From: a virus
Length of the DNA: 64,000 nucleotides
Direction: 5' to 3' (one strand)
UHGV virus genome: UHGV-0218015
Shown here: piece after piece, positions 1 to 64,000 of the stretch
Layout: the number at the start of each line of letters is the position of its first letter
Numbering within the stretch: position 1 is the first letter of the stretch
The notes under the pieces: model-generated
Told to the model about the DNA's origin: nothing
Seen by the model: the letters and a program-made list of their open reading frames with translations, nothing else
Databases searched by the model: none
Position numbers and translations under genes: made by a program

Positions 1-49
1 CTAAAAAATACACTCTGTGCCCTTCCTGTGCGCACTATACTCGAATAAT

Positions 50-75
50 TTTTGTATAGATATTATCTTAATGAT
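50..75 (+). promoter_or_regulatory. promoter-like motif TAGATATTATC (class 1)
   Basis: tgtatagatattatcttaatg about 35 nt upstream of ATG 102; same 11-mer recurs at 7861, 7940, 21557 and as a variant at 63621. Confidence 0.4.
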
Positions 76-101
76 GTTCCCTTAAAGGAGTATTAACGTT
101 A

Positions 102-425
102 ATGACGCGCGTGCTATTTGGTTTTCTGCTAGACTCTAGCCATTCAGTTCGCTATCGTCCTGAGGAGATTTTAGAAGCGATACAAGAACTGATTTTTCCG
201 GGTGTTCACAATTTACCTGGAGATCGCTTGAAAGTAGCAGAAAGATATTTTGGTTCGGATGCGTGGTTTATGATCAGTGCGTTGGGTCGTGACCACAATA
301 GTCCTTTCTCTTATAAAAATGGAGTTGTGCAAACGTGGTCAAAATACACTTCAATCCAGCTACAGTTTATCATAACTTCTGGGCAGCGATGGAAAAAACA
401 TCCTACGCTTCCGCTTTGCGGATGA
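102..425 (+). CDS. hypothetical protein (107 aa)
   Basis: ATG preceded by AAAGGAG RBS; no recognisable motif. Confidence 0.45.
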   Translation: MTRVLFGFLLDSSHSVRYRPEEILEAIQELIFPGVHNLPGDRLKVAERYFGSDAWFMISALGRDHNSPFSYKNGVVQTWSKYTSIQLQFIITSGQRWKKHPTLPLCG

Positions 426-961
426 CAGTAAAAGAAAAACAGGCCGTTACTGTACAACTGATACACACAGCACTAGAGGATATTTTTCATTCAATCCCCA
501 GAATGCCGAATAGTCGGCTGCCGGATTTTTTAGACCAGTTCACGGATGCTTACACCCTAACGAATTTACTGGTTGCAGATGGTCGTGTAAAACCACCTAA
601 AACAGTGATGTGTCGTCAGGTTCTTGTCCATCGTTCAGCGTTTGGTGAAGTTGCAACAGAACAAGAGCGTGAGGTTTGTGTGCTACGTTCGAAGACATAT
701 CTCTTGGGATTGGCGTTTGATGACTGTTACGACGTTTTGTTGTGTGATGTCGAGTCTTTAGTTAGGGAAGGGTTTGAGGCGGTCGGTGAAGTTTTCAACC
801 CTTATTTAACGGTTGAGATTGAACCACACCTTACGCCGAGAGGTCAAATTGCGATGATGGAGCTTCGTCTTGGAGAAGATATCCGATTTATCCACTACCG
901 GAACTGTTTCCCTGATAAAAGATACGATCCGGATTACCTTACTCGATCACGTGACATATAA
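422..961 (+). CDS. hypothetical protein
   Basis: ORF 335..961; likely start at ATG 422 overlapping upstream stop (ATGA). Confidence 0.4.
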   Translation: MTVKEKQAVTVQLIHTALEDIFHSIPRMPNSRLPDFLDQFTDAYTLTNLLVADGRVKPPKTVMCRQVLVHRSAFGEVATEQEREVCVLRSKTYLLGLAFDDCYDVLLCDVESLVREGFEAVGEVFNPYLTVEIEPHLTPRGQIAMMELRLGEDIRFIHYRNCFPDKRYDPDYLTRSRDI

Positions 962-1301
962 GGCGTATCAACGTATACTCGCGGACGAAAGGTTGTCATC
1001 GTATTCAGGGACAGATGCTGAGCAGTTAAAATATGTCATACTGTCCTTACTAGAGTACCTCATTCCTAATTTTACGGAATCAGGAATGTGGGATACCAAC
1101 TGTGCTGCAACGATAGTAAGGTCTTATCGACCTCGGTCTACAGAAGAAGATGTTCGTCTGATAACATCCTACGTTCGTGGTGCGTTGTGTGAGGAAATGG
1201 GCATTCCTCCCAAAGGGTGGCGTTTTTATTATCGGATAGACGGACATTTTCTTCGTTTTATTCCAAAGAAGGTAACGGATATTTATGACGATCTTTATTG
1301 A
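870..1301 (+). CDS. hypothetical protein
   Basis: long ORF; 5' end overlaps upstream gene, true start uncertain (GTG at 951 possible). Confidence 0.35.
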   Translation: MEKISDLSTTGTVSLIKDTIRITLLDHVTYKAYQRILADERLSSYSGTDAEQLKYVILSLLEYLIPNFTESGMWDTNCAATIVRSYRPRSTEEDVRLITSYVRGALCEEMGIPPKGWRFYYRIDGHFLRFIPKKVTDIYDDLY

Positions 1302-1686
1302 GTTTCCGTGGACAACCGCAGAAATTCTGAAGGTAGTAAAACGAGCCGCCTATCTTCAATACCTGGATGTTTCGGATACAGTAGATTATTACGTAGAACA
1401 GCTCGTTAGGCTGGAGGTGTTACGTCGAAAGTATTGCATCGACGAACTTACAGTACGTGAGCTGTTTGCTGATATTATTCGGCGGTATCCGATTGTAGAA
1501 TCGGAGAGTCCGAACAGTTACTGTATTAATCAAGTTATTGAAGCTGAGCTTCTGAATTCAGTGTCGTTATGGGCGCGACTTGAAGAGGAAGTGGTCGTTT
1601 TACCGAATGAAGGTTTTCTTCTGTTCCACACAGGTTCTGGCGTTTGGCGAATGTTTACAACAGGAGGGGTGGCGTATGGGGCGTGA
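1285..1686 (+). CDS. hypothetical protein (133 aa)
   Basis: ORF with start overlapping upstream stop. Confidence 0.4.
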   Translation: MTIFIEFPWTTAEILKVVKRAAYLQYLDVSDTVDYYVEQLVRLEVLRRKYCIDELTVRELFADIIRRYPIVESESPNSYCINQVIEAELLNSVSLWARLEEEVVVLPNEGFLLFHTGSGVWRMFTTGGVAYGA

Positions 1687-2185
1687 GAGCTATTTTATCA
1701 TACCTGACTATCAATTTATTTGCGGACCGCTGACGGAGTTTGATCCGAACGCGATATTGCGCGAAATCTGTACCGATTTAAATACGGTACTGAATTATGT
1801 CTGGGAGTACGCGTTAACGGGGTACTTCCCGCGGCTAGATCGTTATGCGTTACAAGAAACGTTTGATTTTATTGGACGGGAACTTAACAGCCATGGCGTT
1901 TTGTTGGAGGGTGAGCGTGCGCTGGAATATGTAAGAGCGACGCAGGAGGTAGCGAAGGCTTTTATGACTGCGGTGTCGACAGAGCCGTACTGGTTTACAC
2001 GATACGGCCAGTGGATAGGTGCACGTTATTGTGCACAAAAGCCTGGCGCGGTAGAGTTCCTTGTAAGGTACGAAGAGGTGAAGTATCCGGAATACGAGGA
2101 ACCAGCTTTGTTACAACAAATGACCCCAAAATTGCAAACGTTTACAGAACTGTTGCTGGGTAATCTGGCTGGGAAGGTCTTATAA
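1676..2185 (+). CDS. hypothetical protein
   Basis: ORF 1580..2185; start moved to ATG 1676 (ATGGGGCGTGA overlap with upstream stop). Confidence 0.4.
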   Translation: MGRESYFIIPDYQFICGPLTEFDPNAILREICTDLNTVLNYVWEYALTGYFPRLDRYALQETFDFIGRELNSHGVLLEGERALEYVRATQEVAKAFMTAVSTEPYWFTRYGQWIGARYCAQKPGAVEFLVRYEEVKYPEYEEPALLQQMTPKLQTFTELLLGNLAGKVL

Positions 2186-2691
2186 TGCAGTATGTTTATT
2201 ACGTCGCACAAGAGGTACAAAGTTACGGCAGAACCCGTTTTTACGAAGCAGTACGGGACGTGTTAGTGGACGTTTTAGAAACGAATCGTTTAGACGTTTT
2301 CGAGCACGATATTCGGCGACTCTATGAGGATTTCGGTACCGCATACATCATTGCGGCGAAGTCCTATAATCCCGAGTTGTTAAAAGAACTGCTTACTGTC
2401 ACTGCATACGACGAAAATGTTATTCCTGGCGAAACCGTAGAAAGTATCACGTTTCTTTCTACGATAGGTGATGAAGATAGCCATCTGGCGGCAATTTGTC
2501 ACGCGGCGGATATTCTACAGCGTGAACTCCAGTCGCAGACAGGATTGGCTGCGTTAATTAATTCTATGTTTCCTGGTTCATTGACGCGTTGGATTGGGGA
2601 AACATTCAGCGATCTGGTGTTGGTCTGCTATGAAACTGTTTATGGAAATTTCGGAAGTGTATCTCCCGGAACGCCTACATTCGCGGGTTGA
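2185..2691 (+). CDS. hypothetical protein (168 aa)
   Basis: ORF; ATG overlaps upstream stop. Confidence 0.45.
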   Translation: MQYVYYVAQEVQSYGRTRFYEAVRDVLVDVLETNRLDVFEHDIRRLYEDFGTAYIIAAKSYNPELLKELLTVTAYDENVIPGETVESITFLSTIGDEDSHLAAICHAADILQRELQSQTGLAALINSMFPGSLTRWIGETFSDLVLVCYETVYGNFGSVSPGTPTFAG

Positions 2692-3061
2692 GAATGCGGA
2701 TATTGGTTCGGTAGCACCATATATGGTGTACTGGTTCCTGGCGAAGTATGCAGAGGAATCTGTACGTTCAGTGGTACGTCGTTTGGGTGAGGGTGAAACG
2801 TTTCTGACGTTCATCCCGCCCAATCACCAATTTATTTTCACACAACTAGCACAACTGTTCTCAGTCGATGAAGTGCGTATATTCTCCCATTCTTTGTTGC
2901 AGTTTGAAATAGAAAAGGATGTGGACTATTTTCGTATCCGTAATCTGGTCGAATCACTCTGGCAACAGTCTGGGTTAACGCCTGAAGAGGGATCGAAGAA
3001 AACCAAAGTATCTTTGTTTATGAATGAGATTGGGAGTGGATTTATTTGCATAGAGGTTTGA
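2630..3061 (+). CDS. hypothetical protein
   Basis: ORF 2594..3061; internal ATG 2630 reduces overlap with upstream gene. Confidence 0.4.
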   Translation: MKLFMEISEVYLPERLHSRVENADIGSVAPYMVYWFLAKYAEESVRSVVRRLGEGETFLTFIPPNHQFIFTQLAQLFSVDEVRIFSHSLLQFEIEKDVDYFRIRNLVESLWQQSGLTPEEGSKKTKVSLFMNEIGSGFICIEV

Positions 3062-3676
3062 ATGTATAAGGTACGAGGCGATCATTTCATTCGCCCTAAT
3101 TTGGGACTATTAGAATACGCCACACATGGTGAATTCTACAAAGAAATGCTTCTGAGAGCCTTAAGACACTTTGACTGTATGTGGGTTTTGTTTCCCACAA
3201 GCGTGAAGACGTCGGACGAGGCAATACGTTACATTAATATCGCCATCAGTGAATTCTCGAAAGAGAATGTGTTTCCTGGCACTAATGCGGAACTGAAGAA
3301 GCTAGATAAATACCTGAAACGATTAAACGACGAGTACAGGCAGTGGGAATTTAACTCAATGATGGAAACCAGTTATACGGAGGACATGATTGAGGACATG
3401 CGCCCGCTCCTGGAGATCTATGAGTTATGTAAGATGCAGGGCCAGTCTTCTTGGGATGTGTTACGCGAGCATTCGATAGAAATTCTTCGGGATGCAATCA
3501 CACACATTTACGAGAACGATTGTGTCCCCGCGATCAAATTGTTCCGTACGGCGCATAAACGTGGTATTAAGCGCCTGTGCCTAAACCTGTCCATGCCTAG
3601 ACAGGTGGGAACTGTTGCGGGGGTTTACGTTACGTTCCATCTGGACATCACAATGTTGAGGAGTGATAATGTTTGA
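3062..3676 (+). CDS. hypothetical protein (204 aa)
   Basis: ORF, tightly packed with neighbours. Confidence 0.5.
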   Translation: MYKVRGDHFIRPNLGLLEYATHGEFYKEMLLRALRHFDCMWVLFPTSVKTSDEAIRYINIAISEFSKENVFPGTNAELKKLDKYLKRLNDEYRQWEFNSMMETSYTEDMIEDMRPLLEIYELCKMQGQSSWDVLREHSIEILRDAITHIYENDCVPAIKLFRTAHKRGIKRLCLNLSMPRQVGTVAGVYVTFHLDITMLRSDNV

Positions 3677-4082
3677 TTTTAGTAACATTGAACCAGGGTC
3701 TATCGTAAATATTGTTTACGATACTCCGTTAAAAGGTAATGAAACGCGAGTGCGTGTACTCGCGTCTAAAGTCGGCTATGAGTTTGCAAAAACCGCAGGC
3801 GAAGACCTGGCTGCTATCCAGAAGAACATTTATTCGTCGTTAGTAGCACAACCTTCAAATGACCTCACTGCGTATAACTATATGCTGTTCCGCGATTCTA
3901 CAGGTAAGGTAGGCGTTGCGGCAGATGCGTGGGTACGCGAAGTAAGGGTAATTACCAGTTTGACAGCACGTTTTGTTGTACAGCTCGATAACAAGCAGGA
4001 GAAAGAAGACCTGGAAGCTGCGTTGGCAGCACGTGGGTTTAATGATGTGGAAATCGAGATCATTGAAAACGCGGCAGGTTAA
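3663..4082 (+). CDS. hypothetical protein (139 aa)
   Basis: ORF followed by hairpin/T-run terminator. Confidence 0.5.
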   Translation: MIMFDFSNIEPGSIVNIVYDTPLKGNETRVRVLASKVGYEFAKTAGEDLAAIQKNIYSSLVAQPSNDLTAYNYMLFRDSTGKVGVAADAWVREVRVITSLTARFVVQLDNKQEKEDLEAALAARGFNDVEIEIIENAAG

Positions 4083-4090
4083 TCGAAAAT

Positions 4091-4130
4091 GTCCTCTCTT
4101 CGGAGAGGACATACTTCTTTCTTTTTTTTT
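4091..4130 (+). terminator. intrinsic terminator
   Basis: hairpin gtcctctctt/cggagaggac followed by T-run. Confidence 0.6.
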
Positions 4131-4185
4131 CACGTTATCCACCCTCCTTATAGCCGAGTTAAACTGCCTTTTTTAGAGGTCAGCC

Positions 4186-6498
4186 GTGGAATACATTTCT
4201 CCTTTTCGTTTAACGGTAGATGAATACCATCGTGATATCGATGTCAACGATGCCTACCGCGAACAAGTCGCGTTATACATTCATAACGTGACAGCACAAA
4301 AATACTCTTTAGAGTTTTGTCGTCAGGAAGTTGATGCTCTTATTGCCCCTGGCGGTGAGTTAGCAACTGAATCTCCTGTGTGTAAGATGTGGGTGCGTAA
4401 TCAGAAAACGGGCGATCGTGAGGAAAAATACACAACCGTCGATAAGTTATTTAAAACCGTCATTGACAAACAGATTATCTCCGCACCTTCGTTAACTTTT
4501 TATTTGCCCGAACACGTCAAACGTTCTAAGTTATCTGAATTCACAGCAGCTAACGTGGCGAAACGTGATGCGGTAAAAAAGGAAATGTTTGCAGCAGCAG
4601 CAGCGGGCAATGTAGTATTAAATATCAACAAAAAGAACGAACAGAATGCGGTCAAGACGCTGAACAACGGTATGTCTGGCGCATTTTCCTCCCCGTTCAC
4701 GATCCTTTTTAATCAGTCCTCACACTCCACACTGACGTCCACTTGTCGTACTGCAACATCGTTCGGCAATGCTGGAAATGAACGTTTATTAGGCGGTAAT
4801 CGACATTACGATACCCCGTCGCGTATTATCGATCATTTCTTATCTATCGGTACCTTAACCGATTGGAATAGCTTTAAGAAATGTATGGAGACGTATGAGC
4901 TTCATTACCCGTCTGTAGAAGAGGTGATGGAAGTTATTCATTATTCTGCCGATTTCTACTTTAAGAGCGAAGCGGGGATGGAGTTCGTTGAGCATTACGT
5001 TAGTAATGTATCGCCGTTGACGCGTGCCGCGTTTGTTTACATGGGTGACTTTTTCCACCTGGCGAAATACAACGATAAGTTCATGCGCGACTTTATTGGC
5101 GCATTAATTACCCCTGATGTGCGTGTTGATACTGAGGGCTGGACTGATACGGACTGGGTTGCTGCTGAGAAGACCATCGATGGTGATATGCAGATTATTA
5201 TCTCACAGTTCCGTACCGACGTAGTACCGATGGGTAAAGCGTTCAGTGACGTTAAGAAACTTGACGGTAATAAAAAACCCTTACCGTGGGATCAGCAGGA
5301 TGGTTATAAAGAACTAATTCGTTCCGCGCTGTTCTTACAGAAAACGATCGGTAAATACGCACTACTGATTCGCAATATTCTTACCACGAAAAATTTACCG
5401 ATCAATATTGCCCGAATGCCGGATGTGGTTCGTCGTGTAGGCGTAGTGTCTGATACTGACTCTACAATGATGACTGCGCAATGGTGGGCAATCTGGTACA
5501 CTGGTAAACATTACGGTGAAGTAGCGACCCGTGTTTCCAATGCAATGATCTATATTGCGACACAACACTTGCGACATTTGATGGCGAGCATGTCAGCAAA
5601 CATCGGCGTGGCGAAGGAGCGTTTGTTCCTGTATGCAATGAAGAACGAATTTAAGTTTGATTCGTTTGCACTGACTACCAAAGCAAAACATTACTTCTCG
5701 TTGATTACCGGACAGGAAGGTCAGCTGAAAAAAGATCCCGAGCTGGAAGTAAAAGGTGTGTCTTTACGTACATCTAACATTCCTCCGATTATCATGAAGG
5801 AGTTTAAGAACACCATCAAAGGGTTATGTGAAGTTGTTGCCCGCGGTGATCAGATCGAAATCATTCCGTTGCTGGAAAAGGTTGCCCAAATCGAACACAC
5901 GATTATGGATTCTATTCGTTCTGGGAATCCAGGGTATTTGAAAACGACGAACATTAAGGAACGTAGCGCTTATAACGAGAAGGATGAAAAGAACTACCAT
6001 TACCACCGAATGTATAATGCTATCTTTGGTCCGAAGTTTGGTTATTTGGAAGAACCGCCCTACGATGCTGTGAAACTTCCGGTAACGTTGGAAAACAAAA
6101 CGAAGATTAAAGAATGGATTGACAGTATCGAAGATCCGATTATCAAGAACGGTGCATCGGCGTGGTTTGAGGAGACAAATTTCCGTAAATATAAAACGTT
6201 GATTCTACCAGAGCATTTGGTGGAAAACTACGGTATTCCTAAAGAACTGATCGATATCGCAGATATCCGTCGTACCGCTTTCTCTACGGTTGAACCGTAT
6301 TATCACATTCTTGAATGCTTAGGTGTGTTCATGATGGATAAAAACAGGATGAGGTTGTTGTCGGATTTCTACGATAAAACCGAGGAGAAAGACGAACTGT
6401 ACAAGGAATTAGCGGAAGTACAATACGTTAAGAAATCGGAGAGGGCAGGGGATGACGAAGAAGACGATGATGAAGAAGAGGTTTTTGACGACGAATGA
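4186..6498 (+). CDS. putative DNA polymerase catalytic-domain protein (family B-like)
   Basis: 770 aa, GTG start with RBS; VVSDTDST (motif C-like DTDS), KTLNNGMSGAF (motif B-like) and downstream KAKHY; acidic C-terminal tail DDEEDDDEEEVFDDE; motif A not confidently found. Confidence 0.4.
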   Translation: MEYISPFRLTVDEYHRDIDVNDAYREQVALYIHNVTAQKYSLEFCRQEVDALIAPGGELATESPVCKMWVRNQKTGDREEKYTTVDKLFKTVIDKQIISAPSLTFYLPEHVKRSKLSEFTAANVAKRDAVKKEMFAAAAAGNVVLNINKKNEQNAVKTLNNGMSGAFSSPFTILFNQSSHSTLTSTCRTATSFGNAGNERLLGGNRHYDTPSRIIDHFLSIGTLTDWNSFKKCMETYELHYPSVEEVMEVIHYSADFYFKSEAGMEFVEHYVSNVSPLTRAAFVYMGDFFHLAKYNDKFMRDFIGALITPDVRVDTEGWTDTDWVAAEKTIDGDMQIIISQFRTDVVPMGKAFSDVKKLDGNKKPLPWDQQDGYKELIRSALFLQKTIGKYALLIRNILTTKNLPINIARMPDVVRRVGVVSDTDSTMMTAQWWAIWYTGKHYGEVATRVSNAMIYIATQHLRHLMASMSANIGVAKERLFLYAMKNEFKFDSFALTTKAKHYFSLITGQEGQLKKDPELEVKGVSLRTSNIPPIIMKEFKNTIKGLCEVVARGDQIEIIPLLEKVAQIEHTIMDSIRSGNPGYLKTTNIKERSAYNEKDEKNYHYHRMYNAIFGPKFGYLEEPPYDAVKLPVTLENKTKIKEWIDSIEDPIIKNGASAWFEETNFRKYKTLILPEHLVENYGIPKELIDIADIRRTAFSTVEPYYHILECLGVFMMDKNRMRLLSDFYDKTEEKDELYKELAEVQYVKKSERAGDDEEDDDEEEVFDDE

Positions 6499-6643
6499 GA
6501 TTAATTCGATCCCGAGTAACGAGCGTTGGTTCCGACTGAAGCCCGTTGTCAATTTCGAAATCTATTACGATGATCCGTTGAACGGGTGGTTAGCACACGT
6601 AACCGGACAGAATGTTTTTGTCATGGGATACGAATTACGGTAA
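6452..6643 (+). CDS. hypothetical small protein
   Basis: 63-aa ORF overlapping the 3' end of the upstream gene; may be spurious. Confidence 0.25.
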   Translation: MTKKTMMKKRFLTTNEINSIPSNERWFRLKPVVNFEIYYDDPLNGWLAHVTGQNVFVMGYELR

Positions 6644-6654
6644 AAAAGAAAGTA

Positions 6655-6680
6655 AACGTTGCACCAAAGTGCAACGTTTT
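6655..6680. terminator. bidirectional hairpin terminator
   Basis: aacgttgcac caaa gtgcaacgtt flanked by A-run and T-run between convergent genes. Confidence 0.55.
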
Positions 6681-6731
6681 AACTCTATTATATGGGGATT
6701 CGAAAGAATCCTCAGCGGGGGAGAGTAAGTC

Positions 6732-7793
6732 TTAATTTTCTAATGCGTGATATAATGGTAAAATTAACTCGTGTCGGTAATAATTTCTAGCCGACCGTGT
6801 AAGTTTTTCCAATATCTTCGCATCTTCGAATCTGGCTATACGCACCATTAAATTGGATTTGTATTTGCTCATACTCGAATTGTCGAACTGTAAGCAGAAC
6901 AACGCCCAATACCAGTTCACGATGTTTCGATGCCAACTACCTTGAATGGTCGAGCCCGGGTCTTTAAAAAGGATACGGTCTATCGCAGTGGTGGGTTGTG
7001 TCGGATCATCAAAGAACTGTGGAATGTGTGCCATGACTACCCCAGGTAAAGGTTTACCTGCACGGAGTGCTTTACAAACTTGCGTTGCGTGTTTAATTGA
7101 AAGTTCACGCAAAGGCGGTGTAGGGATAACACGAAGTGGCGTTTCGGTCTCGACTTCTTTACCTGTTGCGACAGCGCGATGAATATTTAAAAAAGCAATA
7201 TTCATGTAGCTGGGTAACATACGGTAAATGATGTGTCGTTGCGCGTAAACTACACGGTTAATCGGTTCGGGTTGTGTTCTGTAATATTGTTCTGCAAGAA
7301 CATATTGCCAAAGTAACGCAACCAGATTGATTTCGATAATACTGATGCCTCGGGGTTTGCCGTTCCCGAGACCCCAGTTAAGATTCGTGTACTCGTGATA
7401 AAGATAAACCGCTGGTGTGTAGTCACGAAATGACAGTTCTGGATTGACGGGACGTGCGACGAGTGAAATAATCTCATCCTGTCCTTCGATAAAGATCCCG
7501 TTGAAAACTTGACCGTACTCCCCCACAGAAGTTAGGTGTAGCGCATTACCGATATCGGAAAGCTTGCGACGACATGCCCACTCGATCTCTTCGTAGCTGG
7601 GTTCACCCGCATATCCGATAGCCGCTAAGATTTTGAGTACCAGATGACCTGAAACAACACGGGTTTGAATGGACTCTAAATAGTTGCGAATGCGCTGATT
7701 ATTATTTTTTACGGCACTGACCAATTGTATAGCGGAAGGGTCTTCGAATTTACCCTTTATGGCTGCTTGGTTTAACTCGGCTTGACTGAACAT
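6732..7793 (-). CDS. hypothetical protein (353 aa)
   Basis: isolated minus-strand ORF, divergent from the duplicated-promoter region upstream of 8002. Confidence 0.5.
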   Translation of the reverse strand: MFSQAELNQAAIKGKFEDPSAIQLVSAVKNNNQRIRNYLESIQTRVVSGHLVLKILAAIGYAGEPSYEEIEWACRRKLSDIGNALHLTSVGEYGQVFNGIFIEGQDEIISLVARPVNPELSFRDYTPAVYLYHEYTNLNWGLGNGKPRGISIIEINLVALLWQYVLAEQYYRTQPEPINRVVYAQRHIIYRMLPSYMNIAFLNIHRAVATGKEVETETPLRVIPTPPLRELSIKHATQVCKALRAGKPLPGVVMAHIPQFFDDPTQPTTAIDRILFKDPGSTIQGSWHRNIVNWYWALFCLQFDNSSMSKYKSNLMVRIARFEDAKILEKLTRSARNYYRHELILPLYHALEN

Positions 7794-7846
7794 GACTTAC
7801 TCCTTGGGGTTACACATAGGAAACGGTCACAGTCTAACTCACATTG

Positions 7847-7873
7847 AAAAATATCTTAGCTAGATATTATCTA
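7847..7873 (+). promoter_or_regulatory. promoter-like element, copy 1 of tandem duplicate
   Basis: 26-nt aaaatatcttagctagatattatcta, identical copy 79 bp downstream; contains TAGATATTATC. Confidence 0.5.
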
Positions 7874-7925
7874 TGTGATGGTTCGGTAGTTAATCATTTT
7901 AAGCTATGTGTGTTTTACGTGTATT

Positions 7926-7952
7926 CTAAAATATCTTAGCTAGATATTATCT
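7926..7952 (+). promoter_or_regulatory. promoter-like element, copy 2 of tandem duplicate
   Basis: identical 26-nt element about 50 nt upstream of ATG 8002. Confidence 0.5.
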
Positions 7953-8001
7953 ACGTGAACCAACACTACAATTGTATTAAACCTTATAAGGATTAAGTAA
8001 A

Positions 8002-9858
8002 ATGGCTAAAGAGTTTATTGACAATCAAAACGACGTTGTGACTGGTGCTGCTGGTGCTGCTGGTGCTGCTGCAGATCCAATTCCGTCTTTCGGTGGCGCG
8101 GGAGCTGCTACTGTGGATAATACCAATGCGGCCAACGCTTTTGGTGGGATGTCTAAAAACATCTCCACTTTCGATAAAGCTTTCGGATACATGTCCTTCG
8201 TGTCCACTGCTTCTCAGTTCACTAGCCTGATTGAGAAGATGGCGGAGAAGAACACATACCTGCGTAACTTCCGTTGGGGTGTCATTGACGGCATCAACTC
8301 TGAAATGGGTTCTGCTGCATACGTGGCTGGTCCGTCCGGCGATAACCATAACGAATGGCTCTACGGCATCCTGTTCTTTGAACATGGCCAGTCCATCCGT
8401 TTCTACGAAATCAACGGTAAAGAAAACTACTACACCCTGGCGCAGCTGTTCAGTCAAGAAGGTGTGATGAACAACATCACTAACCAGATTGCAACTCAAC
8501 ACAATCTGCCGAGCGTACAGTTCATGGTAATGAACTGCGTACCGGAACTGGGTAAAACCATGAACGAAGAATGGGCTAACCAGCTCATGGGCCAGATTGC
8601 ACTGGGTATCTTCGGTCGTCATTCTGGCTACCTGGGCTACCTGAAAATGACCCGTTCTGATCGCTTCACCGCGCAAGTTAGCGTAGTTGAAGAAGGTTCT
8701 GTAACTGACGTTAACGGTTCCGCACAGCGTGCTGACCTGATGGTTGTGGTTGACCATACTCGTACCGGCAACAACGATAATAACCCGACGCTGTTCTCTT
8801 CTGAACGCCTCCAGAATTATCCGAGCGTTGCAGGTGTTGGTTACATCAACCTCCGCCATAAAGGTAAACCTCAGACTCTGACTAACGGTACTCAGGACCT
8901 GCGTCAGCTGGAAGCCGAAGTGGTTGTTTCTCTGATGGATTCTCAATCCTCTGGGGCAATGGCACCTATCGAGCGTCAGCTGATTGAACTGGCCGCGTTC
9001 GCACAAATCGCCACTATCGGCGGCTGGCGTGAACGTTTCATGCAATCGCTGAACAAAACCGATCGTCGCTTCTCCCGCGTTCTGGAGTATGTAGAATGGG
9101 GCAGCGAAAAACCTGACCTGAGCAAAATCGACGGTAACCGTGAAGTTATCGAGAAATGCCTGGACACCTTCGCTAACCCGACTGCGGCTCTGGTGGTGAA
9201 CCATCGTGCAGGTAACGGTATCGGTGGTCTGTCTACTCTCCTGAGTGAAATCGGGATGGGTAACACCAACGCACTGTATACTCTGTTCAACATCCTGGAT
9301 AACATGGCCAGCAACGGCGCGACTAAGTTCAGCACTCGCTTCAAAGCGCTGCTGGGCAAGGACACCAACTTTGAGTGCAAACATGTTGTTATTGCCGGTT
9401 GCCCGACTATCTCTGGTCAGTATTTCAGCAACAGCCAGAAACGTAGCTTCCAGGATATGGACTTGGTTTCCGCTCTGACTAAAGTGGGCGACAACCAGCG
9501 TGATGCGATCGACTACATCAGTGCACAGTCCTACTCTCACCGCTACCTGAATGCGCGTGACCAGCGTCTGTACCTGCTGAAAATGGCTGCGTCCATGTTC
9601 GGTAGCAAACAGCCGCAGGTAACGGGTGAAGCGTCTGACCTGGCGATCAATCCGTTGTTTGGTAAGGCACTGGTGGAATACATCACCGAAAACTGCAACT
9701 TCCAGGTGAACGGTGTTACCGCAGCGAACAGCCTCACTCACTCTGTGTTTGTTAACACGGGTAATGAGAACTTCGCTCTGTCTGGTAGCGGTCCTAACGC
9801 ATTTGGTAGCGATTTCGGTATGTCCTTCGCTGCAACTGACTGGCGTCCGACTTTCTAA
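8002..9858 (+). CDS. abundant 618-aa protein; candidate phage-nucleus shell protein (chimallin-like) or major structural protein
   Basis: extreme codon bias (652-codon stop-free antisense shadow), tandem promoters, strong terminator; Gly/Ala/Phe-rich termini with SFGG/AFGG motifs; sits immediately upstream of the RNAP beta-prime gene; functional call is inference. Confidence 0.55.
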   Translation: MAKEFIDNQNDVVTGAAGAAGAAADPIPSFGGAGAATVDNTNAANAFGGMSKNISTFDKAFGYMSFVSTASQFTSLIEKMAEKNTYLRNFRWGVIDGINSEMGSAAYVAGPSGDNHNEWLYGILFFEHGQSIRFYEINGKENYYTLAQLFSQEGVMNNITNQIATQHNLPSVQFMVMNCVPELGKTMNEEWANQLMGQIALGIFGRHSGYLGYLKMTRSDRFTAQVSVVEEGSVTDVNGSAQRADLMVVVDHTRTGNNDNNPTLFSSERLQNYPSVAGVGYINLRHKGKPQTLTNGTQDLRQLEAEVVVSLMDSQSSGAMAPIERQLIELAAFAQIATIGGWRERFMQSLNKTDRRFSRVLEYVEWGSEKPDLSKIDGNREVIEKCLDTFANPTAALVVNHRAGNGIGGLSTLLSEIGMGNTNALYTLFNILDNMASNGATKFSTRFKALLGKDTNFECKHVVIAGCPTISGQYFSNSQKRSFQDMDLVSALTKVGDNQRDAIDYISAQSYSHRYLNARDQRLYLLKMAASMFGSKQPQVTGEASDLAINPLFGKALVEYITENCNFQVNGVTAANSLTHSVFVNTGNENFALSGSGPNAFGSDFGMSFAATDWRPTF

Positions 9859-9887
9859 TAAGTTGGTAAGTAGTAAGCAGTAGTTGA

Positions 9888-9929
9888 GGGACAGGGGAAA
9901 ACCCCCTGTCCCTTCCCTCTCTTTTTTTG
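9888..9929 (+). terminator. intrinsic terminator
   Basis: gggacagggg aaaa ccccctgtccc followed by T-run. Confidence 0.7.
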
Positions 9930-9942
9930 TTGAGGATTCGGC

Positions 9943-11310
9943 GTGGAACATAAACTAGAATATTACGGGATTTCAGGGCGACTAATTAGTCACGATAAAA
10001 TGCTACGTGACTGTATACAAGAAGCGGAGGAAAAAGGCTACAAACCCCCGATTATTATCAATGACGTTGCTGCAACGATGGATACCATCGAAGCGTCAGA
10101 GATGATTAACCAAATACTTCAAAACCGAATCGTTGATGAAACACTCAACTCGGCTCCTATTTGCAGTCTGACCTGCGAATCACCTATTACCCATCGTTAT
10201 AATCTTGGGTTACGTTGCCCACATTGTGGTCATGTTGTTTCTGAACATCGGATTACGTCCGAAGTTTGGCTACGTGCACCCGATGAGATAGGTAACTTTA
10301 TCAATCCACGTTTTTGGTCTCTCTTTAATGCTTTCTTTGGCTCTAAGCTGAAAAAATTTAATCGTAACAAAGTGACGGTAGAGCGTGGTTCTGATTTGCT
10401 GCTATGGCTAATCGATCCGTACTACCATCCAGAAAAGGACGAAGGAACACGTGCTCGTGTGGTGAAAAGAATACTTGGTGAATACAGGTTCGAACGGGGA
10501 ATTCGAAACTTTATCGACCACCATCGAACCGTCTTTAATATCCTTACGTCCCCAGAAGCCTGGAAGGAGATTTATCCACCGACGAAAAACAACCGTTATG
10601 AGAGTGAACGCGTACGCTTAGAATGGCGTGAGTTCTTTCAGGAACAATCGTTCTCATTCTTTCCAAGACACCTTCCGATTATTTCATCGAAACTGATCGT
10701 TACAGAGGAGCGCCGACAAGGTATCTTTATCGATCCCGTTTACACCAGTGCCATCGATGCAGTAAAAAATGTGGCGTTGTTGTACACGAATGCACGTCGT
10801 ATCGAACCACGATTTATTATTCGTCGTGCGATCAAAGCGAATCGACAACTTGCGTATTTCTATATTGACCATCGTCAGGAAGTGATGGAAGGTAAACCTG
10901 GGTTCTATCGGGCAAAACTCGGGTCAACGCACGTACCGTGGGGCGGACGTGTGACTATCTCTCCTATCTCTGAACCTCACGATGCGTTGAAAGTTATTGC
11001 GCCTTGGCGTTGGTTAGTTCCTTTGGCGAGTGTTCACATTGAGAACAAGTTAGGTCGACGTGACTACACACCTCGACAGTGTGAACGAATTATTGCATTC
11101 GCGGCAATGCAGTATGTACCGTTGGTGCATGAAATTATTAATGAGCTGATTAAAGAATCCCCCGGCGGATTCGGTTTAATGTTGGAAGTTCTACGTAACC
11201 CAACATTGGTTCAGCTTTCTATTCAGACGTTGTTTATCTCAGCGGTACTGACAGATGTAACACAATGTTCTCTGCGTATTTCTGATCGCGTCATCAAAGC
11301 ACCTAATGCT
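9943..11310 (+). CDS. RNA polymerase beta-prime-like subunit, N-terminal part, exon 1
   Basis: GTG start with RBS; Zn-ribbon C..C...CPHCGH; GKPGFYRAKLGSTHVPWGGRVTISP and RNPTLVQLSIQ resemble bacterial beta-prime [23 protein letters not shown] and RAPTLHRLGIQ (from memory); coding sense ends at ...VIKAPNA. Confidence 0.7.
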
Positions 11311-11660
11311 AAATACTGGCCCACTAGACGGGAAACCTCTAGTGCGTATCCCTCGAATTGCTGGGAACTCCTAAAGCTTACGATCCCGACAGGGTGGCGA
11401 AAGTCAGAAACAATTCGTAAGATAGCCTATGCTAACCAATAATGCTAAGGGTTGAGATAATGGATAACCAGCAGCGATGAAAATCGTTCAACGACTATCG
11501 AAAGGGTAAAACCGAGTAGAGTAGCTGCTTAGTTTAGCGGCGAAGTGAGGGAGACCTACGGGTAGCAATACCTACGGTTATGATATAGTCTGTGCCCATG
11601 TGAAAGCATGGGAGGGTGTCATTGCACACCTGCTCCAAAAGGAACGGAGTGGACAAACAG
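11311..11660 (+). ncRNA. group I self-splicing intron (ORF-less, T4 td-like IA2 type)
   Basis: 350 nt between NA and DFDGD codons; U at -1, G at last position; core-like elements AATTGCTGGGAAC (P), GTTCAACGACTAT (R, 11486-11498), GATATAGTC (S, 11582-11590) with GACTA/TAGTC P7 pairing; P9-like hairpin cccatg tgaaag catggg. Confidence 0.7.
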
Positions 11661-11900
11661 GATTTCGATGGCGATCAGTTACAATGCAGATTGGCAATCG
11701 ACCAGATTGAAATGGAACTGGGCATGGCTTATCGTCCAGACAACGGGTTTATGTCAAGCACGAATGTGGATGAGGTTTCGAGCTGCATGATTCTCCATAA
11801 CGAGAACATCAGCAACATAAACCGTTTCTTCCAGGATACTGAAGAGGACCTGGAGGCCGGTATCGCGCTTGACTCGGAAATATTAAAAATGGCGGGGTAA
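11661..11900 (+). CDS. RNA polymerase beta-prime-like subunit, N-terminal part, exon 2
   Basis: begins DFDGDQL...FMSSTN (cf. NADFDGDQM...MMSTNN); frame open to stop at 11900. Confidence 0.65.
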   Translation, partial: DFDGDQLQCRLAIDQIEMELGMAYRPDNGFMSSTNVDEVSSCMILHNENISNINRFFQDTEEDLEAGIALDSEILKMAG

Positions 11901-11906
11901 TGAAAC

Positions 11907-12494
11907 ATGGGCATGTGGAACTTAGGCGGAACCATCTGGACGCGACAAACTGAAAATAGTGGGATGTATCGCTATTTCAGAGACAATTTCGATATTAACG
12001 CCTTTGCTCCTGACATGATCGAAAGCGTTAAACGAAAATGTAATGAGTTAATTTCATTAGAGCGTTTCCGTGAGATGTATGCAGCCGCACGCAAAGTACA
12101 GCACAGCGATGCGACTGACGTTGTACGACAATTGGAGAAGATAGGACAATTCCAGTTTGCAAACGCAACCTTACAGCCGTTGCTAATGGCAATGCCGGAA
12201 TATCGACAATTGTACAATAACAACATGGCGACCGGTTATGAAAACGGGTATTCGAAAATCGATAACTTCCGTGGTTCGGCGTATATGCATACGGACGATA
12301 ACTTCCGCGAAGTAACGTCGGGTATGTCCAACGAGTACGATGAAGATCGTATTTGGAACTGGGTATCCAACGAAGATCGATCCAACAAACTCACTCGTGT
12401 AGAGCAAGTTGACATGCAAATCAACTGGGCACGTATGCGGAATTTTGATTGGGAAGACGAAGATCCGTGTTCTGAACTCGGCGCTTCGTGTTAA
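11907..12494 (+). CDS. hypothetical protein (195 aa)
   Basis: ORF followed by hairpin terminator; no nuclease motifs seen. Confidence 0.5.
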   Translation: MGMWNLGGTIWTRQTENSGMYRYFRDNFDINAFAPDMIESVKRKCNELISLERFREMYAAARKVQHSDATDVVRQLEKIGQFQFANATLQPLLMAMPEYRQLYNNNMATGYENGYSKIDNFRGSAYMHTDDNFREVTSGMSNEYDEDRIWNWVSNEDRSNKLTRVEQVDMQINWARMRNFDWEDEDPCSELGASC

Positions 12495-12500
12495 TCGAAA

Positions 12501-12535
12501 AGAAGGGGATTGGGCACCCCCTTCTTTTTTCTTAT
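12501..12535 (+). terminator. intrinsic terminator
   Basis: gaagggg...cccccttc hairpin followed by T-run. Confidence 0.55.
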
Positions 12536-12571
12536 TTACAGCAGCAGCTATCAATGTGATAGGAGTAGTAA

Positions 12572-12955
12572 ATGGCGATTGCAGTAGGCACGGTTTCTAC
12601 ACGCGGCTGGGCAAAAACGCCCCGCGAACGTATTCGTGAGATGATGAATCATTACACGGAAGCAGGGTATAGCCAATCGCAAATTTATCAAGGTAATGTC
12701 CGGTCACTTGCGAAAGCGAAGCAAATGTTTGCTCAAGATCCCGACGGCTTAGCCAATCGGGTGAAAACAGACTTAACTGCGCTTTACGAACATATTTTTC
12801 CTGAAGGGGTTGAAGTAGAGACAACCTGGGAATATTTACCGGATACCGATGTACGCTATCGTATCATTATCCAAGCTCGCGTTATGTCGGGCGGCGTGTG
12901 GTATGATGTGGAACGATATGTTGAAACTGAAACATCAGTTATTGAGGATGAGTAA
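12572..12955 (+). CDS. hypothetical protein (127 aa)
   Basis: ORF with RBS. Confidence 0.5.
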   Translation: MAIAVGTVSTRGWAKTPRERIREMMNHYTEAGYSQSQIYQGNVRSLAKAKQMFAQDPDGLANRVKTDLTALYEHIFPEGVEVETTWEYLPDTDVRYRIIIQARVMSGGVWYDVERYVETETSVIEDE

Positions 12956-12957
12956 GG

Positions 12958-13626
12958 ATGGATCAAGAACCGGGAAAATTTAATGGGGTGCCCATTGAAG
13001 AACTTTCTGGCCGTGCTAAGTTTGAGTTTGAGAAACTTCTTGAAATGGAAGAGATGCTTAAACAGGGCCAGGGTGTGTGCAGCGTGTTTACTGAATCGAT
13101 GTTCCGTCGACAAGGTTTACCGCTGTTGTCGGGGATGCTGGACGGTACGTTTAACGAAGATACCTGGACGGATTATGTAGGGAACGCTTTCGTTCCGTTA
13201 CAGATTGTTTCGGATTCGGATAATTCAAAACTGCTCTTTACGATCCCGCCTCTGCTTAATACCGGTCGGTCACTTCAACATGTTGACGGTCAGCCATCGC
13301 TCACCGAAGAAACAGAGATGATTCGCCAGCAAGCCGATATCATTTCCGAGGTCGGTGAACGGCAGATGTATCAGATGATCGATTATACGCTGGATGGTAT
13401 CGAACAGTTATCGTACGAAGAAAATGCACTTCGTGCAAAACAGGTTATCGATCTGTTAAACTGGATCTTCCGTCGTTATAACGTATCAGGGCAATTACCT
13501 TATCCTGAAGGACTTGAAGAATTGTGCAACCGTATCCAAGGACGAAAGAAACCTGCAACGGCGGCACAACCTGAACAGTCCTCCCCTGCTAAGGGAAGAA
13601 GAATCATCGATGAAGAGGATTACTAA
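12958..13626 (+). CDS. hypothetical protein (222 aa)
   Basis: ORF; start 2 nt after upstream stop. Confidence 0.5.
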   Translation: MDQEPGKFNGVPIEELSGRAKFEFEKLLEMEEMLKQGQGVCSVFTESMFRRQGLPLLSGMLDGTFNEDTWTDYVGNAFVPLQIVSDSDNSKLLFTIPPLLNTGRSLQHVDGQPSLTEETEMIRQQADIISEVGERQMYQMIDYTLDGIEQLSYEENALRAKQVIDLLNWIFRRYNVSGQLPYPEGLEELCNRIQGRKKPATAAQPEQSSPAKGRRIIDEEDY

Positions 13627-14758
13627 TCCGCCACCGAAACCAGTTGGCGTCAAACGCATTTTCTCAACGGGCGATGTACATTTACTGCACCGTCGTGTAC
13701 CGACGTGGCATATTGTTAACGTGCTCAAGGAAACCTTAGAACGGTTCGATAATACGATTGACGCTATTTATATAGCTGGCGATTTATTTGATGATTCCCG
13801 GCATTTGCGGCAAGAAGATTCTCAAGAAGCCATAGGGTTTTTAACCTGGTTATTGCTCTGGGCCAAACAGACGAATACCGCTATTCGTGTCTTGGAAGGA
13901 ACACCCTCCCACGATCATAAACAATCGAAAATCGTTGAAGAGTTAAATCAGGCGGTGGGTGCAGATTGTTTGTATCTGGATAAGATTGGGGTGTTTTACG
14001 ACGAGGCGTTAGGAGCGACTATCGGTTGGGTCCAGGACGAGTATAAAGCCCTGGGTTCAGAGTCTATTGATGCTGCCGCAACAGAACAGGAAATGGCTGA
14101 ATTATTAGCCACGCGCGGTATACAGCAGATGGATTTCTGCTTTATGCATGGCTGCTTTCAGTTCCAAGTTCCCGTTGAGTCTACCCGCTTTTTCCATACA
14201 GATTTTTGGGAACCGTTAGTCAAGCATTTGATTATCATCCACCACGATCATCGTAGGAAACAATTGGGTAAGATTCGTGTACCAGGCAGCCCCGATCGCC
14301 TGGCAATGGGTGAAGAAGAGGACAAAGGCTTTGCTATTGTCGATTTCACTCCTGATTTAGCCAGAGATTATTTCTTGGTTAATGAACGCGCTTGCCCGCA
14401 GGTTAAAATTGCTGCGGAGGAGGACTACGAATCGCAGTACGCGAAATGTCTCTCTGCGCTTGAGTATATTGATACTCATCCGTCCTCGGTAATAGGACGA
14501 TTGGAAATTGAATATTATCCCGATTCTCCATTGGCGGAAGCCATTACTCGGTGGAAATCGCAATATTCATTCCATATTTCAGGTACGCGTATACGTACGC
14601 CTGAAGAGGAGCAAATTCTCGCAGCCGGTTTTGCTATCGACGCAGAGGTCGAGGAAACCATCTCTGAAGAGAATGTTGAAGCGATTTTGTTAGAAGCATT
14701 AGTGCCGTTTAAATACGATGCACAAATTGTCACTGACATTATCAGGAGCATCAAATGA
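13610..14758 (+). CDS. SbcD/Mre11-like calcineurin-type phosphoesterase (putative recombination nuclease)
   Basis: motifs STGDVHL, IAGDLFDD, GTPSHDH, IIIHHDH in canonical order; start at ATG 13610 with AAGGGA RBS (ORF open from 13514). Confidence 0.5.
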   Translation: MKRITNPPPKPVGVKRIFSTGDVHLLHRRVPTWHIVNVLKETLERFDNTIDAIYIAGDLFDDSRHLRQEDSQEAIGFLTWLLLWAKQTNTAIRVLEGTPSHDHKQSKIVEELNQAVGADCLYLDKIGVFYDEALGATIGWVQDEYKALGSESIDAAATEQEMAELLATRGIQQMDFCFMHGCFQFQVPVESTRFFHTDFWEPLVKHLIIIHHDHRRKQLGKIRVPGSPDRLAMGEEEDKGFAIVDFTPDLARDYFLVNERACPQVKIAAEEDYESQYAKCLSALEYIDTHPSSVIGRLEIEYYPDSPLAEAITRWKSQYSFHISGTRIRTPEEEQILAAGFAIDAEVEETISEENVEAILLEALVPFKYDAQIVTDIIRSIK

Positions 14759-15591
14759 CCCCAATCAGTGTTGATCGCACGTTTGGGTTTTATCAAATGT
14801 CAATTGCTACATCGTTGGCTTTTGAAGGGCTTCTCCATGAAGGAGAATATGCCGATTGGAAGGGTCCTGTCCCTATCCACAAGTATCAGGATATTTACCT
14901 GAATCTACGGACGTTGTTCCGTAACGCGTTTTACGCGTTTGAAACGAATCGTGAACGATTAACACCTGAAGTGTTGCTGGCATCGATTGAAGAAGATATT
15001 GCTTCTATTAACGCTACCGCGAAAGCGGTAGCGCCTTCGGTGCTATGTGTCCCCTATATCTGTACGTATAAAAGTGCGAACAGAATCTTTCCCGAAGCAG
15101 CGTTCCGTACGATCGCAGGCGGGCAGGAAAAGATGACACCTAACCAGCATCACTTTAATGCGTTAGAACACGATACGTTAAAGTTATACGGTGAAAAATA
15201 CCCTGAGCAATTCAAAAGCTTTGATGTGTTTCCGAAAGGACAGCACGACACGTTGATTTTAACCCATTACCCTGCCGATCTGCTGGCCTACAAAGATTTC
15301 CCGCTGTTGAATTTGTTAGAATCACACACGGGGAAAATTAAAGGTCGGTTAGAATGGTACACGAAGCTTTACGGTAAACCCGAACAGATCCCGTTTAACA
15401 AAGCGTTCCTAACGCTATTTGGTGATGGGTATATGTTCTCCCCACTTGACAGAAAGGTTCGTAAGGTGGTGTTGAAGACTGCCGAGAAATACCACTGGCG
15501 ACAAGATACGACCATGGATCGTATTTACAGTTGCTTGAAGTTGGTTAACGAACCCTTTGTCATTGAGTTCCTTCGTAGATTGTCTCGCTAA
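14755..15591 (+). CDS. hypothetical protein (278 aa)
   Basis: ATGA overlap with upstream nuclease gene, AGGAG RBS. Confidence 0.5.
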   Translation: MTPISVDRTFGFYQMSIATSLAFEGLLHEGEYADWKGPVPIHKYQDIYLNLRTLFRNAFYAFETNRERLTPEVLLASIEEDIASINATAKAVAPSVLCVPYICTYKSANRIFPEAAFRTIAGGQEKMTPNQHHFNALEHDTLKLYGEKYPEQFKSFDVFPKGQHDTLILTHYPADLLAYKDFPLLNLLESHTGKIKGRLEWYTKLYGKPEQIPFNKAFLTLFGDGYMFSPLDRKVRKVVLKTAEKYHWRQDTTMDRIYSCLKLVNEPFVIEFLRRLSR

Positions 15592-15649
15592 TTTTACAGA
15601 TCGTTTTGTTAGTTTGAGCACTCCGAAAATGTAAAAATAGGATAAGTAA

Positions 15650-16294
15650 ATGGTCAATAAAAACTTCCTTAAAGAGAAATGGCTTTACCCGCAGACTGAG
15701 CCGGATCAACAGGGCCGTACCCGTAAACTGGGCATTGAATTGAACGAATTCAATGGTGATGTGGAACTGATGAAATTCCACTACTCCTTTGGTAAAGGCG
15801 AAGGTCTTTATTTCACCGCAGGCTATACTGTTTGCGTTGATATCTTTGAAACCCTGCGTACGGTGATGCAGAAACCCGAAAAAGTCGTTTTCAAATGGGA
15901 AGATGCAAAAGGTAAGAAGGCACCGGTTAGCTTACACGTAGGTCGTGATGAAAACCTGACACCGTTCTTTGCACTGAGCGGCGAGATCCCAGGGGTTGGT
16001 GCGCGCCAGAAGAAATTCTATTTCACTTATCCGAAAGGTTATCGTGTTTTCCGTAATGGACAACTGGTCTCCGATCTGGAACTGGCAGAGCGTCAGCTAC
16101 GCGCGTTCCTGAAAAATGCGGATGTATTCCTGGAAGATTTCCGTGACAACTATAAACCGCGTGAGTTTAATAACGCAGGTGGTGGTAGTTACGGTCGCGG
16201 TGGTTACAATAACGGCGGCAATGGCGGCGGTTATAACAACCAGTCTGGTGCAAAAGCCCCAACACCAACTAACGATTTTGACGATATTATTTAA
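15650..16294 (+). CDS. putative ssDNA-binding-like protein with SSB-type C-terminal tail
   Basis: Gly/Tyr/Asn-rich linker GGGSYGRGGYNNGGNGGGYNNQSG followed by acidic tip NDFDDII, resembling E. coli SSB MDFDDDIPF tip (from memory); N-terminal domain unassigned. Confidence 0.4.
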   Translation: MVNKNFLKEKWLYPQTEPDQQGRTRKLGIELNEFNGDVELMKFHYSFGKGEGLYFTAGYTVCVDIFETLRTVMQKPEKVVFKWEDAKGKKAPVSLHVGRDENLTPFFALSGEIPGVGARQKKFYFTYPKGYRVFRNGQLVSDLELAERQLRAFLKNADVFLEDFRDNYKPREFNNAGGGSYGRGGYNNGGNGGGYNNQSGAKAPTPTNDFDDII

Positions 16295-16313
16295 ATAACG
16301 TAAAACTATAACA

Positions 16314-16345
16314 TAGCCCCAGGATATCCTGGGGCTCTTTATCGT
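16314..16345 (+). terminator. hairpin terminator (weak T-run)
   Basis: agccccagga tatc ctggggct. Confidence 0.4.
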
Positions 16346-16427
16346 GTATGTGTGTAGAATACAGTCGAAGTTATCTGAGATAGATTTTATCTTAGTGCAC
16401 GACTATGCTATTCCTGGAGATTTTAAA

Positions 16428-18056
16428 ATGCGTATTGAAAAGAATCGTGACCGTTTAGTGATAAAATACGGTGAAAAGGAGGTCGCGTTTAATGGTTTCC
16501 GAAACGGACGTAAAGACGTGAATGTGCCAGACGTACGCGATAGTTTCGGACAGATCGTAACGCATGATAAAATCATGTTCATGGAAATCGATCGTTATTG
16601 GTCAACTTTAACGCCCGAAGAGAAAAGCGAACTGTTTTCAGTTTACGAAGAATTAGAGTTGTTAGCTAATGAACCCCCGGAAGTTATTCGTGAACACGTT
16701 CCCACACTCGTCGCGAGAATTGCTAAATTTCATCACGCAGATAGATTCCGCCAGCTTTATCCACACGGCTCGGTGTGGATTCCTCAAAACGTCCACGAAA
16801 CGTACGAAGAGATGTCGTCTAATTATCCAAAAGAGATGACGTATATTGTACAAGATTATTACGAACTGGTGATTTTGTCTTTGATGACAAAACCGTTTAT
16901 TCCCGTATTCTTGATTTTGGACGCTTTTCCTGCAACGCGTGCTTCTGTTGAGTCGAAGCGCAAAAGTGTTTATAACCTGACCTACTGCATGGAGCTATTG
17001 TCGGATACCGAGATTGCCACGCTGCCAGCCATTACAAAGTTGCGCGAGTTTTTAGTGTCGGTGATTTCGAAAGTTCAAGACGGGGGCAGTAAAGGACCCA
17101 ATACTGCAAATCTTACCGTCCTGGCATCTATCTGCGGCTACGGCACGGATATGGTAGAGGAATACATCGTAGCGTTCGCTGTTATCCGTTTAATTGCGAT
17201 GAAGTTAATCGGTGCCGAGCTACCACCGGGTACGATGGTTGAAAACAACATCGTGGCGGGAATGTATTTCAATATTCGACAAGAAATTGAAACGGGCTTC
17301 GCGGGAAAAATTTCCGGTCAAAACGTGATGCTAAAGGCGAATCCTGAGAAAATCATGTTCAACGGCGAGAAGGGGAAAACTTCGTCGATTGACTTGGTTC
17401 AAGCTCGGACTAAAGCACCGATGAAAGAATTCGTTCGTACCCAAGAATTCTTTAATGACTACCGTCGTGCGGTGCGTGCTTTGAATCTCGATATTGCTCC
17501 CGCAGATGTGAAAGTGCTGATAGATTCTATCAACATTAATCATCAGTATCCGTTCTACGAACTCTACGAATGGTTGGTGGCGGCAGTGATGCACCGATTT
17601 GCAGATCGTCGTACATACAAGGAAATCGACTCGGAAGCATTTAAGAACGCGATGGGTATATCCCAAGCCGTTTACATCTATTACGGAATGCCTGAGATTG
17701 CACAGCTGTTAAGTTGTGAGATGATCCGGGCACCACTAAACGGCGGGTATCCTATCGAACCAATCGATAATGAGATTAAAATAAAAACGGATAGATATTA
17801 TCCACAGGCATACCGTAAGCATCGTAATACTTACGAACAGTCAACGTTGAAGGATTCTCTCAGCTTGTTGGTTCGTGAGCATATTGCACCGTTCAACTTC
17901 AATCTCAGGGCAACACCGGAAGCAGCCAGAATGTTACGGTGTGGGACAGTGATGTTGGACTATTCGCCTCATCCGCGACTTCAGAACATGTTAGCAGAAT
18001 TTCTGTTAATTCAAAACAGAAAGAAATGTGAAGAAGTGGCATGGTTTAATCAATAA
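16428..18056 (+). CDS. hypothetical protein
   Basis: ORF 16344..18056; start moved to ATG 16428 with GGAG RBS. Confidence 0.5.
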   Translation: MRIEKNRDRLVIKYGEKEVAFNGFRNGRKDVNVPDVRDSFGQIVTHDKIMFMEIDRYWSTLTPEEKSELFSVYEELELLANEPPEVIREHVPTLVARIAKFHHADRFRQLYPHGSVWIPQNVHETYEEMSSNYPKEMTYIVQDYYELVILSLMTKPFIPVFLILDAFPATRASVESKRKSVYNLTYCMELLSDTEIATLPAITKLREFLVSVISKVQDGGSKGPNTANLTVLASICGYGTDMVEEYIVAFAVIRLIAMKLIGAELPPGTMVENNIVAGMYFNIRQEIETGFAGKISGQNVMLKANPEKIMFNGEKGKTSSIDLVQARTKAPMKEFVRTQEFFNDYRRAVRALNLDIAPADVKVLIDSININHQYPFYELYEWLVAAVMHRFADRRTYKEIDSEAFKNAMGISQAVYIYYGMPEIAQLLSCEMIRAPLNGGYPIEPIDNEIKIKTDRYYPQAYRKHRNTYEQSTLKDSLSLLVREHIAPFNFNLRATPEAARMLRCGTVMLDYSPHPRLQNMLAEFLLIQNRKKCEEVAWFNQ

Positions 18057-18086
18057 TTTTCGGCTTGACCTAAAGGAGTATTTACA

Positions 18087-19793
18087 ATGGCAATGAAACT
18101 TTTGAAACTGCAAATGTATCCGGTGTACGAAATCCCAGAGCAGATTCGTCGTCGTATCGGGTTCTTTGAATCGCAGCACGCTTTGGATGAGTTAGTGGAT
18201 GTGGTTGCAGAGCACGGTGATAAAGCAACAGGTTCTCGGGCTTATCAAGAAGCCCTGGGTCAGATTGTGGGCTTCGATAATACTCCAACCGGTATTGAAC
18301 GTCCATTCATTAACGTGAGCGATAATGAATCACAGCCAATCCACTTTGCGTATAACTCTCGTGATACGGGTGTGTATAACTTCGTGGCGATTATTGTTTC
18401 GAACTCGTTAAATGACACACGGACTCAAGAAACGCGTTATGTTGTTTCTGGGTATACATCTCAGGCAGAGCGGTCCATGTTTAATCACCTGCCGGATGAC
18501 ATGGTTCTGTATATCAACGAAATATACGGGTTACAATGTACGTATATCACCGATGCGTTTGGCGGGCGTCGTATCAACCCGGATTCTTTCCGTCTGATAG
18601 ACAACTATGTGTTGTCTAAGACACTAACTGCGGACAGCTATGTGGAGCACACCATCGACGTTATTTCTACCGCGAAAGCGGCTGATATGGTACGTAAAGT
18701 GGTGAAGGCAGGCGAACAGATTGAGCTGGATAATAACACGGTTATCTCCGCTAATTGCCAGCGTGCGCCACAGTTGATGTCTAGTCAATTAACCCGACCG
18801 GAATCTTTCGTGACGGCAATCTCCAATTCCTTTATTAACACCATGGGGATTGAAACGGAGCTGAGCGCAGTAGATAGTTTCTTCGCAGGAGATCATTCTC
18901 TTGGGGTAGAATCTGAACTTAGTCAGATCGGCGTGATGCGTAACTTCAATAGTTACGAATTGGTGAAGGCGTTTAGAACAGCCATATCCAACGCCACGTC
19001 AGATATGACTAGTGGTTGGAACGTTGCGAACCGTGCAGCATTTAAACTGTGTGACTTGCGTAATGCGGTGGTCAATCCCGAAGATGTGGATGCTGCAATT
19101 GCGCACTCGCTGGCTGTCGCGGCCCGTCGTGGTTTTGGTGAAATCGAACGCACCGATGATTGGGTAGGGCGTAATAACTATTCTACTCAGGGTTCATTAG
19201 TGGCGTTTGATTTAGCCATGTTACTGGGGCCTGTGGTCACCCGTAATCTTATCGGTGAAGTGACTTTCTTCTACGATAACCGTATGGCGGATATTGCAAC
19301 ACCTCCTCTGTTGCAAGTGTCAAAACACAACGTTGGGGCATTAACTGAAGACGGATTACCGGATGTATTAGCACGTCGCTTCTTAAGTGACTTACAAGGC
19401 GTATTCTTGCAAGTGACTAAGCATAACCGTATTCGTTGTAAGATGACTGTAACGTGTATCGTTGGGGTGGTTTCGCGTATTGAAATCGAAATCGATGGCG
19501 AGCTGCCTGAGTATTATACACATGCGTCGTTCATGAAAGCACGTCTGCATTGTGGTACAACAACTGACCTTCAGTACACGAACCAGTTAGCTGCAGAAAC
19601 AGCGCAGCTGATGAATAAAGTGGAAGAAGGGTACCAAGAATTCAACCGTGGTCAGAACCGTTCGAATATCCTGTCGAATATTCCAACTGCCCCTGTGTCT
19701 GCGCCTACGAGCCTGGGGAGTTTCGGTAGCTTTGGCGGTAGCGATATGTCAACGCCTGCGCCAGTGTCTGGCTTTGGTGCATTCGGCGAGTAA
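18087..19793 (+). CDS. hypothetical protein (568 aa) with FG-motif C-terminal tail
   Basis: C-terminus SLGSFGSFGGSDMSTPAPVSGFGAFGE. Confidence 0.55.
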   Translation: MAMKLLKLQMYPVYEIPEQIRRRIGFFESQHALDELVDVVAEHGDKATGSRAYQEALGQIVGFDNTPTGIERPFINVSDNESQPIHFAYNSRDTGVYNFVAIIVSNSLNDTRTQETRYVVSGYTSQAERSMFNHLPDDMVLYINEIYGLQCTYITDAFGGRRINPDSFRLIDNYVLSKTLTADSYVEHTIDVISTAKAADMVRKVVKAGEQIELDNNTVISANCQRAPQLMSSQLTRPESFVTAISNSFINTMGIETELSAVDSFFAGDHSLGVESELSQIGVMRNFNSYELVKAFRTAISNATSDMTSGWNVANRAAFKLCDLRNAVVNPEDVDAAIAHSLAVAARRGFGEIERTDDWVGRNNYSTQGSLVAFDLAMLLGPVVTRNLIGEVTFFYDNRMADIATPPLLQVSKHNVGALTEDGLPDVLARRFLSDLQGVFLQVTKHNRIRCKMTVTCIVGVVSRIEIEIDGELPEYYTHASFMKARLHCGTTTDLQYTNQLAAETAQLMNKVEEGYQEFNRGQNRSNILSNIPTAPVSAPTSLGSFGSFGGSDMSTPAPVSGFGAFGE

Positions 19794-19816
19794 AAAGATT
19801 AATCAAGGACTCTTAA

Positions 19817-21172
19817 ATGAAAATTATTGAATTCTATAAATCGTTTCTTAAATCACAAGGATTCGATTTTGAAAACGATTTACTCACTCGTGACGGTGGC
19901 GAACCGGCAGAGTTTACGTACAACAAAGTGAAGCGCCGTTTGGCGCTTCCTACCCCAGCGATGATTAAGCGCGGTATGGAAGACGATGATGGGCGTGAAT
20001 GTCAGGCATTTCATCCGCTGTGTGAATCGGTGCTGGCAGGCGAATCAGGGACAATTCGTTTTCTGAAGAAATCCATTAATGCGAACCTGTTCATTCGTTC
20101 CTTTGCATTAATCGACGCGATTCTGGAAACGGGGGCAAGTGGCAAAGCAGTACGTTCAGCTTCCTACAAGAAGTTCTTAACAGAACAGATTTGCGAAGGG
20201 ATGAAAGATCCGACGTTCGACGAACGTTTGGTGAAATCCTGGGAAGCGGTGAAAGCGTTCGTCTATGGACAATTGGAAAAAGATAAAAAGCACAAGATCA
20301 CCCAGCTTTTTATTGCATCTGATTTAGTTATTGACGGCGTGAAGTTTAACCGCGTAGCTAATTATCGAAATATGTTCGAAGAAGAATCGTTAGATGGTAC
20401 TGCAATGTACTTCTCTGCGAAGCTTCAACGTAAACAAGACAAAATCATTATCCATCGTTTACTGACCACCGTGTTCGGTTGGTATCCGAGTGTAACAGGG
20501 TCTAATGATTCGCGTCCGTATTTCGGTTGCTTAGCACGTGGCTGGGCGCAGTACGTTGTGAATTACAATAACGTCGTTAAGGGATTGCGCGACCACACAT
20601 CTTTACGTCCGTTGGAAGATGAATGGATTTCTCAGCTGGACAATATGGATATTTACGATAACGTCATTCAGACATTACCGTATAACACCGGTCCACGTTC
20701 TGACAGCCCTGAACGTGATACTACGGCGCATGATTTCCGTATCGATCGTTCGCAGGCCCCGCAGCAGATCCCACAGAAACGTGCATCGGATGCGGATAAA
20801 GCGGATAAGTCCGATCCGATGGAATTCTTCCGTGCACGTGAACGTAACATGGCCACGCAAAGTCCTTATGGGAATTTGACGCCAGCGATGCAACGTTATG
20901 CTGAGCAACACGGAACAACTAACCCTGCCAACGGTATGGTAAGTCGAATTTCTGTTGTGGATGCGTTTGGCGGTGAGCGCAAGGTGTCACCTTTCGGTGG
21001 TCAGAGTAGTTTTGGTGTAGGGAATACCGGAGGCTCTTTGGCAAGTACCTTTGGTGGAGGGAATAATTCTTTCAGCGGGGATGTCGGTGGGACTAGCGCG
21101 TTTAGCACGAGTTCAGCATTTGCAACGAACAGCAGTTTCGGTGGATTTGCAACTTCGGCATTTACGCGTTAA
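19817..21172 (+). CDS. hypothetical protein (451 aa) with FG-repeat-like C-terminal tail
   Basis: last 80 aa Gly/Ser/Phe-rich with AFGG, PFGG, SFGV, TFGG, SFGGF. Confidence 0.55.
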   Translation: MKIIEFYKSFLKSQGFDFENDLLTRDGGEPAEFTYNKVKRRLALPTPAMIKRGMEDDDGRECQAFHPLCESVLAGESGTIRFLKKSINANLFIRSFALIDAILETGASGKAVRSASYKKFLTEQICEGMKDPTFDERLVKSWEAVKAFVYGQLEKDKKHKITQLFIASDLVIDGVKFNRVANYRNMFEEESLDGTAMYFSAKLQRKQDKIIIHRLLTTVFGWYPSVTGSNDSRPYFGCLARGWAQYVVNYNNVVKGLRDHTSLRPLEDEWISQLDNMDIYDNVIQTLPYNTGPRSDSPERDTTAHDFRIDRSQAPQQIPQKRASDADKADKSDPMEFFRARERNMATQSPYGNLTPAMQRYAEQHGTTNPANGMVSRISVVDAFGGERKVSPFGGQSSFGVGNTGGSLASTFGGGNNSFSGDVGGTSAFSTSSAFATNSSFGGFATSAFTR

Positions 21173-21183
21173 GTGAAGTATAA

Positions 21184-21212
21184 AAGAAGGGACACGGTCC
21201 CTTCTTTTTTTA
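21184..21212. terminator. bidirectional hairpin terminator
   Basis: gaagggac acg gtcccttc flanked by A-run and T-run, between convergent genes. Confidence 0.6.
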
Positions 21213-21533
21213 ATCATTACCGATGGTGCTAATAATCTCACTGACCGTTCCGACGTCGGGTACGATTAGTTGCGTGATTTCAGGGGTGAAATTCATGGGG
21301 TCTTCTATCCCGTTTAATAGCATCATTGGATAGATGATGATATCGGCGTAACCTTTGAGTTTACAGTAGGCGTAGAAATTGTGGACCTCAGGCCAACTGT
21401 AGCGTGGGTCAACATTTTCTATTTTAGTTTTCGGGTGTTTACGCAGATAGTCTGTGTAATCGTGCATCACTTTCCATGTCGTGGTGTAAGGCGCAGGTAT
21501 GAATTCTTCTAGGGTAATAAAATTGTCTAACAT
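21210..21533 (-). CDS. hypothetical protein (107 aa)
   Basis: isolated minus-strand ORF. Confidence 0.45.
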   Translation of the reverse strand: MLDNFITLEEFIPAPYTTTWKVMHDYTDYLRKHPKTKIENVDPRYSWPEVHNFYAYCKLKGYADIIIYPMMLLNGIEDPMNFTPEITQLIVPDVGTVSEIISTIGND

Positions 21534-21549
21534 AATCGTTCCTAAAATA

Positions 21550-21575
21550 AGTGAGATAGATATTATCCTACTGAA
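21550..21575 (+). promoter_or_regulatory. promoter-like motif TAGATATTATC (class 1)
   Basis: gtgagatagatattatcctactg about 30 nt upstream of ATG 21597. Confidence 0.45.
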
Positions 21576-21596
21576 TCAACCTAAAGGAGCATTAAA

Positions 21597-23834
21597 ATGA
21601 AAACGCCAGTAGAGCTAATGAGCAGTGTGGCTGACCGTGAGATTAATATCACCGAAGTATCAGGTGCAAGGGCATCGATGGTAGGCAACCATATGAAGTC
21701 CGCGGTCCCTATCGATAATCCTGAACCATCGCCACATTTCACAGGTGCAGATATAAACTACCACGATTTTCTGTTCAACGACGTTGTAGAAGATCCCGGT
21801 AGCATCTGCCACTATATGACCAAAGACGGTCGTCAGCGCCGTGCGACATTTACACGTTATGGTCGTCGTGGGGATTCTAAAGCGTTGGAACATGCTATCT
21901 TCTTCCGCCGTGCAGAAATGAAGGGCGGTAAAACCATGATAGATGTGCTGGAGATTAACTTCTATACTAACCACGACAACATCTTCTCATCTGAGAAGCG
22001 TGAGTCGATGAAACTGCGTAGTATTTTACGTGGTGAAACCGATCAGTTGGAAAAGGATGAAATTCTTACAACAATGTCGTGTATGGTGGAAGGTGAGTAC
22101 GCTGATAGCGTCGTGCTACCAACTGTTACGATTTCGCATCCTGATATTATCGAGGATTCTTACACCATCTCTGAGTACGCCGCCCAGAAGCTCCACGGTT
22201 ACGGTTTGAAAATCGTTGAAAAGACGCTACGCGAAGACGAGTTTTTACTGGATACTTACGGTTATATCGATCCGAATGGTAATCGTGTCCCACGCTATTT
22301 CCCGGATGTGGGGGAAGCTATTCGTGACGATGGGCTGGTCATTGCATCACGTCGTTTCGATGAGCTTTACGGTGCAATTGATGCGTCGCTTGGGGAAACC
22401 CAACACGTCTCCCCGTTCTTTGATAGTTGCGAATATGTGGATGCCGATCCCGTCCATTATAAAGCACGCCTTGCGGGCGACAAAGAACTGATGGAGAGTA
22501 GCGGTACACGCATCGTCGATATCCAGGTGTGGCGTGATGAAACGTCTTGCGCGAATGGCACCAACAATATTTCTTGTACCGAAGAGAACAAACGAGAACT
22601 GGATAAATACGCATTAGCATTGAAAGACTATTACAATGCCATTGTACGTTTCTATTTCTCGATGTCTCGTGACAAAAATATTATTTGGTCGCCGAAGGCG
22701 TGTGTGCTGTTGGAAAAAGCCTTCGCTTCCGAAACGTACGAAGTCTATCACGAGTTTCGTGAAGAGATTCGCGTGGTGATTGATGAAGCGATTCGTCGTG
22801 GTGAATATGGTAAAGAAAATGTCAGTCAGCAAATTCTTTCTAAGTTGACCGCACCAGTACAGCGTGGACTCAGCGATCCCATCAACACGTATACCATTCG
22901 TATTGCTGTTCGTTATCCGATCCCGGTAACGGTGTCGTCTAAGATTACTGACCGTTCGGGTACGAAAGGGATTGTTGGACGCGTGTTACCCGTTGAACAG
23001 ATGCCGATTAACGAATTCGGTGAACGTGTTCACGTTTTACGTTCGATGAACGCTGTAATTCGTCGCTCGACTTATGCAGCACTATTCCACATGTATTGGT
23101 CAGCTGCGTCTGAGCAGTTGAAGATGCGTCTTAAACCAATGCTGGACGAAGGCCGTATCAGTGAATGTTGGGAAATCCTGATGGATTATCTGTCACGTTA
23201 TAATCCTGAATGGGCCAACACACTACAGGTAACACATCCTACGGAGGATTTACAACGCGAACTCTTTAAAGAGATTTACGATTTTACAATACGTATTTAC
23301 TTGCCACATGAACTTGACGACACGCCAGTCGATATCAGTGAACGGTTGGGTGAATTTAAACCACGTAAATCAAAACTTCTACTTACTAACTTCGACGGTA
23401 AGCAGGAATGGACAAAAGATGAATTTTACGTAGGTGGTGTGGAAACATTACGTCTGGATAAAACAGGTCGTGAGTTTTCCAGTATCTCGTCAATGTATCT
23501 GAATTATCTGGGTACGATAGACGCGTCTAACCAAGGTCGTGGCTCGTATCCGATAAACTATAAAACGCTAAAATGGGCTGGTCCTTCGGAAGAACGACTG
23601 TTAGCGGGTTATGGTCCAGGTAACTACGAAGAAGTTCACGATAGGGCAAATAACCCTGCGGTACATCGTGAGATTTTAGTAGGGCTTTATCGATCTCAAA
23701 CCCCATCTAATCCGGGTCCATTAGTAGACCGGAATAAATTCCCGTTAGGGGATTCGCAGATTGACAGGATGATGAAAAACATCCACAACTGTGAAGGGTT
23801 TGAATTGGTGAAAATGAAAAGGGGCGATGAATAA
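21597..23834 (+). CDS. RNA polymerase beta-like subunit, C-terminal part
   Basis: 745 aa; DRSGTKGIVGRVLPVEQMPINEFGERVHVLRSMNAV resembles bacterial beta GRHGNKGVISKI..PIEDMPY..PSRMN region; AGPSEERLLAGYG resembles GGQRFGEMEVWALEAYG (from memory). Confidence 0.7.
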   Translation: MKTPVELMSSVADREINITEVSGARASMVGNHMKSAVPIDNPEPSPHFTGADINYHDFLFNDVVEDPGSICHYMTKDGRQRRATFTRYGRRGDSKALEHAIFFRRAEMKGGKTMIDVLEINFYTNHDNIFSSEKRESMKLRSILRGETDQLEKDEILTTMSCMVEGEYADSVVLPTVTISHPDIIEDSYTISEYAAQKLHGYGLKIVEKTLREDEFLLDTYGYIDPNGNRVPRYFPDVGEAIRDDGLVIASRRFDELYGAIDASLGETQHVSPFFDSCEYVDADPVHYKARLAGDKELMESSGTRIVDIQVWRDETSCANGTNNISCTEENKRELDKYALALKDYYNAIVRFYFSMSRDKNIIWSPKACVLLEKAFASETYEVYHEFREEIRVVIDEAIRRGEYGKENVSQQILSKLTAPVQRGLSDPINTYTIRIAVRYPIPVTVSSKITDRSGTKGIVGRVLPVEQMPINEFGERVHVLRSMNAVIRRSTYAALFHMYWSAASEQLKMRLKPMLDEGRISECWEILMDYLSRYNPEWANTLQVTHPTEDLQRELFKEIYDFTIRIYLPHELDDTPVDISERLGEFKPRKSKLLLTNFDGKQEWTKDEFYVGGVETLRLDKTGREFSSISSMYLNYLGTIDASNQGRGSYPINYKTLKWAGPSEERLLAGYGPGNYEEVHDRANNPAVHREILVGLYRSQTPSNPGPLVDRNKFPLGDSQIDRMMKNIHNCEGFELVKMKRGDE

Positions 23835-25933
23835 TGAAGGGCACTCCAGTTCACGTGCGTGATCTGTGTAAGCTGAACTCGGATCAGGTGTGGCTATTGC
23901 GCGGCAGATATGAAGTGACGTTTGATGACGGGGTAACCTTAAACATGTCAGGACGTCACATTAAAATCAGTTGGCCTTATTGGGGGCTAACACGGTTTTA
24001 TCCGCAGATCCCAATCAGTTCGCAAATGGCGTATAAACATGGTGACACCGCTACAGACGACGCACATCTGAAGTTTATGTCATTGGCAGCTGTAGCGGCT
24101 CGTAAAGCGGGTGTGGATTTAGCAGACACCCGTTATTTATTACAGCAGCACGTTTATGCGGATGCGTTTAACTTATCGGTGAAAAATCTGTTATCGTATT
24201 GCGTCACGATTGACTACGATACGATGATGGAAATTTACCAACACCGAAACTTTACGCAGATTCATCAGTGGGCACAAATGTATCCTACTGGATACGACGA
24301 AGAAGGTCGGGATATGGTTGAGGAAGCGTATCTTCTTATCGAAGATATCTTCAAAGACCCACAACTTCGTTTAAACCCTGTGGTGATGTCGGTCTTGGAT
24401 AAGACCATCAAAATGAACCAGGTTCTTCAGGCGTATATACGCGGGAAAACATCAGAGATTGATTCTCGTGTTTATTCTAACCAGGTATGGGAAGGTTTCT
24501 TCACGGGCCTACATTCTGTAATTAGCCGTCTGAAAGAAGCAGGTGCAACGTCACGTTCTCACCTGTATAACACCGATAAAATCGCCGATGCGGAATATGC
24601 GTCACGTAAGCTACAGTTAGCAGCTAACGTGTTAATGTATTTCGAATACGACGATTGTGGTACGCATCATGTTCACCGTCACACGTTTACAGAAAGTAAA
24701 CTGGAGCGTAAGAAGTACGATGCGATGGTGGGAATGCGTTATCGTTTTGAAGGCGTGGGCGGTCCGTGGTTACGATTCGAGAAAGGGGAGTTTGAGAAAG
24801 TCTTAGGCAAACCTATTGAGTTTCGTAGTGCGATGTGTTGTAAGGGGATGGCACGTCAAAGTATTTGTGCTACGTGTATGGGTGATTTGATTTATAACCT
24901 TTCGCCGGGAACGTCCCCAGGTCACTTGGCCTCAACCTCGATATCTGAAAAGGGTACACAGGGGATTCTCTCAACGAAACACCTGGACTTCTTACGCTAT
25001 CTGCTGAACCTGGTGCTGACTCCAAGAATGCGGGATTATCTTGGGGAGTATAAACACAACTCCGTAAAAGGGTTGAGTTTACGAGAGAAACCGCAGTACG
25101 GTAATTGGGATGAATACCAACTCGTTATTTCTGATGAAGTCTATTCTGAAATCAGCCAAATCGCGTATCATGACGACTTGGAAGTGATCGACGAAACGGC
25201 ATTGCCGGAGATTAACGAACTGACCTTTTTGCGATTGGACGAAGCCGGGAATGTGCTGGCCGAAGATCCCATTGATGTCCGTATGGGCGTTTGTGGTAAC
25301 TTCTCGAAAGCCTTCTTGCATTTCTTCCTGAAGCAGCGTGATAACATTACGTTTCCGTCGAAGAAACTGGTACGGATTCCTCTGAAAGGTTGGAAGCCGA
25401 GTTGGCCGATACTAATTTATACGAATCGGTCTGAATCTATGGCGGAGTTTGTAGCAGGGTTAGAATTGAAACTTCGTTCGGTTGCGTCTGATAAATCGGA
25501 TACTTTCGAACAGTTCTCTGATGACTCAATGCGCTTGAGCAAGAAGTCGGGTAAGGTAAAACCAACGACACTGGTTCAGATGCGTGGTGCTACAGAAAAG
25601 CAATGTACGCACGCGTTATTTGATGTGTTTAAATATATCCAACGTAAGCTCGGTGGTATTCCGATGACACACATCGCGATTATGCTGGCGATATCACGCG
25701 TTGAATCACCGACCAATCCTTTCCCGGCGGTTGGGTTTGATAGTGAAGATGCTGATGTGATGGATGGCAAACGTTTCGAGGATCACAATACGTTGATTGC
25801 GATGCGTTCAGCTGTACCGATGTTGTTATTCGAAGGCCAACAGAAAAACCTGGACAACGTGCGTTTCTACACGTCGCGTAAACGTCCGGCGTCGTTATAC
25901 GACAATACGGTGGCCGCGACTATCATAGAGTAA
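23834..25933 (+). CDS. RNA polymerase beta-prime-like subunit, C-terminal part
   Basis: 699 aa; YDDCGTHH (cf. EDDCGTHEG), CATCMGDL (cf. CAHCYGRDL zinc site), SISEKGTQGILSTKH (cf. SIGEPGTQLTMRTFH). Confidence 0.7.
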   Translation: MKGTPVHVRDLCKLNSDQVWLLRGRYEVTFDDGVTLNMSGRHIKISWPYWGLTRFYPQIPISSQMAYKHGDTATDDAHLKFMSLAAVAARKAGVDLADTRYLLQQHVYADAFNLSVKNLLSYCVTIDYDTMMEIYQHRNFTQIHQWAQMYPTGYDEEGRDMVEEAYLLIEDIFKDPQLRLNPVVMSVLDKTIKMNQVLQAYIRGKTSEIDSRVYSNQVWEGFFTGLHSVISRLKEAGATSRSHLYNTDKIADAEYASRKLQLAANVLMYFEYDDCGTHHVHRHTFTESKLERKKYDAMVGMRYRFEGVGGPWLRFEKGEFEKVLGKPIEFRSAMCCKGMARQSICATCMGDLIYNLSPGTSPGHLASTSISEKGTQGILSTKHLDFLRYLLNLVLTPRMRDYLGEYKHNSVKGLSLREKPQYGNWDEYQLVISDEVYSEISQIAYHDDLEVIDETALPEINELTFLRLDEAGNVLAEDPIDVRMGVCGNFSKAFLHFFLKQRDNITFPSKKLVRIPLKGWKPSWPILIYTNRSESMAEFVAGLELKLRSVASDKSDTFEQFSDDSMRLSKKSGKVKPTTLVQMRGATEKQCTHALFDVFKYIQRKLGGIPMTHIAIMLAISRVESPTNPFPAVGFDSEDADVMDGKRFEDHNTLIAMRSAVPMLLFEGQQKNLDNVRFYTSRKRPASLYDNTVAATIIE

Positions 25934-25934
25934 A

Positions 25935-25962
25935 CGAGAGGGGCCTGCGCCCCTCTTTTTTT
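25935..25962 (+). terminator. intrinsic terminator
   Basis: gaggggc ctg cgcccctc followed by T-run. Confidence 0.65.
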
Positions 25963-25975
25963 GTAAGAGGGGAGC

Positions 25976-27685
25976 ATGTACGAATTCCACATGACCTTTA
26001 CGAGTATGGGCGTGAGGGTCGAAGTCCCTTGTAGACCTATAGAGTCGGCAATTTTAAAGTGGGCAGAAGAGAATATGCACGCCCCGAAGATGGGCAAACA
26101 GTACGGAAGAATCATCACTGAACGTGGCGATCCGTATTACGCGCATATACCTTCTATCCGTACCTTTATATTCCATCGGAATTTTTCCGAACGTTTACGA
26201 ATCATTATTAACCGAACGGCTGCCGAGTTTGCAATCGATTTCAAACTTTACGAGCACCACTTAACCCAGGGAACACCTTACCGCTGTACGTTTGAAAACT
26301 ACGGCTTTAAGATGATAGAAGAAGATGAGTCGTCGCGCTTCTTTTATCAGAACGGCGTTGTAGAAACGGCGTGCCAGCCGAACCGGCTGCAAACCATCTT
26401 TGAGATTGGTACAGGGATGGGTAAGTCGAAGACGAACATGAAAGTGATGGTTCGTAAAGGGGTAAGAACGTTATTGATCCATCGACCCACGTACATTTCT
26501 AAATGGTTATTCGACTTAACGGAAGATCCCACCGGACTTCGCGAATCGAAAGAAGACGTCTTGGTTATACAGGGCGTACAAGCGGTCTACGAAGCGCTAG
26601 AAATGGGTGAAAGTGGTGAGTTGGATAAACGTGGCATCAAAGTTATTATCGTCTCTACAGTGACGCTACAGCGGTTTTTGAAAGAGTATATCAATACCGC
26701 CGCGACTAATCCGGTGAATATCGATGATTTCTATAACACGTTAGGTGTTGGGTTTTTATCGATGGATGAAGTGCACGAACATTTCCACTTGGTGTACATG
26801 GCTGGAATTATGTTGAATCCGCCACCCTCTGTTGAAATGTCGGCTACACTCCAACCGGGTGAATCGAAAGCGTTCTTGGCAGAACGGTATAAAGAACGTT
26901 TCCCACAAGAGGCACGTATCACCATTCCGATTATTCCTGCGGTACACGTGAAAGCGTTGTATTACCGGATTGAGAATAAACGGTTTGCGTGGTGGGCATC
27001 GAAAATGACCCCGTACAACCACAAACTATTTGAAGGGAAGTTGATTAGCGAAAACCTTCATCAGTCGTACGCGGATATGGTCTGGGATGTAATAGAACGC
27101 ACGTATCTGGCAGGGTATCAACCTGGTCAGAAAGTGTTGGTGTTGTTTGCAACTGTCGCGATGTGCGAGTTCTTTACGGAGTATGTGCGAGAGAAGCTTG
27201 CACAATCCGATAAGTTCCACGCTTTGATGGTTGCGAAATATAACGCGGGGGATTCGTATGACGACTTCATTCAAGCGGATTTCTCTATTTCAACACCAGG
27301 GAAAGCGGGTACTGCGGTTGACAAACCGGGGTTGGTTCACATGTACATTACCACCCCTGTGGAAGACCAGCAGTTAAACCGACAGATGGCCGGACGCCCA
27401 CGTAAGATCCTCCACAACGACTGGGGTGAACTCGATCCCGTTGTGTGGTTATTCCATTCTTACTCGATACCGAAGCATTGTAATTACTTGAATGCGCGTC
27501 AAAAATCACTGAGTGATTCCGTGTTGTCGTTTAAGATAGCCACTTCACCGTATATTGTAAGGAAAGCTGATGTTACTACCGCCGCAGCCAACAGAGCCAA
27601 CCGCGCCGTATGCCGGTCTGAACTTAGCAAGTTTTCTCGAAAAAGTTTTAAAGGCGTATCCCGACGTTTTAGACGTCGTAAATAA
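25976..27685 (+). CDS. SF2 DExH-box helicase
   Basis: 569 aa; motif I EIGTGMGKSKT, motif II MDEVHE, motif III SAT, motif VI QQLNRQMAGRPRK; GAGGGGAG RBS. Confidence 0.7.
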   Translation: MYEFHMTFTSMGVRVEVPCRPIESAILKWAEENMHAPKMGKQYGRIITERGDPYYAHIPSIRTFIFHRNFSERLRIIINRTAAEFAIDFKLYEHHLTQGTPYRCTFENYGFKMIEEDESSRFFYQNGVVETACQPNRLQTIFEIGTGMGKSKTNMKVMVRKGVRTLLIHRPTYISKWLFDLTEDPTGLRESKEDVLVIQGVQAVYEALEMGESGELDKRGIKVIIVSTVTLQRFLKEYINTAATNPVNIDDFYNTLGVGFLSMDEVHEHFHLVYMAGIMLNPPPSVEMSATLQPGESKAFLAERYKERFPQEARITIPIIPAVHVKALYYRIENKRFAWWASKMTPYNHKLFEGKLISENLHQSYADMVWDVIERTYLAGYQPGQKVLVLFATVAMCEFFTEYVREKLAQSDKFHALMVAKYNAGDSYDDFIQADFSISTPGKAGTAVDKPGLVHMYITTPVEDQQLNRQMAGRPRKILHNDWGELDPVVWLFHSYSIPKHCNYLNARQKSLSDSVLSFKIATSPYIVRKADVTTAAANRANRAVCRSELSKFSRKSFKGVSRRFRRRK

Positions 27686-27953
27686 ACTCTGCACTGATCC
27701 TGTAATGGGTGGCGCATTTCACTATTACATGGTGAATGAACACTTCGCAGGAATGCAGATTTTCCAACGTGGTAAATGTTATTACATCACACGTAACTCC
27801 AGTATTCGTAATACCTCGTCTTATGAATTGTACAGCTGGGTTCTGTGGTCTGAAAACCCCGCAGGTAACGTAGACCAAAACCCGAAAGTGGCTTATCGGT
27901 TATACTCCGAGAAATGGCACAGTTGGGTAACCGTTCCTCATGATAACGGTTAA
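27570..27953 (+). CDS. hypothetical protein (127 aa)
   Basis: ATG with AAGGAAAG RBS; overlaps helicase 3' end by 116 nt in another frame. Confidence 0.4.
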   Translation: MLLPPQPTEPTAPYAGLNLASFLEKVLKAYPDVLDVVNKLCTDPVMGGAFHYYMVNEHFAGMQIFQRGKCYYITRNSSIRNTSSYELYSWVLWSENPAGNVDQNPKVAYRLYSEKWHSWVTVPHDNG

Positions 27954-27963
27954 AAAGAACAGA

Positions 27964-27998
27964 ACGGGTGTATAATGTGTACACCCTTTCTTTTTTTG
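27964..27998 (+). terminator. intrinsic terminator
   Basis: gggtgta...tgtacaccc hairpin followed by T-run. Confidence 0.6.
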
Positions 27999-28015
27999 CT
28001 AAAGGAATATAAAAA

Positions 28016-28588
28016 ATGTCACGTCGTAAAAAGAAACCCGCTTATAACCCACGTGCTCTGGCGAAGAAAACCCTTCGTGAAAGCGTGAAGAACGTGTATA
28101 AACTGGTCATTCTGTTCGAAGACCAAATGAAAATTTTGGCTGAGCGTATCGACAAAGAACGCGAAATTCTGGACGCGCTGCAAGAACCAGAATATAAAGA
28201 ATTTGCCATTAACGCGTTAGATGAAGCGAAAGCGGCTTTCGTGGGTCTGATGGCAGAGGGGAAAGAAAAGCTGGGTGCCAAATTGATTGCGATCGATGAA
28301 GTGGCAACCAAAACCAAAACGATGTTGGAAAGCACGAATTGGTCCAACGTCAAAGAGCAATATGAACTGGATACTTTGCTGGTGACTAACCTGGAAACCG
28401 ATGCGATGTTCCTGGGTAAAGATATCCAGGGTGCCGCGATTGAGATCTTGTCACTGTACAATAGTCGCGCCGATTTCGTAAAACGTGCAATGCAGCAAGG
28501 TAGCACGTTCGCTGAAGCGTACGAACTTCTACAGCAGGCCGAGCAGGCTGTAAAACAACCAGACACCGTCGTTGAAGCAGAGGGTTAA
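28016..28588 (+). CDS. hypothetical protein (190 aa), basic N-terminus, probably abundant
   Basis: strong codon bias (174-codon antisense shadow); N-terminus MSRRKKKPAYNPRALAKK. Confidence 0.5.
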   Translation: MSRRKKKPAYNPRALAKKTLRESVKNVYKLVILFEDQMKILAERIDKEREILDALQEPEYKEFAINALDEAKAAFVGLMAEGKEKLGAKLIAIDEVATKTKTMLESTNWSNVKEQYELDTLLVTNLETDAMFLGKDIQGAAIEILSLYNSRADFVKRAMQQGSTFAEAYELLQQAEQAVKQPDTVVEAEG

Positions 28589-28591
28589 TTA

Positions 28592-30550
28592 ATGTCAGAT
28601 ACTTTAGACCAACGCCCAGGCAATGGGCGTCGTCGGGCTCAGGAAGACGCACCTCATGTCGTCGTGCCCGAGGTTGACTTGTCTACGATGTCCGCCGACG
28701 ATGGGATTATGGCAATCAAGCGCAGTAATCCCCAATTTTCATTCGCTCAAGCAGAAGAGATGTATCACAATCTCGTAAAAGCGAAACCTGCTGAAGAACC
28801 CGTTCTACCTAAACCGGTTTATGAAGAAGAACCTGCTCCGGTAGTGACAATTACCGAGCCAGAACCCGTCGTCGTTGAACCGGTTATTCAGCAAACTGAT
28901 GCTGCCCCTGCCGCACACAAACCTGAGCCTGCGGTAGAAAAGAAAGTCGAAGAACCTTACGTTCCTCAGGCGATTGAAGGTTCGCAGATTGCCGCTGATC
29001 ACGAACCTGAAGCGTCACCGGCAGTGAAAGAACAACCGGCTGAACACCATGTGAATTTCGGTACGCAAGCACCGCACGAAGAGATCAGTGAATTGCCCGA
29101 AGACGACCCAGGTCGAGTTCTGACAGAGTTCAATACACTGATCGGTTTACGTGAAGACCCTAATCTCATCGGTAGCGAGCTGAAGAAATTCTTTTCCAGC
29201 GTTCCGCGTGGTAATGACGGTCGACTCCTGTTTAAATCGGAAGAACAGCGTGACCTGTACGAGCGTTTGTATCGTGCATTGAACATGATGCCGCCGCGTT
29301 TACAAAACCAACAGCAAGCGTTCGATGGTGCATTGTCTCGTGAAGATACCGCCTGGGAACAACGTGTGCAGTTGCCGGGAATGTCTAAGCCGGTTGGCTT
29401 CATTACGCCACGTAACAGCCAGCACACTGGTGCCATTGCGGCACTTCGTCGTCGCCGTAAGTCAGGTATCCCTAACTGGGTATGGTTACCCGCAACGGGC
29501 ATCTTCGTAGGTTTCCGCGCACCGTTAGAACGCGAAATCTGTGATTTTGATATTCAGCTGACCCTGGAAACTGCAAAAATCGGTATGCAGACTTACGGTC
29601 TGATGCTATCTGCGTCTTCGGGTATCTATTTAAGCCATATGGTTGAATTTGCGTTACGCTTCGTCACCGACTGCACGTTGGATTGCGAAGGGAACGACAT
29701 GAAGACTGTGTTGTTGGATACTATCGATCTTGCGGATTATTGGCTGTTGCTGATTGGCGTGATGCAAGCGAAATATCCGGGTGGTTTGCCGTGGACGTTA
29801 ATCTGTGGCCATGAGGGTTGCGGCTATCAGGAAGACATTCGTCTGAACCTGGCTCGTTGTATCCGCATGGGTACATCACTTTACACCGATATGCAGCGTA
29901 GCCTGTGGGTCCAGCAGCGTGGTAAAGAAGACGTTACGATCAGTCGTTTGGAACAACGTAAGTTTGTTGAAGAACATCTGAAAGATCCGTCTGCGACATT
30001 CGTAAGCGATGGTATTACCGTTAAATTCGGCCGTTCGACGTTAGGCAAGTTCTTTGACAATACGGAACGTTGGGTCGAAGAGAACAACACCGCGTCTACA
30101 TCTGCGTTGGCTGAGAAAGGTACCGAACGTGAGCGTGAAGATCATCTCCGTCTCATTACCGAAGCACGTCGCCTAACACGTTATGCGTATATGGTGGAAT
30201 CCATTACAGTAACTGAAGAAGTTGTGCAGGACGATGAAGTTCGTGAGGTAAGCACCACAGAAACGGATACCGATAAGATTATCCAGATTCTGGAGGAGCT
30301 GTCTTCCGATCGTCATTATGTGTATGAGTTTGAGGCGGCTGCGGCGAACTATAACGAACGTAGTCGTTTGGCGGTGTTCGGATATATGGGACAGAAATGT
30401 CCGTCGTGCGGCAAAACGCATGAAGGCGAGAAAGAAGGCACTTACCGTGGTATCGTGACGATCTCACCGGACCGCGTTTTTTTCGAGCTATCTCGAGTGG
30501 TGTCCGAGATTCAGCGGTATCTGAGGGATCAATACGCCGTTATTGGCTAG
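28592..30550 (+). CDS. hypothetical protein (652 aa)
   Basis: Pro/Glu/Val-rich N-terminal region; Cys clusters CGHEGC and CPSCGK. Confidence 0.5.
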   Translation: MSDTLDQRPGNGRRRAQEDAPHVVVPEVDLSTMSADDGIMAIKRSNPQFSFAQAEEMYHNLVKAKPAEEPVLPKPVYEEEPAPVVTITEPEPVVVEPVIQQTDAAPAAHKPEPAVEKKVEEPYVPQAIEGSQIAADHEPEASPAVKEQPAEHHVNFGTQAPHEEISELPEDDPGRVLTEFNTLIGLREDPNLIGSELKKFFSSVPRGNDGRLLFKSEEQRDLYERLYRALNMMPPRLQNQQQAFDGALSREDTAWEQRVQLPGMSKPVGFITPRNSQHTGAIAALRRRRKSGIPNWVWLPATGIFVGFRAPLEREICDFDIQLTLETAKIGMQTYGLMLSASSGIYLSHMVEFALRFVTDCTLDCEGNDMKTVLLDTIDLADYWLLLIGVMQAKYPGGLPWTLICGHEGCGYQEDIRLNLARCIRMGTSLYTDMQRSLWVQQRGKEDVTISRLEQRKFVEEHLKDPSATFVSDGITVKFGRSTLGKFFDNTERWVEENNTASTSALAEKGTEREREDHLRLITEARRLTRYAYMVESITVTEEVVQDDEVREVSTTETDTDKIIQILEELSSDRHYVYEFEAAAANYNERSRLAVFGYMGQKCPSCGKTHEGEKEGTYRGIVTISPDRVFFELSRVVSEIQRYLRDQYAVIG

Positions 30551-30666
30551 ACCCGAACGAGATTCCTTCGGATCACGTCATTAATACGCTTAAGCTTGAT
30601 ACCACCTCACTGTTCAAACAACGTAGCACGCGCCCGATAACTTATCAGGAAGCCCACGATGAGCTT

Positions 30667-30972
30667 TTGGGTGCGTACGATTTATCGGTCGGACTAGACA
30701 CCGGGACGAGACATGTTGGCTTATCAGATTTCGAAAACCCCGAATATGGGAGTCTGTATGAAATCTGGATGGAAGTGTATCTGCGCGAGCAGATAGGTGA
30801 GCATTTCAGAATGACCTTCGACGAGTGGTTAAATCGACCACGGTGGGAGATTTTGATGATGCTCCGTGTGCTTAATCGTCGTAAAGCTGCGATTAAGAAA
30901 GTCATGAGTGACGTTACTGCCGGTGATCCAGAGCTACAAGGTTTGGAGAAAGAACTTAAGCTGAAAAATTAA
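30667..30972 (+). CDS. hypothetical protein (101 aa)
   Basis: ORF followed by strong terminator. Confidence 0.4.
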   Translation: MGAYDLSVGLDTGTRHVGLSDFENPEYGSLYEIWMEVYLREQIGEHFRMTFDEWLNRPRWEILMMLRVLNRRKAAIKKVMSDVTAGDPELQGLEKELKLKN

Positions 30973-31018
30973 GTATAAGGGAGTCTTTACGACTCCCTTA
31001 GCTTTTTCTTTTTTTTTT
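30966..31018 (+). terminator. intrinsic terminator
   Basis: aagggagtc ttta cgactccctt followed by long T-run. Confidence 0.65.
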
Positions 31019-31041
31019 CGCTTTGGTATGAACCCCTTGTA

Positions 31042-31908
31042 TTGGAAAAGGCTATGATTGACATTTATACCGATTACGCCGCCGTTCTTACCGTCAATCG
31101 TGCGGAAGAACGTGCTGCGCCTTTCCTGGACTTAGTAACGCTGTGCATGGATTACGGTTACGATGTTGCGTTAAGCGATGTGTATTGGCAACCGTCGTCT
31201 GATCCTGCCGACGAAACCGTAAGACTGGAAGGGATTATTGTAAAATGCGCAGTGGCGTTAGGTAACCGTTTAGGCGTTGCTTTAAACCCACAAGAAGTTT
31301 TCCGTAAACCGAAAGAGACCGTACGTATTCTAGACGGCATTACGTCTAAATTCGAAGAGTTCGAAGACACCGATACGTTATACGGTCTCGTGATGTCTGG
31401 AGAAACGCCAGAGTTTATCCTGGAAAGTATCTGCCGTTACGTGTACGGCGACGATAATATCCATTTTGAAGATTTGGTCATTCGTGTTTCACCCCGTGTA
31501 ATGACAGTGATGCGTAATTATCTCTCAGCTATGGTTGTGGATGAGCAACTCGCTGTAGGTAACGATGTACGTCTGACGCGTATTGCAGAATACTTGCGTC
31601 TTTATCCGCAAAATCCCTCTGCGTTCGTATTCTTAAACTTACCTGAAGATCCTGATTTGACGGTTGTCCAACAATCGTTAGTCTTTGACGTCGAGGATTA
31701 CAGCGAAACAGAATTGCTCGAGATGTATACGGTAGGACTTTCGATTATCGATAACGATGACTTCGATGACGCGTATGCTGATCTTTCGACGAACTTAGAG
31801 AAACTTAATAATGATGGGTTACAACCCATTACTGTTTTACAACCCGCATTAAAAAGCCTACGGGTAATTTATCGGGTTGAGGAGGCAGAGCACGATGACG
31901 AGGTTTGA
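31042..31908 (+). CDS. hypothetical protein (288 aa)
   Basis: ORF. Confidence 0.5.
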   Translation: MEKAMIDIYTDYAAVLTVNRAEERAAPFLDLVTLCMDYGYDVALSDVYWQPSSDPADETVRLEGIIVKCAVALGNRLGVALNPQEVFRKPKETVRILDGITSKFEEFEDTDTLYGLVMSGETPEFILESICRYVYGDDNIHFEDLVIRVSPRVMTVMRNYLSAMVVDEQLAVGNDVRLTRIAEYLRLYPQNPSAFVFLNLPEDPDLTVVQQSLVFDVEDYSETELLEMYTVGLSIIDNDDFDDAYADLSTNLEKLNNDGLQPITVLQPALKSLRVIYRVEEAEHDDEV

Positions 31909-33196
31909 GTTCTTAGTAGCGGCATGTAAAGCCGAAGCATGGCGTCGCTTGGTCTGGCGTATTGCTATCTTTAACATGTCGGTGTTTCCAACTGGGCGTG
32001 AAGAACCCGAAGCGTTTGATATTACGTACATTGACGGCTTACCGCATTATTACGCTGTAGAAGACGGCAAGGGCAGTTGGGAACCGATTACCGATGGTGT
32101 AAAGGATCAGGAGCTGTTTATTCCTGAAGAACAGTTCGAACTCCGTCCCGACGACTATCCCGGTTTAGAAGGTCCTATCCCCACGACAGTAGGACGATAC
32201 GTTTTTAACTGGATTGTTATCTGGTATGCTTTCGGTACACGTTTACCCTATCTGGCGATTTCACAAAACCCGTTGGAATACCGCAAAGAGATGCATCGGC
32301 GTTGTTTAGACCATGAATCCGATGAGCCAGAAAACGAAGGTGCGATTCGACCGAGTATGATCGAACGCTTCGTAAGCGGCTTACACGAACTCGCTCCACT
32401 CACGTCAGGTATTGCACCAACCGGTACGTTACGAAGCCTTACGGTGCATCCTGATGCGTATAAAATCCGCGATGCGTTGCTGTTGAAGCACAAGGATGAA
32501 TTAGACGATCCTGCCGTTATCGTTAAGATTGAAAAAGCGTTGGATGAGTTAGACAAAGAGTGGTTGTCAGGTGACCAATCTATTGAGTTTTATAACTCGC
32601 CGAAATCACGGATGCGTCGACGTAAATTAATGCTGATGTACGGTATTGAATCGTCTTTTCAGGAAGGGGGGCATTATACGCTCATTCCGAACGCGTTAGT
32701 TGAGGTTGATAAGGCGGGGATGGAAAACCTGGTTGCGAAATTCAACTCTATTCGTGAAGGTTCATTCTCTCGTGGTGCGGAAACAGCGAAAGGGGGTGAG
32801 CAGGTACGTATTATCCAGATGATTTTCCAGAACCACCGAATCGTCCCTGGCGACTGCGGAACGAAACTAACGTACCCGGTTGTGATTACCGAAGATAACG
32901 TAAAACGTTACGTTGGGATGAATGCGATGGTTAATGGTAAACTGACACCACTGTCTGAAGAATATTTAAAGCAGCAGTTAGGTAAGGTGGTGCGGTTACG
33001 CCGACCCATCTTATGTCAGTATGGCCACATCGACACCTGCACAGCGTGTTCGTCTGCGAATAAAGGGGAAGAACCTCGTGCAATCGCTGCGGATATATCC
33101 TCGGCGTTCTCTAACGTTATGTCCGTGGCAATGGCCGCGATGCACGGTAAAGAGACTGTGGTACACGAATTTAATCCATCGATCCACATTACGTAA
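31895..33196 (+). CDS. hypothetical protein
   Basis: ORF 31877..33196; start moved to ATG 31895 with GAGGAGG RBS. Confidence 0.5.
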   Translation: MTRFEFLVAACKAEAWRRLVWRIAIFNMSVFPTGREEPEAFDITYIDGLPHYYAVEDGKGSWEPITDGVKDQELFIPEEQFELRPDDYPGLEGPIPTTVGRYVFNWIVIWYAFGTRLPYLAISQNPLEYRKEMHRRCLDHESDEPENEGAIRPSMIERFVSGLHELAPLTSGIAPTGTLRSLTVHPDAYKIRDALLLKHKDELDDPAVIVKIEKALDELDKEWLSGDQSIEFYNSPKSRMRRRKLMLMYGIESSFQEGGHYTLIPNALVEVDKAGMENLVAKFNSIREGSFSRGAETAKGGEQVRIIQMIFQNHRIVPGDCGTKLTYPVVITEDNVKRYVGMNAMVNGKLTPLSEEYLKQQLGKVVRLRRPILCQYGHIDTCTACSSANKGEEPRAIAADISSAFSNVMSVAMAAMHGKETVVHEFNPSIHIT

Positions 33197-33209
33197 GGAT
33201 TATTAGCCA

Positions 33210-33719
33210 ATGGCAACTAAAGATATTTCGACACAAGACGAGCGTCCGTCAGCTGTAAGACGTGCTGAGGAAAATGCGGTAAATTACAGCCAAGATGACG
33301 CGTACCAGGTGCGACTTATTGCTACCCAGCTCGATGAGGCTGGCGCGGCAATTAGCCAAAATAAACCGAAAGATACTCCAGAAGCTGACGATGCTTTCCG
33401 TAAGCTGCATCAATCGTTCCGTTCGTTATTTGAACTACGCGGTCAGGCGTTCGTTGATGCTTTCAACGTGTTCGTTGAAGCTGCAATTAAACACAAGCGC
33501 GGTATCTTCTACTATCCGAATGTGAACTACCATTTAGATTGGTTTTACGATTCCGCCGAACGTGAAACATACGTCGTGTTCATCAATATGTTAGTACGTT
33601 TCGCAAATTCCCAGGATAAAGCAAACTTCGCTCAGCGTGACAACGTTGGTCGTTTGGTACAACGTGTGACCGATCCAGAGCTGCAACACTTACTGGCTTA
33701 CTGCTTCAACGCGGCATAA
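33210..33719 (+). CDS. hypothetical protein (169 aa)
   Basis: ORF followed by bidirectional terminator. Confidence 0.5.
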   Translation: MATKDISTQDERPSAVRRAEENAVNYSQDDAYQVRLIATQLDEAGAAISQNKPKDTPEADDAFRKLHQSFRSLFELRGQAFVDAFNVFVEAAIKHKRGIFYYPNVNYHLDWFYDSAERETYVVFINMLVRFANSQDKANFAQRDNVGRLVQRVTDPELQHLLAYCFNAA

Positions 33720-33724
33720 AAGTA

Positions 33725-33768
33725 TTACCCTACTCCCGATGGGAGTAGGGTAACGTTTATTTTTTTTT
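33725..33768. terminator. bidirectional hairpin terminator (repeat family copy 1)
   Basis: ttaccctactcc ... ggagtagggtaa plus T-run; same 12-bp stem as 39087..39114. Confidence 0.65.
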
Positions 33769-35548
33769 ACTTTGCGGCTTTGATGTATTCAAAAGGATCG
33801 GTAATTGCTTCTCCTTGTCGACGTAGAAAAGCTTCTAAGACGTCGTTTTTATCGGGCAATAGGAAGAAATCTGTCGCGATCTCCATTGCGTTAACGCGAC
33901 CTGCAGTAAGGTTAATACCGACGCGACGCCGTACTTCTTCAGGAACACCGTGAATGCTTAATAACTCGATTAACGTCGTCTCACGAGACTGGTTCATCAT
34001 GTTTGTTGCGGATGGGTATGCCTGGGTTAAGTCAGCATCTGCGGTTTGACCACGGAAAGCCGTGTAGAAATCATCAACCTCCTTGATGATGTTTCGTAGG
34101 CCATTCTCTGCGTTCATACACGCGGTCAATGTAACAATCCAACCGTCTGTCCCAATGACTTCATTGTCAAAATCGTTACGCATCGCGCTACCCACACAGC
34201 CGATAACCAGACCTTGTTCGTAGAGGTAGTACGTGTACGCAATACAGATTCGCTTCGGCAGAGAAGGGAAGATATCGTACATCGAATAACCTGCCAACAC
34301 TGAAATAGCAGAAGACAGATCGTTCGTCTTTTTATCAAGCAGAACAATCATCAGGTTATCGAAGATGTTATAAACGCAGTATTCTAACGGGAAATCTTTC
34401 TGTGCCTTTAAGTGCCATTCCAATTTTTCCTCGTAGGGTAAATCCGGTAAGTCTAACTTGTTTAAACCCAACTCGGTTTCCAGTATCGCGTTAAGTTTGT
34501 AAGAAGGACGTTGCCCTTCGTGTACACGCAATGAACGGAATAGACACATCGCATCTACACAGTAGAATGACGCCGTACAATAAAGAATGTGCCACTGCTG
34601 CGAAGGTGCTTTTGTTAGTGACTTTGATTCCGTTTTCTTCGATGCTTCGTCTTTCTTAAAGTAGACACGACGGTACTGTTTCGGCACGTCTGGATGACAG
34701 AAGACGTCTTCCGGTGGAATGCCCGCTGCTTCTAAAGCTTCTAACATACGTGAAATATCGAACTCGTGGTTCCATGCGACGAGTAAGTCAGGGAGACGAG
34801 GGTGGATTTCCTCAAACATACGTTGAATACAACAACCCGAATTGAGACATTCGTAAACGAAGATTTTGTAACCGTCGATAACGTTTTTGTATTTAACGAT
34901 AGGATTGTCGTTCTCGTCTTTTCCACGAAAAGCGATTTTAGAAAGCAAATCCTGAGCACGATTGACGAGTCGCGCTTCAAAGTTTTCACGTCCGCAGCGT
35001 GTGACGTAGTCTTTCGTAGCAAAGAAATGAATCTCGTCGTCTAAAACAAAACTCATAATCCAGGGGTCTCGAGATTTGTCTTCTTCTCGAGTTTCCACGT
35101 CGTATACACAGATGCGGTTGGGTGAAACAGCATTAGGCCATTTACGCATGTACTTTTCTTTAATCCAGCTCGTAATGGGCAAATCGGCCCAGTAAACAAA
35201 CGGTGAAGTACAAACTTGGCGGAGCGGTTTCTTTTTGTCGGGAAAACGAATCCCCAAACCCATCTGTATGGTTGAGGACATCATTACATCCGTTGTTAAA
35301 TATTCCTGACACTTACTACGTTCCTCGTATTCCTTCTTTTCCTTGTGGTTACGATGTTGTGGTAAAGTAATGTAGATGGGACGTTTCAGATTTTCACGCA
35401 TGACAATTCGTGGGATATATCTGCCATCTTTAGTATGGACGACCTCCTTTATGAGCACGAAGTCGTTTTCTTTCTGCTGATCGGTTGCGTAAGAAACAAA
35501 CTTGCACTCCTTGGCAATAACGTCTTCCGGTGCGTAATAGTTATTCAT
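33767..35548 (-). CDS. family-B-type 3'-5' exonuclease domain protein (putative DNA polymerase N-terminal/exonuclease subunit)
   Basis: Exo I CVYDVETRE, Exo II AWNHEFDISRM, Exo III YCVDAMCL; start taken at Met 35548 (RBS), ORF open to 35662. Confidence 0.55.
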   Translation of the reverse strand: MNNYYAPEDVIAKECKFVSYATDQQKENDFVLIKEVVHTKDGRYIPRIVMRENLKRPIYITLPQHRNHKEKKEYEERSKCQEYLTTDVMMSSTIQMGLGIRFPDKKKPLRQVCTSPFVYWADLPITSWIKEKYMRKWPNAVSPNRICVYDVETREEDKSRDPWIMSFVLDDEIHFFATKDYVTRCGRENFEARLVNRAQDLLSKIAFRGKDENDNPIVKYKNVIDGYKIFVYECLNSGCCIQRMFEEIHPRLPDLLVAWNHEFDISRMLEALEAAGIPPEDVFCHPDVPKQYRRVYFKKDEASKKTESKSLTKAPSQQWHILYCTASFYCVDAMCLFRSLRVHEGQRPSYKLNAILETELGLNKLDLPDLPYEEKLEWHLKAQKDFPLEYCVYNIFDNLMIVLLDKKTNDLSSAISVLAGYSMYDIFPSLPKRICIAYTYYLYEQGLVIGCVGSAMRNDFDNEVIGTDGWIVTLTACMNAENGLRNIIKEVDDFYTAFRGQTADADLTQAYPSATNMMNQSRETTLIELLSIHGVPEEVRRRVGINLTAGRVNAMEIATDFFLLPDKNDVLEAFLRRQGEAITDPFEYIKAAK

Positions 35549-35619
35549 GATTTCACTCTCAAATCTAGCGGCTGCTATACTGATTTGTGGGTAATGTAAT
35601 TTCTCAAAAGGAAACACAA

Positions 35620-36954
35620 ATGGGATATTGGCAAAATCACATTGCATCAGTTGCGGATGCAAAGGTTGTAGCCGCAGAATCGATTAAATTCCAAGACAAA
35701 AAGAAGCTGGCAGAATTGGCTGATGTTATTGCTAAGTTTCGTGGGGCAGGCGATTTCAGTCCTGCGGGCTACGAAAGTGCCGGGGTTTCGGATTGGGTAT
35801 TTAAGAATATCGGCATTACGATTCACTTTAAGAACGGTGGCGAACTGGGTCTTGCTGACGTCGCTTTTGCAGGTGTAGAACCACCGAAATTGGATGCAAA
35901 CAGCCCAATCATCGCGTCGATGACTCGCGCACTGTACGCAGGTAACAAAGACCTGGATATGTACAGTAAGTTCATCAAAGAAAACGAACTAAACACAACA
36001 ATCGATGACAGCAGTGCAAGAATCAGTGGTGACCTAAGCAAAGTAGGTTCTCCGCTTTACCTTACCCCGGTGCTGCTGGAAAAACTAAACTTGACCGATC
36101 TGGAGATCGCTTCGGTGATTCTTCACGAGGTGGGGCACATCTACTATTATTTCCGTACGCTGATGCGCACTGTAGTGACTGATTTGCTGGCAGATGCTGC
36201 GGCTAACCGCATTATGGAAACGGAAGACCAAACTGTCCGCCTGCGTATCGTTAAAGACGTGGAAAAGATGCTGAACACGAAAGTGAATCAGCCGGAAACG
36301 ATTTGTACTGAGTACAAAAAAGAAAACGTCTATATGCACCTAGTCACACAGCTGTTATTAGATCGTCCGTACATTAGCGGCAGTCAAGGCTTTGCTAACA
36401 GGACATGGGAACGTGCTGCGGATGATTTTGCTTCCCGCTTTGGCGGCGCTCCTTATCTGGCCTCGGCACTGTATAAAATGGAAACCAGTCCGTTCTATTT
36501 GCTGCGGAACTCAGCGTATATGAACATGGGTGTCCATTTGACACTGGAGCTTTTCCGCGTGACTGCGCTGATAGTTTCTTCTACGATTCCAATTATTCCG
36601 GTGATCTCTGTGACGTTCGGAATGATCTTAAATGACCCGGATAACACCATTTACGATCCGCCGCAGCAGCGTTTTGAGGCGATGCGTCGTACACTCGTTG
36701 AAGAACTCAATACGATTAAAGACAAGAATACGAAAGCTGCTAACGAACAACGTAAACGTATTCTGGATGGTATTGCGGTTATCGACAAGCTGTTAGAAAC
36801 GGTAAAAGACAAAGATAATCTGTATCAGTTTATCTGGAATACCTTGACGCCGAAGGGTCGTCGTTCACGTGCTGCTGTGGACTATCAGCGTGCAATCGGG
36901 AAGTACATGTCGAATGACCTTCGTATTGCTTCAGCCATGTTTAATGTCGAATAA
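35620..36954 (+). CDS. putative HExxH zinc metallopeptidase-like protein
   Basis: VILHEVGHIY motif; start at ATG 35620 with AAAGGA RBS (ORF open from 35587). Confidence 0.4.
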   Translation: MGYWQNHIASVADAKVVAAESIKFQDKKKLAELADVIAKFRGAGDFSPAGYESAGVSDWVFKNIGITIHFKNGGELGLADVAFAGVEPPKLDANSPIIASMTRALYAGNKDLDMYSKFIKENELNTTIDDSSARISGDLSKVGSPLYLTPVLLEKLNLTDLEIASVILHEVGHIYYYFRTLMRTVVTDLLADAAANRIMETEDQTVRLRIVKDVEKMLNTKVNQPETICTEYKKENVYMHLVTQLLLDRPYISGSQGFANRTWERAADDFASRFGGAPYLASALYKMETSPFYLLRNSAYMNMGVHLTLELFRVTALIVSSTIPIIPVISVTFGMILNDPDNTIYDPPQQRFEAMRRTLVEELNTIKDKNTKAANEQRKRILDGIAVIDKLLETVKDKDNLYQFIWNTLTPKGRRSRAAVDYQRAIGKYMSNDLRIASAMFNVE

Positions 36955-36968
36955 GTAAAGGTAAAATC

Positions 36969-37412
36969 ATGACGCATAAAGTTTCTTTAAACTCCTTAGT
37001 TCTGGACTTTAAACGTACGAACGAGGGTAAGGGAGTACAGGCACAACGTGCTCTGACTGGCCTGGTTGCATTCACACTGGCGTATAACGCCGATATGCCC
37101 GATAATGGACCGCTGGGAGCGAATGAGGTAGCACAACTTAAACTTCGTCCGCTGATGAAAAACGTTGTGTCCGATGTGAATGAACTCTATTGTGTCGACC
37201 TGGGCAGCATCGAAGATTTGACCGTTGGGCTATTCTGTAACCGTTACGACAGTGCTTGGGGCGGTCGTCGCGCTATTGAGAATTTCTCTGTTCGTGAGAT
37301 TTTCAATGAAGCGCTGGGCGATGATGTATGGGATACCGTTAACCTGTGGCTGGAACGCTTCATGGAAACGGTGAAATTCTATATGGATGAAACGCGAGGC
37401 AAACTGGTATGA
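36969..37412 (+). CDS. hypothetical protein (147 aa)
   Basis: ORF. Confidence 0.5.
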   Translation: MTHKVSLNSLVLDFKRTNEGKGVQAQRALTGLVAFTLAYNADMPDNGPLGANEVAQLKLRPLMKNVVSDVNELYCVDLGSIEDLTVGLFCNRYDSAWGGRRAIENFSVREIFNEALGDDVWDTVNLWLERFMETVKFYMDETRGKLV

Positions 37413-39079
37413 GCATGGAGATGATGGCAAACATTGCGCAACCGCAGTGGAAACTCGATGAACTTCCTGCGTTATTAGAACAACGTATGGAAGAACGAAT
37501 CGATTCTGTTAGCCAACTCAATCTCTACATGCAGCGTAATGAAGCAGACCTGATCTACGGTTCTCGTCTTATCGCACAGATTGAAGCGATTCTGCGTGAA
37601 ATCCGTAAAGCAGGATTGAACCGTGATGTTGCTGTAGCGACTGAATCTTTGCGTCCTGGCACGATCCCGAAGGCTGTACAAAGTGTACTGACGTCGAATT
37701 ATTCCAAAACACACCAGAAAGAAACGGTGGTGGCATTAGAGTCTTACGCTAATTTCGGTAAGATTAGCCTTATCGTGATGGTGATGATGGGGATAATGAA
37801 AATCCTCAGTTGGATTATCAGCAACGCTGTTCCTTTTGCGGGCGCTGCGAACATTGACGGGAACGACTATCGCGAGAAACTGGAAGAGAAGTTGGCCGAT
37901 CTTCCTTTCACAGAGCGCTTGAAAACTACTGTACTGAAAGAAGTTTATCTGGTACTGTCAAAAGGTTTGAAAGACAGCGAGTTAAGCAACCTGGAGTTAT
38001 CTCTTTCACTGGCCGACGATGTTTTCGTGAACATGGAAGCTGAAGAGTTTCTAAATAAACTCGCCGCCGCGTTAGGGAAATCGCCGTTTATCGATACGTT
38101 TAAGAACCACCTTAAACGACGTCAGAATGAGCTGCAGGTTATTCAGGATCTGCTAGATACGCTGCTACGGACGAACATCGGTTACGGTGTATTTGATTTC
38201 GGGGTTGCTGAGGAAGTCTATAACGGTTTGCCGCCTGATGTGAAACGTGCTGGTGTGAACATTCCGTCAGATACCCAGTTCAACCTAATGAGCATGATTC
38301 TTGACAGTTTTGCTCGTGCGCTTCAGGACTTAGACCAGTCGCTGAAAGATATCAAAACTTACTACCTGTCAAATAACCCGAAGGTAGGCACGTCGCAAGA
38401 GAACCAAGTTGCTGCGGTGCATCTGGTCCGTGCGTTAGGTGAGATCAACGGCCGAATTGAATTTACTGCCACGGAGTTCGGTCGACAGAAAGGTAGCCCG
38501 GGCCCAATTTTGCGTGTAAAAGACAAGGTTGAGCTTCTCGGTTATACCACACGTGAATTAGACAACGGTTGGATGATTGCATCAGTCGGTGTTAACTCTT
38601 TCTTTGGCTCCACAACAAACCTGGAGATGATGCGCCAGGAGTTGAGCTTAAGTAACGGCGACTATCGTGAGCTGTTAGCATGTCTGATTACGCTGGCACG
38701 TAGTGGTATCTCGGACGGTGTGGCGAATACTGCGCTGGACAAGTATAAAGTGTTGGAAAAACGTGTCGATCAGGTTGTAAAAACGCTGAAAGAGATGGCG
38801 CGTCAGTCACGTTCTGGTGTTGACACTGAGAAATGGCAGGCGATGGAACAGGCGTTTAAAGACCAGGTGACGCGAAGGGAAAATTTTAACATTCACGGTC
38901 GTGAATTGACCACGATGATGGTGTTAAACCCTGACCGTAATGTCTGGGATTCTGTTGCGCATAGTGCAAATATGATTAACATGTGGTGCAAGGCTGCAGG
39001 GTCTATGGCAACGGTGTTGAAACGCGCCAAGTCCAACCCACTTGTAAAAGGCGGGAAGTTCAATAAATTAGTTGATTAA
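37409..39079 (+). CDS. hypothetical protein (556 aa)
   Basis: ATGA overlap with upstream gene. Confidence 0.5.
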   Translation: MSMEMMANIAQPQWKLDELPALLEQRMEERIDSVSQLNLYMQRNEADLIYGSRLIAQIEAILREIRKAGLNRDVAVATESLRPGTIPKAVQSVLTSNYSKTHQKETVVALESYANFGKISLIVMVMMGIMKILSWIISNAVPFAGAANIDGNDYREKLEEKLADLPFTERLKTTVLKEVYLVLSKGLKDSELSNLELSLSLADDVFVNMEAEEFLNKLAAALGKSPFIDTFKNHLKRRQNELQVIQDLLDTLLRTNIGYGVFDFGVAEEVYNGLPPDVKRAGVNIPSDTQFNLMSMILDSFARALQDLDQSLKDIKTYYLSNNPKVGTSQENQVAAVHLVRALGEINGRIEFTATEFGRQKGSPGPILRVKDKVELLGYTTRELDNGWMIASVGVNSFFGSTTNLEMMRQELSLSNGDYRELLACLITLARSGISDGVANTALDKYKVLEKRVDQVVKTLKEMARQSRSGVDTEKWQAMEQAFKDQVTRRENFNIHGRELTTMMVLNPDRNVWDSVAHSANMINMWCKAAGSMATVLKRAKSNPLVKGGKFNKLVD

Positions 39080-39086
39080 AAAAAGA

Positions 39087-39130
39087 TTACCCTACTCCCG
39101 GAGGAGTAGGGTAACTTTTATTATTTTTTC
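39087..39130. terminator. bidirectional hairpin terminator (repeat family copy 2)
   Basis: ttaccctactcc cgga ggagtagggtaa plus T-rich tract. Confidence 0.65.
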
Positions 39131-42085
39131 TTAATCGGCGGTAGTATCGTGGCGGTTATAAACAATAACGATATCGTCTTTAAGTCCGATGTCGCCGCTG
39201 GCCTCAATGTCCAGCTTTTTACCTATAGTTGCTCTTGATGCTTCTGAGACAACGGTAAAGAGACGCATGTCTTTATCTGGCCCCATAGCATCGAGTTCAA
39301 CACCGATAATAGACGCATCGAGGGTTTCACTCAACGCATTACCGATTTCGGTTGCAGAGATTGTTAGATGGCTACCCAAGTAATCGTTGATAACCTGAGA
39401 AGTTTTCTTACGAATCTGCGTTAAGAGCTCGGTGTTATTACGGTTAGCAGCCGTTAGGTAATAGCGTACTGTGAACTGGTTTTCCGCAGGGACAGGTGTT
39501 ACTACCCCGTCCTCTGTACGAGCGTCGATATACCCCATTGTTGTAATCGGCACAAAGTAACCTTCGGTGCGTTCTAACAACATAGGCTTCAAAGTCGGGA
39601 GTATTACCGTGACGTAGTTAACGATGTTTTCGATAACTTCATTCAGATACGATTTCGCAGAAGGTGTCGTCGCGAATTTATATCGCGCATCGAACACTGC
39701 CATCTCACTCCGGAATTTGATAGAACGCGATTTCGCAATTTTCGGATTACCAAACTCGTCTTTAACTAAGTCTCCCTCACGGTGTAGGACGATCTGTTCC
39801 CCAGCTTCGTCGAGTTTAGGATCACCTTTACGATGTTCGTACGTGATCTGAAGTGGTGGTGTGCGGCCTGCATCGTAAGTATAGATTGGTACACCATTCT
39901 CATCGCGTTTAACAACATCGATCTCCCACGTTGCCATCACGTCTTGTTCGTAATACTGGTAGTTAATGCTGTCAGTAACAGCACGCGCTTTACGCCAGTA
40001 GTACGTCATTGCCTTACCCAATTCGATTTTGAAAATTTCATGGGTAATACCTATCGCATCACGTGATGGGGCAGTGATTAACGCATCCATTTCCGCACGT
40101 TCGTAATTGCCAGGGTAGTAACCCGTGCAGCCGTAGAACAGGTTGAAGTCTGTTGTCAGCGGTACAGGCGTTTCCGTTGGCGTGCTACTACTAATACGCG
40201 TATTCGTTAGTACCAATTCGTCATTACGGTCAACGTCCAGGTTGGTTTCCAGTAGGAACTCCCATACACGTTCGCTACCCTGCTTACCGACTAACGTACC
40301 GTTGATGTACGCTAAAGTGTTGTCTGCGTTACGCGGACGGAACGATAGCTGCGCAAAAACTTGGTCGTCGGTCAGTGCTTGATAAGGTGCCTCCGACTTC
40401 GTTACGGTACGCAAAACATAACCGGCTTCGGTCTTTTCGATAGTGTAGTCGGCCGTTACCACACTGAGTTCCGTACTTACGTTAGTAGCAATAAAGCGTT
40501 TGGAGTTTAACGTCGGTTTATCTAATTGATAAATACGAACGTCAATGGCTTTATTGTTGATATCCACAACGTAATGGAATGGTGTAAAGAGATAACGATT
40601 AGCGTTGGCCGCGTTAATCAAATCTTCTTTACGCATGGTTTTTGCTAAGACCGTCATTTCCGCATCAACCGTCAGGCTGGTGTCGGTGAATCGATAAAGC
40701 GTATCAGGAAGAATCGTCAGGCGATTACCGTTAACCTTTACCGTCGGCAGATTAACCAATTCATTCCAGGAGAAATAGAACGGTGCCGTGATTGTCCCGA
40801 TGGGAGAACTGACGTTGGGGATTGTCGAATCGAGCATCGGTGCCGTTAAGAAGTATGTACGGCTGGTAACATAGTCGTTTGGTTTCGACAACGTTAGGCC
40901 GTAATCGGAAACCGTTGCTTCTAATTGTTTCTCCGTTACAGGGAGTTTTCGTGCACCTACAGCGTTATTGACCACACGTGTACGCAAATCTTCGAACGTG
41001 AGCTGACTACGTCCACCTGATAACATTTTACCCGCTTTTGCAGCCATCTGTTTGATGGAAAAACTCTTAATCGGGTTAACGTAGTTTTCGTCGTACTCAC
41101 CGTTTAAATCGCGCAGCGTGAACGTGTATTCGTCAGACGGATAAGCCGAGATATCGACACTCAAAGGCCCTAAGGTCGTGTAGATATCCATGCGAATTTC
41201 GCCACTTACCAAATTCTTCGCCATGTAGATCGAAGGGATGGTACACCGTATAACACCGTCACCGACCTGAATCAACGCCGTTGGGGTGTTGGGGTCGTAA
41301 ACGTCACGACTGTGCGTATGTTGAATTTCAACCCACTTGTTATCGTTGGTTGATTTCATCCACACCCTTACGTAGAAAAATTTGTTAGTGTAATGGCGGG
41401 TCATGACAAAGGTATTTTTCCCCGCAACAGTGTCACTTTCGTTCTTCACCGCGTACTGCATGACGGGGATATGGATTGCCAGCAGTTGTGAAGCCGTGGT
41501 GTTAGACGATGTCAATTCCCAGTCCAGCGCATTCGTTGAGACAGGAGAAATAGGTGACTGTGTTTCGGTAATCCATAGAACCTGAAAAGCTGGGTTTTCA
41601 TTGGTGCCGTATGGAAGTACCCTGATTTCAATCGGGTATTGGATGGCGAAGGTGTAACCTGAAACCGTGAAAACTGTGTCTCGAGGGATAACAACTTTAC
41701 GCACACCCGCTATTTGCAAAGGGTACGCCTTGGAGATTAAACTGTCAACGTCGATTAATAACAACAACTCGGTGGTCGAAGGTTGGGCGAACACATCAAC
41801 ATAGTCCACATCGGACATATGTCGGAACAGGTCATCGTACGTTTGCGCCATCGATGGAAAAGTCTTTGGTACCGATTCTTGCAAACCCATGAGCGTCGCA
41901 TGACCTAACATTGTCCCCATTTCCGCCAAGTAAACAACAGGGTCTGTTGGATCACGTAACACTATTTGGCCTTCGGCGTCTTCTACATCCAGAAGCTGAT
42001 TCAAGAGCAGTGTTTGCATCGCTGCCGGATGGTGGGCAAACAACAATATGTTCTTTGCCAAAGTATCGTAAGTCGTAGAACTCAT
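39131..42085 (-). CDS. large hypothetical protein (984 aa), possibly virion structural
   Basis: long minus-strand ORF, stop/start overlap with the next minus gene; no motif recognised. Confidence 0.5.
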   Translation of the reverse strand: MSSTTYDTLAKNILLFAHHPAAMQTLLLNQLLDVEDAEGQIVLRDPTDPVVYLAEMGTMLGHATLMGLQESVPKTFPSMAQTYDDLFRHMSDVDYVDVFAQPSTTELLLLIDVDSLISKAYPLQIAGVRKVVIPRDTVFTVSGYTFAIQYPIEIRVLPYGTNENPAFQVLWITETQSPISPVSTNALDWELTSSNTTASQLLAIHIPVMQYAVKNESDTVAGKNTFVMTRHYTNKFFYVRVWMKSTNDNKWVEIQHTHSRDVYDPNTPTALIQVGDGVIRCTIPSIYMAKNLVSGEIRMDIYTTLGPLSVDISAYPSDEYTFTLRDLNGEYDENYVNPIKSFSIKQMAAKAGKMLSGGRSQLTFEDLRTRVVNNAVGARKLPVTEKQLEATVSDYGLTLSKPNDYVTSRTYFLTAPMLDSTIPNVSSPIGTITAPFYFSWNELVNLPTVKVNGNRLTILPDTLYRFTDTSLTVDAEMTVLAKTMRKEDLINAANANRYLFTPFHYVVDINNKAIDVRIYQLDKPTLNSKRFIATNVSTELSVVTADYTIEKTEAGYVLRTVTKSEAPYQALTDDQVFAQLSFRPRNADNTLAYINGTLVGKQGSERVWEFLLETNLDVDRNDELVLTNTRISSSTPTETPVPLTTDFNLFYGCTGYYPGNYERAEMDALITAPSRDAIGITHEIFKIELGKAMTYYWRKARAVTDSINYQYYEQDVMATWEIDVVKRDENGVPIYTYDAGRTPPLQITYEHRKGDPKLDEAGEQIVLHREGDLVKDEFGNPKIAKSRSIKFRSEMAVFDARYKFATTPSAKSYLNEVIENIVNYVTVILPTLKPMLLERTEGYFVPITTMGYIDARTEDGVVTPVPAENQFTVRYYLTAANRNNTELLTQIRKKTSQVINDYLGSHLTISATEIGNALSETLDASIIGVELDAMGPDKDMRLFTVVSEASRATIGKKLDIEASGDIGLKDDIVIVYNRHDTTAD

Positions 42086-43383
42086 CAGTTATTACCTGTC
42101 GGTAGTGAAGCGGCATTAGCATTATCCAGTAATCCCGCTTTCTTGAGAATATGTTGGTAGTCTGCTTGGTAAACATACCAGGTAAGTTTGCGTCGTACGG
42201 AATCGATGTGTGGATAACCGTAATAGTTGAATAACGGCAGTAGTTGTGGCGCGATGGGCACTAATTGATCGCTGGCAATCGGGATAAAGTTGCCCGACTG
42301 GATAGAACCAGGTTGCGGTAACATATCCGGATTAAAAATGGAGACGGTGCGGTTAAACATTTCCATGTATAACGGATCGTTAAACCGCGCACCGATAGCT
42401 TGCCAGTTAATAGTAATCGTAACGTCATCGTTTAACTGCGGTTTGGAGTTATCAACGTTCGCCATTTGTCCTGCGTTATCGTTCATTGGCCACGCGACAC
42501 AAATCGTCCAGAAGCGGGTGATGTTTCCCAGAGCATCGTAACGCATCCCGTAAATTCGTGACTGATAATCGATTCTGCGTTGAATGGAGTTGCGCATCTT
42601 CGGACGGAATTTACCCATCTTCACGCCAGACATATACTCTAGCCACACGCCCATCATTTTCATTAACGGGTCGCCATAAGGGTTGTTTAATGACATGCTG
42701 ATGGAAAAGCTATTGTTAACTTCGTGGGTAGAGTCAACCATCCCCCATTGTTCACGCATTAAACCTTCACTTGCCATCCAGTTATCAATCGATTGATCGG
42801 GTGCACCACTAAGGCTGATCAGTTGCGTACTGAGTATTGGTATGAACGCTTGTAGATTATCGAATTTTACTTGAGGCATAAACGGCGTACCTAAGCGATT
42901 CTTTCGTCTACCGTTTTCCATAGGTGCGTCTGTAAACCCGAGTTCAAAATCAGGGTCAAGCGCAGCTAAAATCGAATAATCTATGGAGTCCTTTGGCTGC
43001 ATTGCCATGTTCGACATTTTACGTGACTTAGCAATGTTGTCGTAGCACAGGTTAAAATCGGGCCGGGTAATAAAAGTTAGTCCACCGTATTCTCGGTTGA
43101 TTGGCGTGGGGTTAGACGCCATCATATGGTTGAACCCCATGTAGGGGTTGGTCAAACGCTGCGCAGCAAGACCCAAACCTACAGTAAGACGGATACGATC
43201 GTTCCATGCCGTAAGTTCAGTATTAGCGTCGTAAGGCGTCGGGGGGTTAGCATTACTAATCCGTCCGTCGAAATATCCTGCGACCGAAGGCACCGCGTCC
43301 GCGTTATTCGGATTGTGGAGAGAATCGTCGTAGTCAGTATTCGGGTCATACCCCGGATCGTTCTTATCTGTCTCGTCACTCAT
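42085..43383 (-). CDS. hypothetical protein (432 aa)
   Basis: minus-strand ORF coupled to the 984-aa gene. Confidence 0.5.
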   Translation of the reverse strand: MSDETDKNDPGYDPNTDYDDSLHNPNNADAVPSVAGYFDGRISNANPPTPYDANTELTAWNDRIRLTVGLGLAAQRLTNPYMGFNHMMASNPTPINREYGGLTFITRPDFNLCYDNIAKSRKMSNMAMQPKDSIDYSILAALDPDFELGFTDAPMENGRRKNRLGTPFMPQVKFDNLQAFIPILSTQLISLSGAPDQSIDNWMASEGLMREQWGMVDSTHEVNNSFSISMSLNNPYGDPLMKMMGVWLEYMSGVKMGKFRPKMRNSIQRRIDYQSRIYGMRYDALGNITRFWTICVAWPMNDNAGQMANVDNSKPQLNDDVTITINWQAIGARFNDPLYMEMFNRTVSIFNPDMLPQPGSIQSGNFIPIASDQLVPIAPQLLPLFNYYGYPHIDSVRRKLTWYVYQADYQHILKKAGLLDNANAASLPTGNN

Positions 43384-43409
43384 CTTTAACTCCGGAGTTC
43401 ATTAGGAAA

Positions 43410-44516
43410 ATGTTAGAAAAAACGTTTGAGACAAGCGTTGTCTCTTTCCTCTCCAGACTTCCCATGCTGTTTCGTTCGCGTGCGGAGTCGATGGAGGAAT
43501 TTAACTCAGTGCTCTATAACGAGCACATTACCTTAGTCGAACAAAGCCTGCTGGGTTTAGATTACCTTCCGGGAATTCTGGAGAAAATCCAAATTTTGCT
43601 GGCAGGAAACCAATTAACGGCTATCTCACTGTTAACCGGTGTACCGGATGTTGACATTATCGGTACCCTGGATCAGGTCAGCACACGTCGTAGTGCGCTT
43701 GATAACGCAGTCCGCACCGGTTCCCGCTTAGCAGCGCTTGCAGTCGGCGAATCTGCCCGTTATGGTTTACCATCATACGATAAAATCGGCATTGCAGTCG
43801 GCGAATCTGCCCGACGGGTCGCCCAGGAATCAAAAGGTTCGGTCAGTGGCGGGAAAGGTGAACCGATTAAACTGCTTTTCGATCAAGAAGGGTTGTCCAA
43901 CGGGAAAATGTTCTCAGTAACATTCGAACGTGACGGTAATAAAGTCGAACTCCCAATGCGCCTACGTTTGGATGTGAAATCCTTACCGACCGAACAAATT
44001 GAAACGCTGATTGCGTTCAGTGACCAGACGAAAACATTCTGGGAACGTTGGCTGCGTGCACGTGTTGGTGCGTTGAGTTACGTAAAAGACATCGCGTTCT
44101 GTAACGACCTGGTAGAAGAATATCGTAAGAACCGTTATCGCGATAAGTCCGGCTATTACCGTAAGATGATGGAGAAGAAGAACGGTAACTGGTTATCTGG
44201 TTTGCTGTCTCTGGCACCGTCTATCAATAACGCTTCTTCCGTCATGGTGGTTTCTCAAGACACAATCGACGGCTTGACCGCACAGCTAGGTGGCGAATTC
44301 GACGATTTCAATATCCGTCAACGTGTATTCAAAGACACCCTGACTGTCTACTATGTTGTTGTGGACACCACCTGGAATCGTGTCACTATTTATACCCGTG
44401 GTCAGAATGGCTCTCAGGAACTCGATAAATCTGACTTTAGTAAATCGAAGTCTGGTAGCGCCGATGTGAATAAAATCATCGAAGCGTATCGCTCTGGCGC
44501 TCAGCCAGTTCTTTAA
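43410..44516 (+). CDS. hypothetical protein (368 aa)
   Basis: ORF. Confidence 0.5.
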   Translation: MLEKTFETSVVSFLSRLPMLFRSRAESMEEFNSVLYNEHITLVEQSLLGLDYLPGILEKIQILLAGNQLTAISLLTGVPDVDIIGTLDQVSTRRSALDNAVRTGSRLAALAVGESARYGLPSYDKIGIAVGESARRVAQESKGSVSGGKGEPIKLLFDQEGLSNGKMFSVTFERDGNKVELPMRLRLDVKSLPTEQIETLIAFSDQTKTFWERWLRARVGALSYVKDIAFCNDLVEEYRKNRYRDKSGYYRKMMEKKNGNWLSGLLSLAPSINNASSVMVVSQDTIDGLTAQLGGEFDDFNIRQRVFKDTLTVYYVVVDTTWNRVTIYTRGQNGSQELDKSDFSKSKSGSADVNKIIEAYRSGAQPVL

Positions 44517-44526
44517 GGGGTAAGGC

Positions 44527-45462
44527 ATGGCAATCCCGAATATGCTCGCTATGTTGTTGCCGAGCTTTGAAGCAACAAACTTGAAAAACCAGCTCTCATC
44601 AAACTGTGATGCGATTGGTGAACAACTTTTACCGCGTTTCCAGTCTCTGCAAGAGCTGGTAGCGTCGAAAGAAGGCAAGCCGTTCAAATCGAAAACGGTG
44701 CAGGACATGTCGGATGATTTGGTTAAGTACCTGCGGAATTCCGGTCTGGAAGCCAAAGGTCTCCGTAATCCTTCGATGCTGGAATACATCGTTGCCTCGA
44801 TGGAAAACACGCTACAATTGCGTTCTTTCTTAGACCAATGTATTACACGTGACATTGGTAAAGCGTTAGTCACGTCTTCAATGACGTTTAATAAATTAAC
44901 GGTGCTCAGACTGCTTGACCTGATTGATTTCTTTACAGGCTACAGTGCCACCTTACTTAACTACGTAACCGCAGAAGAAATAGCCGCCGTAGAAGGCTCG
45001 AATATTGAAGTAAAAGGCGTCGGTCCGAATGACCTTCAATACCTCAATACTCGTTCTATTTCTTACTGCATTGCTGTCCGTGTGCTGGCAACGCCGCTGA
45101 ATAAACTGAAAGCGGATTATGCGGAAATTCCTGAAGCGATCTTTAACGACGAAACTTACGGTGAGTTGGCGCAACAGTTCGGTTCGAGCTCCGTTGACCC
45201 ACTGGGAATGAGCAGTGTACCGTTCCCAATCTCACTGATACTGCGCGTACGTTTAAATATCGCTGAACGGCAGATGGATAAGTACGACGAGTGTGTAGAA
45301 GCGGCGAAAGCGGCGGAACTGCGTATCTTACTTTACAAAAAGCAAGTCGCAGAAGGTAAGGGTGATGCCCACATTGAGAAACTGATTGAAATCAGTGAAA
45401 AGCATCTGATGGAACTCAAGCACAAGCGTGAGCGTCTTGAAAAGAAATACGGTTTAGCGTAA
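44527..45462 (+). CDS. hypothetical protein (311 aa)
   Basis: ORF with AAGGGG RBS. Confidence 0.5.
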   Translation: MAIPNMLAMLLPSFEATNLKNQLSSNCDAIGEQLLPRFQSLQELVASKEGKPFKSKTVQDMSDDLVKYLRNSGLEAKGLRNPSMLEYIVASMENTLQLRSFLDQCITRDIGKALVTSSMTFNKLTVLRLLDLIDFFTGYSATLLNYVTAEEIAAVEGSNIEVKGVGPNDLQYLNTRSISYCIAVRVLATPLNKLKADYAEIPEAIFNDETYGELAQQFGSSSVDPLGMSSVPFPISLILRVRLNIAERQMDKYDECVEAAKAAELRILLYKKQVAEGKGDAHIEKLIEISEKHLMELKHKRERLEKKYGLA

Positions 45463-45479
45463 ACCGTTAGGAGAGGCGA

Positions 45480-46040
45480 ATGTTTGAGCACGATAGTCCA
45501 GAATTTAGTGTTGCTGTAGAGCGCATTAAATCCTACATGTCGATTTTATCGAAGAACCCAATCGACACACACGATGACGAAGTTATTCACAAAACATTGG
45601 AAGCGGCTGCCGTTCTTTTACCGTATTTTCGTCTGATGGCTGCTGACTCATTGCAGCAGGTATTATATGACGAATATCCGCAGGTCGGATTTACCTTTAA
45701 TACGTTTTATAACGAAAGCGTAGCCTTCCTGCTGGATGGTAAGCGACGTAATGTGACGTTAGGGCAGTGGTCGACTTTGCTGTCGTCGTATATGAACGAT
45801 GTTCGTAACACGAAGAATGTTGAACAGACGGGTGGATTAGGCTCACGTCTACTAGCTGCTGCGTTTGGTCGCCGAGGTACTGTACGTAATATGGGCTCCG
45901 CTCACCAATCCATTGAGTGTAGCAAACGTCTTTTATCTTATGCAGACCATGAACTGCTGGCACGCTGGATGACACGCCCGAACGGGTTGTCCGACATGAT
46001 CTCGTCGTTAGCAGTGTTTTTGAAAATCGCACGTCCCTAA
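45480..46040 (+). CDS. hypothetical protein (186 aa)
   Basis: ORF with GGAGAGG RBS. Confidence 0.5.
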   Translation: MFEHDSPEFSVAVERIKSYMSILSKNPIDTHDDEVIHKTLEAAAVLLPYFRLMAADSLQQVLYDEYPQVGFTFNTFYNESVAFLLDGKRRNVTLGQWSTLLSSYMNDVRNTKNVEQTGGLGSRLLAAAFGRRGTVRNMGSAHQSIECSKRLLSYADHELLARWMTRPNGLSDMISSLAVFLKIARP

Positions 46041-46099
46041 GGGGGCCCCTCATTCTAGGGGCGTGTAATTGGGTTATATAACCAAAGGAAATAAACGAA

Positions 46100-47371
46100 A
46101 TGGCAAATTTCGCAAAAACTCGCGCCGCTCGTGAATCGATGGAAGCGGCCGATGAAGTAATCGACGGTATCAGCAACGTTGAACCGGCAGAAGAGAACCT
46201 GGACGTCCAACTTGCGGACGTTGCATCTATCGACGGTCAGCTCGATCAGCTGGAAACCGACGGTGAAACCCTGGCTGCCGATACCGAGCGTACTGAAGAC
46301 GCTATCGAACAGGCGGAAGAAGCCGTTGCTAACGGTGAAGAAATGCCGGAAGAAGCGGTTGCCCTGCACGAAGTGGCACAGGAATCCATCGCACGTCGTT
46401 GGTGCCTGGAACGTACTAAACTGGCTCGCGAATCCTATCGCCGTGGTCGTGGTATGACTGCTGCTGCCCAGGAAGGTTGGAAAGAAACCCTGAAAGATCT
46501 TTACGATCGTTTCATTCAGTTCTGTAAAGAAGTGATTGCGAAGATCAAAGACCTGAAACTGAAATATTTCAACGTCGGTAAGACTGCACAGAAACGTGCG
46601 AAGAAATATCAGGAAATGCTGCGTAAGCTGGGCAAACAGAAGAAAGATGAGATCTCTGGTGGGTTTATCACCAAGCTGTCTATCGAAGGTAAATTCGATG
46701 CTGCTGGCTCTATCGCTATTGCGAAAGAAGTTACCGCTGGTAAAGCTAAAGGTTCCATCAGTGCTCTGGAAAAACAGGCCGGTGAAGCTGTAACTGCTGT
46801 GAGCAAGGGTGACGACGATTCCTTCAAAGCAATGCGCGGCGATCAGCCTGTAGACCTGTTCGGTAAAGCAGCGTCTAAACTGCATTCTCTGCCGAATTTT
46901 GAAAAAGGCGATGCGTCTAAATTGCTGGCACTGCCAGGCAACGCGTACATTCAGGCTGGTACTAAAGAACTGGCTGGCGGCCACAAGTTCACCGCAATTG
47001 CTTTCATGAGCACCGGTGACGCTTCTGACGATAAAGACGTGAAAACTCCGTCTGTTTCTGAAATGGCTGGTGCTGCTTCTGCTCTGGAAGCAATCGGTAA
47101 AGGCTTCGAAGCCGTACTGAAAGATTTCCGTGCTTACGATTCTGAAATCGTGAAACTGCAACAGGCTGCTGAAAAAGCAACCAAAGAGCTGAATAACGAG
47201 AAAGACGAAAGCAAATGGGATGGCCTGCGTAACGCACGTCAAGCTGCTGATTGGTCTGTTAAGAACTACCAGACCCTGAACCGCGCCGTTAGCTATGTTG
47301 CTAACACCGTTATTAGCGGTCTGAATGGTTACCTGGGTGCTGGTATCGGTGCTTACGAAAAATCTAAATAA
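46100..47371 (+). CDS. abundant paralog A (423 aa); putative processed virion-internal protein
   Basis: extreme codon bias (395-codon antisense shadow); acidic N-terminal region with ARES, AQES motifs; shares RKLGKQKKDEISGGFI and C-terminal GYLGAGIGAYEKSK with downstream paralog. Confidence 0.6.
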   Translation: MANFAKTRAARESMEAADEVIDGISNVEPAEENLDVQLADVASIDGQLDQLETDGETLAADTERTEDAIEQAEEAVANGEEMPEEAVALHEVAQESIARRWCLERTKLARESYRRGRGMTAAAQEGWKETLKDLYDRFIQFCKEVIAKIKDLKLKYFNVGKTAQKRAKKYQEMLRKLGKQKKDEISGGFITKLSIEGKFDAAGSIAIAKEVTAGKAKGSISALEKQAGEAVTAVSKGDDDSFKAMRGDQPVDLFGKAASKLHSLPNFEKGDASKLLALPGNAYIQAGTKELAGGHKFTAIAFMSTGDASDDKDVKTPSVSEMAGAASALEAIGKGFEAVLKDFRAYDSEIVKLQQAAEKATKELNNEKDESKWDGLRNARQAADWSVKNYQTLNRAVSYVANTVISGLNGYLGAGIGAYEKSK

Positions 47372-47453
47372 TAATTTAGATTCGTAGTTCCGTACAGTTC
47401 TTGAAATAAATCATCAGGGGAACAACGCGTTCCCCTTAGAGGAAAAGCTTAAA

Positions 47454-48719
47454 ATGGCGAATTTCTACAAAAACAAAATTGCTCGTGAGTCTATGGAGTC
47501 TACCGCTACTGTAGTTCCAGACGGCATCGAACTGCCAGCAGAATCCGTAGAAGGCACTCTGGCCGATATCGAGCATGACACCAAACCGATCGAAGCCCTG
47601 GACGCTGACGCTGAACTGCTGGCAGAAGACGGCGACGAAACTGACGCACAGCTGGATGTTCTGGATGAAGCTCAGGCCGCTGCTGACGGTGAAGGTGCTG
47701 GCGAAGACGGCGAAGACCCGATGGACGCCGAAGAAGATATGCCGGACGACGCTGCGACCGCGCTGGACGTTGCTCAGGAATCTATCCGTTCTCGTTGGAA
47801 CTTCGATCACCGTTCTTCCGTTGCACACGAATCCTACGGTTCTCGTAACCGTCGCCAGGTGGCTCGTGAATCCCTGTGGGAAGACATTAAAGCCTTCCTG
47901 GGTCGTATCTGGGAATGGCTGAAAGAACAAGGCCGTAAGATCAAAGATCGTTGGCTGAAATTCTCCAACCAGGGTAAATCTATCCAGGCGCGTGCTAAGA
48001 AATACGATGAAGTTATTCGTAAGCTGGGCAAACAGAAGAAAGATGAGATCTCTGGTGGGTTTATCAAGTCTCTGTCTATCGATGGCAAGTTCGTCGGCGA
48101 TAATATTCCGAAACTGAAAGGTATCCTTAGCCAGGTTTCCACATTCTATAGCACTAAGATGCCTTCCATGGCCGCTAAAGCTGCTGAAATGGTTTCCGAT
48201 GTTACCAAAGGTAATGGTGCTAAAGTTGAAAAACTGAAAGCCGACTTTACCGAACTGGCCGAAAAAGACAGTCAACAAAACTTCAAACTCGGTAACATGG
48301 CGTTGAAAACCGAGTATGACAACGAAGGCGGTTTCAGCTCCACCTTTGTTGCAGCAGAAAATAGCGTTGAAACTAGTGTGAAAACTCCGTCTGCTGGCGA
48401 ATTGGCTAAAATCAACGCCTTCTTCAATGAAGTGGGCAAACAGATTGAGAAGAACGTTCAGGATTATCGTAAAGTCGAAAGCGCGCGGAAAACTTTTGAA
48501 GATAATATCGATAAGCTCCTGAAAGAAGTCGATAAAGTTAAGATCGACGAAAAACCGGAACTGACCGAAGCTGTACGTGCTGCCCGTCGTTACATCACCA
48601 GCATTAACCAGGCCCTGTCTCTGGGTGAGAAAGTTATTGCTTCTACTCAGAAACATCTGGCTGGCGGTCTGAACGGCTATATCTCCGCAGGTATCGCTGC
48701 TTACGAAAAATCTAAATAA
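47454..48719 (+). CDS. abundant paralog B (421 aa); putative processed virion-internal protein
   Basis: paralog of 46100..47371 (MANF.K...ARESMES, AQESIRSRW, RKLGKQKKDEISGGFI, AGIAAYEKSK); 436-codon antisense shadow; strong terminator. Confidence 0.6.
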   Translation: MANFYKNKIARESMESTATVVPDGIELPAESVEGTLADIEHDTKPIEALDADAELLAEDGDETDAQLDVLDEAQAAADGEGAGEDGEDPMDAEEDMPDDAATALDVAQESIRSRWNFDHRSSVAHESYGSRNRRQVARESLWEDIKAFLGRIWEWLKEQGRKIKDRWLKFSNQGKSIQARAKKYDEVIRKLGKQKKDEISGGFIKSLSIDGKFVGDNIPKLKGILSQVSTFYSTKMPSMAAKAAEMVSDVTKGNGAKVEKLKADFTELAEKDSQQNFKLGNMALKTEYDNEGGFSSTFVAAENSVETSVKTPSAGELAKINAFFNEVGKQIEKNVQDYRKVESARKTFEDNIDKLLKEVDKVKIDEKPELTEAVRAARRYITSINQALSLGEKVIASTQKHLAGGLNGYISAGIAAYEKSK

Positions 48720-48737
48720 TCTCTGATTGTTTAGTAA

Positions 48738-48785
48738 GAGAACCACCCTATTACAGGGTGGTTCTCTCTTTTCTTTTTTTTTTTC
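48738..48785 (+). terminator. intrinsic terminator (strong)
   Basis: gagaaccaccct attac agggtggttctc followed by about 19-nt T-run. Confidence 0.75.
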
Positions 48786-48796
48786 GATTAAAAATA

Positions 48797-48821
48797 ATTT
48801 CAGATATATATTACCTAGGTG
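48797..48821 (+). promoter_or_regulatory. promoter-like motif TATATATTACCTAGGTG (class 2)
   Basis: atttcagatatatattacctaggtg; identical 25-mer at 57053..57077; contains TATATTAC. Confidence 0.5.
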
Positions 48822-48874
48822 GGATTATACAATAATCTCTTTACGACTTGTTTATTACGTTTAGGAGAAATATC

Positions 48875-49516
48875 ATGAGCCGCATTAATTTAACTGATTT
48901 TGTTGATGGTGTTGTGTCTATGGAGAAAGGTGTCGTTACGATGGTGGCACCGAACAGTAAAGTTGTTACTTTAAATCCGGTAGAAGTGATTTCTATTTCT
49001 ACCTGGTTGCGCTTACTTTCTGGTAAGAAACCTAAAGAGCAAACGAAGGGTGGCTTATTAGTCGGTACACGCGAGTTTGTTTTCAAAGCCATAAACCAAG
49101 ATAAACTGGACAGCTTTGCTAACGAACTGAACGCCAAACTTAAAACCAACGGGATCGGGAGTGCCGAATACGACGGAGTAACGTACCATGCATTTCTTGA
49201 TAGCCACGTAGCGTTGCGTGAAAAAGAAAATGGAATGTACGATTCCGTTTGTTTCTTTCATTTAATTGCACCAACAGAGAACGATGCTGTGTATAATACC
49301 ATTGAAAAATCGGCGGAAGCTGTTATGGAAACGGTATCAGAACTTGTAGAAGGGATGAAAAGAATCCCACGTGTGTTGAAAGTTACTGATGGTGCTATCG
49401 ATTGTTTTAAATTATTACCCCTAATAGCCAGTAAAGAATTCGAAGAAGAGAACACGTTCGGACTATTTGAACTTAGCCTTTCGGAAGCAGTTGTTACTTT
49501 CTTTGAAAACTTGTAA
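48875..49516 (+). CDS. hypothetical protein
   Basis: ORF 48848..49516; start moved to ATG 48875 with TAGGAG RBS. Confidence 0.5.
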   Translation: MSRINLTDFVDGVVSMEKGVVTMVAPNSKVVTLNPVEVISISTWLRLLSGKKPKEQTKGGLLVGTREFVFKAINQDKLDSFANELNAKLKTNGIGSAEYDGVTYHAFLDSHVALREKENGMYDSVCFFHLIAPTENDAVYNTIEKSAEAVMETVSELVEGMKRIPRVLKVTDGAIDCFKLLPLIASKEFEEENTFGLFELSLSEAVVTFFENL

Positions 49517-49518
49517 GT

Positions 49519-49550
49519 TAAAGCCCTCTACGGAGGGCTTTATTTTTTTC
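49519..49550 (+). terminator. intrinsic terminator
   Basis: aaagccctc tacg gagggcttt followed by T-run. Confidence 0.65.
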
Positions 49551-49569
49551 GACCTTTAGGAGAATAGAA

Positions 49570-50121
49570 ATGAACAAATTTAATATCTTAGACGCTGAAG
49601 TCGTATCTGAAACCAGCCTACAGCAGGAAATTTTCCGCATTCAGTTTGGCGATAAAACCCTTATCGTCCCACGCCCGGTAATGATTGGACTGGCTATTTT
49701 TATTAACTGTGTGCATTGTAATGGTTCTCAACTCTCCACGCTCACTTACGGCAATTACGAATTCTATATTCCAGAGCACCTGGAATATAATCGTTTCATC
49801 GCTTTACGCCCGTTCTACAAGTTTATGTTAGACGCAGGTTATTCTACACTGACGAAAACATACATTCGTGATTATTCGAAGCTGGAAACGTTTTACCGTC
49901 GCCGCAGTTATCGCGTTCCTGAACCTATTGACGGTTTTCAAACCCGTGTTGTATTACTTAAACCGCTAGAAAAAGAACTGGCTTGCTATAAACTTGATAT
50001 TGAGCAGAAGTTACTGCGTGAGGATTTGTTGAATCTATACAACCAACTTTCAGTTGTACCGAAAGCCACAGTAGAAAACATTCTACCTGATTACGGAATT
50101 AGACAATACCAGGAAGGTTAA
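49570..50121 (+). CDS. hypothetical protein (183 aa)
   Basis: ORF with TAGGAG RBS. Confidence 0.5.
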   Translation: MNKFNILDAEVVSETSLQQEIFRIQFGDKTLIVPRPVMIGLAIFINCVHCNGSQLSTLTYGNYEFYIPEHLEYNRFIALRPFYKFMLDAGYSTLTKTYIRDYSKLETFYRRRSYRVPEPIDGFQTRVVLLKPLEKELACYKLDIEQKLLREDLLNLYNQLSVVPKATVENILPDYGIRQYQEG

Positions 50122-50123
50122 AA

Positions 50124-50429
50124 ATGAAACTCAAAGCCGATGCGATATGTGTTGTTAAGTTGCCGGAAAGTAATGTGGTGTACTGCGTAAAACGGTTAGA
50201 CATCCGATTACTGATACCGAGACTTAATGAACCTGGTTGGAATGGGGATTTGATGATTCCACTGATCAGACCACTTCCTACGAACGATGGTAATATAACG
50301 CATTTGCACATGGAAGCCAAAGGGCGGTACATCACCGTTTACCATTTGGCCGATCAATACAAAACGAGCCGGTATACCCGAAGAGATTTTATACGGCATT
50401 TAAGGGGCTCACTGGAGATAGAGAAATGA
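50124..50429 (+). CDS. hypothetical protein (101 aa)
   Basis: ORF; ATGA overlap with DHFR start. Confidence 0.4.
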   Translation: MKLKADAICVVKLPESNVVYCVKRLDIRLLIPRLNEPGWNGDLMIPLIRPLPTNDGNITHLHMEAKGRYITVYHLADQYKTSRYTRRDFIRHLRGSLEIEK

Positions 50430-50962
50430 CAATTACAGTTTCGATGATAGCTGCTGCTGGGTTGAATAACGAAATCGGGAAAGACAATAAACTACCGTGG
50501 CGTATTCCTGATGACTTAAAGAATTTTAAGGCACTTACATCAGGTAAAGTTATCGTGATGGGAAGCAAGACATGGGAATCGTTAGGGTATAAACCCCTAC
50601 CCAATCGTCACCACGTTGTGTTAACGAGAAGACCTGGCGGTGTGCCCGATATAGACGGGGTGCTTAACCTTAAGGGTGAAATGGGTTCGATTATTGAATT
50701 CCTCAAAACCGAGGTTGAGAAAAAGGGTTATCCTAAGGAAATCTTTATTATCGGCGGCGCAGAAATTTACCGTCAGGCGTTACCTTACGTGGATAAGATT
50801 TACTTGTCACGTGTAGAAGTTAAAGTCGATGGTGCAGATGCGTTCTTTCCTGAAATCGATCGTAACAAGTTTGGACTGGTTTATAACTTAACGCACGCTT
50901 CCAAACCGGATAGCGATGTTCCACGTTGGCATTATCAGATTTGGAAAAGAGATGGGCACTGA
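50426..50962 (+). CDS. frd: dihydrofolate reductase
   Basis: 178 aa; canonical DHFR pattern ISMIAA..N.IG.DNKLPW.IP.DLKNFK..T.GK.VIMGSKTWESLG, RPLPNRHHVVLTR, IIGGAEIY. Confidence 0.85.
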   Translation: MTITVSMIAAAGLNNEIGKDNKLPWRIPDDLKNFKALTSGKVIVMGSKTWESLGYKPLPNRHHVVLTRRPGGVPDIDGVLNLKGEMGSIIEFLKTEVEKKGYPKEIFIIGGAEIYRQALPYVDKIYLSRVEVKVDGADAFFPEIDRNKFGLVYNLTHASKPDSDVPRWHYQIWKRDGH

Positions 50963-51248
50963 GTTTGCAACCTTAGAAAAGCTCTTTTTAGGTAGCGTTG
51001 CGAAAAGGAAAATAGCGCGCTTCACTTGGTATCCTTCCCCTGCAAAACACGCGTTCATACGTCGTTTACATCAAGATAAAAGCGTCAGGCTGGTCTTGAT
51101 AGTGTTGTTCGAAAACAACCGTGGGCTGTTGATTAACAATCAGCGTTTTGCGGCAGAGATTTGGGCAACCACATCTGGGGGCGAGGAAGCGTCTGTTGGC
51201 TTCGCTAACGACGAGATTATCTTTGAAGGTATACCTTATCTGTTATAG
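50952..51248 (+). CDS. hypothetical protein
   Basis: ORF 50916..51248 overlapping DHFR 3' end; start possibly ATG 50952; may be spurious. Confidence 0.3.
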   Translation: MGTEFATLEKLFLGSVAKRKIARFTWYPSPAKHAFIRRLHQDKSVRLVLIVLFENNRGLLINNQRFAAEIWATTSGGEEASVGFANDEIIFEGIPYLL

Positions 51249-51258
51249 GTAGTTTAAA

Positions 51259-51300
51259 CGTAAAAGGGGACTTCGGTTCCCTTTTATTTTTTTTTTCATT
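51259..51300 (+). terminator. intrinsic terminator
   Basis: aaaagggga cttcgg ttccctttt followed by T-run. Confidence 0.6.
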
Positions 51301-51338
51301 TCGCGCCTGTGATATGACTATAACGAAGGAACAAGCCA

Positions 51339-52847
51339 ATGCAACAGTATTTTGAAATTCCGTCGTTAGACGCGACCATTCGCAAACCAATAATCGATGG
51401 TGTTATACAACGTGTACTTAATGAGTCTGGTATCGATACAGCAGCGGTTGTTTTCCTCGATGAATTCAATAGCGCCCATCAACCAGATTCCACGTTAGGT
51501 GACGGTACTGATGTAGAGTACAGTTCACCTGAAAAGGTTTACGTTGAAGTAGAAGAAGAACGCGATGAGTGGGCAAGAATCAACCGTCAGGTTGGTCAGC
51601 AGGCTGAACCGTACTTCTTTGAGAACCGTGTCGATCAGGTACGCGCCTGGCCCGTTAGAACGATGTATAACGTAACAGTAACGTTACGACGTACCAGTGC
51701 CTCACGTGATGAGTTACTGCGCTGGACGAACCGTTTAGACTCGTTAGTGGACATGGGTCGATATTCGACCATGACGGAGTCAGAAGCGTTCTATTATATC
51801 CCTAAACCTGCTTTAAAATTGTTGAATGCCTGCTACGTTGCTGCGGGAACGCGAGTATCAACGTTTGACGATTTTAAAGCCTATTTGAAAGCGTATTTTA
51901 CGCCCGATGTATTTCGCGCAGCTAATGTTGCTGGCGGTCAGGAAACCATTGCGGTACGTTACGCACCTACGCGTTTAGAAACGGTATATGACGTTCAAAC
52001 ACCGGCTTGGGATAAAGATGAAAACCGCTGGGAAGCAACGTTCGTTATCCGTTTCTCTTATCAGCGTCCTGAGGAGATTGTGGTTTCGTATCCGTATATC
52101 ATCAACCAGACACCACTGCCTGATGAATATTGGCCGGAGATAGATCCTCCGTGGGTATCTAACGAGGAGTTAGTTTACCGTCATCCTCAGCAACGCAATC
52201 TGGATTCGACCTGGTGGATTAACGAAACTCGTCAGTATATTCGTCTCCCGTATTTGTTATCCCCCACGGAACAGTTCCATCGTACGCACTCACCGCTTAA
52301 AGATAAACTCTTACCGATTTTTGGTACAGATGTTGTGTTTGAACCGGACAACATGTTATCGCCGAAGGTGATGTCTACGGAAGATTTACCTTACGAGTGG
52401 AACGAAGCGTTGCTGCCGTATATCGAACATTGTCGTGCGATTGACCCGACAGGACAGACGGGCGTATTCCGTGTCGAGCTGTTCGAAGAGGGACAGATTA
52501 TCGAACCGCGTTTCTACCATTGGGAAGGAAATACGTTTTCGCTTAAAGGTCGTGACCTGAAAGTAAATAAGGGTTATTACTTAACCGAATCGGTTATGTT
52601 TGACTGGCGTGGAATGAACCTCTGGCCATTACAGTTATATCCGCAGGCAGCGAAAGTGTTAATTGAATGGTTGTTCCCGAAATGGGACGTTCCTGATTGG
52701 TGGTGGGATAAGCCGGTGTTACCGCCGAGTGTTATCGATGACATTAATAAACTGATTCCGAACGTAGAAGCCCGTGTGTTACTGACGGTGCTGAACTCGA
52801 CCATTATTACCATGCGAGGAACAGAGAATGCTCAAAGCGAAGCGTGA
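51339..52847 (+). CDS. hypothetical protein (502 aa)
   Basis: first gene of a run of overlapping plus-strand ORFs. Confidence 0.5.
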   Translation: MQQYFEIPSLDATIRKPIIDGVIQRVLNESGIDTAAVVFLDEFNSAHQPDSTLGDGTDVEYSSPEKVYVEVEEERDEWARINRQVGQQAEPYFFENRVDQVRAWPVRTMYNVTVTLRRTSASRDELLRWTNRLDSLVDMGRYSTMTESEAFYYIPKPALKLLNACYVAAGTRVSTFDDFKAYLKAYFTPDVFRAANVAGGQETIAVRYAPTRLETVYDVQTPAWDKDENRWEATFVIRFSYQRPEEIVVSYPYIINQTPLPDEYWPEIDPPWVSNEELVYRHPQQRNLDSTWWINETRQYIRLPYLLSPTEQFHRTHSPLKDKLLPIFGTDVVFEPDNMLSPKVMSTEDLPYEWNEALLPYIEHCRAIDPTGQTGVFRVELFEEGQIIEPRFYHWEGNTFSLKGRDLKVNKGYYLTESVMFDWRGMNLWPLQLYPQAAKVLIEWLFPKWDVPDWWWDKPVLPPSVIDDINKLIPNVEARVLLTVLNSTIITMRGTENAQSEA

Positions 52848-54198
52848 TAAACCGTCTTCTTTCGAACCGGTGGAACGCCCGATACCTGAGTTGAATAAAC
52901 CGCAAGACGGCGTGAAGGAAACCACGAACGTGGTGACACAGCCGACCCGTACAACGGTGACGGATTTAGAGCGTATACCGAAGCAGTACTTGATGAAATA
53001 CCTGGAAGGGTCTTCCTGGACTGTTGATTTCTTTAATTTCCTGAAAGGGCGTAATGACGCGAAGAAATTCTTCGATTCGAAGGTGCTTACGCCTGACCAG
53101 CAAGTAGAGAAAATCATCGGGTTAGAATTGCGTGTCACTACACCGTTAGATCGTTCTCAGGACACAACAAACAAAACGTTCACCATGTCCGGTGCCGCAA
53201 CAATGGCGAACTCGGTGATTCCCAATGAAGGGTGTTTTTTCGTTGCCCCGATTGGAGACGGACGGTTTGCGTTGTTCAACGTCACTAACGTCGTGCGGAT
53301 GTCCAATAACAAAATTGCAACATATAACATCGAGTATACATTGCTGTTTGAAGTTGATCCGGGCGTTGCAGAAACCATTCGTCGCTGTACGGTTCGTGAG
53401 TATTATTACGTTTCTGAGCGTGCCTGGACGGGCGGTGATACGTTACTGACACCGAAAGAATACCGTGCGTTTTTGAAAGTTGTTGATGCGATTGCGGATA
53501 TTGAACAGACTTACGTAAAACGGTTTTACGATGGGGAAACGGCAACGTTGCTTTTCCCCCACGATCGTCACAGTGATGGGCTGCGTAGTCGCGCGTATTA
53601 CGATGTGTTCTTGGCACAGTTTGTACGCTCTGTAGGCTTACGGACCGTCGGTAAAGATATTCAAATCTACCCGCACCCACCAATGCGTGTGGAAGATATT
53701 GAAACGGTCTGGACAGCATTGTTAAATCAATCGCCAACATTCTTAGCGGATTACAAACGTGATTCCAGTGTCTGGCAGGTAAAAACCTTCCGCACGATGC
53801 AGCATCGGAATTCTGTGACCTGGTCATTAATTTCGGATACCCGATTCTTTACCGATGAATTAAAACCGGGTTATGGGATGGCACAACGTTTTCCTGGACA
53901 GTGGCCGAAGTGGACGGAGTTTGAACCGGTTGAAGTGGAAAACTATCGGGGTAACGAAGGTGAATCGATCCCCGCGTTTTTACCGCTGACCTACAAGCCG
54001 TATTTGTTAAGCCCAACGTTTTACGAGGGCTCGTACAGTTCGTTATTAGAATACGGTTTATATCTCTATCTGAATAAGCGTCCACTGTCGACAGTAATTG
54101 CGTTGCGGTTGTTTGAAGAAGTTTACCGTTTGCCGAAGGATGCGCAATTCTATTACATCCCGATGGTGTATTTGTTGTTACGGTATGCGAGGGATTAA
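52828..54198 (+). CDS. hypothetical protein (456 aa)
   Basis: ORF overlapping upstream gene by 20 nt. Confidence 0.5.
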   Translation: MLKAKRDKPSSFEPVERPIPELNKPQDGVKETTNVVTQPTRTTVTDLERIPKQYLMKYLEGSSWTVDFFNFLKGRNDAKKFFDSKVLTPDQQVEKIIGLELRVTTPLDRSQDTTNKTFTMSGAATMANSVIPNEGCFFVAPIGDGRFALFNVTNVVRMSNNKIATYNIEYTLLFEVDPGVAETIRRCTVREYYYVSERAWTGGDTLLTPKEYRAFLKVVDAIADIEQTYVKRFYDGETATLLFPHDRHSDGLRSRAYYDVFLAQFVRSVGLRTVGKDIQIYPHPPMRVEDIETVWTALLNQSPTFLADYKRDSSVWQVKTFRTMQHRNSVTWSLISDTRFFTDELKPGYGMAQRFPGQWPKWTEFEPVEVENYRGNEGESIPAFLPLTYKPYLLSPTFYEGSYSSLLEYGLYLYLNKRPLSTVIALRLFEEVYRLPKDAQFYYIPMVYLLLRYARD

Positions 54199-54739
54199 CG
54201 TGGCTGAAAAACGTAGCGCAGCATTTATGCTGTTTCACAAGTGGGTAGGATGGCGTGTTCCTGAATGGACGACGATTTCAACGTATATGTCTCAGGAACA
54301 TGGGTTGTTCTTACCGGAAGACGAGAAAAAAGCACGCGCGATACTGCTAAATAAAAAGACCGTATACATGCGACCTTTCGAAGTTGCGGTTTATGCAGAA
54401 ACGGGTGCGGCATTAGACGTCCACGACCCACATGACGGGATTATCGTGTACGGGTATATCATGGAGCACTTAGCCGATTGGCTAAATTACATGCAGACCC
54501 CACACTTAACAATACGTAAAGTCCCTATGGAGGGGTTGCGTCAGTTTAATGCGTTAGCGCGTAAACTGTTCCCGGTAGCGAACCGTTACGGTTACTTTAA
54601 GAAACCTGAAGTAACCATGGTGGTTTCCGTACAAGCGTTATTTGGCGAAGTCCGATTGGAAACAGAACGGCATCAGTTCAACGATACGATTATGCACCGT
54701 ATTGAACAGATATACCGTAGACGTGGAGGAATTCTGTAA
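54185..54739 (+). CDS. hypothetical protein
   Basis: ORF 54098..54739; start moved to ATG 54185. Confidence 0.45.
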   Translation: MRGINVAEKRSAAFMLFHKWVGWRVPEWTTISTYMSQEHGLFLPEDEKKARAILLNKKTVYMRPFEVAVYAETGAALDVHDPHDGIIVYGYIMEHLADWLNYMQTPHLTIRKVPMEGLRQFNALARKLFPVANRYGYFKKPEVTMVVSVQALFGEVRLETERHQFNDTIMHRIEQIYRRRGGIL

Positions 54740-56058
54740 TGTCGTTTGGTCGGTTACAGAACATAGCAAACGTGCACATTGCACAAGCGGCGGGATTACC
54801 GGCCATCGACTACGTACCCCTTATTACAGTTCGTGGGGTGACGATCGACGTTTACAAAACCATGTCGATAATCCATGCCAGTAATTTCGCTCAGGATTTA
54901 ACGACTATCACACATCTCAGTGTGGTAATTCCACTGAGCCAGCAACGTATTCTTACGTCGTCGGCAGAAGGGGATTTATCAGTTAAAATCCTGATGCGGA
55001 CAATGAACAAGAAAACCATTGCTCAGCTGAACTACCGAGGAATCGTGGTTAACAATCACGATCCTGATATGGAATCGCCCACGATGTTCTTGGGTGAGTC
55101 TGATCAAAAAGGGTTGGGCGTGGTGACGCTGGAACTGATGGACGAATCGATGTGGTTCCTTCGCTGTCGGCAGGTAGGAGGGATTTACCACGAGACGGAT
55201 GGATTAAGTGTCGTTCGTGCATTACTTGCTGATACGTTACCTACTGGGGATGCACCAGAAGGTCAGTTGGTTGGTGTGGAATACGAGGAAGAAGAACAAC
55301 AGCCTTATCGTGACATTTTGATTCCCGATTCGCAAAGTTTTCTTTCGGTTTTCGATTTCATTCAGAACCGTTACGGTGTGTATAGCCAAGGATTAGGTGT
55401 CTTCTTGTATAAACACCGTTGGCATATCTTTCAGCCGTGGGACTCTAAGAAATTCTCTACGGCGAAAAAGAAACTGGTGGTAATTAACCTTCCAAGAGAG
55501 AAGGTTGCCTATTTAGATAAAACGTGTCACATTGCAGGTGACGTCATTTATCTGATTTGTGGTGGCGATGTTCACACCTTCGAAGACAAAGACGCCCTTG
55601 CGCTAAATCAGGGAACGGGTTACCGTGTGGGTTCAATCCGTGCCTTAGATGGACGTGCAAGTTCTTTCTCTCCAGGCGATGTTTCGGCAACGACGTCAGA
55701 TTCGTTTGTTTCAGCGGCAGACCCTACACAGTACCCTGGTGGTGTTGTTAATGCGCCTATTGATCCAAACGAACACTTCAGCGACACAGATAAACCCCGT
55801 CGTTCTAAGTTGGCTGCCGCTAGAGGGACACTTACCGCAACGACCTGGAACCGTTCGGCGTACGGTTTATTACAGCCGGGTATGGCAGTAAAATATCTGT
55901 ATGCGAATAATTACGGTGTATACACTCGTTATGGGACGTTGGTTGGTGAAGTTTTCCAAGCTGCCGTTGATGGCGGTTCGATGGCGTCCCCACAATTTAA
56001 TACCATTAGTCAATTGACGTTGTGGTTGACTAATGAAAAATTTACAACCGCTACGTAA
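54739..56058 (+). CDS. hypothetical protein (439 aa)
   Basis: TAATG stop/start overlap. Confidence 0.5.
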   Translation: MSFGRLQNIANVHIAQAAGLPAIDYVPLITVRGVTIDVYKTMSIIHASNFAQDLTTITHLSVVIPLSQQRILTSSAEGDLSVKILMRTMNKKTIAQLNYRGIVVNNHDPDMESPTMFLGESDQKGLGVVTLELMDESMWFLRCRQVGGIYHETDGLSVVRALLADTLPTGDAPEGQLVGVEYEEEEQQPYRDILIPDSQSFLSVFDFIQNRYGVYSQGLGVFLYKHRWHIFQPWDSKKFSTAKKKLVVINLPREKVAYLDKTCHIAGDVIYLICGGDVHTFEDKDALALNQGTGYRVGSIRALDGRASSFSPGDVSATTSDSFVSAADPTQYPGGVVNAPIDPNEHFSDTDKPRRSKLAAARGTLTATTWNRSAYGLLQPGMAVKYLYANNYGVYTRYGTLVGEVFQAAVDGGSMASPQFNTISQLTLWLTNEKFTTAT

Positions 56059-56084
56059 ATTATGTTGTCCGTAACCTAAAGGAT

Positions 56085-56891
56085 TTGTTAATGAGTAATC
56101 TACTTACTTTCAGAATGTCTGGTCAAACGTTAATTCAAATCGACAAATTCGAAGAAGAGAATTTTTCGAAACCGTCGAAGTTGTTAGAACGTTGCCTTAA
56201 TGTTATTCCTGGTGGCGAACAACGCCAGTTGGATTACATCATGGCGTCCAGTGCTGACAAAACGATTTCTGTTATCTATACCGTAGACGGTGTACAGAAT
56301 TGTCGCTTATTATCAATCGAAGAAAAAGGGACGTTAGGTCATTTGTTGTTCCTGCACGCGATCACAACTGCTGTGGTGTCTGGTGCTTTAGAAGCGCAAT
56401 ACGGTTTTGCTTATTGTTACTTCTATGCTCAGAAATTGGCTGCAGCGGTTACCCCAGGGCAACAGGAAACCTATCCTCAGTATATTGAACGTATTCTCCC
56501 TTCACACTTTAGTGAGTCGGAAGACTATGACTTCAATGCGTTTCGTTTTACCGTAGTGGGTGAAGCCCGCGACCCTGAATATACCACGGCTGTGCGTGCG
56601 GTGGTGCGCTATTCTGTTATTTCTACAGACAGTGGCACATCAAATAACTTCAATGAAGTGTATCCGGTCTTGCAGTTAGGTCCTTATGTGACCTTCAACA
56701 GCTATGTACCTTTCAGTTGCCAGCTTGTGGGTCCGCAGGATAACGATTCTATTCTTCCTGTTGCGGAAGAAAAGTCATTGTTTATTCGCGAATCCGTAGA
56801 AGCTATTAGCGATAAGCGCTTTATGATTTCTTCGAAGACGGGCATTAGCGATCCTGAAATCGCTGTAATGGATAAGATGCAAGGTCTGTAA
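56085..56891 (+). CDS. hypothetical protein (268 aa)
   Basis: ORF with AAAGGA RBS. Confidence 0.5.
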   Translation: MLMSNLLTFRMSGQTLIQIDKFEEENFSKPSKLLERCLNVIPGGEQRQLDYIMASSADKTISVIYTVDGVQNCRLLSIEEKGTLGHLLFLHAITTAVVSGALEAQYGFAYCYFYAQKLAAAVTPGQQETYPQYIERILPSHFSESEDYDFNAFRFTVVGEARDPEYTTAVRAVVRYSVISTDSGTSNNFNEVYPVLQLGPYVTFNSYVPFSCQLVGPQDNDSILPVAEEKSLFIRESVEAISDKRFMISSKTGISDPEIAVMDKMQGL

Positions 56892-56898
56892 AAACTTC

Positions 56899-56940
56899 CC
56901 GTTACCTCTGTGGGTAACGGGAATACCTTTTATTTATTCC
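56899..56940 (+). terminator. hairpin terminator (weak T-run)
   Basis: cccgttacc tctgtg ggtaacggg. Confidence 0.4.
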
Positions 56941-57052
56941 TAAACGCCACACAGAAGTCATTTCTCCATTAAGACGACTAATTACCCTTTAAAAAGAAAA
57001 TTGCGTTAGAATGCGTTTTAGAGCGTTCTAGAGGGTATATGGATTCAAAAAG

Positions 57053-57077
57053 ATTTCAGATATATATTACCTAGGTG
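57053..57077 (+). promoter_or_regulatory. promoter-like motif TATATATTACCTAGGTG (class 2)
   Basis: identical 25-mer to 48797..48821, about 50 nt upstream of ATG 57127. Confidence 0.5.
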
Positions 57078-57126
57078 AGAGTTTACGTAATACTCATTTA
57101 TCGAATACCTAATTAGGAGTTATATC

Positions 57127-57270
57127 ATGATTTCTGTAAAACACAAAAAAGCTATCTTCGCTGTTGTTATCGCTGTTGTTCTGGGTTGCCTGTACCTGGA
57201 TATCGACAAAGGCTACGACACTTGCATCGACAACGGTAATTCCGTTGCACAGTGCACTGGTCGTGGTTAA
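57127..57270 (+). CDS. small putative lipoprotein (47 aa)
   Basis: not in ORF track (under 60 aa); AGGAG RBS; MISVKHKKAIFAVVIAVVLGC: basic N-terminus, hydrophobic core, lipobox-like VLGC; short Cys-containing mature part; own promoter and terminator. Confidence 0.45.
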   Translation: MISVKHKKAIFAVVIAVVLGCLYLDIDKGYDTCIDNGNSVAQCTGRG

Positions 57271-57274
57271 TGTA

Positions 57275-57306
57275 TAAGGCACCTTCGGGTGCCCTTAATT
57301 TTTTTA
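57275..57306 (+). terminator. intrinsic terminator
   Basis: aaggcacc ttcg ggtgccctt followed by T-run. Confidence 0.65.
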
Positions 57307-57324
57307 TTAATTGGAGCATAAAAG

Positions 57325-58140
57325 ATGATTACTATTAAAGATTATTTTCCGCGTGGGCTGAGCAATGAAAACTTCGTTCCAACTGAAGACATTGCCATCG
57401 TTGCAGAGTCTAACGATAAGTCTTTTAAACTCTACTTGAGTACGGCAGCAGGAAAATCTACTCTTATCCTTCGTGAACCTGAAGTGATAAGCATCTGCTC
57501 GTTTAGGGGCGGTGTAGAAGGAACGATTAACTGGTTGAAATCCAGAATGCATCGTTTACTTATCGTGAATACCGATCCTACGATTCGATTACAGCAATTG
57601 AAATCGTTGAATGAAGTTATCGTCGGATTATTGGAACATGAAACGTTCGGTAATGCTGAGATTGCGGAAGCGATTAAATCTGTAGAACTAATCGAGTGGA
57701 GTGATATCGAATACGAACGTGCTGCGTTATTCGCAATGCACGGTGACGATAATCCCGTTGTGTTTGCACAAACGTTGGATAATGTTACCGTGACGGCACG
57801 CGTATTGTTCGGCTTGCAACGTGTTGAGTTTGAACTGAAACACGTTTATGTAAGTAATACCCCAGAGATGGTGGAAACGTTGACTCGTGCGTTCGCTTAC
57901 CCGTTAGACGGAGAATGGGAACAGCAGATTAATGAAGCGTTAGGCGCAATGCTGTTCTTAGCAGGCACACTAAGGAAAGAAGAGAAATTAGAAGGTCGTG
58001 TTTATCCAGAATACGATTTTGTTTGTGAAGAATGTGGAGCACAGTATCAAATACGTGTTCCTTTAACCGGCCTGACAATCCCGAAAGCCAACGTGGAATG
58101 TAAAGAATGTGGCCATGTCCAATACGTAGCGACTAAATAA
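57325..58140 (+). CDS. hypothetical protein (271 aa) with C-terminal zinc-ribbon motif
   Basis: C-terminus CEECGAQYQ...CKECGH (CxxC...CxxC). Confidence 0.5.
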   Translation: MITIKDYFPRGLSNENFVPTEDIAIVAESNDKSFKLYLSTAAGKSTLILREPEVISICSFRGGVEGTINWLKSRMHRLLIVNTDPTIRLQQLKSLNEVIVGLLEHETFGNAEIAEAIKSVELIEWSDIEYERAALFAMHGDDNPVVFAQTLDNVTVTARVLFGLQRVEFELKHVYVSNTPEMVETLTRAFAYPLDGEWEQQINEALGAMLFLAGTLRKEEKLEGRVYPEYDFVCEECGAQYQIRVPLTGLTIPKANVECKECGHVQYVATK

Positions 58141-58146
58141 AAGCAA

Positions 58147-58190
58147 CCCCTAATCCCGAAAAGGATTAGGGGTACACTTTATTTATTTTC
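58147..58190 (+). terminator. intrinsic terminator
   Basis: cccctaatcc cgaaaa ggattagggg followed by T-rich tract. Confidence 0.6.
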
Positions 58191-58197
58191 GCAAATT

Positions 58198-58281
58198 CAA
58201 CAGCTTGGATTAAATAAAAGGTTTAAACCTTCTAATAATCGACGAGTACAAATCTTCACCGAAAGGAGAAGTAACTACTAA
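58198..58281 (+). pseudogene. 3' remnant of a small paralogous gene (no start codon)
   Basis: encodes ...QQLGLNKRFKPSNNRRVQIFTERRSNY*, homologous to the C-terminus SQLGTDKRLKPSTNRFTQIFTEKRSEHY* of the 58438..58611 ORF; no in-frame ATG. Confidence 0.4.
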
Positions 58282-58313
58282 ATAAAATAAAGGGGTGCTG
58301 TCACACCCCTTAT

Positions 58314-58350
58314 CATAGCTTTAACTTTTCGAAAAGAGAAGTTAAAGCAG
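58314..58350 (+). repeat. 37-nt palindromic element, copy 1
   Basis: catagctttaacttttcgaaaagagaagttaaagcag, identical at 58715..58751; 9-bp inverted repeat ctttaactt/aagttaaag. Confidence 0.6.
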
Positions 58351-58437
58351 GGTACGCTGTAGCACCAGCGTACCCTTTACAACACCACTACGTTTCCGTA
58401 GTGGATTTCTTTAATCACCCTACAAAGAGGGCTTACC

Positions 58438-58611
58438 ATGAACAATGGTTACTACTTTACCGACAAAATGCTTGCAGAACAGAGTGCAGCAAAGACCAAT
58501 TTACAGCAACGTATCTACAAGTATAGTCAGCTCGGCACGGATAAACGGTTAAAACCGTCTACCAACCGTTTCACGCAGATATTCACTGAAAAGAGGAGTG
58601 AACACTACTAA
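58438..58611 (+). CDS. small protein (57 aa), member of local paralog family
   Basis: not in ORF track; MNNGYYFTDKMLAEQSAAKTNLQQRIYKYSQLG...; preceded by 37-nt element and RBS. Confidence 0.4.
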   Translation: MNNGYYFTDKMLAEQSAAKTNLQQRIYKYSQLGTDKRLKPSTNRFTQIFTEKRSEHY

Positions 58612-58714
58612 CAAATAAAGGAGAGGCGTGTCAGCGCCTCTCCTCCTCGTACAGTAACCTGCCGAGATGGTGGTCGTAGGTATAATAAAAAAGGGGTGGT
58701 GAAGCACCCCTTTT

Positions 58715-58751
58715 CATAGCTTTAACTTTTCGAAAAGAGAAGTTAAAGCAG
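58715..58751 (+). repeat. 37-nt palindromic element, copy 2
   Basis: identical to 58314..58350; followed by a different perfect 9-bp hairpin. Confidence 0.6.
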
Positions 58752-58837
58752 CAGAGACTGGCGGAACAGTCTCTGCTGTACGGTGTCAACACATAAAGTT
58801 GTTGACGTTTTTACAACATTACGAAAGGTAATGAAAA

Positions 58838-58999
58838 ATGAACGAATATCAAATACAGATGTTCAATACCGCGATGCGAAATCGTGAAAAACAAATTCAG
58901 TTTAACCAACGCATGGACGAATATGTTCGTCTCGGCCTCGTTGCGGCACCGAAAACGGTTAACAACCACAATGTTCAGCAACCACCTCTAAGGAGATAA
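58838..58999 (+). CDS. small protein (53 aa), member of local paralog family
   Basis: not in ORF track; MNEYQIQMFNTAMRNREKQIQFNQRMDEYVRLG...; similar to 58438..58611 product. Confidence 0.4.
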   Translation: MNEYQIQMFNTAMRNREKQIQFNQRMDEYVRLGLVAAPKTVNNHNVQQPPLRR

Positions 59000-59142
59000 G
59001 TTACTAACTAATAAAGGGGGTGGTAGCAACACCCCCTACTTAGTTCGGTAGTTGTTTTCCGTTCATAATTAATAGCCTTCTGTTTTTTTTTGCTTTTCGA
59101 GACGCATAAGGGGTTATAGGGGGGAGCCGAAGCTCCCCAGAC

Positions 59143-60705
59143 TCAAAAGAGTTCGTCACCCATGCCGCCGGTAAATACGTTAATCGACGAGGCTGTTACA
59201 GTTTCTTCTTTATCACAATCCCATGGCAAAATGCCAACATCACGGAAAGGTATTACAGTATAATGATAAGCTTCTTTGGTATCAATAATGGTGCGGTGTT
59301 TACCGCGTTGTACTTCTAAATAGCTGTGACCGTTGACGACACGTTTGTTAAAATACATCTCACCGTCAGCTTCGTTGTCTAAGCTAGAGCAGTTGTCGTA
59401 AAGACCACGACCAGGTAAGTTCTTACAGAAACTCGCTGGGTCGAGTGCTTTTAATTTTTTGCCTTCTGGTGAGATTTGGTGTGGTGCTAACAGGAAACCA
59501 CGATTACGTACCACTTGGATGTTTCGTGCGATACGATAAATTTCTTTAATGTCGCTACCCGCAATGCCGTTACCGTGCCCTGCTTTGCTGATAGTACCGA
59601 AATAGTCTCCGCGTATTCCAGCTACATGATAACCTCGACGTTTTAAATCTAAAATCAAATCGTTCAAATAGTGAATTTTAAAATCGGAGTTTGTGTGTTT
59701 TTGGAAAATATACTCCCAACCGTTCGCCCGCATCTTACTACAGAGGTAGTCTGACATTTGTGCATTATGTGACGCTTTTTCTTCGTCAGTTGCGGTTTCT
59801 GGCGCAACCATCACCGGGGCTGTACCTTCAAAGTGTCCGTAAAGTGCCTGATACGCGTAAGCCAAGTTAACATCCAATTCGTTTTCTAAACTTAAATCTA
59901 GAATAACCGGTTGTAGATCACCTTTAACATTCGCCATCACTTTTTCTGGGGTGTTGAAAACAGGAATGCTAATAGAGAGCAATAAACTGAATAATGACTT
60001 ACAGTTAAAGGGGAGAGCAGGCATCAGCCAGAGTTCTTCGGTGATCCCTTTGTTACAACCGAGCATCTGGTTAATTGCTTTCCAGCCTGTACGCAACCCG
60101 TTCCCTGCCGCTTTCTTACTGATAGAGTCGAAAACGTGCACGAAAGGTGCTTTATTATCAGTAATCAATTCCCCTACCAGAGAAGGAATCTTATTATGAG
60201 AGCGTTCACTGAACGTGGATAAGGTATCCTTAAGGTCGTTGAGCGCCGTTTGTAAATCAACGCGCGTTTCGGTACCGTTCAGTGCGCCTAACGTACGACC
60301 CAATTTTTGTTTCAGTTGTACGCCTTGAATAGCTTGACGTAACTGAAAGTAGTATTGTGCTACTTGGCGATTAAGATGCTCGATGCGTGCTTCTGGTTCT
60401 TCTGGAATATCATCTTCCAGGAATTTGGTAATCGTATCGTATAGAGGACGTATTTGCGTAGTGGCCAGTTTCAAACGTTTCATGACGTTTGTGTGGTCGT
60501 AAGGCATACCGCCGTCTATGATGGATGTGATGATATCCTTGATTTCGACGAGGGCGGCACGTTCGTCACCTTCCTCTGCGTAATCAGGAAGCTTAGCCTC
60601 TAACAGCACTTTTCTTATGATGTCGTGGTCCTTTTCAGGATCGGTCAGAAGACTTTCAGCGTATAATGTGGCTAAGGCGGTTATCAACATCATTTTGTTA
60701 TTCAT
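59143..60705 (-). CDS. hypothetical protein (520 aa)
   Basis: isolated minus-strand ORF; Gly-rich segment GDYFGTISKAGHGNGIAG; no confident family. Confidence 0.5.
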   Translation of the reverse strand: MNNKMMLITALATLYAESLLTDPEKDHDIIRKVLLEAKLPDYAEEGDERAALVEIKDIITSIIDGGMPYDHTNVMKRLKLATTQIRPLYDTITKFLEDDIPEEPEARIEHLNRQVAQYYFQLRQAIQGVQLKQKLGRTLGALNGTETRVDLQTALNDLKDTLSTFSERSHNKIPSLVGELITDNKAPFVHVFDSISKKAAGNGLRTGWKAINQMLGCNKGITEELWLMPALPFNCKSLFSLLLSISIPVFNTPEKVMANVKGDLQPVILDLSLENELDVNLAYAYQALYGHFEGTAPVMVAPETATDEEKASHNAQMSDYLCSKMRANGWEYIFQKHTNSDFKIHYLNDLILDLKRRGYHVAGIRGDYFGTISKAGHGNGIAGSDIKEIYRIARNIQVVRNRGFLLAPHQISPEGKKLKALDPASFCKNLPGRGLYDNCSSLDNEADGEMYFNKRVVNGHSYLEVQRGKHRTIIDTKEAYHYTVIPFRDVGILPWDCDKEETVTASSINVFTGGMGDELF

Positions 60706-60718
60706 GGAGCATCCTTAA

Positions 60719-61243
60719 ATGCAAATTCGTTTTAGTCCACCGTGGGAAGTTCAACCTAACATAGATAAAGGCGCTGCCGTTAAAAGTATAGAATTGCTCC
60801 AGGCAGGGTTCTTTAACTGGTTATATGACTGTCCGAATGGTTTCAGTTCTATCATCTTACCTGAAGTAAGTCGTTCTGCTATTTATAAAGCACTGATGGC
60901 TCCGCCTGTGCTTCCAGGTAAATATTATGATCAGGTGTTACGTCTGGTCGAATCAGGCGAAAAGGTTTCCCTTGACGATTTATATGGGGAAACAATTCCT
61001 TGTCGCGTACGTTGGGTGTTTACTCAACGTGGTGATACGATTGTGGCGTCATTTGCAGAAGCAAAGTCCGGTTCGGGTTTTTCTTCGGGTGAAGACCACG
61101 CTGCGAAAAAGATGTTCTGCGCAGAACTTTTTAAATATATGCGTACCAAGACTCGCGTCGTGGATGACTGCTTCAGTACCTCAACGCAGTTTGCCGCTAA
61201 CGAAGTGCTGACGCAATTATACGCATGTCATTTATCTCATTAA
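60719..61243 (+). CDS. hypothetical protein (174 aa)
   Basis: ORF with GGAG RBS. Confidence 0.5.
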   Translation: MQIRFSPPWEVQPNIDKGAAVKSIELLQAGFFNWLYDCPNGFSSIILPEVSRSAIYKALMAPPVLPGKYYDQVLRLVESGEKVSLDDLYGETIPCRVRWVFTQRGDTIVASFAEAKSGSGFSSGEDHAAKKMFCAELFKYMRTKTRVVDDCFSTSTQFAANEVLTQLYACHLSH

Positions 61244-61255
61244 GGTATTAAACAA

Positions 61256-63550
61256 ATGAAAGATACCCGAATCTCTAATCTGGAGAAACTCGTACAAGCT
61301 GGTAACTCGCTGGTACAAAGCGTCATTAGTAACAACACTGCTGGCGAAATGTGGAACACCATCGTTGCTGGTGAATCTGTACGTAGCAACACTAAAGTTT
61401 TTGGTACCCTGCGTGACGACGCTGCACAGCACTACGCAAACGCGTTTGCTGGCGGTAAGAAAATGTCCCACGCTGCGGAAGTTGCTTCTGCAATGATTCT
61501 GGGTGCTGCTGGTCACGGTATGGACTTGCAAGAAAAAGTAGCTCAAGAATACGCTAAACCGGAATTCCATAGCCGTTTTAACCTGGACGTTGCGATTCCT
61601 GGCTCCCAAGCTGGTAACGGCGACTGGGGCAAAGAGCGTATGGTTGTCGCTCAGGAATACTACACCAACAAAGACTACGACAAAAACCTGGGTCTGACCT
61701 GGACGCTGAACGTACGTGCTCTGGAAACCCAGTCTCGTTTTGCTGAGACTCTGTTCCCGACCATCACTGTTGACACTAACGATGTTGGTATTACCGTACG
61801 TACCAAAGTGACCACCGTTTCTCGCGGTGTAATGAACGCACTGCTGAGCAAAGACGTTGTTGAAGATCATCGTCGTAACTTACATGAAGCGCTGACTGAC
61901 CACACTGTTCTCCAGGACGAAGCGATCAACATCGTTCCTTACGTAATGGAAACCGGTGAAAACGCTGAATACTTCGTAAGCGAAGATCTGGTACCGAACG
62001 AATCTGTTCGTCTGGGTCGTGTACCTCCGTACCCGACTAACTACCTGAGCTTTGCTAAAGACACTCTGAACCTGTTCCAGCTGTCCGCGCATCCGGGTAT
62101 CGTAATCGAAGGTTACGACGAAACTGATGAAATCGCGCCGGGCTGTGCTCTGGGCAGCCTGCTGATTTCCGTACGTAAAGCGGCTGAAGATGCAAAAGCA
62201 GGTAAATTCATTAAACTGCACGTTCGCGACATGCAGTTCGCAACCTTCCAGCGCCCTGCTGAAGGTGATGGCCGTGAGCTGGTACTGCAATTCCGTCGTA
62301 CTGCGTTCTCTCTGAACGCGAAAACTACCGACTGGAAAGGCGAAGCTATTCCGGCTCTGAAAACACTGGAACAGAACTCCTACACCCTGCGTTATGTGAT
62401 CACCATCAACATGTCTCTGTTCACTACCGGTCAGTTCGGTGGTAAAGTTGACATCGCTGGTCACAAACTGGAAATCGAAGGTCTGTACGACGCTACCGGT
62501 AACAAAGTTGATATTAAGACTGGTACCGGCAAAGCTGTCCTGGAAAATCTGAAACTTGAACTGATCGGCTGGCGTTTCGATGGTACTCGTACCAACGAAA
62601 ACCGTCGTACCCAGGGTCTGCTGCTCGACCCAATCTGGGAACAAGAAAACTACAAGCTGCAATACGGTTCTCCGATTCTGACCAAGTCTCCGGTTGGCGT
62701 TGAATACGACGATACCGAGCGTCTGGACGACCTGATTTCCGCAGTTAACATCCGTAACGAACAGTTGGCTATCACTCAGACACTGTCTTACACCGAAGCG
62801 GTACGTAACGCTGCTGCAAGCATGATCACTCCGTGGGACAAACCGGCCATTCGTGGTCTGGGCCGTCACTGGGTTGCTCCGTGGTTCAAAGAGTCTGACT
62901 ACAACGTTGATAAAGTTGTACAGTCCCTGGATACCAAAGAAGCACTGATCAACGCTCGTCAGGGTCTGGTACAGCGTATCGGTAATCAGGTAACTCAGGC
63001 TATCCAGGAATCTCGCTTCATTCCTGCGCTGCGTCTGTACACTGCTGATCCGGACATTCTGCCGAAGGTTGTTATTGCAACCGACGAACCGACTGCATCC
63101 ATGCTGCTGCTGGTACAGGGCGACCAACGTCTGCTGGGCGATCGCTACGAATACGAAGTGATCACCACCAACGATGACCGCTGGCGTATCTACAACGCAG
63201 CTGACGGTTCCTGGACTCGTCGTCTGCAATGGTTCCTGAAAGTTCCGACTGCGGACGATGGTTCCTACAACGTGCTGAACTGGGGTAACCACTTCTGGTC
63301 TCCGATCATGGTTACTAACATCAACATTCAGCGTAACGGCTCTACCTCTAAAGAGCTGGCCGTACAGCCGCGTAACGCGCACATCTGCCACTGCCCGATC
63401 ACTGGTCTGATCTGGGTTAAAGGCATCACCAAACTGGTTGAAGAAAAACTGGCTTACAATGTTTCTGTTGAACAGAACGGTCAGAAACAAACCGAAGGTG
63501 GTGTAGCAGGTAACGTTGCTGGCGAAGGCAAAGCTGCTGCCGGTAAGTAA
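61256..63550 (+). CDS. abundant 764-aa protein; putative major capsid protein
   Basis: extreme codon bias (536-codon antisense shadow), strong terminator; size fits phiKZ-type major capsid proteins; N-terminal AGE/GES motifs; assignment by size and expression only. Confidence 0.5.
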   Translation: MKDTRISNLEKLVQAGNSLVQSVISNNTAGEMWNTIVAGESVRSNTKVFGTLRDDAAQHYANAFAGGKKMSHAAEVASAMILGAAGHGMDLQEKVAQEYAKPEFHSRFNLDVAIPGSQAGNGDWGKERMVVAQEYYTNKDYDKNLGLTWTLNVRALETQSRFAETLFPTITVDTNDVGITVRTKVTTVSRGVMNALLSKDVVEDHRRNLHEALTDHTVLQDEAINIVPYVMETGENAEYFVSEDLVPNESVRLGRVPPYPTNYLSFAKDTLNLFQLSAHPGIVIEGYDETDEIAPGCALGSLLISVRKAAEDAKAGKFIKLHVRDMQFATFQRPAEGDGRELVLQFRRTAFSLNAKTTDWKGEAIPALKTLEQNSYTLRYVITINMSLFTTGQFGGKVDIAGHKLEIEGLYDATGNKVDIKTGTGKAVLENLKLELIGWRFDGTRTNENRRTQGLLLDPIWEQENYKLQYGSPILTKSPVGVEYDDTERLDDLISAVNIRNEQLAITQTLSYTEAVRNAAASMITPWDKPAIRGLGRHWVAPWFKESDYNVDKVVQSLDTKEALINARQGLVQRIGNQVTQAIQESRFIPALRLYTADPDILPKVVIATDEPTASMLLLVQGDQRLLGDRYEYEVITTNDDRWRIYNAADGSWTRRLQWFLKVPTADDGSYNVLNWGNHFWSPIMVTNINIQRNGSTSKELAVQPRNAHICHCPITGLIWVKGITKLVEEKLAYNVSVEQNGQKQTEGGVAGNVAGEGKAAAGK

Positions 63551-63565
63551 TCTTGCTTAAAAAGA

Positions 63566-63606
63566 GTCTAAGCCCTTCGGGGCTTAGACCTTTTATTTTT
63601 TTCTTT
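63566..63606 (+). terminator. intrinsic terminator
   Basis: gtctaagccc ttcg gggcttagac followed by T-run. Confidence 0.7.
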
Positions 63607-63614
63607 CTATTATT

Positions 63615-63640
63615 TTTTGGATAGATATTATTAAAGGGAG
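63615..63640 (+). promoter_or_regulatory. promoter-like motif (class 1 variant ATAGATATTATT)
   Basis: ggatagatattattaaagggag just after the terminator. Confidence 0.35.
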
Positions 63641-63731
63641 ACAGTCAGTTGGCTTTAAAGGAGTATGTATGGAAAAAATACAGTTTAAACTAAAGATATG
63701 TAACATCATTAAAATTTAGCTTGGGTCACCC

Positions 63732-64000
63732 ATGAAACGTCTTGATATCGATGTGGTGCCCAGTATCTCTGAACGCTCGTTGTATCAAACGTCTGGATTG
63801 AGGAAACTCGTTACGTTTGAAAATAACACTGGCGTACCTATTCACGTCACTGAAACCAGTGGCGGTAGCTTTATTTTAAATGCTTCGAAAAACCCCGCTG
63901 ATGAGCATGGGGTTATCGTTTACGTGACGTATCAATCGTACGGAAGATGTGCGAATCTCAATGGGTTTGCTGAACTGTTGCCGGGAAAACAATTTTCTCG
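63732..64000 (+). CDS. hypothetical protein, 5' partial in window (runs off the end)
   Basis: ATG 63732 opens a stop-free frame to the window edge (MKRLDIDVVPSISERSLYQTSGL...). Confidence 0.4.
   Translation, partial: MKRLDIDVVPSISERSLYQTSGLRKLVTFENNTGVPIHVTETSGGSFILNASKNPADEHGVIVYVTYQSYGRCANLNGFAELLPGKQFS

What the first reader, a model, noticed from the sequence alone, without database searches (positions are those of the whole stretch)
50..63640. Two families of recurring AT-rich promoter-like motifs
TAGATATTATC occurs five times (57, 7861, 7940, 21557, variant at 63621), always 30-60 nt upstream of a gene start and twice in a tandem duplicate. A second 25-mer, ATTTCAGATATATATTACCTAGGTG, occurs identically at 48797 and 57053 and contains TATATTAC, which I recall as the phiKZ early-promoter core. 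Two sequence classes suggest two temporal classes, or two polymerases, reading these genes.
Basis: partly seen in the sequence, partly recalled or inferred. Interest (0 to 1): 0.4.

Follow-up and report, generated by a model that had tools for sequence, protein, structure and literature searches.

The report
Jumbo-phage early promoters, one family
The recurring AT-rich words are nine copies of the conserved early promoter that phiKZ-like giant phages are thought to read with the RNA polymerase carried in the virion; the two "families" are variants of one promoter, so the feature is real but of a known kind.

Summary
TAGATATTATC is exact at 57, 7861, 7941, 17792 and 21557, with one-mismatch copies at 16381 and 63622. 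The 25-mer is exact at 48797 and 57053. This is far above chance (11 matches against 0.9 expected).

The window comes from a phiKZ-like, nucleus-forming jumbo phage that is syntenic with Salmonella phage SPN3US.

The two motifs are one family:
- The cores differ at 2 of 11 positions (TA[G/T]ATATTA[T/C]C).
- Both share the A-rich tract, the TTTCAGA-like element and the downstream GTGA, at identical spacing.
- A matrix trained on one type ranks the other type immediately next among 127,934 positions.
- A consensus published for phages OBP and N1M2 fits both types equally well.
- phiKZ early promoters have the same spacing.

The sites follow terminators and precede the nuclear-shell (chimallin) gene and genes for the non-virion RNA polymerase. 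They lie at orthologous positions in four other genera.

The "two polymerases or temporal classes" idea is not supported. One real sub-distinction exists. Sites with a ...TTAC[C/T] core are followed by a covarying hairpin at the predicted 5' end of the transcript, and this subtype is conserved by position.

Verdict: new member of a known kind, modest interest.

The parts
41..74 (+). Early-type promoter, TAGATATTATC core at 57-67; predicted start at G73. It precedes ORF 102-425.
   Evidence: 38.0 bits; 3 of 33 mismatches to the OBP consensus. Orthologous sites lie in SPN3US at 7393, Asesino at 6389, ChrisDB at 6118 and Wellington at 5830 (locus coordinates for the last three).
7845..7878 (+). 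Distal copy of the tandem promoter pair upstream of the chimallin-like gene 8002-9858; core 7861-7871.
   Evidence: 43.1 bits; 36-nt unit, 92% identical, spacing 80. Tandem pairs spaced 87-93 nt occur at the same place in four relatives.
7925..7958 (+). Proximal copy of the tandem pair; core 7941-7951, 61 nt before ATG 8002.
   Evidence: (46.1 bits, the best site).
8002..9858 (+). Downstream gene: homolog of SPN3US ACC60_gp244-position protein ACQ60_gp244, the proposed nuclear-shell protein chimallin.
   Evidence: 51% identity to SPN3US 15768-17621; phrog_8316; PMC9365700 names SPN3US gp244 a diverged chimallin. Synteny DNA polymerase / minus-strand gene / shell protein / RNAP subunit matches phiKZ gp50-gp55. 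No direct sequence match to solved chimallins.
16365..16398 (+). Promoter with variant core TAGATTTTATC (16381-16391). It follows terminator 16315-16336 and precedes ATG 16428.
   Evidence: 39.3 bits; terminator. Orthologs in four relatives.
17776..17809 (+). Intragenic promoter inside ORF 16428-18056; core 17792-17802, 295 nt before gene 18087-19793. The core doubles as codons D-R-Y-Y.
   Evidence: 31.3 bits; leave-one-out 18.4 bits, rank 9. Conserved with identical codon choice in SPN3US (25229), Asesino (24351), ChrisDB (24337) and Wellington (24273). Fit to the OBP consensus is weak (8 of 33 mismatches).
21541..21574 (+). Promoter, core 21557-21567, 40 nt before the non-virion RNAP genes 21597-23834 and 23834-25933.
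   Evidence: 37.5 bits; RNAP beta phrogs; Rpb2 domain 6; the SPN3US homolog gp35 is a non-virion RNAP subunit. Orthologs in four relatives.
48789..48822 (+). Promoter of the ...TTACC subtype; core TATATATTACC 48805-48815, predicted start G48821. It follows terminator 48737-48767 and precedes ATG 48875.
   Evidence: 38.3 bits; 3 of 33 mismatches. The ortholog in SPN3US at 56297 is the same subtype.
48821..48839 (+). Predicted 5'-terminal leader hairpin GGGATTAT-aca-ATAATCTC.
   Evidence: -5.7 kcal/mol, z -2.9; 8-bp stem anchored at +1. In the 97%-identical contig L009 the stem is GAGATTAC/GTAATCTC.
57045..57078 (+). Promoter of the ...TTACC subtype; core 57061-57071, predicted start G57077. It precedes a 47-codon membrane-protein ORF 57127-57270 and terminator 57278-57293.
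   Evidence: (42.7 bits). The ortholog in SPN3US at 65416, before the 47-aa gp200, is the same subtype.
57079..57095 (+). Weak leader hairpin GAGT-N9-ACTC. It is the weakest of the set.
   Evidence: (-2.7 kcal/mol, z -0.5).
63606..63639 (+). Promoter with core TAGATATTATT (63622-63632). It follows the major-capsid gene 61256-63550 and terminator 63566-63589, and precedes a mini-ORF at 63670 and an ORF from 63733.
   Evidence: 35.2 bits; 2 of 33 mismatches. SPN3US has two sites (72489, 72687) at the same place, leading to gp190 and the non-virion RNAP gene gp189.
16315..16336 (+). Intrinsic-terminator-like hairpin immediately upstream of promoter 16381.
   Evidence: 9 pairs, 7 G-C.
48737..48767 (+). 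Terminator-like hairpin plus T-run upstream of promoter 48805.
   Evidence: 13 pairs.
56896..56923 (+). Terminator-like hairpin upstream of promoter 57061.
   Evidence: 12 pairs.
63566..63589 (+). Terminator-like hairpin upstream of promoter 63622.
   Evidence: 10 pairs.

Best explanation
All nine sites are copies of one promoter type, the extended AT-rich early promoter of phiKZ-like (Chimalliviridae) jumbo phages.

Anatomy, shown here: an A-rich tract around -30, a TTTCAGA-like element around -20, the core TA[G/T]ATATTA[T/C]C around -16 to -6, and GTGA at the predicted start.

Mechanism, inferred by homology to phiKZ and 201phi2-1, where such sites were mapped as early transcription starts:
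- The multisubunit RNA polymerase packaged in the virion is injected with the DNA.
- It recognises this element without host RNA polymerase and starts about 5-6 nt downstream of the core, at the G of GTG.
- This launches early operons that include the nuclear-shell (chimallin) gene and the genes of the second, non-virion RNA polymerase. That second polymerase then reads middle and late genes.

The two 'families' are allelic variants at two tolerated positions. One is TAGATATTATC, the majority form in the SPN3US-like clade and like the OBP/N1M2 consensus. The other is TATATATTACC, identical to the phiKZ/201phi2-1 core.

The ...TTACC variant also specifies a short stem-loop at the very 5' end of its transcript. 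I infer that this tunes transcript stability or promoter-proximal elongation, not polymerase choice.
For: (1) Enrichment. 11 matches against 0.89 expected, and the 25-mer twice against 0 expected. A 34-nt matrix gives exactly nine hits of 31-46 bits, all on the + strand; the next best is 8.1 bits and the shuffle maximum is 20.

(2) One family.
- A matrix trained only on the seven TAGATATTATC-type sites ranks the two 25-mer sites 8th and 9th of 127,934 positions. On flanks alone they rank 7th and 14th.
- The OBP consensus, derived independently of this window, gives 2-5 mismatches of 33 for eight sites of both types. The next non-site is at 8-9 mismatches.
- phiKZ early promoters show the same spacing, TTTxAGA-N2-TATATTAC-N5-TGA.
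- Hybrid cores occur in relatives.

(3) Context.
- The phage encodes split beta/beta' subunits of two RNA polymerases (assignments from PMC5105663).
- Sites lie directly before non-virion RNAP genes (21557), before the chimallin homolog followed by another non-virion RNAP subunit (7861/7941), and, via synteny, before a further non-virion RNAP gene (63622).
- No site lies immediately before the virion RNAP gene 31877 or before the capsid and internal-head genes.
- Four sites follow strong terminators.
- Predicted leaders for the seven gene-proximal sites are 24-54 nt. phiKZ 5' UTRs are typically 31-40 nt.

(4) Purifying selection.
- All nine window sites have counterparts at orthologous positions in SPN3US.
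- The five in the left part of the window also have counterparts in Asesino, ChrisDB and Wellington. These genera share only about 45-53% protein identity with the window.
- The conserved features include the tandem pair and the intragenic site with fixed synonymous codons.
- The exact 25-mer occurs in 7 IMG/VR contigs of this clade.

(5) Literature. Such motifs were shown to be early promoters wherever transcripts were mapped, namely phiKZ, AR9, phiR1-37 and 201phi2-1.
Against: - No transcript 5' ends, timing data or polymerase-dependence data exist for this phage or, in the papers searched, for any SPN3US-like phage. The start site, the early timing and the virion-polymerase dependence are inferred by homology.
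- The virion polymerase has never been shown in vitro to read such promoters in any phiKZ-like phage.
- In 201phi2-1 not all non-virion RNAP genes had proximal early promoters, so gene context is only suggestive.
- Site 17792 is not separable from background by the OBP consensus alone (8 mismatches). Its conservation could partly reflect the encoded D-R-Y-Y peptide.
Confidence: 0.85

Rival explanations
1. One reading: the two sequence classes are read by two different polymerases, or define two different temporal classes such as early versus middle.
For: The subtype is discrete in practice. The ...TTAC[C/T] cores go with TAGGTGAG and a 5' hairpin: 8 of 9 against 4 of 21 for the others (Fisher p = 6e-4). 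The subtype is kept at orthologous loci across genera. ATTACC resembles the phiKZ middle-promoter element AAAATTACC (PMC4666361).
Against: Both types share every upstream and downstream element at identical spacing and retrieve one another. Both fit a single published early consensus, in which the two differing positions are written as degenerate or vary between phages (K; T/C). Hybrid cores exist. The phiKZ middle element sits about 22-24 nt upstream of its start, not at -10. Middle and late promoters of these phages have no extended consensus.
Confidence: 0.08
2. The ...TTACC sites form a functionally distinct tier within the early class. Their obligatory 5'-terminal stem-loop, often followed by a T-run, changes transcript fate. 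Possibilities are protection from 5'-end-dependent decay, promoter-proximal attenuation giving short 5' RNAs, or a protein-binding handle. This is compatible with the best explanation rather than exclusive of it.
For: An anchored stem of at least 6 bp occurs in 14 of 19 such leaders, against 5.9% of shuffles and 4 of 16 of the other type. There is covariation at stem positions +3 to +8. Mean folding energy is -5.9 against -1.9 kcal/mol, p = 2.5e-4. The 25-27 nt promoter block is exactly conserved in 7 contigs. In 201phi2-1, starts followed at once by termination give 5' UTR-derived small RNAs.
Against: The stems are short, AT-rich and weak (-3 to -9 kcal/mol). Window site 57061 has only a 4-bp stem. 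Some of the 19 leaders are orthologs and so not independent, and twelve loci were found by matching the 25-mer itself. A few sites of the other type also have stems. No experiment bears on this.
Confidence: 0.35
3. The sites are host sigma-70 promoters read by the bacterial RNA polymerase early in infection.
For: TATTAT inside the core matches TATAAT at 5 of 6 positions, and the sites are AT-rich and upstream of genes.
Against: None of the nine sites passes a sigma-70 scan, because there is no -35 hexamer at 16-18 nt. Sigma-70-like sites are fewer than in shuffles across the window: 24 against 34.6, 25 against 30.6, 21 against 29.8. The ...TTACC type has C at the invariant last -10 position. 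The conserved region extends over about 34 nt, including positions sigma-70 does not read. phiKZ development is independent of host RNA polymerase.
Confidence: 0.03
4. The sites are operators for a dimeric DNA-binding regulator, since GATA-T-TATC is an imperfect palindrome.
For: The minus strand matches the 11-mer with one mismatch at 7863 and 7943.
Against: The ...TTACC variant destroys the palindrome, yet it is the most conserved form. The conserved flanks are asymmetric (A-rich upstream, GTGA downstream). All sites are co-oriented with the downstream gene in the window and in SPN3US.
Confidence: 0.03

Closest known systems
phiKZ early promoters (core TATATTAC; Ceyssens 2014, refined by dRNA-seq in PMC8244752)
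   Same: The core is identical in the two 25-mer sites. The spacing of the upstream TTTxAGA element and the downstream TGA is the same. There is an A/T-rich upstream tract. A site lies before the nuclear-shell gene, which in phiKZ also has two starts. The gene order around it is the same.
   Different: Seven of nine window sites carry GATATTAT instead of TATATTAC. The host is enterobacterial, and the genome is about 46% G+C instead of AT-rich. Nothing has been mapped experimentally in this phage.
Predicted early promoter of Pseudomonas phage OBP and Klebsiella phage N1M2 (BSHAWWWWWTTTYARRYAKATATTATYWWADTG; PMC7058600)
   Same: Eight window sites fit with 2-5 mismatches of 33. The K position covers the G/T difference between the two 'families'. 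The downstream GTG is shared.
   Different: That consensus has ATTATY. The window's 25-mer sites have ATTACC, one of their three mismatches. The OBP/N1M2 motif is itself only a bioinformatic prediction.
201phi2-1 early promoters mapped by ONT-cappable-seq (PMC11512511)
   Same: An AT-rich motif about 10 bp upstream of mapped starts, conserved at -10, -20 and -30. The consensus ends in ...TATATTACDWHDGTG, as in the 25-mer. Regulatory elements keep their position relative to homologous genes.
   Different: Only six such promoters were mapped there, all before hypothetical genes. Some non-virion RNAP genes lacked proximal early promoters.
SPN3US-like phages (Seoulvirus, Erskinevirus, Machinavirus, Wellingtonvirus)
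   Same: The same motif, the same two core variants and the same positions. These include the tandem pair before the chimallin gene, the intragenic site and the ...TTACC sites with hairpins.
   Different: In the window the tandem pair has been homogenised: 36 nt at 92% identity, both with TAGATATTATC. Relatives have TTGATATTATC or TGTATATTATC followed by CAGATATTAT[C/T]. I found no paper in the held library that describes the motif for this clade.
Coliphage N4 virion-RNAP early promoters
   Same: The concept is the same: a virion-carried polymerase reads a dedicated early promoter. A hairpin is part of the conserved unit.
   Different: N4 uses a single-subunit polymerase, and its DNA hairpin lies upstream of the start and is the recognition element. 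Here the hairpin lies downstream of the predicted start and is present in only one subtype.

Membership tests
phiKZ-like (Chimalliviridae) early / virion-RNAP promoter | Highly conserved AT-rich core of about 10 nt (TATATTAC or KATATTATY). | tested here: met
   Two sites carry TATATTAC exactly. Five carry GATATTATC, which fits KATATTATY, and two differ from it by one base.
phiKZ-like (Chimalliviridae) early / virion-RNAP promoter | Extended architecture at fixed spacing: A/T-rich tract, TTT.ARR element, core, then (G)TG(A) at the start. | tested here: met
   Column consensus ..AAAATAT.T.AGATAGATATTATCTA.GTGA. 2-5 mismatches of 33 to the OBP consensus for eight sites. Same spacing as seven phiKZ sites. 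Site 17792 fits weakly (8 mismatches).
phiKZ-like (Chimalliviridae) early / virion-RNAP promoter | The genome encodes two sets of split multisubunit RNAP beta/beta' genes, one virion and one non-virion. | tested here: met
   RNAP-beta phrogs at 9943, 21597, 23834 and 31877. Rpb2 domain 6 at 21597. By synteny with SPN3US, 31877 is virion beta'M (gp42), and 21597/23834 are gp34/gp35, non-virion.
phiKZ-like (Chimalliviridae) early / virion-RNAP promoter | Placement at the head of early operons, including non-virion RNAP genes, and not immediately before virion genes. | tested here: met
   Sites lie before non-virion RNAP genes and the chimallin homolog. None lies immediately before the capsid, internal-head, virion-structural or virion-RNAP genes in the window. 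In SPN3US 21 strong sites show the same pattern. Timing itself was not measured.
phiKZ-like (Chimalliviridae) early / virion-RNAP promoter | Position conserved relative to homologous genes in related phages. | tested here: met
   All nine window sites have positional orthologs in SPN3US. Five of them also have orthologs in Asesino, ChrisDB and Wellington.
phiKZ-like (Chimalliviridae) early / virion-RNAP promoter | A primary transcript 5' end about 10 nt downstream of the core centre. Transcription in the first minutes, independent of host RNAP and of new protein synthesis. | not testable with these tools
   No transcriptome for this phage or for SPN3US-like phages was found in the held library.
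Bacterial sigma-70 promoter | A -35 hexamer (TTGACA-like) 16-18 nt upstream of a TATAAT-like -10 with invariant A2 and T6. | tested here: not met
   None of the nine sites is called by the sigma-70 scan. The ...TTACC type has C at the T6 position.
phiKZ middle promoter (AAAATTACC / TACT element about 22-24 nt upstream of the start) | A short A-rich...TTAC[C/T] element centred near -22 to -24, without an extended -10 consensus. | tested here: inconclusive
   ATTACC is contained in the two 25-mer sites, but it is embedded in the full early architecture. A second start about 20 nt further downstream cannot be tested here.
N4-type hairpin promoter for a virion RNAP | A DNA hairpin upstream of the start site serves as the recognition element. 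| tested here: not met
   The hairpin begins at the predicted +1 to +3, downstream of the core, and is absent from most sites.

The most novel reading that the evidence does not exclude
The ...TTAC[C/T] sites are a separate, positionally conserved tier of early promoter. Their near-invariant block of about 27 nt plus a covarying 5'-terminal stem-loop would give those transcripts a distinct fate. Options are extra stability in the first minutes, promoter-proximal attenuation producing short 5' RNAs, or dual use by the second polymerase through the ATTACC element that resembles the phiKZ middle motif. That would be a hidden second layer in the early programme of nucleus-forming jumbo phages.
Probability: 0.3. 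Interest if true: 0.45.

Novelty: new member of a known kind. Interest (0 to 1): 0.27.

Why it matters
The result gives a usable early-promoter model for an uncultivated SPN3US-like jumbo phage and for its cultivable relatives, namely a 34-nt matrix with a predicted start at the G of GTG. It marks which genes are probably expressed first: the nuclear-shell protein, the second RNA polymerase, several unknown proteins and a 47-residue membrane protein. It shows that the phiKZ-type and OBP-type cores coexist in one genome and are read as one family, which constrains what the still-unpurified virion polymerase must recognise. The hairpin-bearing subtype and the promoter embedded in coding sequence are concrete, testable details. 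None of this overturns current understanding.

Tried and rejected
- **Sigma-70 reading.** Scanned the whole window. No site qualifies, and sigma-70-like sites are under-represented.
- **A second, independent promoter class in the window.** Word recurrence in the 29 intergenic segments finds only the promoter core, the ribosome-binding context CTAAAGGAGTAT and terminator tails.
- **TATG-type late motif.** TATGTG is depleted (18 against 31.7 expected) and CTATGTG is at chance.
- **Leader word CGACTAT.** It is frequent in SPN3US early leaders but not enriched in the window (12 against 8.1 expected).
- **Ungapped RNAalifold on the leaders.** It gave no structure because loop lengths differ. I replaced it with an anchored-stem count with shuffles and a comparison set.
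- **Direct sequence match of ORF 8002-9858 to solved chimallins or to Pfam.** It failed. The assignment rests on homology to SPN3US gp244, literature and synteny.
- **Literature.** Searches found no description of the motif in SPN3US-like phages and no transcriptome. Ceyssens 2014 is not held, so the exact phiKZ start position is taken from reviews and later papers.
- **tRNA scan.** Nothing found.

Full report
**Observation.** The words are in the sequence.
- TAGATATTATC is exact on the + strand at 57, 7861, 7941, 17792 and 21557. One-mismatch copies lie at 16381 (TAGATTTTATC) and 63622 (TAGATATTATT).
- Allowing one mismatch there are 11 matches on both strands against 0.89 expected, and none of 100 shuffles reaches 11.
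- The 25-mer ATTTCAGATATATATTACCTAGGTG is exact at 48797 and 57053, with none expected.
- The tandem duplicate is a 36-nt unit, 92% identical, spaced 80 nt.
- "Always 30-60 nt upstream of a gene" holds for five sites. It fails for the distal tandem copy (141 nt), for 17792 (intragenic, 295 nt before the next gene) and, narrowly, for the two 25-mer sites (70 and 66 nt).

**What the window is.**
- It carries a split family-B DNA polymerase, four split RNA-polymerase beta/beta' genes, internal head proteins and a major capsid gene.
- It is collinear with Salmonella phage SPN3US from about 7 to 72 kb.
- Protein identity to SPN3US and to Erwinia jumbo phages is only about 45-53% for the protein tested. 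Nucleotide similarity is patchy, about 73%.
- Two IMG/VR contigs are 96-97% identical to parts of the window.
- By synteny and the SPN3US genetics paper, 21597-23834 and 23834-25933 are non-virion RNAP subunits, and 31877-33196 is a virion RNAP subunit.
- ORF 8002-9858 is the homolog of the SPN3US protein that Laughlin et al. proposed as a diverged chimallin, the nuclear-shell protein. The gene order DNA polymerase / minus-strand gene / shell gene / RNAP subunit is the same as phiKZ gp50-gp55.

**One family, not two.** Aligned on the core, the two motifs differ at 2 of 11 positions (TAGATATTATC against TATATATTACC). They share an A-rich tract, a TTTCAGA/TCTTAGC-like element ending in AGA, and GTGA five to six bases after the core.
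- A 34-nt matrix built from the nine sites finds exactly those nine (31-46 bits), all on the + strand. The next best position scores 8.1 bits and the shuffle maximum is 20.
- Because that is circular, I cross-validated. A matrix trained only on the seven TAGATATTATC-type sites ranks the two 25-mer sites 8th and 9th of 127,934 positions, and 7th and 14th when the 11-mer itself is masked. The reverse test and leave-one-out behave the same way.
- A fully independent test uses the early-promoter consensus published for phage OBP (PMC7058600). Eight window sites of both types fit with 2-5 mismatches of 33. Site 17792 has 8, and the best non-sites have 8-9.
- phiKZ's own TATATTAC sites have the same spacing, TTTxAGA-N2-TATATTAC-N5-TGA.
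- Relatives carry hybrid cores such as TAGATATTACC and TATATGTTATC.

**Evidence that the sites function.**
- Four sites lie just downstream of strong terminator hairpins (16315, 48737, 56896, 63566).
- All sites are co-oriented with the next gene.
- Predicted leaders for the seven gene-proximal sites are 24-54 nt. The typical phiKZ 5' UTR is 31-40 nt.
- The downstream genes are the chimallin homolog followed by a non-virion RNAP subunit, the two adjacent non-virion RNAP genes, several conserved unknowns and a 47-codon membrane-protein ORF that is closed by its own terminator.
- No site lies immediately before the virion RNAP gene or before the capsid and internal-head genes.

The strongest evidence is comparative.
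- Every window site has a counterpart at the orthologous place in SPN3US.
- The five sites in the left part of the window recur in Asesino, ChrisDB and Wellington, which belong to different genera.
- This includes the tandem pair before the chimallin gene, with spacing 87-93 nt in the relatives.
- It also includes the intragenic site. There the core is read as D-R-Y-Y with the same synonymous codons in all five phages, which points to selection on the DNA beyond the protein.
- Sigma-70-like sites are under-represented in the window, and none coincides with a motif site.

**A real subtype.**
- In an unbiased set (the window plus the whole SPN3US genome), 8 of 9 sites with a ...TTAC[C/T] core are followed by a stem of at least 6 bp anchored at the predicted +1 to +3. 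Only 4 of 21 other sites are (Fisher p = 6e-4).
- In the larger, partly ascertained set, 14 of 19 have such a stem, against 5.9% of shuffles. The stem sequences covary, for example GAGATTAC/GTAATCTC, GAGAGT/ACTCTC, GATAGA/TCTATC and GAGCGTTA/TAACGCTT.
- The subtype is kept at orthologous loci: 48805 corresponds to SPN3US 56297, and 57061 to 65416.
- The promoter block itself is exactly conserved in seven contigs of the clade.
- Window site 57061 has only a weak 4-bp stem.

**Most likely mechanism.**
- Shown: a single, strongly conserved, oriented element of about 34 nt at the heads of operons in a phage with two multisubunit polymerases, matching in sequence and spacing the elements that were mapped as early promoters in phiKZ and 201phi2-1.
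- Inferred: the injected virion polymerase recognises it and starts at the G of GTG. The resulting transcripts encode the shell protein and the second polymerase.
- Inferred: the G/T and T/C differences are tolerated positions.
- Inferred with less confidence: the 5' stem-loop of the ...TTACC subtype modulates transcript stability or early elongation.

**Comparison and novelty.** This is the known early-promoter family of phiKZ-related phages, in a previously undescribed SPN3US-like phage.
- I found no paper in the held library that spells out the motif for this clade. Reviews, however, state that such a motif can be found bioinformatically in every RNAP-encoding jumbo phage.
- The coexistence of the phiKZ-type and OBP-type cores in one genome, the hairpin-bearing subtype, the conserved tandem pair before the shell gene and the dual-coding intragenic promoter are modest additions.
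- I rate it as a new member of a known kind, with interest about 0.27.

**Dead ends.**
- No second promoter class could be detected by word recurrence.
- TATG-type words are not enriched.
- The SPN3US leader word CGACTAT is not enriched here.
- Ungapped consensus folding failed for technical reasons.
- The chimallin assignment could not be confirmed by direct sequence search against solved structures or Pfam.

Noticed in passing
window 11301-11612 (+): A group I intron (Rfam RF00028, 60.5 bits, E 7e-13) interrupts the non-virion RNAP subunit gene. The uninterrupted SPN3US homolog aligns aa 6-458 to 9958-11316 (frame 1) and aa 445-528 to 11613-11876 (frame 3).
   Followed up: partly
window 17790-17804 (+), inside ORF 16428-18056: The intragenic promoter core is read as codons D-R-Y-Y (GAT AGA TAT TAT). 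The same codons are kept in SPN3US, Asesino, ChrisDB and Wellington despite about 50% protein divergence. It looks like a dual-coding element.
   Followed up: partly
window 33725-33753 and 39087-39114: Two bidirectional terminator hairpins share almost the same stem (TTACCCTACTCCC...GGGAGTAGGGTAA). Similar GTACCCTACTCC...GGAGTAGGGT stems precede promoters in related contigs L012 and L013. This suggests a conserved terminator sequence motif.
   Followed up: no
window 58141-59142: A 1-kb stretch has no ORF above 57 codons but six strong terminator-like hairpins, mostly on the - strand. It also has a 65-nt direct repeat, 91% identical, at 58286-58350 and 58687-58751. Possibly small RNA or mini-gene cassettes; no Rfam or tRNA hit.
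   Followed up: partly
window 57127-57293: A self-contained mini transcription unit: promoter 57061, a 47-codon ORF with a hydrophobic helix (MISVKHKKAIFAVVIAVVLGCLYL...), then terminator 57278-57293. SPN3US has a 47-aa ORF (gp200) at the same place.
   Followed up: no
SPN3US loci L001, L014-L017; window 16400: The word AATCGACTAT lies 12-25 nt upstream of the ribosome-binding site in about nine SPN3US early leaders. In the window it occurs in a leader only at 16400 and is not enriched overall.
   Followed up: partly
window 7843-7958 versus relatives: The tandem promoter copies before the chimallin gene are nearly identical in the window. In four relatives they differ: TTGATATTATC or TGTATATTATC, then CAGATATTAT[C/T]. 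This suggests recent homogenisation or re-duplication in this lineage.
   Followed up: partly
window 63670-63719: A 16-codon mini-ORF with a good ribosome-binding site lies between promoter 63622 and the next long ORF (63733 onward). SPN3US has a second promoter copy in the equivalent interval.
   Followed up: no
window-wide, upstream of start codons: The ribosome-binding context CTAAAGGAGTAT recurs verbatim before several genes. It is the only other recurrent intergenic word besides terminator tails.
   Followed up: no

What the first reader, a model, noticed from the sequence alone, without database searches (positions are those of the whole stretch)
7847..9858. Extremely codon-biased 618-aa gene behind a tandem-duplicated promoter: candidate phage-nucleus shell protein
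The gene has one of the strongest codon-bias signatures in the window (its antisense strand is stop-free over 652 codons). It is preceded by two identical 26-nt promoter-like elements 79 bp apart and followed by a strong terminator, and it sits directly upstream of the beta-prime N gene. The protein has flexible Gly/Ala-rich N- and C-terminal extensions around a large core, as expected for a lattice-forming shell protein whose termini bind neighbouring protomers. It could equally be a major virion protein such as the tail sheath.
Basis: inference. Interest (0 to 1): 0.6.

Follow-up and report, generated by a model that had tools for sequence, protein, structure and literature searches.

The report
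Phage-nucleus shell protein gene (chimallin)
This gene encodes chimallin, the protein that nucleus-forming jumbo phages use to build a shell around their DNA; it is a new, divergent copy of a protein already identified in close relatives, so it is a correct call but an ordinary one.

Summary
A 618-aa gene (8002-9858, +) has very strong host-type codon bias. Two identical 26-nt elements precede it and a strong hairpin terminator follows it. The next gene downstream is the non-virion RNA polymerase beta-prime N-terminal gene.

The shell-protein reading is supported. The protein is 52% identical, full length and syntenic, to Erwinia phage Asesino gp39. That protein has been shown by GFP fusion to form the ring of the phage nucleus. 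An AlphaFold model (pTM 0.77) matches only solved chimallins in the PDB: nine chains, E 1e-17 to 1e-21, with the next hit at E 0.14. No sheath or capsid protein matches.

The disordered tails carry three conserved short segments where chimallin has its lattice-docking segments NTS, CTS1 and CTS2.

The two upstream elements are not a recent duplication. Both are conserved at fixed distances from the ATG in seven phages of at least five lineages. Their core, GATATTATC, recurs at orthologous sites in SPN3US, including in front of a non-virion polymerase gene. It is most likely the early (virion-polymerase) promoter motif.

Verdict: a new member of a known kind, of low to moderate interest.

Seen in passing: a 350-nt ORF-less group I intron splits the NADFDGD motif of the downstream polymerase gene. 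A 99%-identical relative lacks it.

The parts
7848..7873 (+). Distal promoter-like element P1 (core GATATTATC at 7863-7871, 139 nt before the ATG)
   Evidence: This is one of two exact 26-nt copies, with 0 expected by chance. It is conserved at 138-151 nt from the ATG in 7 phages. The core motif is enriched in the window, with 8 matches against 0.56 expected.
7928..7953 (+). Proximal promoter-like element P2 (core GATATTATC at 7943-7951, 59 nt before the ATG)
   Evidence: The element is conserved at 56-60 nt from the ATG in all 7 phages compared.
7988..7992 (+). Shine-Dalgarno AAGGA, 9 nt before the start codon
   Evidence: The sequence is read directly. These columns are invariant in the 7-phage alignment.
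8002..9858 (+). chmA: chimallin (phage-nucleus shell protein), 618 aa
   Evidence: The match to phrog_8316 has E 1e-232. The protein is 52% identical to Asesino gp39. Foldseek gives E about 1e-21 to the solved Goslar, 201phi2-1 and phiPA3 chimallins.
8042..8071 (+). 9-nt tandem repeat CTGGTGCTG (x3) encoding the (GAA)n stretch in the variable N-terminal tail
   Evidence: One unit is missing from the 99%-identical relative L007/P0001.
8164..8199 (+). NTS-like conserved segment (aa 55-66, FDKAFGY...), immediately before the folded core
   Evidence: This is a conservation island after a hypervariable stretch at aa 10-52. It sits in the same place as the 201phi2-1 NTS at residues 48-61 (PMC9365700).
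8200..9726 (+). Folded two-domain core (aa 67-575)
   Evidence: The AF2 model has pLDDT mostly 80-93 here and pTM 0.77. The core aligns over 535-591 columns to chimallin chains, with TM 0.57-0.71.
9742..9792 (+). CTS1-like conserved segment (aa 581-597, SVFVNTGNENFALSGSG)
   Evidence: The residues are nearly invariant (F583, N585, L593, G595, G597) although the tail is predicted to be disordered.
9808..9855 (+). CTS2-like conserved C-terminal segment (aa 603-618, SDFGMSF...PTF)
   Evidence: The SDFGLG motif is conserved after a variable linker.
9886..9929 (+). Intrinsic terminator: 12-bp G+C-rich hairpin (9886-9914) followed by CTCTTTTTTTG
   Evidence: The hairpin is conserved in 7 phages, and 6 of the 12 hairpin pairs are kept through changes on both sides.
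7993..9951 (-). 652-aa antisense ORF: a by-product of codon bias, not a gene
   Evidence: The ORF is codon-aligned with chmA and is open only because TTA, CTA and TCA are absent. It is broken by 2-6 stops in 5 of the 7 relatives checked and intact only in L007 and SPN3US.

Best explanation
The gene encodes ChmA (chimallin), the major shell protein of the phage nucleus, in a chimallivirus related to the Asesino / SPN3US group.

**How the protein most likely works.** This is inferred from the solved chimallins. The two-domain core spans aa 67-575. It forms tetramers that tile into a square lattice around the replicating phage DNA. Three short conserved segments on flexible tails dock onto neighbouring protomers. 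The NTS-like segment (aa 55-66) would act within a tetramer. The CTS1-like (aa 581-597) and CTS2-like (aa 603-618) segments would act between tetramers. The shell separates phage DNA, replication and transcription from the cytoplasm and from host nucleases.

**How the gene is built for very high, early output.**
- Two tandem promoters, P1 and P2, share the core GATATTATC. This core is most likely the early promoter motif read by the injected virion RNA polymerase.
- The Shine-Dalgarno sequence AAGGA is conserved.
- The codons are almost entirely host-optimal.
- A strong intrinsic terminator ends the transcript.

The nvRNAP beta-prime N-terminal gene starts 29 nt after the hairpin and has no promoter motif of its own. 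It is probably expressed at a lower level, by read-through.

**Shown here:** homology, fold, synteny, motif enrichment and conservation, and terminator covariation.

**Inferred:** lattice assembly through the tails, the promoter class and start sites, and read-through.
For: **Identity of the protein**
- It is 52% identical over 589 aa to Asesino gp39 (618 aa). The neighbours are the same: a gp38-like gene on the minus strand upstream and the nvRNAP beta-prime N gene downstream.
- Asesino gp039 is the GFP-tagged ChmA that rings the phage DNA, and gp040 is nvRNAP beta-prime 1 (PMC11724907).
- It is 51% identical to SPN3US ACQ60_gp244. Laughlin et al. named that protein a diverged chimallin homologue (PMC9365700).
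- The AF2 model has pTM 0.77. All nine PDB matches with E <= 0.001 are chimallins, and the tenth hit has E 0.14.
- In BFVD, 17 of the 19 matches with E <= 0.001 are near-full-length alignments to proteins of about 590-690 aa. Those named are from jumbo phages (RP12, Noxifer, Eowyn, pTD1, D3).
- The chmA - PHIKZ055-homologue order matches phiKZ gp54-gp55.

**Tails**
- Residues 1-66 and 576-618 are predicted to be disordered.
- They hold conserved islands at the positions of NTS, CTS1 and CTS2 (boundaries).

**Promoters**
- The two 26-nt copies are exact, with 0 expected by chance.
- Both are conserved in 7 phages at fixed distances from the ATG.
- The core is enriched in the window, 8 against 0.56 expected, and in SPN3US 1-50 kb, 6 against 0.26 expected, all on the coding strand.
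- Sites are orthologous between the two genomes. One lies about 40 nt upstream of the PHIKZ071-type nvRNAP beta gene.
- RNAP-encoding jumbo phages carry a roughly 10-nt AT-rich early motif near -10 (PMC7598289).
- phiKZ gp54 itself has two transcription start sites (PMC8244752).

**Expression signals**
- Fop is 0.81 and ENC 35.4. Orthologues have Fop 0.81-0.85.
- The terminator is supported.
Against: - Sequence searches do not link the protein to solved chimallins. Neither phmmer nor a 30-sequence profile found any PDB chain, and no Pfam family matched. The link to the canonical chimallins therefore rests on a predicted structure with TM 0.57-0.71 and rmsd 5.5-7.8 A.
- Localisation, lattice formation and tail docking were not tested for this protein.
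- The promoter class is inferred from motif distribution only. No start site or timing data exist for this clade.
- Upstream of the shared core, the two chmA elements differ from the other sites in the window.
- Read-through of the terminator is conjecture.
Confidence: 0.9

Rival explanations
1. The protein is a major virion component such as the tail sheath.
For: The codon bias is as strong as that of the head proteins in the window. The size, about 600 aa, is compatible with jumbo-phage sheath proteins (own knowledge).
Against: No sheath, tube or capsid structure is among the significant PDB or BFVD matches, and all nine significant PDB hits are chimallins. The orthologue in Asesino localises as a nuclear ring. 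The major head and internal head proteins are other genes in the window.
Confidence: 0.01
2. The two 26-nt elements are not virion-polymerase promoters. They could instead be operator sites for a dimeric regulator, because each copy holds the dyad ATATCT-N5-AGATAT, or they could be host sigma-70 promoters.
For: The dyad is perfect (6 of 6) in both window copies, in L003 P1 and in ChrisDB P2. TATTAT resembles a -10 hexamer, and TTGAAA lies 15 nt upstream of it in P1. The chmA elements share an upstream half, A-run plus TCTYAG, that the other core sites lack.
Against: The dyad is weak (3-5 of 6) in 10 of the 14 elements compared, so it is not the conserved feature; the core GATATTATC is. The sigma-70 scan found no plus-strand promoter here, and the TTGAAA is absent from P2. 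The same core sits upstream of other genes at orthologous positions in two genomes. phiKZ-type phages transcribe independently of host RNA polymerase (PMC7598289). A regulator site overlapping a promoter is not excluded.
Confidence: 0.1
3. The promoter pair is a recent tandem duplication specific to this phage, as the finding's title implies.
For: The two copies are identical over 26 nt and 92% identical over 36 nt. That is more alike than the pairs in relatives.
Against: Both elements occupy the same positions in Seoulvirus, Erskinevirus, Wellingtonvirus, Machinavirus and the window's own lineage. The pair therefore predates these lineages. The extra similarity here is better explained by homogenisation (gene conversion) or by selection. 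The 54 nt between the copies is not duplicated.
Confidence: 0.03

Closest known systems
Erwinia phage Asesino gp039 (ChmA), Erskinevirus
   Same: Both proteins are 618 aa, and they are 52% identical over 589 aa. The gene order is the same: gp38-like (-), chmA, nvRNAP beta-prime 1. Both have tandem GATATTATC elements and a terminator. The Asesino protein is experimentally localised to the nuclear shell.
   Different: The N-terminal tail (aa 1-50) is unrelated in sequence; here it is Gly/Ala-rich with a 9-nt repeat. Asesino has a 12-aa insertion near aa 435. The downstream polymerase gene has no intron in Asesino.
Salmonella phage SPN3US ACQ60_gp244 (YP_009153316.1), Seoulvirus
   Same: It is 51% identical over 91% of the query and has the same synteny. 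Laughlin et al. 2022 called it a diverged chimallin homologue and linked it to a 13.5-nm square lattice seen in infected-cell lysates. The promoter core sites are orthologous.
   Different: The name 'gp244' is ambiguous. In the Thomas-lab numbering, gp244 is a small virion RNA polymerase fragment. Here the RefSeq locus tag is meant.
Solved chimallins: 201phi2-1 gp105 (7SQQ/7SQR/7SQS, 8IGG), Goslar (7SQT/7SQU/7SQV), phiPA3 gp53/PhuN (8FNE); phiKZ gp54
   Same: The whole-protein fold is the same (Foldseek E 1e-17 to 1e-21, TM 0.57-0.71, 535-591 aligned columns). The layout is also the same: variable N-tail, short conserved segment, two-domain core, then two conserved C-terminal segments separated by linkers. 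The gene sits next to the nvRNAP beta-prime N gene, as phiKZ gp54 does with gp55.
   Different: Identity is only 14-16%, and HMMER detects no similarity even with a profile. Whether the tail segments dock in the same grooves is unknown.
[quoted passage not shown]
   Same: phiKZ chmA also has two transcription start sites. Early promoters of these phages are AT-rich motifs of about 10 nt near -10, with a T- or A-rich tract upstream. That matches (A/T)-run ... ATAGATATTATC here.
   Different: In phiKZ the two start sites use different motif classes, early and middle. Here both elements carry the same core. The motif sequence itself is clade-specific. No start-site data exist for this clade.

Membership tests
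Chimallin (ChmA), phage-nucleus shell protein | Two-domain chimallin core fold: a unique alpha/beta N-domain plus an acetyltransferase-like C-domain | tested here: met
   The AF2 model (pTM 0.77) matches all solved chimallins over nearly their full length, with E 1e-17 to 1e-21 and TM 0.57-0.71. Nothing else matches below E 0.1. This rests on a predicted structure, not an experimental one.
Chimallin (ChmA), phage-nucleus shell protein | Orthology to a protein shown experimentally to form the shell | tested here: met
   The protein is 52% identical to Asesino gp39, with the same length and neighbours. The GFP-gp039 ring is shown in PMC11724907.
Chimallin (ChmA), phage-nucleus shell protein | [quoted passage not shown] | tested here: inconclusive
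   The tails are disordered and carry three conserved islands at the expected positions (boundaries). Docking itself could not be modelled, because no multimer prediction is available.
Chimallin (ChmA), phage-nucleus shell protein | Encoded in a chimallivirus genome with two multisubunit RNA polymerases, next to the nvRNAP beta-prime N gene | tested here: met
   The downstream gene matches PHIKZ055 (7ogp_A, E 1e-30). A PHIKZ071-type nvRNAP beta gene lies at 21597-23834. There is a further RNAP beta-type gene, a phiKZ-type major head protein and a DNA polymerase. Virion RNA polymerase genes were not specifically identified in this 64-kb window.
Chimallin (ChmA), phage-nucleus shell protein | Sequence-profile membership in a curated chimallin family | tested here: inconclusive
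   The match to phrog_8316 is strong (E 1e-232), but that family has no functional label. No Pfam-A family reached threshold. Several homologues carry a precomputed PF25677 hit, whose name I could not check. There is no HMMER link to PDB chimallins.
Chimallin (ChmA), phage-nucleus shell protein | Self-assembly into a square lattice enclosing phage DNA in infected cells | not testable with these tools
   This needs microscopy, cryo-ET or in vitro assembly.
[quoted passage not shown] | A conserved AT-rich motif of about 10 nt, recurring upstream of early genes on the coding strand | tested here: met
   GATATTATC occurs 8 times against 0.56 expected in the window. It occurs 6 times against 0.26 expected in SPN3US 1-50 kb, all on the + strand. 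Sites are orthologous and include the upstream regions of chmA and of an nvRNAP beta gene.
[quoted passage not shown] | Transcription starts about 10 nt downstream of the motif, early in infection and independent of host RNA polymerase | not testable with these tools
   No transcriptome for this clade was found in the literature searched.
Intrinsic (factor-independent) terminator | A G+C-rich hairpin followed by a U-run, conserved as a structure | tested here: met
   The stem has 12 bp with 8 G-C pairs and is followed by a T-run. The intergenic RNA folds with z = -2.5. Of the 12 hairpin pairs, 6 are kept through changes on both sides across 7 phages, and the T-run is invariant.

The most novel reading that the evidence does not exclude
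The conserved pair of same-class promoters in front of chmA may be a dedicated dosage and timing device rather than simple redundancy. The pair is fixed at about 140 and about 58 nt from the ATG in every lineage compared. Its upstream half (A-run, TCTYAG, sometimes a perfect ATATCT-N5-AGATAT dyad) differs from the phage's other early promoters. One possibility is that one promoter fires from the injected genome in the early vesicle while the other is kept on, or is shut off by a phage factor, once the shell is built. In that case the terminator would set the ChmA : nvRNAP ratio by partial read-through.
Probability: 0.15. Interest if true: 0.45.

Novelty: new member of a known kind. Interest (0 to 1): 0.22.

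Why it matters
The finding gives a firm functional label to a gene that all 62 matching phage records in the collection searched, and PHROGs, still leave without a functional name. The listed records call it 'hypothetical protein', or 'DUF2019' in one case. The label marks the source as a nucleus-forming jumbo phage of an enterobacterial-type host.

This chimallin lineage is only 14-16% identical to the solved chimallins. It diverges much faster than the capsid protein: 53% identity to Asesino against 80% for the major head protein. It is therefore useful for asking which tail and core contacts are truly required for lattice assembly.

The conserved promoter core and the double-promoter-plus-terminator layout give a testable early-promoter definition for the SPN3US / Asesino group. 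I found no transcription map for that group.

None of this overturns current knowledge.

Tried and rejected
- **Sequence link to solved structures.** phmmer with the protein and hmmsearch with a 30-sequence family profile both found nothing in the PDB, even at E <= 10. Only fold comparison made the link.
- **Pfam.** No family matched the protein or four homologues. The precomputed PF25677 tag on some homologues could not be resolved to a name.
- **Near-identical DNA.** Megablast of the locus against phage records matched only the upstream gp38-like gene, at 74-75%. No close sequenced relative exists in that collection.
- **Sigma-70 promoters.** The scan found none on the + strand upstream of chmA.
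- **Operator idea.** The dyad ATATCT-N5-AGATAT is perfect in the window but weak in most relatives. I rejected it as the conserved feature.
- **Late promoter idea.** The phiKZ late TATG motif is present in P1 (TATCTATGTGA). It is not conserved in P2 or in Asesino, so I rejected it.
- **Antisense ORF as a real gene.** I rejected this. The ORF is codon-aligned and is explained by the absence of three rare codons. It is broken in five of the seven relatives checked.
- **Transcript data.** Literature searches for start-site data in SPN3US-like phages, or for chimallin promoters, found nothing usable beyond phiKZ.
Full report
**1. Observation**

The ORF list shows a 618-aa ATG-initiated ORF at 8002..9858 (+). 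It also shows a 652-aa ORF on the opposite strand at 7993..9951. The antisense ORF is in register with the sense codons. It is open only because the gene contains no TTA, CTA or TCA codon. In 26 other genes of the window these three codons make up 4.0% of 12,632 codons, so zero in 618 has a probability of about 1e-11.

Codon use is strongly skewed to the enterobacterial optimal set: CTG 38 of 46 Leu, CGT/CGC for all 26 Arg, AAC 42 of 51 Asn, TTC 28 of 35 Phe. The fraction of optimal codons (Fop) is 0.81 and the effective number of codons (ENC) is 35.4. Most window genes have Fop 0.42-0.63 and ENC 46-61. Only the major head protein and an internal head protein are comparable.

Upstream, the 26-mer AAAATATCTTAGCTAGATATTATCTA occurs exactly twice, at 7848-7873 and 7928-7953, with none expected. 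The repeat extends to 36 nt at 92% identity, with a start-to-start spacing of 80 nt. Downstream, a 12-bp hairpin with 8 G-C pairs at 9886-9914 is followed by a T-run.

**2. What the protein is**

Pfam gave nothing. PHROGs gave a very strong match to phrog_8316, E 1e-232, a family with no functional label.

tblastn against phage genomes found 62 records, all of them Erwinia, Salmonella, Escherichia, Cronobacter, Proteus or 'Enterobacteria' jumbo phages, at 45-53% identity. All of the records listed are annotated 'hypothetical protein', apart from one 'DUF2019'.

The best hit is Asesino gp39. It is also 618 aa and is 52% identical over 589 aa. The gene order is identical: a gp38-like gene on the minus strand, the query gene, then the 'RNA polymerase beta subunit' gp40. 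The downstream window gene is 70% identical to gp40.

Prichard et al. tagged Asesino gp039 with GFP as its ChmA homologue. They saw a ring enclosing the DAPI-bright phage DNA. They also showed that gp040 (nvRNAP beta-prime 1) is nuclear (PMC11724907).

The SPN3US orthologue is RefSeq ACQ60_gp244, 51% identical. Laughlin et al. called this protein a diverged chimallin homologue, about 10% identical to 201phi2-1 chimallin. They tied it to a 13.5-nm square lattice in SPN3US-infected cell lysates (PMC9365700). In the Thomas-lab numbering 'gp244' means a small virion RNA polymerase fragment, so the RefSeq tag must be the one meant.

**3. Independent test by structure**

Neither the sequence nor a 30-member family profile (alignment A1) detects any PDB chain.

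An AlphaFold2 model built on A1 has pTM 0.77. The core at residues 67-575 is confident, and pLDDT is below 50 for residues 1-66 and 576-618.

Foldseek against the PDB returns exactly nine matches with E <= 0.001. All are chimallins:
- Goslar: 7SQT, 7SQU, 7SQV.
- 201phi2-1: 7SQS, 7SQQ, 7SQR, and 8IGG chains A and B.
- phiPA3 PhuN: 8FNE.

These have E 1e-17 to 1e-21, TM 0.57-0.71, 535-591 aligned columns and 14-16% identity. The tenth hit has E 0.14.

Against BFVD, 17 of the 19 matches with E <= 0.001 are near-full-length alignments to proteins of about 590-690 aa. Those named are from jumbo phages (Ralstonia RP12 and RSF1, Pseudomonas Noxifer, Klebsiella Eowyn, Aeromonas D3, Vibrio pTD1). The other two are weak, partial matches.

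**3a. The tails**

In 201phi2-1 chimallin the layout is as follows:
- NTS: residues 48-61.
- Core: residues 62-581.
- CTS1: residues 590-611.
- CTS2: residues 622-631.
- Unresolved linkers lie between these parts, and deleting the segments abolishes assembly in vitro.

In the family alignment, residues 10-52 of the window protein are hypervariable and of low complexity. Three conserved islands then appear:
- FDKAFGY (57-63; family consensus FDRAFGW), just before the core.
- SVFVNTGNENFALSGSG (581-597; F583, N585, L593, G595 and G597 are nearly invariant), after the core.
- SDFGMSF...PTF (603-618), after a variable linker.

These are supported. Three conserved short segments sit in otherwise disordered tails, at the places where chimallin has its docking segments. 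This fits the tail-swap lattice mechanism, but docking itself was not tested.

**4. The upstream elements**

I aligned the chmA upstream regions of seven sequences:
- the window;
- an uncultured relative with 71%-identical ChmA (L003);
- Asesino (Erskinevirus);
- SPN3US and pEa_SNUABM_29 (Seoulvirus);
- Wellington (Wellingtonvirus);
- ChrisDB (Machinavirus).

Both elements are present in all seven. The cores lie 138-151 nt (P1) and 56-60 nt (P2) from the ATG. The pair is therefore ancestral. The unusual 26-nt identity in the window lineage is also present, base for base, in the 99% relative L007. It is best read as homogenisation, not a new duplication.

The invariant part is (G/T)ATATTATC followed by N3-GTGA. 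The core GATATTATC occurs 8 times in the window against 0.56 expected. TAGATATTATC with up to one mismatch occurs 11 times against 0.89 expected.

The sites that have an A/T-rich tract upstream are all on the + strand and upstream of genes:
- 59
- 7863 and 7943 (the chmA pair)
- 16283 (variant GATATTATT)
- 17794
- 21559
- 63624 (variant GATATTATT)

In the first 50 kb of SPN3US the core occurs 6 times against 0.26 expected, all on the + strand. Several of these positions are orthologous to window sites. They include the chmA pair and a site about 40 nt upstream of an RNA polymerase beta gene. In the window that gene is a homologue of the phiKZ nvRNAP subunit PHIKZ071.

Two findings from the literature bear on this:
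- RNAP-encoding jumbo phages have a clade-specific AT-rich motif of about 10 nt near -10 of early genes, read by the virion RNA polymerase. The nvRNAP is synthesised during the infection (PMC7598289).
- In phiKZ, gp54 (ChmA) has two start sites, one with the early motif and one with the middle motif (PMC8244752).

I therefore read P1 and P2 as tandem early-class promoters. This is inference, because no start-site data exist for this clade.

I considered and rejected three alternatives:
- **Sigma-70 promoters.** The scan found none on the + strand.
- **A dyad-symmetric operator.** The dyad is perfect in the window but weak in most relatives.
- **The phiKZ late TATG motif.** It is not conserved.

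**5. The 3' end**

The hairpin and T-run are conserved in all seven phages. Of the 12 hairpin pairs, 6 are kept through changes on both sides. The sequence CTCTTTTTTTG-TTGAGG is nearly invariant, and its GAGG serves as the ribosome-binding site of the next gene.

The polymerase gene starts 29 nt after the stem with no promoter core in between. It is probably expressed by partial read-through, which would give much ChmA and little polymerase. This is inference.

**6. Comparison and novelty**

By fold, orthology and context the gene is a chimallin. Its clade has already been recognised as encoding chimallin (SPN3US, Asesino). The window's copy is a divergent new member:
- 53% identical to the nearest deposited phage;
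- 71% and 99% identical to two metagenomic contigs.

The major head protein is 80% identical to Asesino's, so ChmA evolves markedly faster. As far as my literature searches reached, the conserved double promoter and the clade's early-promoter core have not been described. They parallel phiKZ. Overall this is a new member of a known kind, of low to moderate interest.

**7. Seen in passing**

The downstream nvRNAP beta-prime N-terminal gene is split.
- Similarity to Asesino gp40 stops at residue 458 and resumes in another frame at '..DFDGDQ..'.
- Rfam finds a complete group I intron (RF00028, 60.5 bits against a gathering score of 50, E 7e-13) at 11301-11612.
- Alignment with the intron-less 99% relative L007 fixes the insertion at 11311-11660, which is 350 nt with no ORF of 60 aa or more on the intron strand.
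- The insertion follows a T and ends in G. Removing it restores K-A-P-N-A-D-F-D-G-D, the catalytic NADFDGD motif.
- L003 has the same split ORF layout.
- The PDB entry for the phiKZ homologue is named 'PHIKZ055 ... PHIKZ056.1'. This suggests a split gene there too.

The N-tail (GAA)n repeat differs by one 9-nt unit between the window and L007.

Noticed in passing
window 11311-11660 (+), inside the nvRNAP beta-prime N-terminal gene (9943..11310 + 11661..11900): A 350-nt ORF-less group I intron (Rfam RF00028, 60.5 bits, E 7e-13) splits the catalytic NADFDGD motif between A and D. The 499-aa ORF 9943..11442 is therefore exon 1 plus read-in to the intron. The intron is absent from a relative with 100% identical flanks (L007) and from Asesino and SPN3US. 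It is probably present in L003. This points to a mobile, polymorphic intron.
   Followed up: yes
window 59, 16283, 17794, 21559, 63624 (+), besides 7863 and 7943: These are further copies of the promoter core (ATA)GATATTAT(C/T), each with an A/T-rich tract upstream, all on the + strand. The sites are orthologous to SPN3US 7395, 23815, 25231 and 28974. One lies 38 nt before the PHIKZ071-type nvRNAP beta gene. Together they form a candidate early-promoter set for this clade.
   Followed up: partly
window 8042-8071: The tandem 9-nt repeat CTGGTGCTG encodes the (GAA)n stretch in the ChmA N-tail. The 99%-identical relative P0001/L007 has one unit fewer. This is repeat-number polymorphism in the dispensable part of the tail.
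   Followed up: yes
window 47436-48746 (-) versus 47454-48719 (+): This is a second long 'shadow' ORF (436 aa, minus strand) opposite a 421-aa plus-strand ORF. It lies next to the internal head protein gene at 46100-47371. It is probably another codon-bias artefact over a highly expressed head gene. The plus-strand protein was not identified.
   Followed up: partly
L002 4770-4790, L001 5785-5800 and the same columns of alignment A2; window 7874-7927: Between P1 and P2, five of the seven phages share a small hairpin-like sequence, TAAGC-GACG-GCTTA. In the window and in L003 this stretch is replaced by unrelated sequence. Its function is unknown.
   Followed up: no
window 61256-63550 versus 8002-9858: The major head protein is about 80% identical to Asesino's and matches 225 phage records, including Pseudomonas phiKZ-like phages. 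ChmA is only 53% identical and matches 62 records. The shell protein therefore evolves much faster than the capsid protein.
   Followed up: partly
SPN3US NC_027402.1 15768-17621 (L001 5881-7734): There is a naming trap. 'SPN3US gp244' means the chimallin homologue in Laughlin et al. 2022, which uses the RefSeq tag ACQ60_gp244. In the Thomas-lab numbering it means a small virion RNA polymerase beta-prime fragment.
   Followed up: yes

What the first reader, a model, noticed from the sequence alone, without database searches (positions are those of the whole stretch)
11311..11660. ORF-less group I intron splitting the RNA polymerase beta-prime gene inside its NADFDGD catalytic motif
The frame-0 ORF from 9943 carries beta-prime N-terminal hallmarks (Zn ribbon CxxC...CPHCGH; GKPGFYRAKLGSTHVPWGGRVTISP; RNPTLVQLSIQ) and reaches ...VIKAPNA at nt 11310, after which the frame makes no sense and stops. 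The catalytic motif DFDGDQ plus FMSSTN lies 350 nt downstream in a different frame (from 11661). Removing 11311..11660 joins AAT GCT | GAT TTC GAT GGC GAT, giving NADFDGD exactly, with U at -1, G as last intron nucleotide and intron length 2 mod 3. This is the only canonical U/G junction that restores the motif. The intervening RNA has no ORF and carries group I core-like elements: AATTGCTGGGAAC (P-like), GTTCAACGACTAT (R), GATATAGTC (S) with GACTA/TAGTC P7 pairing, a CACTAGA/TCTAGTG hairpin (P2-like) and a P9-like hairpin; the R and S strings are very close to those I recall from the T4 td intron. A short P1 (GCU|A pairing with UGGC, with a U.G wobble at the splice site) is possible but weak, so the exact 5' boundary is the least certain part.
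Basis: partly seen in the sequence, partly recalled or inferred. Interest (0 to 1): 0.85.

Follow-up and report, generated by a model that had tools for sequence, protein, structure and literature searches.

The report
Self-splicing intron in phage RNA polymerase
A 350-base self-splicing group I intron with no gene of its own interrupts the catalytic-site motif of an RNA polymerase subunit gene in a giant, nucleus-forming phage; the call is correct to the base, but it is an ordinary new example of a kind already known in phiKZ-like phages.

Summary
Window 11311-11660 (+) matches Rfam Intron_gpI above its curated threshold (60.5 bits against 50, E 7e-13). It is the only such match in the 64 kb.

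A 95%-identical phage contig that lacks the intron (L010) aligns with one gap, exactly 11311-11660. Its junction reads KAPNA|DFDGD.

Removing the intron gives a 535-aa protein. It aligns in one piece with SPN3US gp23 and phiEaH2 (67-69% identity) and with phiKZ gp55 (PDB 7OGP), which reads KAPNADFDGDQL across the join.

A hand-built P1-P9.2 structure pairs in 93% of cells across 8 homologues. 37 of 88 pairs carry compensatory changes, including one next to the splice-site U.G in P1.

The host gene is the N-terminal beta-prime-like subunit of the non-virion RNA polymerase of a chimallivirus; the chimallin gene lies just upstream.

Homologous introns sit at the same codon boundary in published Seoulvirus genomes, where they are annotated as two genes. 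Some relatives carry an HNH endonuclease ORF in loop L1.

The intron is 97.7% identical between two lineages whose exons are about 74% identical, so it moved recently.

Introns in phiKZ gp55 are already reported. Verdict: real, correctly interpreted, a new member of a known kind.

The parts
8002..9858 (+). Context gene: chimallin (ChmA, phage-nucleus shell protein) homologue, immediately upstream of the host gene
   Evidence: 52% identical over 589 aa to Asesino gp39, which was shown by GFP tagging to be ChmA (PMC11724907). phrog_8316, E 1e-232. The gene order is the same in SPN3US, phiEaH2 and Asesino.
9943..11310 (+). Exon 1 of the nvRNAP beta-prime N-terminal subunit gene (456 codons, GTG start, ends ...VIKAPNA)
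   Evidence: tblastn of SPN3US gp23 and phiEaH2 covers residues 1-456. blastn to the intron-less L010 covers window 9943-11310 without a gap.
11311..11660 (+). Group I intron, 350 nt, no ORF, subgroup IA-like architecture
   Evidence: RF00028 at 60.5 bits against a threshold of 50. Absent from L010 and L011 exactly at these coordinates. Covariation across homologues. Unconstrained minimum-free-energy fold recovers P2-P6, P7.2, P8 and P9; z-score -2.8.
11308..11320 (+). P1: exon GCU plus intron A (11308-11311) pairs with the internal guide UGGC (11317-11320); U11310.G11318 is the splice-site wobble
   Evidence: U.G in 8 of 8 homologues. The -2 pair is C-G in 5, G-C in 2 and A-U in 1. The -3 pair G-C is invariant. 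EC001 has exon GGU with guide GCC.
11322..11344 (+). P2 hairpin CACUAGA/UCUAGUG
   Evidence: 7 bp, 100% of cells paired, 3 pairs with changes on both sides.
11349..11354 (+). P3 5' strand UCCCUC (pairs with 11547-11552 GAGGGA); forms a pseudoknot with P7
   Evidence: 6 bp, 100% paired, 3 pairs with changes on both sides.
11359..11473 (+). P4-P5 domain: P4 11359-11364/11468-11473; P5 11369-11371/11462-11464; P5a 11377-11383/11415-11421; P5b 11385-11387/11392-11394; P5c 11395-11398/11403-11406; P5d 11424-11427/11450-11453
   Evidence: Coordinates. P5a has 6 of 7 pairs with changes on both sides, P5c 3 of 4, P5d 2 of 4. P4 is conserved.
11474..11487 (+). P6 hairpin GCGAU-GAAA-AUCGU
   Evidence: The outer 3 bp are conserved; the inner part is longer in relatives.
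11493..11497 (+). P7 5' strand GACUA (pairs with 11586-11590 UAGUC); expected guanosine-binding helix
   Evidence: 5 bp, 100% paired. SaP7 has the compensatory GACCG/UGGUC.
11498..11541 (+). P7.1 (11498-11500/11513-11515) and P7.2 (11524-11529/11536-11541), the subgroup IA insertions between P7 and P3'
   Evidence: P7.2: 5 of 6 pairs with changes on both sides. P7.1 reads UCG/CGA here, UCGC/GCGA in EC001, GAGC/GCUC in SaP7 and Raoultella, UCCG/CGGA in Vibrio (read). T4 td has the same order of elements.
11554..11578 (+). P8 (outer 11554-11556/11576-11578, inner 11560-11563/11570-11573)
   Evidence: Outer helix 100% paired with 1 compensatory pair.
11595..11650 (+). P9 (11595-11601/11606-11612), P9.1 (11614-11619/11626-11631), P9.2 (11632-11636/11646-11650)
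   Evidence: The inner 4 pairs of P9 all have changes on both sides. P9.2 has 2 compensatory pairs.
11660..11660 (+). Terminal guanosine (omega-G) of the intron
   Evidence: G in the window and at the 3' end of all 8 aligned homologues.
11661..11900 (+). Exon 2 (79 codons plus stop; begins DFDGDQLQ...)
   Evidence: blastn to L010 resumes at 11661. tblastn residues 457-531. phiKZ gp55 alignment.

Best explanation
Window 11311-11660 is a group I (subgroup IA-like) self-splicing intron without an ORF. It lies in the gene for the N-terminal beta-prime-like subunit (phiKZ gp55 / Asesino gp40 orthologue) of the non-virion RNA polymerase of a nucleus-forming jumbo phage related to Erskinevirus and Seoulvirus.

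Expected mechanism, inferred from the family: the RNA folds into the P1-P9.2 core. An external guanosine bound in P7 attacks after U11310, which is held in a U.G wobble by the internal guide UGGC. The freed 3'-OH of U11310 then attacks after the terminal G11660. This joins GCU|GAU, so the mRNA encodes a 535-aa protein with an intact NADFDGD magnesium-binding motif. Without splicing, translation stops at 11442 and the catalytic aspartates are lost.

The intron is, or recently was, a mobile element. It is a presence/absence polymorphism in two phage lineages. It is almost identical between them although their exons are about 26% diverged. Relatives carry an HNH/NUMOD nicking-endonuclease ORF in loop L1. 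This copy has no endonuclease, so it most likely spreads during co-infection, either with an endonuclease supplied in trans or by plain recombination. That last step is inferred.
For: Shown by computation:
- RF00028 at 60.5 bits against 50, E 7e-13, and the only such match in the window.
- All six intron-containing relatives tested also match (51.9-69.4 bits). The two intron-less relatives give no match.
- L010 (95% nucleotide identity) and L011 lack exactly 11311-11660 and read KAPNA|DFDGD.
- EC001 and SPN3US have 99.8% identical exons and differ by a 356-nt insert at the same codon boundary, 456|457.
- The spliced product aligns in one piece, 100% coverage, 68.6% identity, to phiEaH2. It matches phrog_2987 over profile positions 1-477 of 478. 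It matches phiKZ gp55 (7OGP_A) at E 1e-37 with KAPNADFDGDQL identical across the join.
- Structure: 93.2% of cells paired. 37 of 88 pairs have changes on both sides, against 6-11 for the slid controls. 0 of 500 shuffles reach the observed covariation score.
- Mobility: the intron is 97.7% identical between the window and L009, while exons are 72-75% identical, and the step is sharp at both boundaries. L009 and its intron-less sister L011 are 98.6% identical overall but have 9 differences within about 18 nt on either side of the junction.
- HNH_3 plus NUMOD1 / I-HmuI-like ORFs sit in L1 of the SaP7 and phiKp_32 homologues.

From the literature:
- DFDGD in phiKZ gp55 coordinates the catalytic Mg2+ (PMC8287921).
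- Introns in phiKZ gp55 have been reported (PMC11512511).
Against: - There is no RNA or protein evidence for this phage; splicing is inferred.
- P1 is short here: 4 bp, of which 3 involve the exon.
- The exon-1 frame stays open for 44 codons into the intron, so translating ribosomes could disturb folding.
- Long-read transcriptomics of phiKZ did not detect splicing of its predicted introns under the conditions used (PMC10914365).
- No homing endonuclease is present in the intron. No homologue of the relatives' L1 ORFs is found in the 64-kb window, so the route of spread is unproven.
- The covariation rests on 8 sequences representing about 5 independent lineages, and the structure was drawn from the window sequence.
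Confidence: 0.93

Rival explanations
1. The gene is truly split. Two separate polypeptides are made, 9943-11442 and 11616-11900, as annotated in EC001 and Lh1B ('beta subunit 1' and 'beta subunit 2'). They assemble without any RNA splicing, and the intervening DNA is only a spacer.
For: Jumbo-phage RNA polymerase subunits are naturally split into several polypeptides (PMC7598289). A GTG at 11616 opens a 94-aa ORF in the exon-2 frame. Published annotations of EC001, Lh1B, SaP7 and Churi list two CDS.
Against: - The split would fall inside NA|DFDGD, between strands beta5 and beta6 of the catalytic double-psi beta-barrel (PMC8287921).
- The 'spacer' matches the group I model and shows compensatory base changes.
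- Relatives 95-99.8% identical in the exons have an uninterrupted gene at this point.
- The first product would carry 43 unrelated residues after ...APNA.
Confidence: 0.02
2. The insert is a decayed intron that no longer splices, so the gene is a pseudogene in this phage or metagenomic assembly.
For: The intron has lost any endonuclease ORF. P1 is only 4 bp. There is no expression evidence.
Against: - All core helices are intact, and U at -1 and the terminal G are retained.
- The window and L008 introns differ at only 3 positions, and the window and L009 introns at 8. Two of the three sites that differ between the window and L008 lie in the P9.2 3' strand, where one search counts standard pairs at those positions in every sequence with letters there.
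- The exons stay open and 67-69% identical to functional orthologues.
- This subunit belongs to the conserved chimallivirus core set (PMC11724907).
Confidence: 0.03
3. The interruption is handled at the protein or translation level (an intein, ribosomal bypassing or frameshifting), not by RNA splicing.
For: Inteins and translational bypassing (T4 gene 60; my own knowledge, not tested here) occur in phage genes at conserved sites.
Against: The 350 nt are not a multiple of 3, and the incoming frame hits a stop at 11440-11442, which excludes an intein. A 350-nt bypass has no precedent. The RNA-level evidence already accounts for the interruption.
Confidence: 0.01

Closest known systems
Introns of the phiKZ gp55 / gp56 / gp56.1 locus (nvRNAP beta-prime N-terminal subunit of Phikzvirus)
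   Same: Same orthologous gene, directly downstream of chimallin, and the same catalytic motif. In the phiKZ-like phage Churi, an insert of about 492 nt with no annotated ORF matches RF00028 at 85.3 bits and interrupts N|ADFDGD. The PDB chain 7OGP_A is named PHIKZ055|PHIKZ056.1. Introns in gp55 are cited in PMC11512511.
   Different: The insertion point is 3 nt upstream (N|A rather than A|D). The sequences share only short core stretches. phiKZ-like phages have a second upstream intron with an HNH ORF in the same gene, and the window has none.
Unrecognised homologues in published Seoulvirus genomes (EC001, Lh1B, JN03, SPLA3, SPLA5c, phage 1252; SaP7 and Proteus phage 7 with an ORF) and in Raoultella VB_ZK_P1 / Klebsiella phiKp_32
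   Same: The same codon boundary (residue 456|457), the same architecture, 70-72% nucleotide identity over 93-98% of the intron, and RF00028 scores of 51.9-69.4 bits.
   Different: - The exon codon is GGU (Gly) with guide GCC in Seoulvirus, against GCU (Ala) with guide GGC here.
- SaP7, Proteus phage 7 and phiKp_32 carry a 288- or 339-aa HNH endonuclease ORF in L1.
- These records annotate two CDS or hypothetical proteins and no intron.
PhiPA3 gp210 intron in the virion RNA polymerase beta-subunit gene (Birkholz et al. 2024, PMC11620839)
   Same: A group I intron in a chimallivirus RNA polymerase gene, placed next to conserved catalytic-region aspartates. It has an HNH nicking homing endonuclease of the same general class as the L1 ORFs of this intron's relatives.
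   Different: It is in a different gene (the virion polymerase beta subunit, not the non-virion beta-prime) and carries its endonuclease. The window intron has no ORF. A 49-nt stretch of the window intron is 93.9% identical to DNA in another PhiPA3 RNA polymerase fragment gene, 065.
T4 td and nrdB introns (annotated 'group 1A intron' in NC_000866)
   Same: The core strings are shared. GTTCAACGACTA and GATATAGTCTG are identical in nrdB. GATATAGTCTG and AACGACTATC are identical in td. The P2 sequence CTAGACGGGAAACCTCT compares with td CTAAACGGGGAACCTCT. The order P7, P7.1, GAGUAG, P7.2, P3' is the same.
   Different: The host genes differ (nucleotide metabolism). The T4 introns carry ORFs in other loops (I-TevI, I-TevIII). 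The window intron has a large P5a-d extension and no ORF.

Membership tests
Group I intron (Rfam RF00028) | Covariance-model score at or above the curated gathering threshold | tested here: met
   60.5 bits against 50, E 7.2e-13, model positions 1-253 of 253.
Group I intron (Rfam RF00028) | 5' splice site follows a U held in a U.G wobble in P1 by an internal guide sequence | tested here: met
   U11310.G11318. U.G in 8 of 8 homologues. The adjacent pair covaries (C-G 5, G-C 2, A-U 1).
Group I intron (Rfam RF00028) | The intron ends in G (omega-G) | tested here: met
   G11660. All homologues end in G.
Group I intron (Rfam RF00028) | Conserved core P3-P8 and P4-P6 with the P3/P7 pseudoknot, supported by covariation | tested here: met
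   93.2% of cells paired. 37 of 88 pairs have changes on both sides against 6-11 in the slid controls. P3 and P7 are 100% paired.
Group I intron (Rfam RF00028) | Precise removal restores a continuous, conserved reading frame | tested here: met
   The intron-less alleles L010 and L011. One-piece alignment to SPN3US gp23, phiEaH2 and phiKZ gp55.
Group I intron (Rfam RF00028) | Guanosine- and Mg2+-dependent self-splicing of the transcript | not testable with these tools
   Needs in vitro transcription and splicing, or RT-PCR from infected cells.
Subgroup IA (T4 td / nrdB type) | Extra helices P7.1 and P7.2 between the P7 5' strand and the P3 3' strand | tested here: met
   P7.1 at 11498-11500/11513-11515. 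P7.2 at 11524-11529/11536-11541, with 5 of 6 compensatory pairs. T4 td has the same arrangement.
Subgroup IA (T4 td / nrdB type) | Formal assignment to IA2 against a curated subgroup library (GISSD-type models) | not tested
   No subgroup models are available. Only string-level comparison with T4 td and nrdB was done.
Mobile group I intron with its own homing endonuclease | An endonuclease ORF inside a peripheral loop | tested here: not met
   No ORF longer than 40 aa lies within 11311-11660, and L1 is 5 nt. Relatives have HNH_3/NUMOD1 ORFs in L1. No homologue is found in the window.
Mobile group I intron with its own homing endonuclease | Evidence of horizontal movement (presence/absence polymorphism; intron far more similar than its flanks) | tested here: met
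   Two lineages each have members with and without the intron. Intron 97.7% against exons 72-75% identical.
Intein | An in-frame insertion translated together with the host protein | tested here: not met
   350 nt is 2 mod 3, and there is a stop at 11440-11442 in the incoming frame.
nvRNAP beta-prime N-terminal subunit (phiKZ gp55 family) as the host gene | Homology to gp55, including the zinc ribbon and the NADFDGD motif | tested here: met
   7OGP_A at E 1.3e-37. phrog_2987 at E 1e-162. Orthologue of Asesino gp40, 'nvRNAP beta'1'.

The most novel reading that the evidence does not exclude
The roughly 21-nt NADFDGD-coding segment of the chimallivirus nvRNAP beta-prime gene may be a contested landing pad for introns. 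Group I introns occupy at least four different positions in it: N|A in phiKZ-like Churi, A|D here, D|F in Vibrio and Photobacterium phages, and D|Q in PS119XW. A fifth, unclassified structured insert sits at G|D in Raoultella and Klebsiella phages, leaving a 12-nt micro-exon.

The Vibrio intron is a sequence homologue of the window intron whose guide sequence has been retuned 3 nt downstream.

On this reading, ORF-less copies such as this one persist and spread because occupying the site destroys the target of the HNH nicking endonucleases carried by co-infecting relatives. They would then protect an essential gene in the kind of interference competition shown for PhiPA3 gp210. The protective role is untested.
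Probability: 0.25. Interest if true: 0.55.

Novelty: new member of a known kind. Interest (0 to 1): 0.3.

Why it matters
- Annotation: the gene should be recorded as one spliced CDS, join(9943..11310,11661..11900). The same correction applies to several published Seoulvirus, Raoultella, Klebsiella, Vibrio and Photobacterium phage genomes, which list two fragments or hypothetical proteins.
- Biology: it adds a clean natural example to the known pattern of mobile introns in jumbo-phage RNA polymerase genes. There are near-identical phages with and without the intron in two diverged lineages.
- The intron has no endonuclease yet clearly moved recently. That makes a usable system for asking how endonuclease-less introns spread, and whether site occupancy protects against competitors' endonucleases in nucleus-forming phages, where transcription and translation are physically separated.
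- It does not reveal a new kind of element.

Tried and rejected
- Megablast of the gene against GenBank phages gave no match, so the phage itself is not a published isolate. Protein and distant-DNA searches were needed.
- Pfam on the spliced protein gave only a sub-threshold RNA_pol_Rpb1_2 match (E 0.001, 19.8 bits against 25.3). The match spans the junction but is not decisive.
- The chimallin identity of the upstream gene could not be shown through PDB sequences or by BLASTP against the Vibrio phage 'nuclear shell protein'. It was established through Asesino gp39 instead.
- A search for further copies of the 3' junction in IMG/VR found only the two contigs already in hand.
- An E-value-level Rfam scan found no second intron in the window. 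The only other match is a weak sRNA hit at 49509-49547, below threshold. There are no tRNAs.
- The second insert of Raoultella and Klebsiella phages gave no RF00028 match even at E<=1 and resembles nothing else fetched, so I could not classify it.
- The SPFM1 region with scrambled similarity to this intron gave no group I match.
- Three papers were not held or had no relevant text.
- My first dot-bracket structure mis-nested the P3/P7 pseudoknot, so the energy printed for the hand-drawn structure is meaningless. This was corrected with separate brackets before counting.
- My assumed T4 td intron coordinates were off by one base at the 3' end. Only the motif strings were used.

Full report
**1. 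The observation**

- The ORF that starts with GTG at 9943 reads ...RISDRVIKAPNA up to 11310. It then runs through 43 unrelated codons to a stop at 11440-11442.
- DFDGDQ and FMSSTN lie in a different frame from 11661.
- Base 11310 is T and base 11660 is G.
- The interval is 350 nt (2 mod 3). Joining 11310 to 11661 gives AAT GCT GAT TTC GAT GGC GAT, which encodes NADFDGD.

Rfam's group I intron model (RF00028) matches 11301-11612 on the + strand at 60.5 bits. The threshold is 50 and the E-value is 7e-13, over the full model. It is the only RNA family match at threshold in the 64 kb. A more permissive scan adds no other intron. There are no tRNA genes.

**2. The boundaries are fixed by natural intron-less alleles**

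IMG/VR holds four relatives of the gene.
- L008 is 99% identical in nucleotides and has the intron, with 3 base differences inside it.
- L009 is about 74% identical in the exons and has a 350-nt intron.
- L010 is 95-96% identical and has no intron.
- L011 is the sister of L009 (98.6% identical) and has no intron.

blastn of the window gene against L010 gives two blocks, 9943-11310 and 11661-11900, which are adjacent in L010. L010 reads AAAGCGCCTAACGCT|GATTTCGATGGCGAC, that is KAPNA|DFDGD. The bases flanking the gap differ (T|A at the 5' end, G|G at the 3' end), so the gap cannot be slid. The intron is 11311-11660, exactly as proposed.

A second natural pair confirms the site. Escherichia phage EC001 and Salmonella phage SPN3US have 99.8% identical exons and differ by a 356-nt insert between codons 456 and 457.

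RF00028 matches every intron-containing relative tested (51.9-69.4 bits). It matches nothing in L010 or L011.

**3. The host gene**

The spliced 535-aa product behaves as a single protein.
- It aligns in one piece over 100% of its length to phiEaH2 AFQ96750 (68.6% identity) and over 98% to SPN3US gp23.
- It matches phrog_2987 'RNA polymerase beta subunit' over profile positions 1-477 of 478.
- It matches phiKZ gp55 in the solved non-virion RNA polymerase (7OGP chain A, E 1.3e-37). In that alignment KAPNADFDGDQL is identical across the join.

In phiKZ gp55, DFDGD coordinates the catalytic Mg2+ within the double-psi beta-barrel (PMC8287921).

The gene upstream (8002-9858) is 52% identical to Asesino gp39. 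Asesino gp39 was shown experimentally to be chimallin, and Asesino gp40 is called nvRNAP beta'1 (PMC11724907).

The window therefore comes from a chimallivirus, a nucleus-forming jumbo phage related to Erskinevirus and Seoulvirus. The interrupted gene is the N-terminal beta-prime-like subunit of its non-virion polymerase. It is not a full-length bacterial beta-prime.

**4. Structure**

I drew P1-P9.2 on the window sequence; the coordinates are. I tested the drawing on a MAFFT alignment of 8 homologues: the window, L008, L009, EC001, SaP7, Raoultella VB_ZK_P1, phiKp_32 and Vibrio phage 2 TSL-2019.

Results of the count:
- 93.2% of cells form standard pairs.
- 37 of 88 pairs show changes on both sides, against 6-11 when the 3' partners are slid by 1-3 columns.
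- No shuffle out of 500 reaches the observed covariation score.

The splice-site U.G is invariant. The next pair is C-G in five sequences, G-C in two and A-U in one, so the guide sequence tracks the exon: GCU with GGC here, GGU with GCC in Seoulvirus, GAU with GUC in Vibrio.

P2, P3, P5a, P5c, P5d, P7, P7.2, P8, P9 and P9.2 all carry compensatory changes.

An unconstrained minimum-free-energy fold recovers most of these helices, with a z-score of -2.8.

P7.1 and P7.2 between P7 and P3', and the shared strings with the T4 nrdB and td introns (annotated as group 1A), place the intron in subgroup IA. I could not run a formal subgroup classifier.

**5. Relatives and mobility**

The same intron is present, at the same codon boundary and 70-72% identical, in published phages: EC001, Lh1B, JN03, SPLA3, SPLA5c, phage 1252, SaP7, Proteus phage 7, Raoultella VB_ZK_P1 and Klebsiella phiKp_32. 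None of the records I opened (EC001, SaP7, Proteus phage 7, Raoultella VB_ZK_P1, phiKp_32) annotates it as an intron.

In SaP7, Proteus phage 7 and phiKp_32, loop L1 is expanded by a 288- or 339-aa ORF closed by a long stem. In SaP7 and phiKp_32 these ORFs match HNH_3 plus NUMOD1 or I-HmuI-like domains, below Pfam's own cut-offs except for NUMOD1 in SaP7; the Proteus phage 7 ORF was not scanned. The window intron has a 5-nt L1 and no ORF. The 64-kb window has no homologue of those enzymes.

Two results point to recent movement.
- Between the window and L009 the intron is 97.7% identical while exon 1 is 74.9% and exon 2 is 72.5% identical. The step is sharp at both boundaries.
- L009 and its intron-less sister L011 differ at 9 positions within about 18 nt of the junction, although they are 98.6% identical overall. 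This pattern fits a short co-conversion tract from DNA-level homing.

L008, L009 and L011 come from the same metagenome.

**6. Mechanism**

What is shown:
- membership of the group I family
- exact boundaries
- a covarying catalytic core
- restoration of an essential catalytic motif
- presence/absence polymorphism
- much higher similarity of the intron than of its flanks

What is inferred from the family: guanosine-initiated two-step transesterification, with attack after U11310 and then after G11660.

Also inferred: spread in co-infections, using either a relative's HNH enzyme in trans or plain recombination. Splicing probably occurs away from ribosomes, because chimalliviruses transcribe inside the phage nucleus (PMC12908238).

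**7. Comparison with what is known**

Group I introns at catalytic-site codons of essential phage genes are textbook material. For jumbo phages specifically:
- Introns are reported in phiKZ gp55 and gp180, with endonucleases gp56, gp72 and gp179 (PMC11512511, PMC10914365).
- Introns are drawn in the virion-polymerase scheme of SPN3US, phiKZ and 201phi2-1 (PMC5105663).
- The PhiPA3 gp210 intron has been studied functionally (PMC11620839).

In the phiKZ-like phage Churi I find two RF00028 matches in this gene. The second interrupts N|ADFDGD, 3 nt upstream of the site used here.

The finding is therefore a new member of a known kind. It is correctly called and of modest interest.

**8. The comparative picture**

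The most interesting result lies outside the window. Insertions occur at N|A (Churi), A|D (this family), D|F (Vibrio 2 TSL-2019 and PDCC-1, a sequence homologue with a retuned guide) and D|Q (PS119XW).

In Raoultella and Klebsiella phages a second structured insert of about 311 nt sits at G|D, leaving a 12-nt micro-exon. That insert has U/G boundaries and a plausible P1, but it does not match RF00028. Its fold z-score is -3.6.

Whether this clustering reflects competition for a single conserved target, and whether ORF-less copies protect the gene from competitors' endonucleases, is untested.

Noticed in passing
L006 2372-2694 (Raoultella phage VB_ZK_P1) and L007 2358-2680 (Klebsiella phage phiKp_32): After the homologous intron comes a 12-nt micro-exon, GATTTTGACGGT (DFDG). 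A second insert of about 311 nt follows, and then GATACC... restores DFDG|D. The insert starts AAACGUAUUGCC (P1-like GGUAA/UUGCC with U.G) and ends in G. It folds strongly (z-score -3.6) but has no RF00028 match even at E<=1. Its only outside similarity is 77-79% over about 95 nt to unannotated DNA of Aeromonas phages CF8, ZPAH34 and AhC3_1. It may be a divergent or unclassified intron.
   Followed up: partly
L071 (Churi, phiKZ-like), L072 (PS119XW), L068 and L070 (Vibrio 2 TSL-2019, Photobacterium PDCC-1): Group I introns, all matching RF00028 at threshold in L068, L071 and L072, interrupt the same gene at different positions within NADFDGD. Churi is interrupted at N|A and also has a second upstream intron with an HNH ORF. 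The Vibrio and Photobacterium phages are interrupted at D|F. PS119XW is interrupted at D|Q. This is an insertion hot spot spanning about 18 nt.
   Followed up: partly
L001 2486-4437, L004, L005, L006, L007, L068, L070, L071, L072: The published records opened here (EC001, SaP7, Proteus phage 7, Raoultella VB_ZK_P1, phiKp_32, Vibrio 2 TSL-2019, PDCC-1, Churi, PS119XW) annotate the interrupted gene as two separate CDS or as hypothetical proteins, not as one spliced gene.
   Followed up: yes
L009 against L011, within about 40 nt on either side of the junction (window-equivalent 11290-11700): The two contigs are 98.6% identical overall and come from the same metagenome. They differ at 5 synonymous sites in the last 16 nt of exon 1 and at 4 sites in the first 18 nt of exon 2. 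This looks like a short co-conversion tract left by acquisition of the intron.
   Followed up: partly
L069 2501-2777 (Salmonella phage SPFM1, between fragments of another RNA polymerase subunit gene): Three pieces are 82-93% identical to parts of the window intron but lie in scrambled order: intron positions 274-330, then 87-143, then 39-68. There is no group I match at any threshold. I have no explanation for this. It may be a rearranged intron remnant.
   Followed up: partly
window 7993-9951 (-): A 652-aa ORF lies antisense to the chimallin gene and spans it entirely. The + strand product has strong homologues (phrog_8316 at E 1e-232; 52% identity to Asesino ChmA), so the antisense ORF is most likely a mechanical artefact.
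   Followed up: partly
window 13514-14758 (+): An SbcD-like nuclease subunit (phrog_100, E 7e-61). It lies in the same position as in SPN3US, Asesino and EC001, which confirms conserved gene order around the host gene.
   Followed up: no
window 49509-49547 (+): A sub-threshold Rfam match to the Staphylococcus sRNA sau-6072 (31.4 bits against 50, E 0.026). It is probably just a hairpin.
   Followed up: no
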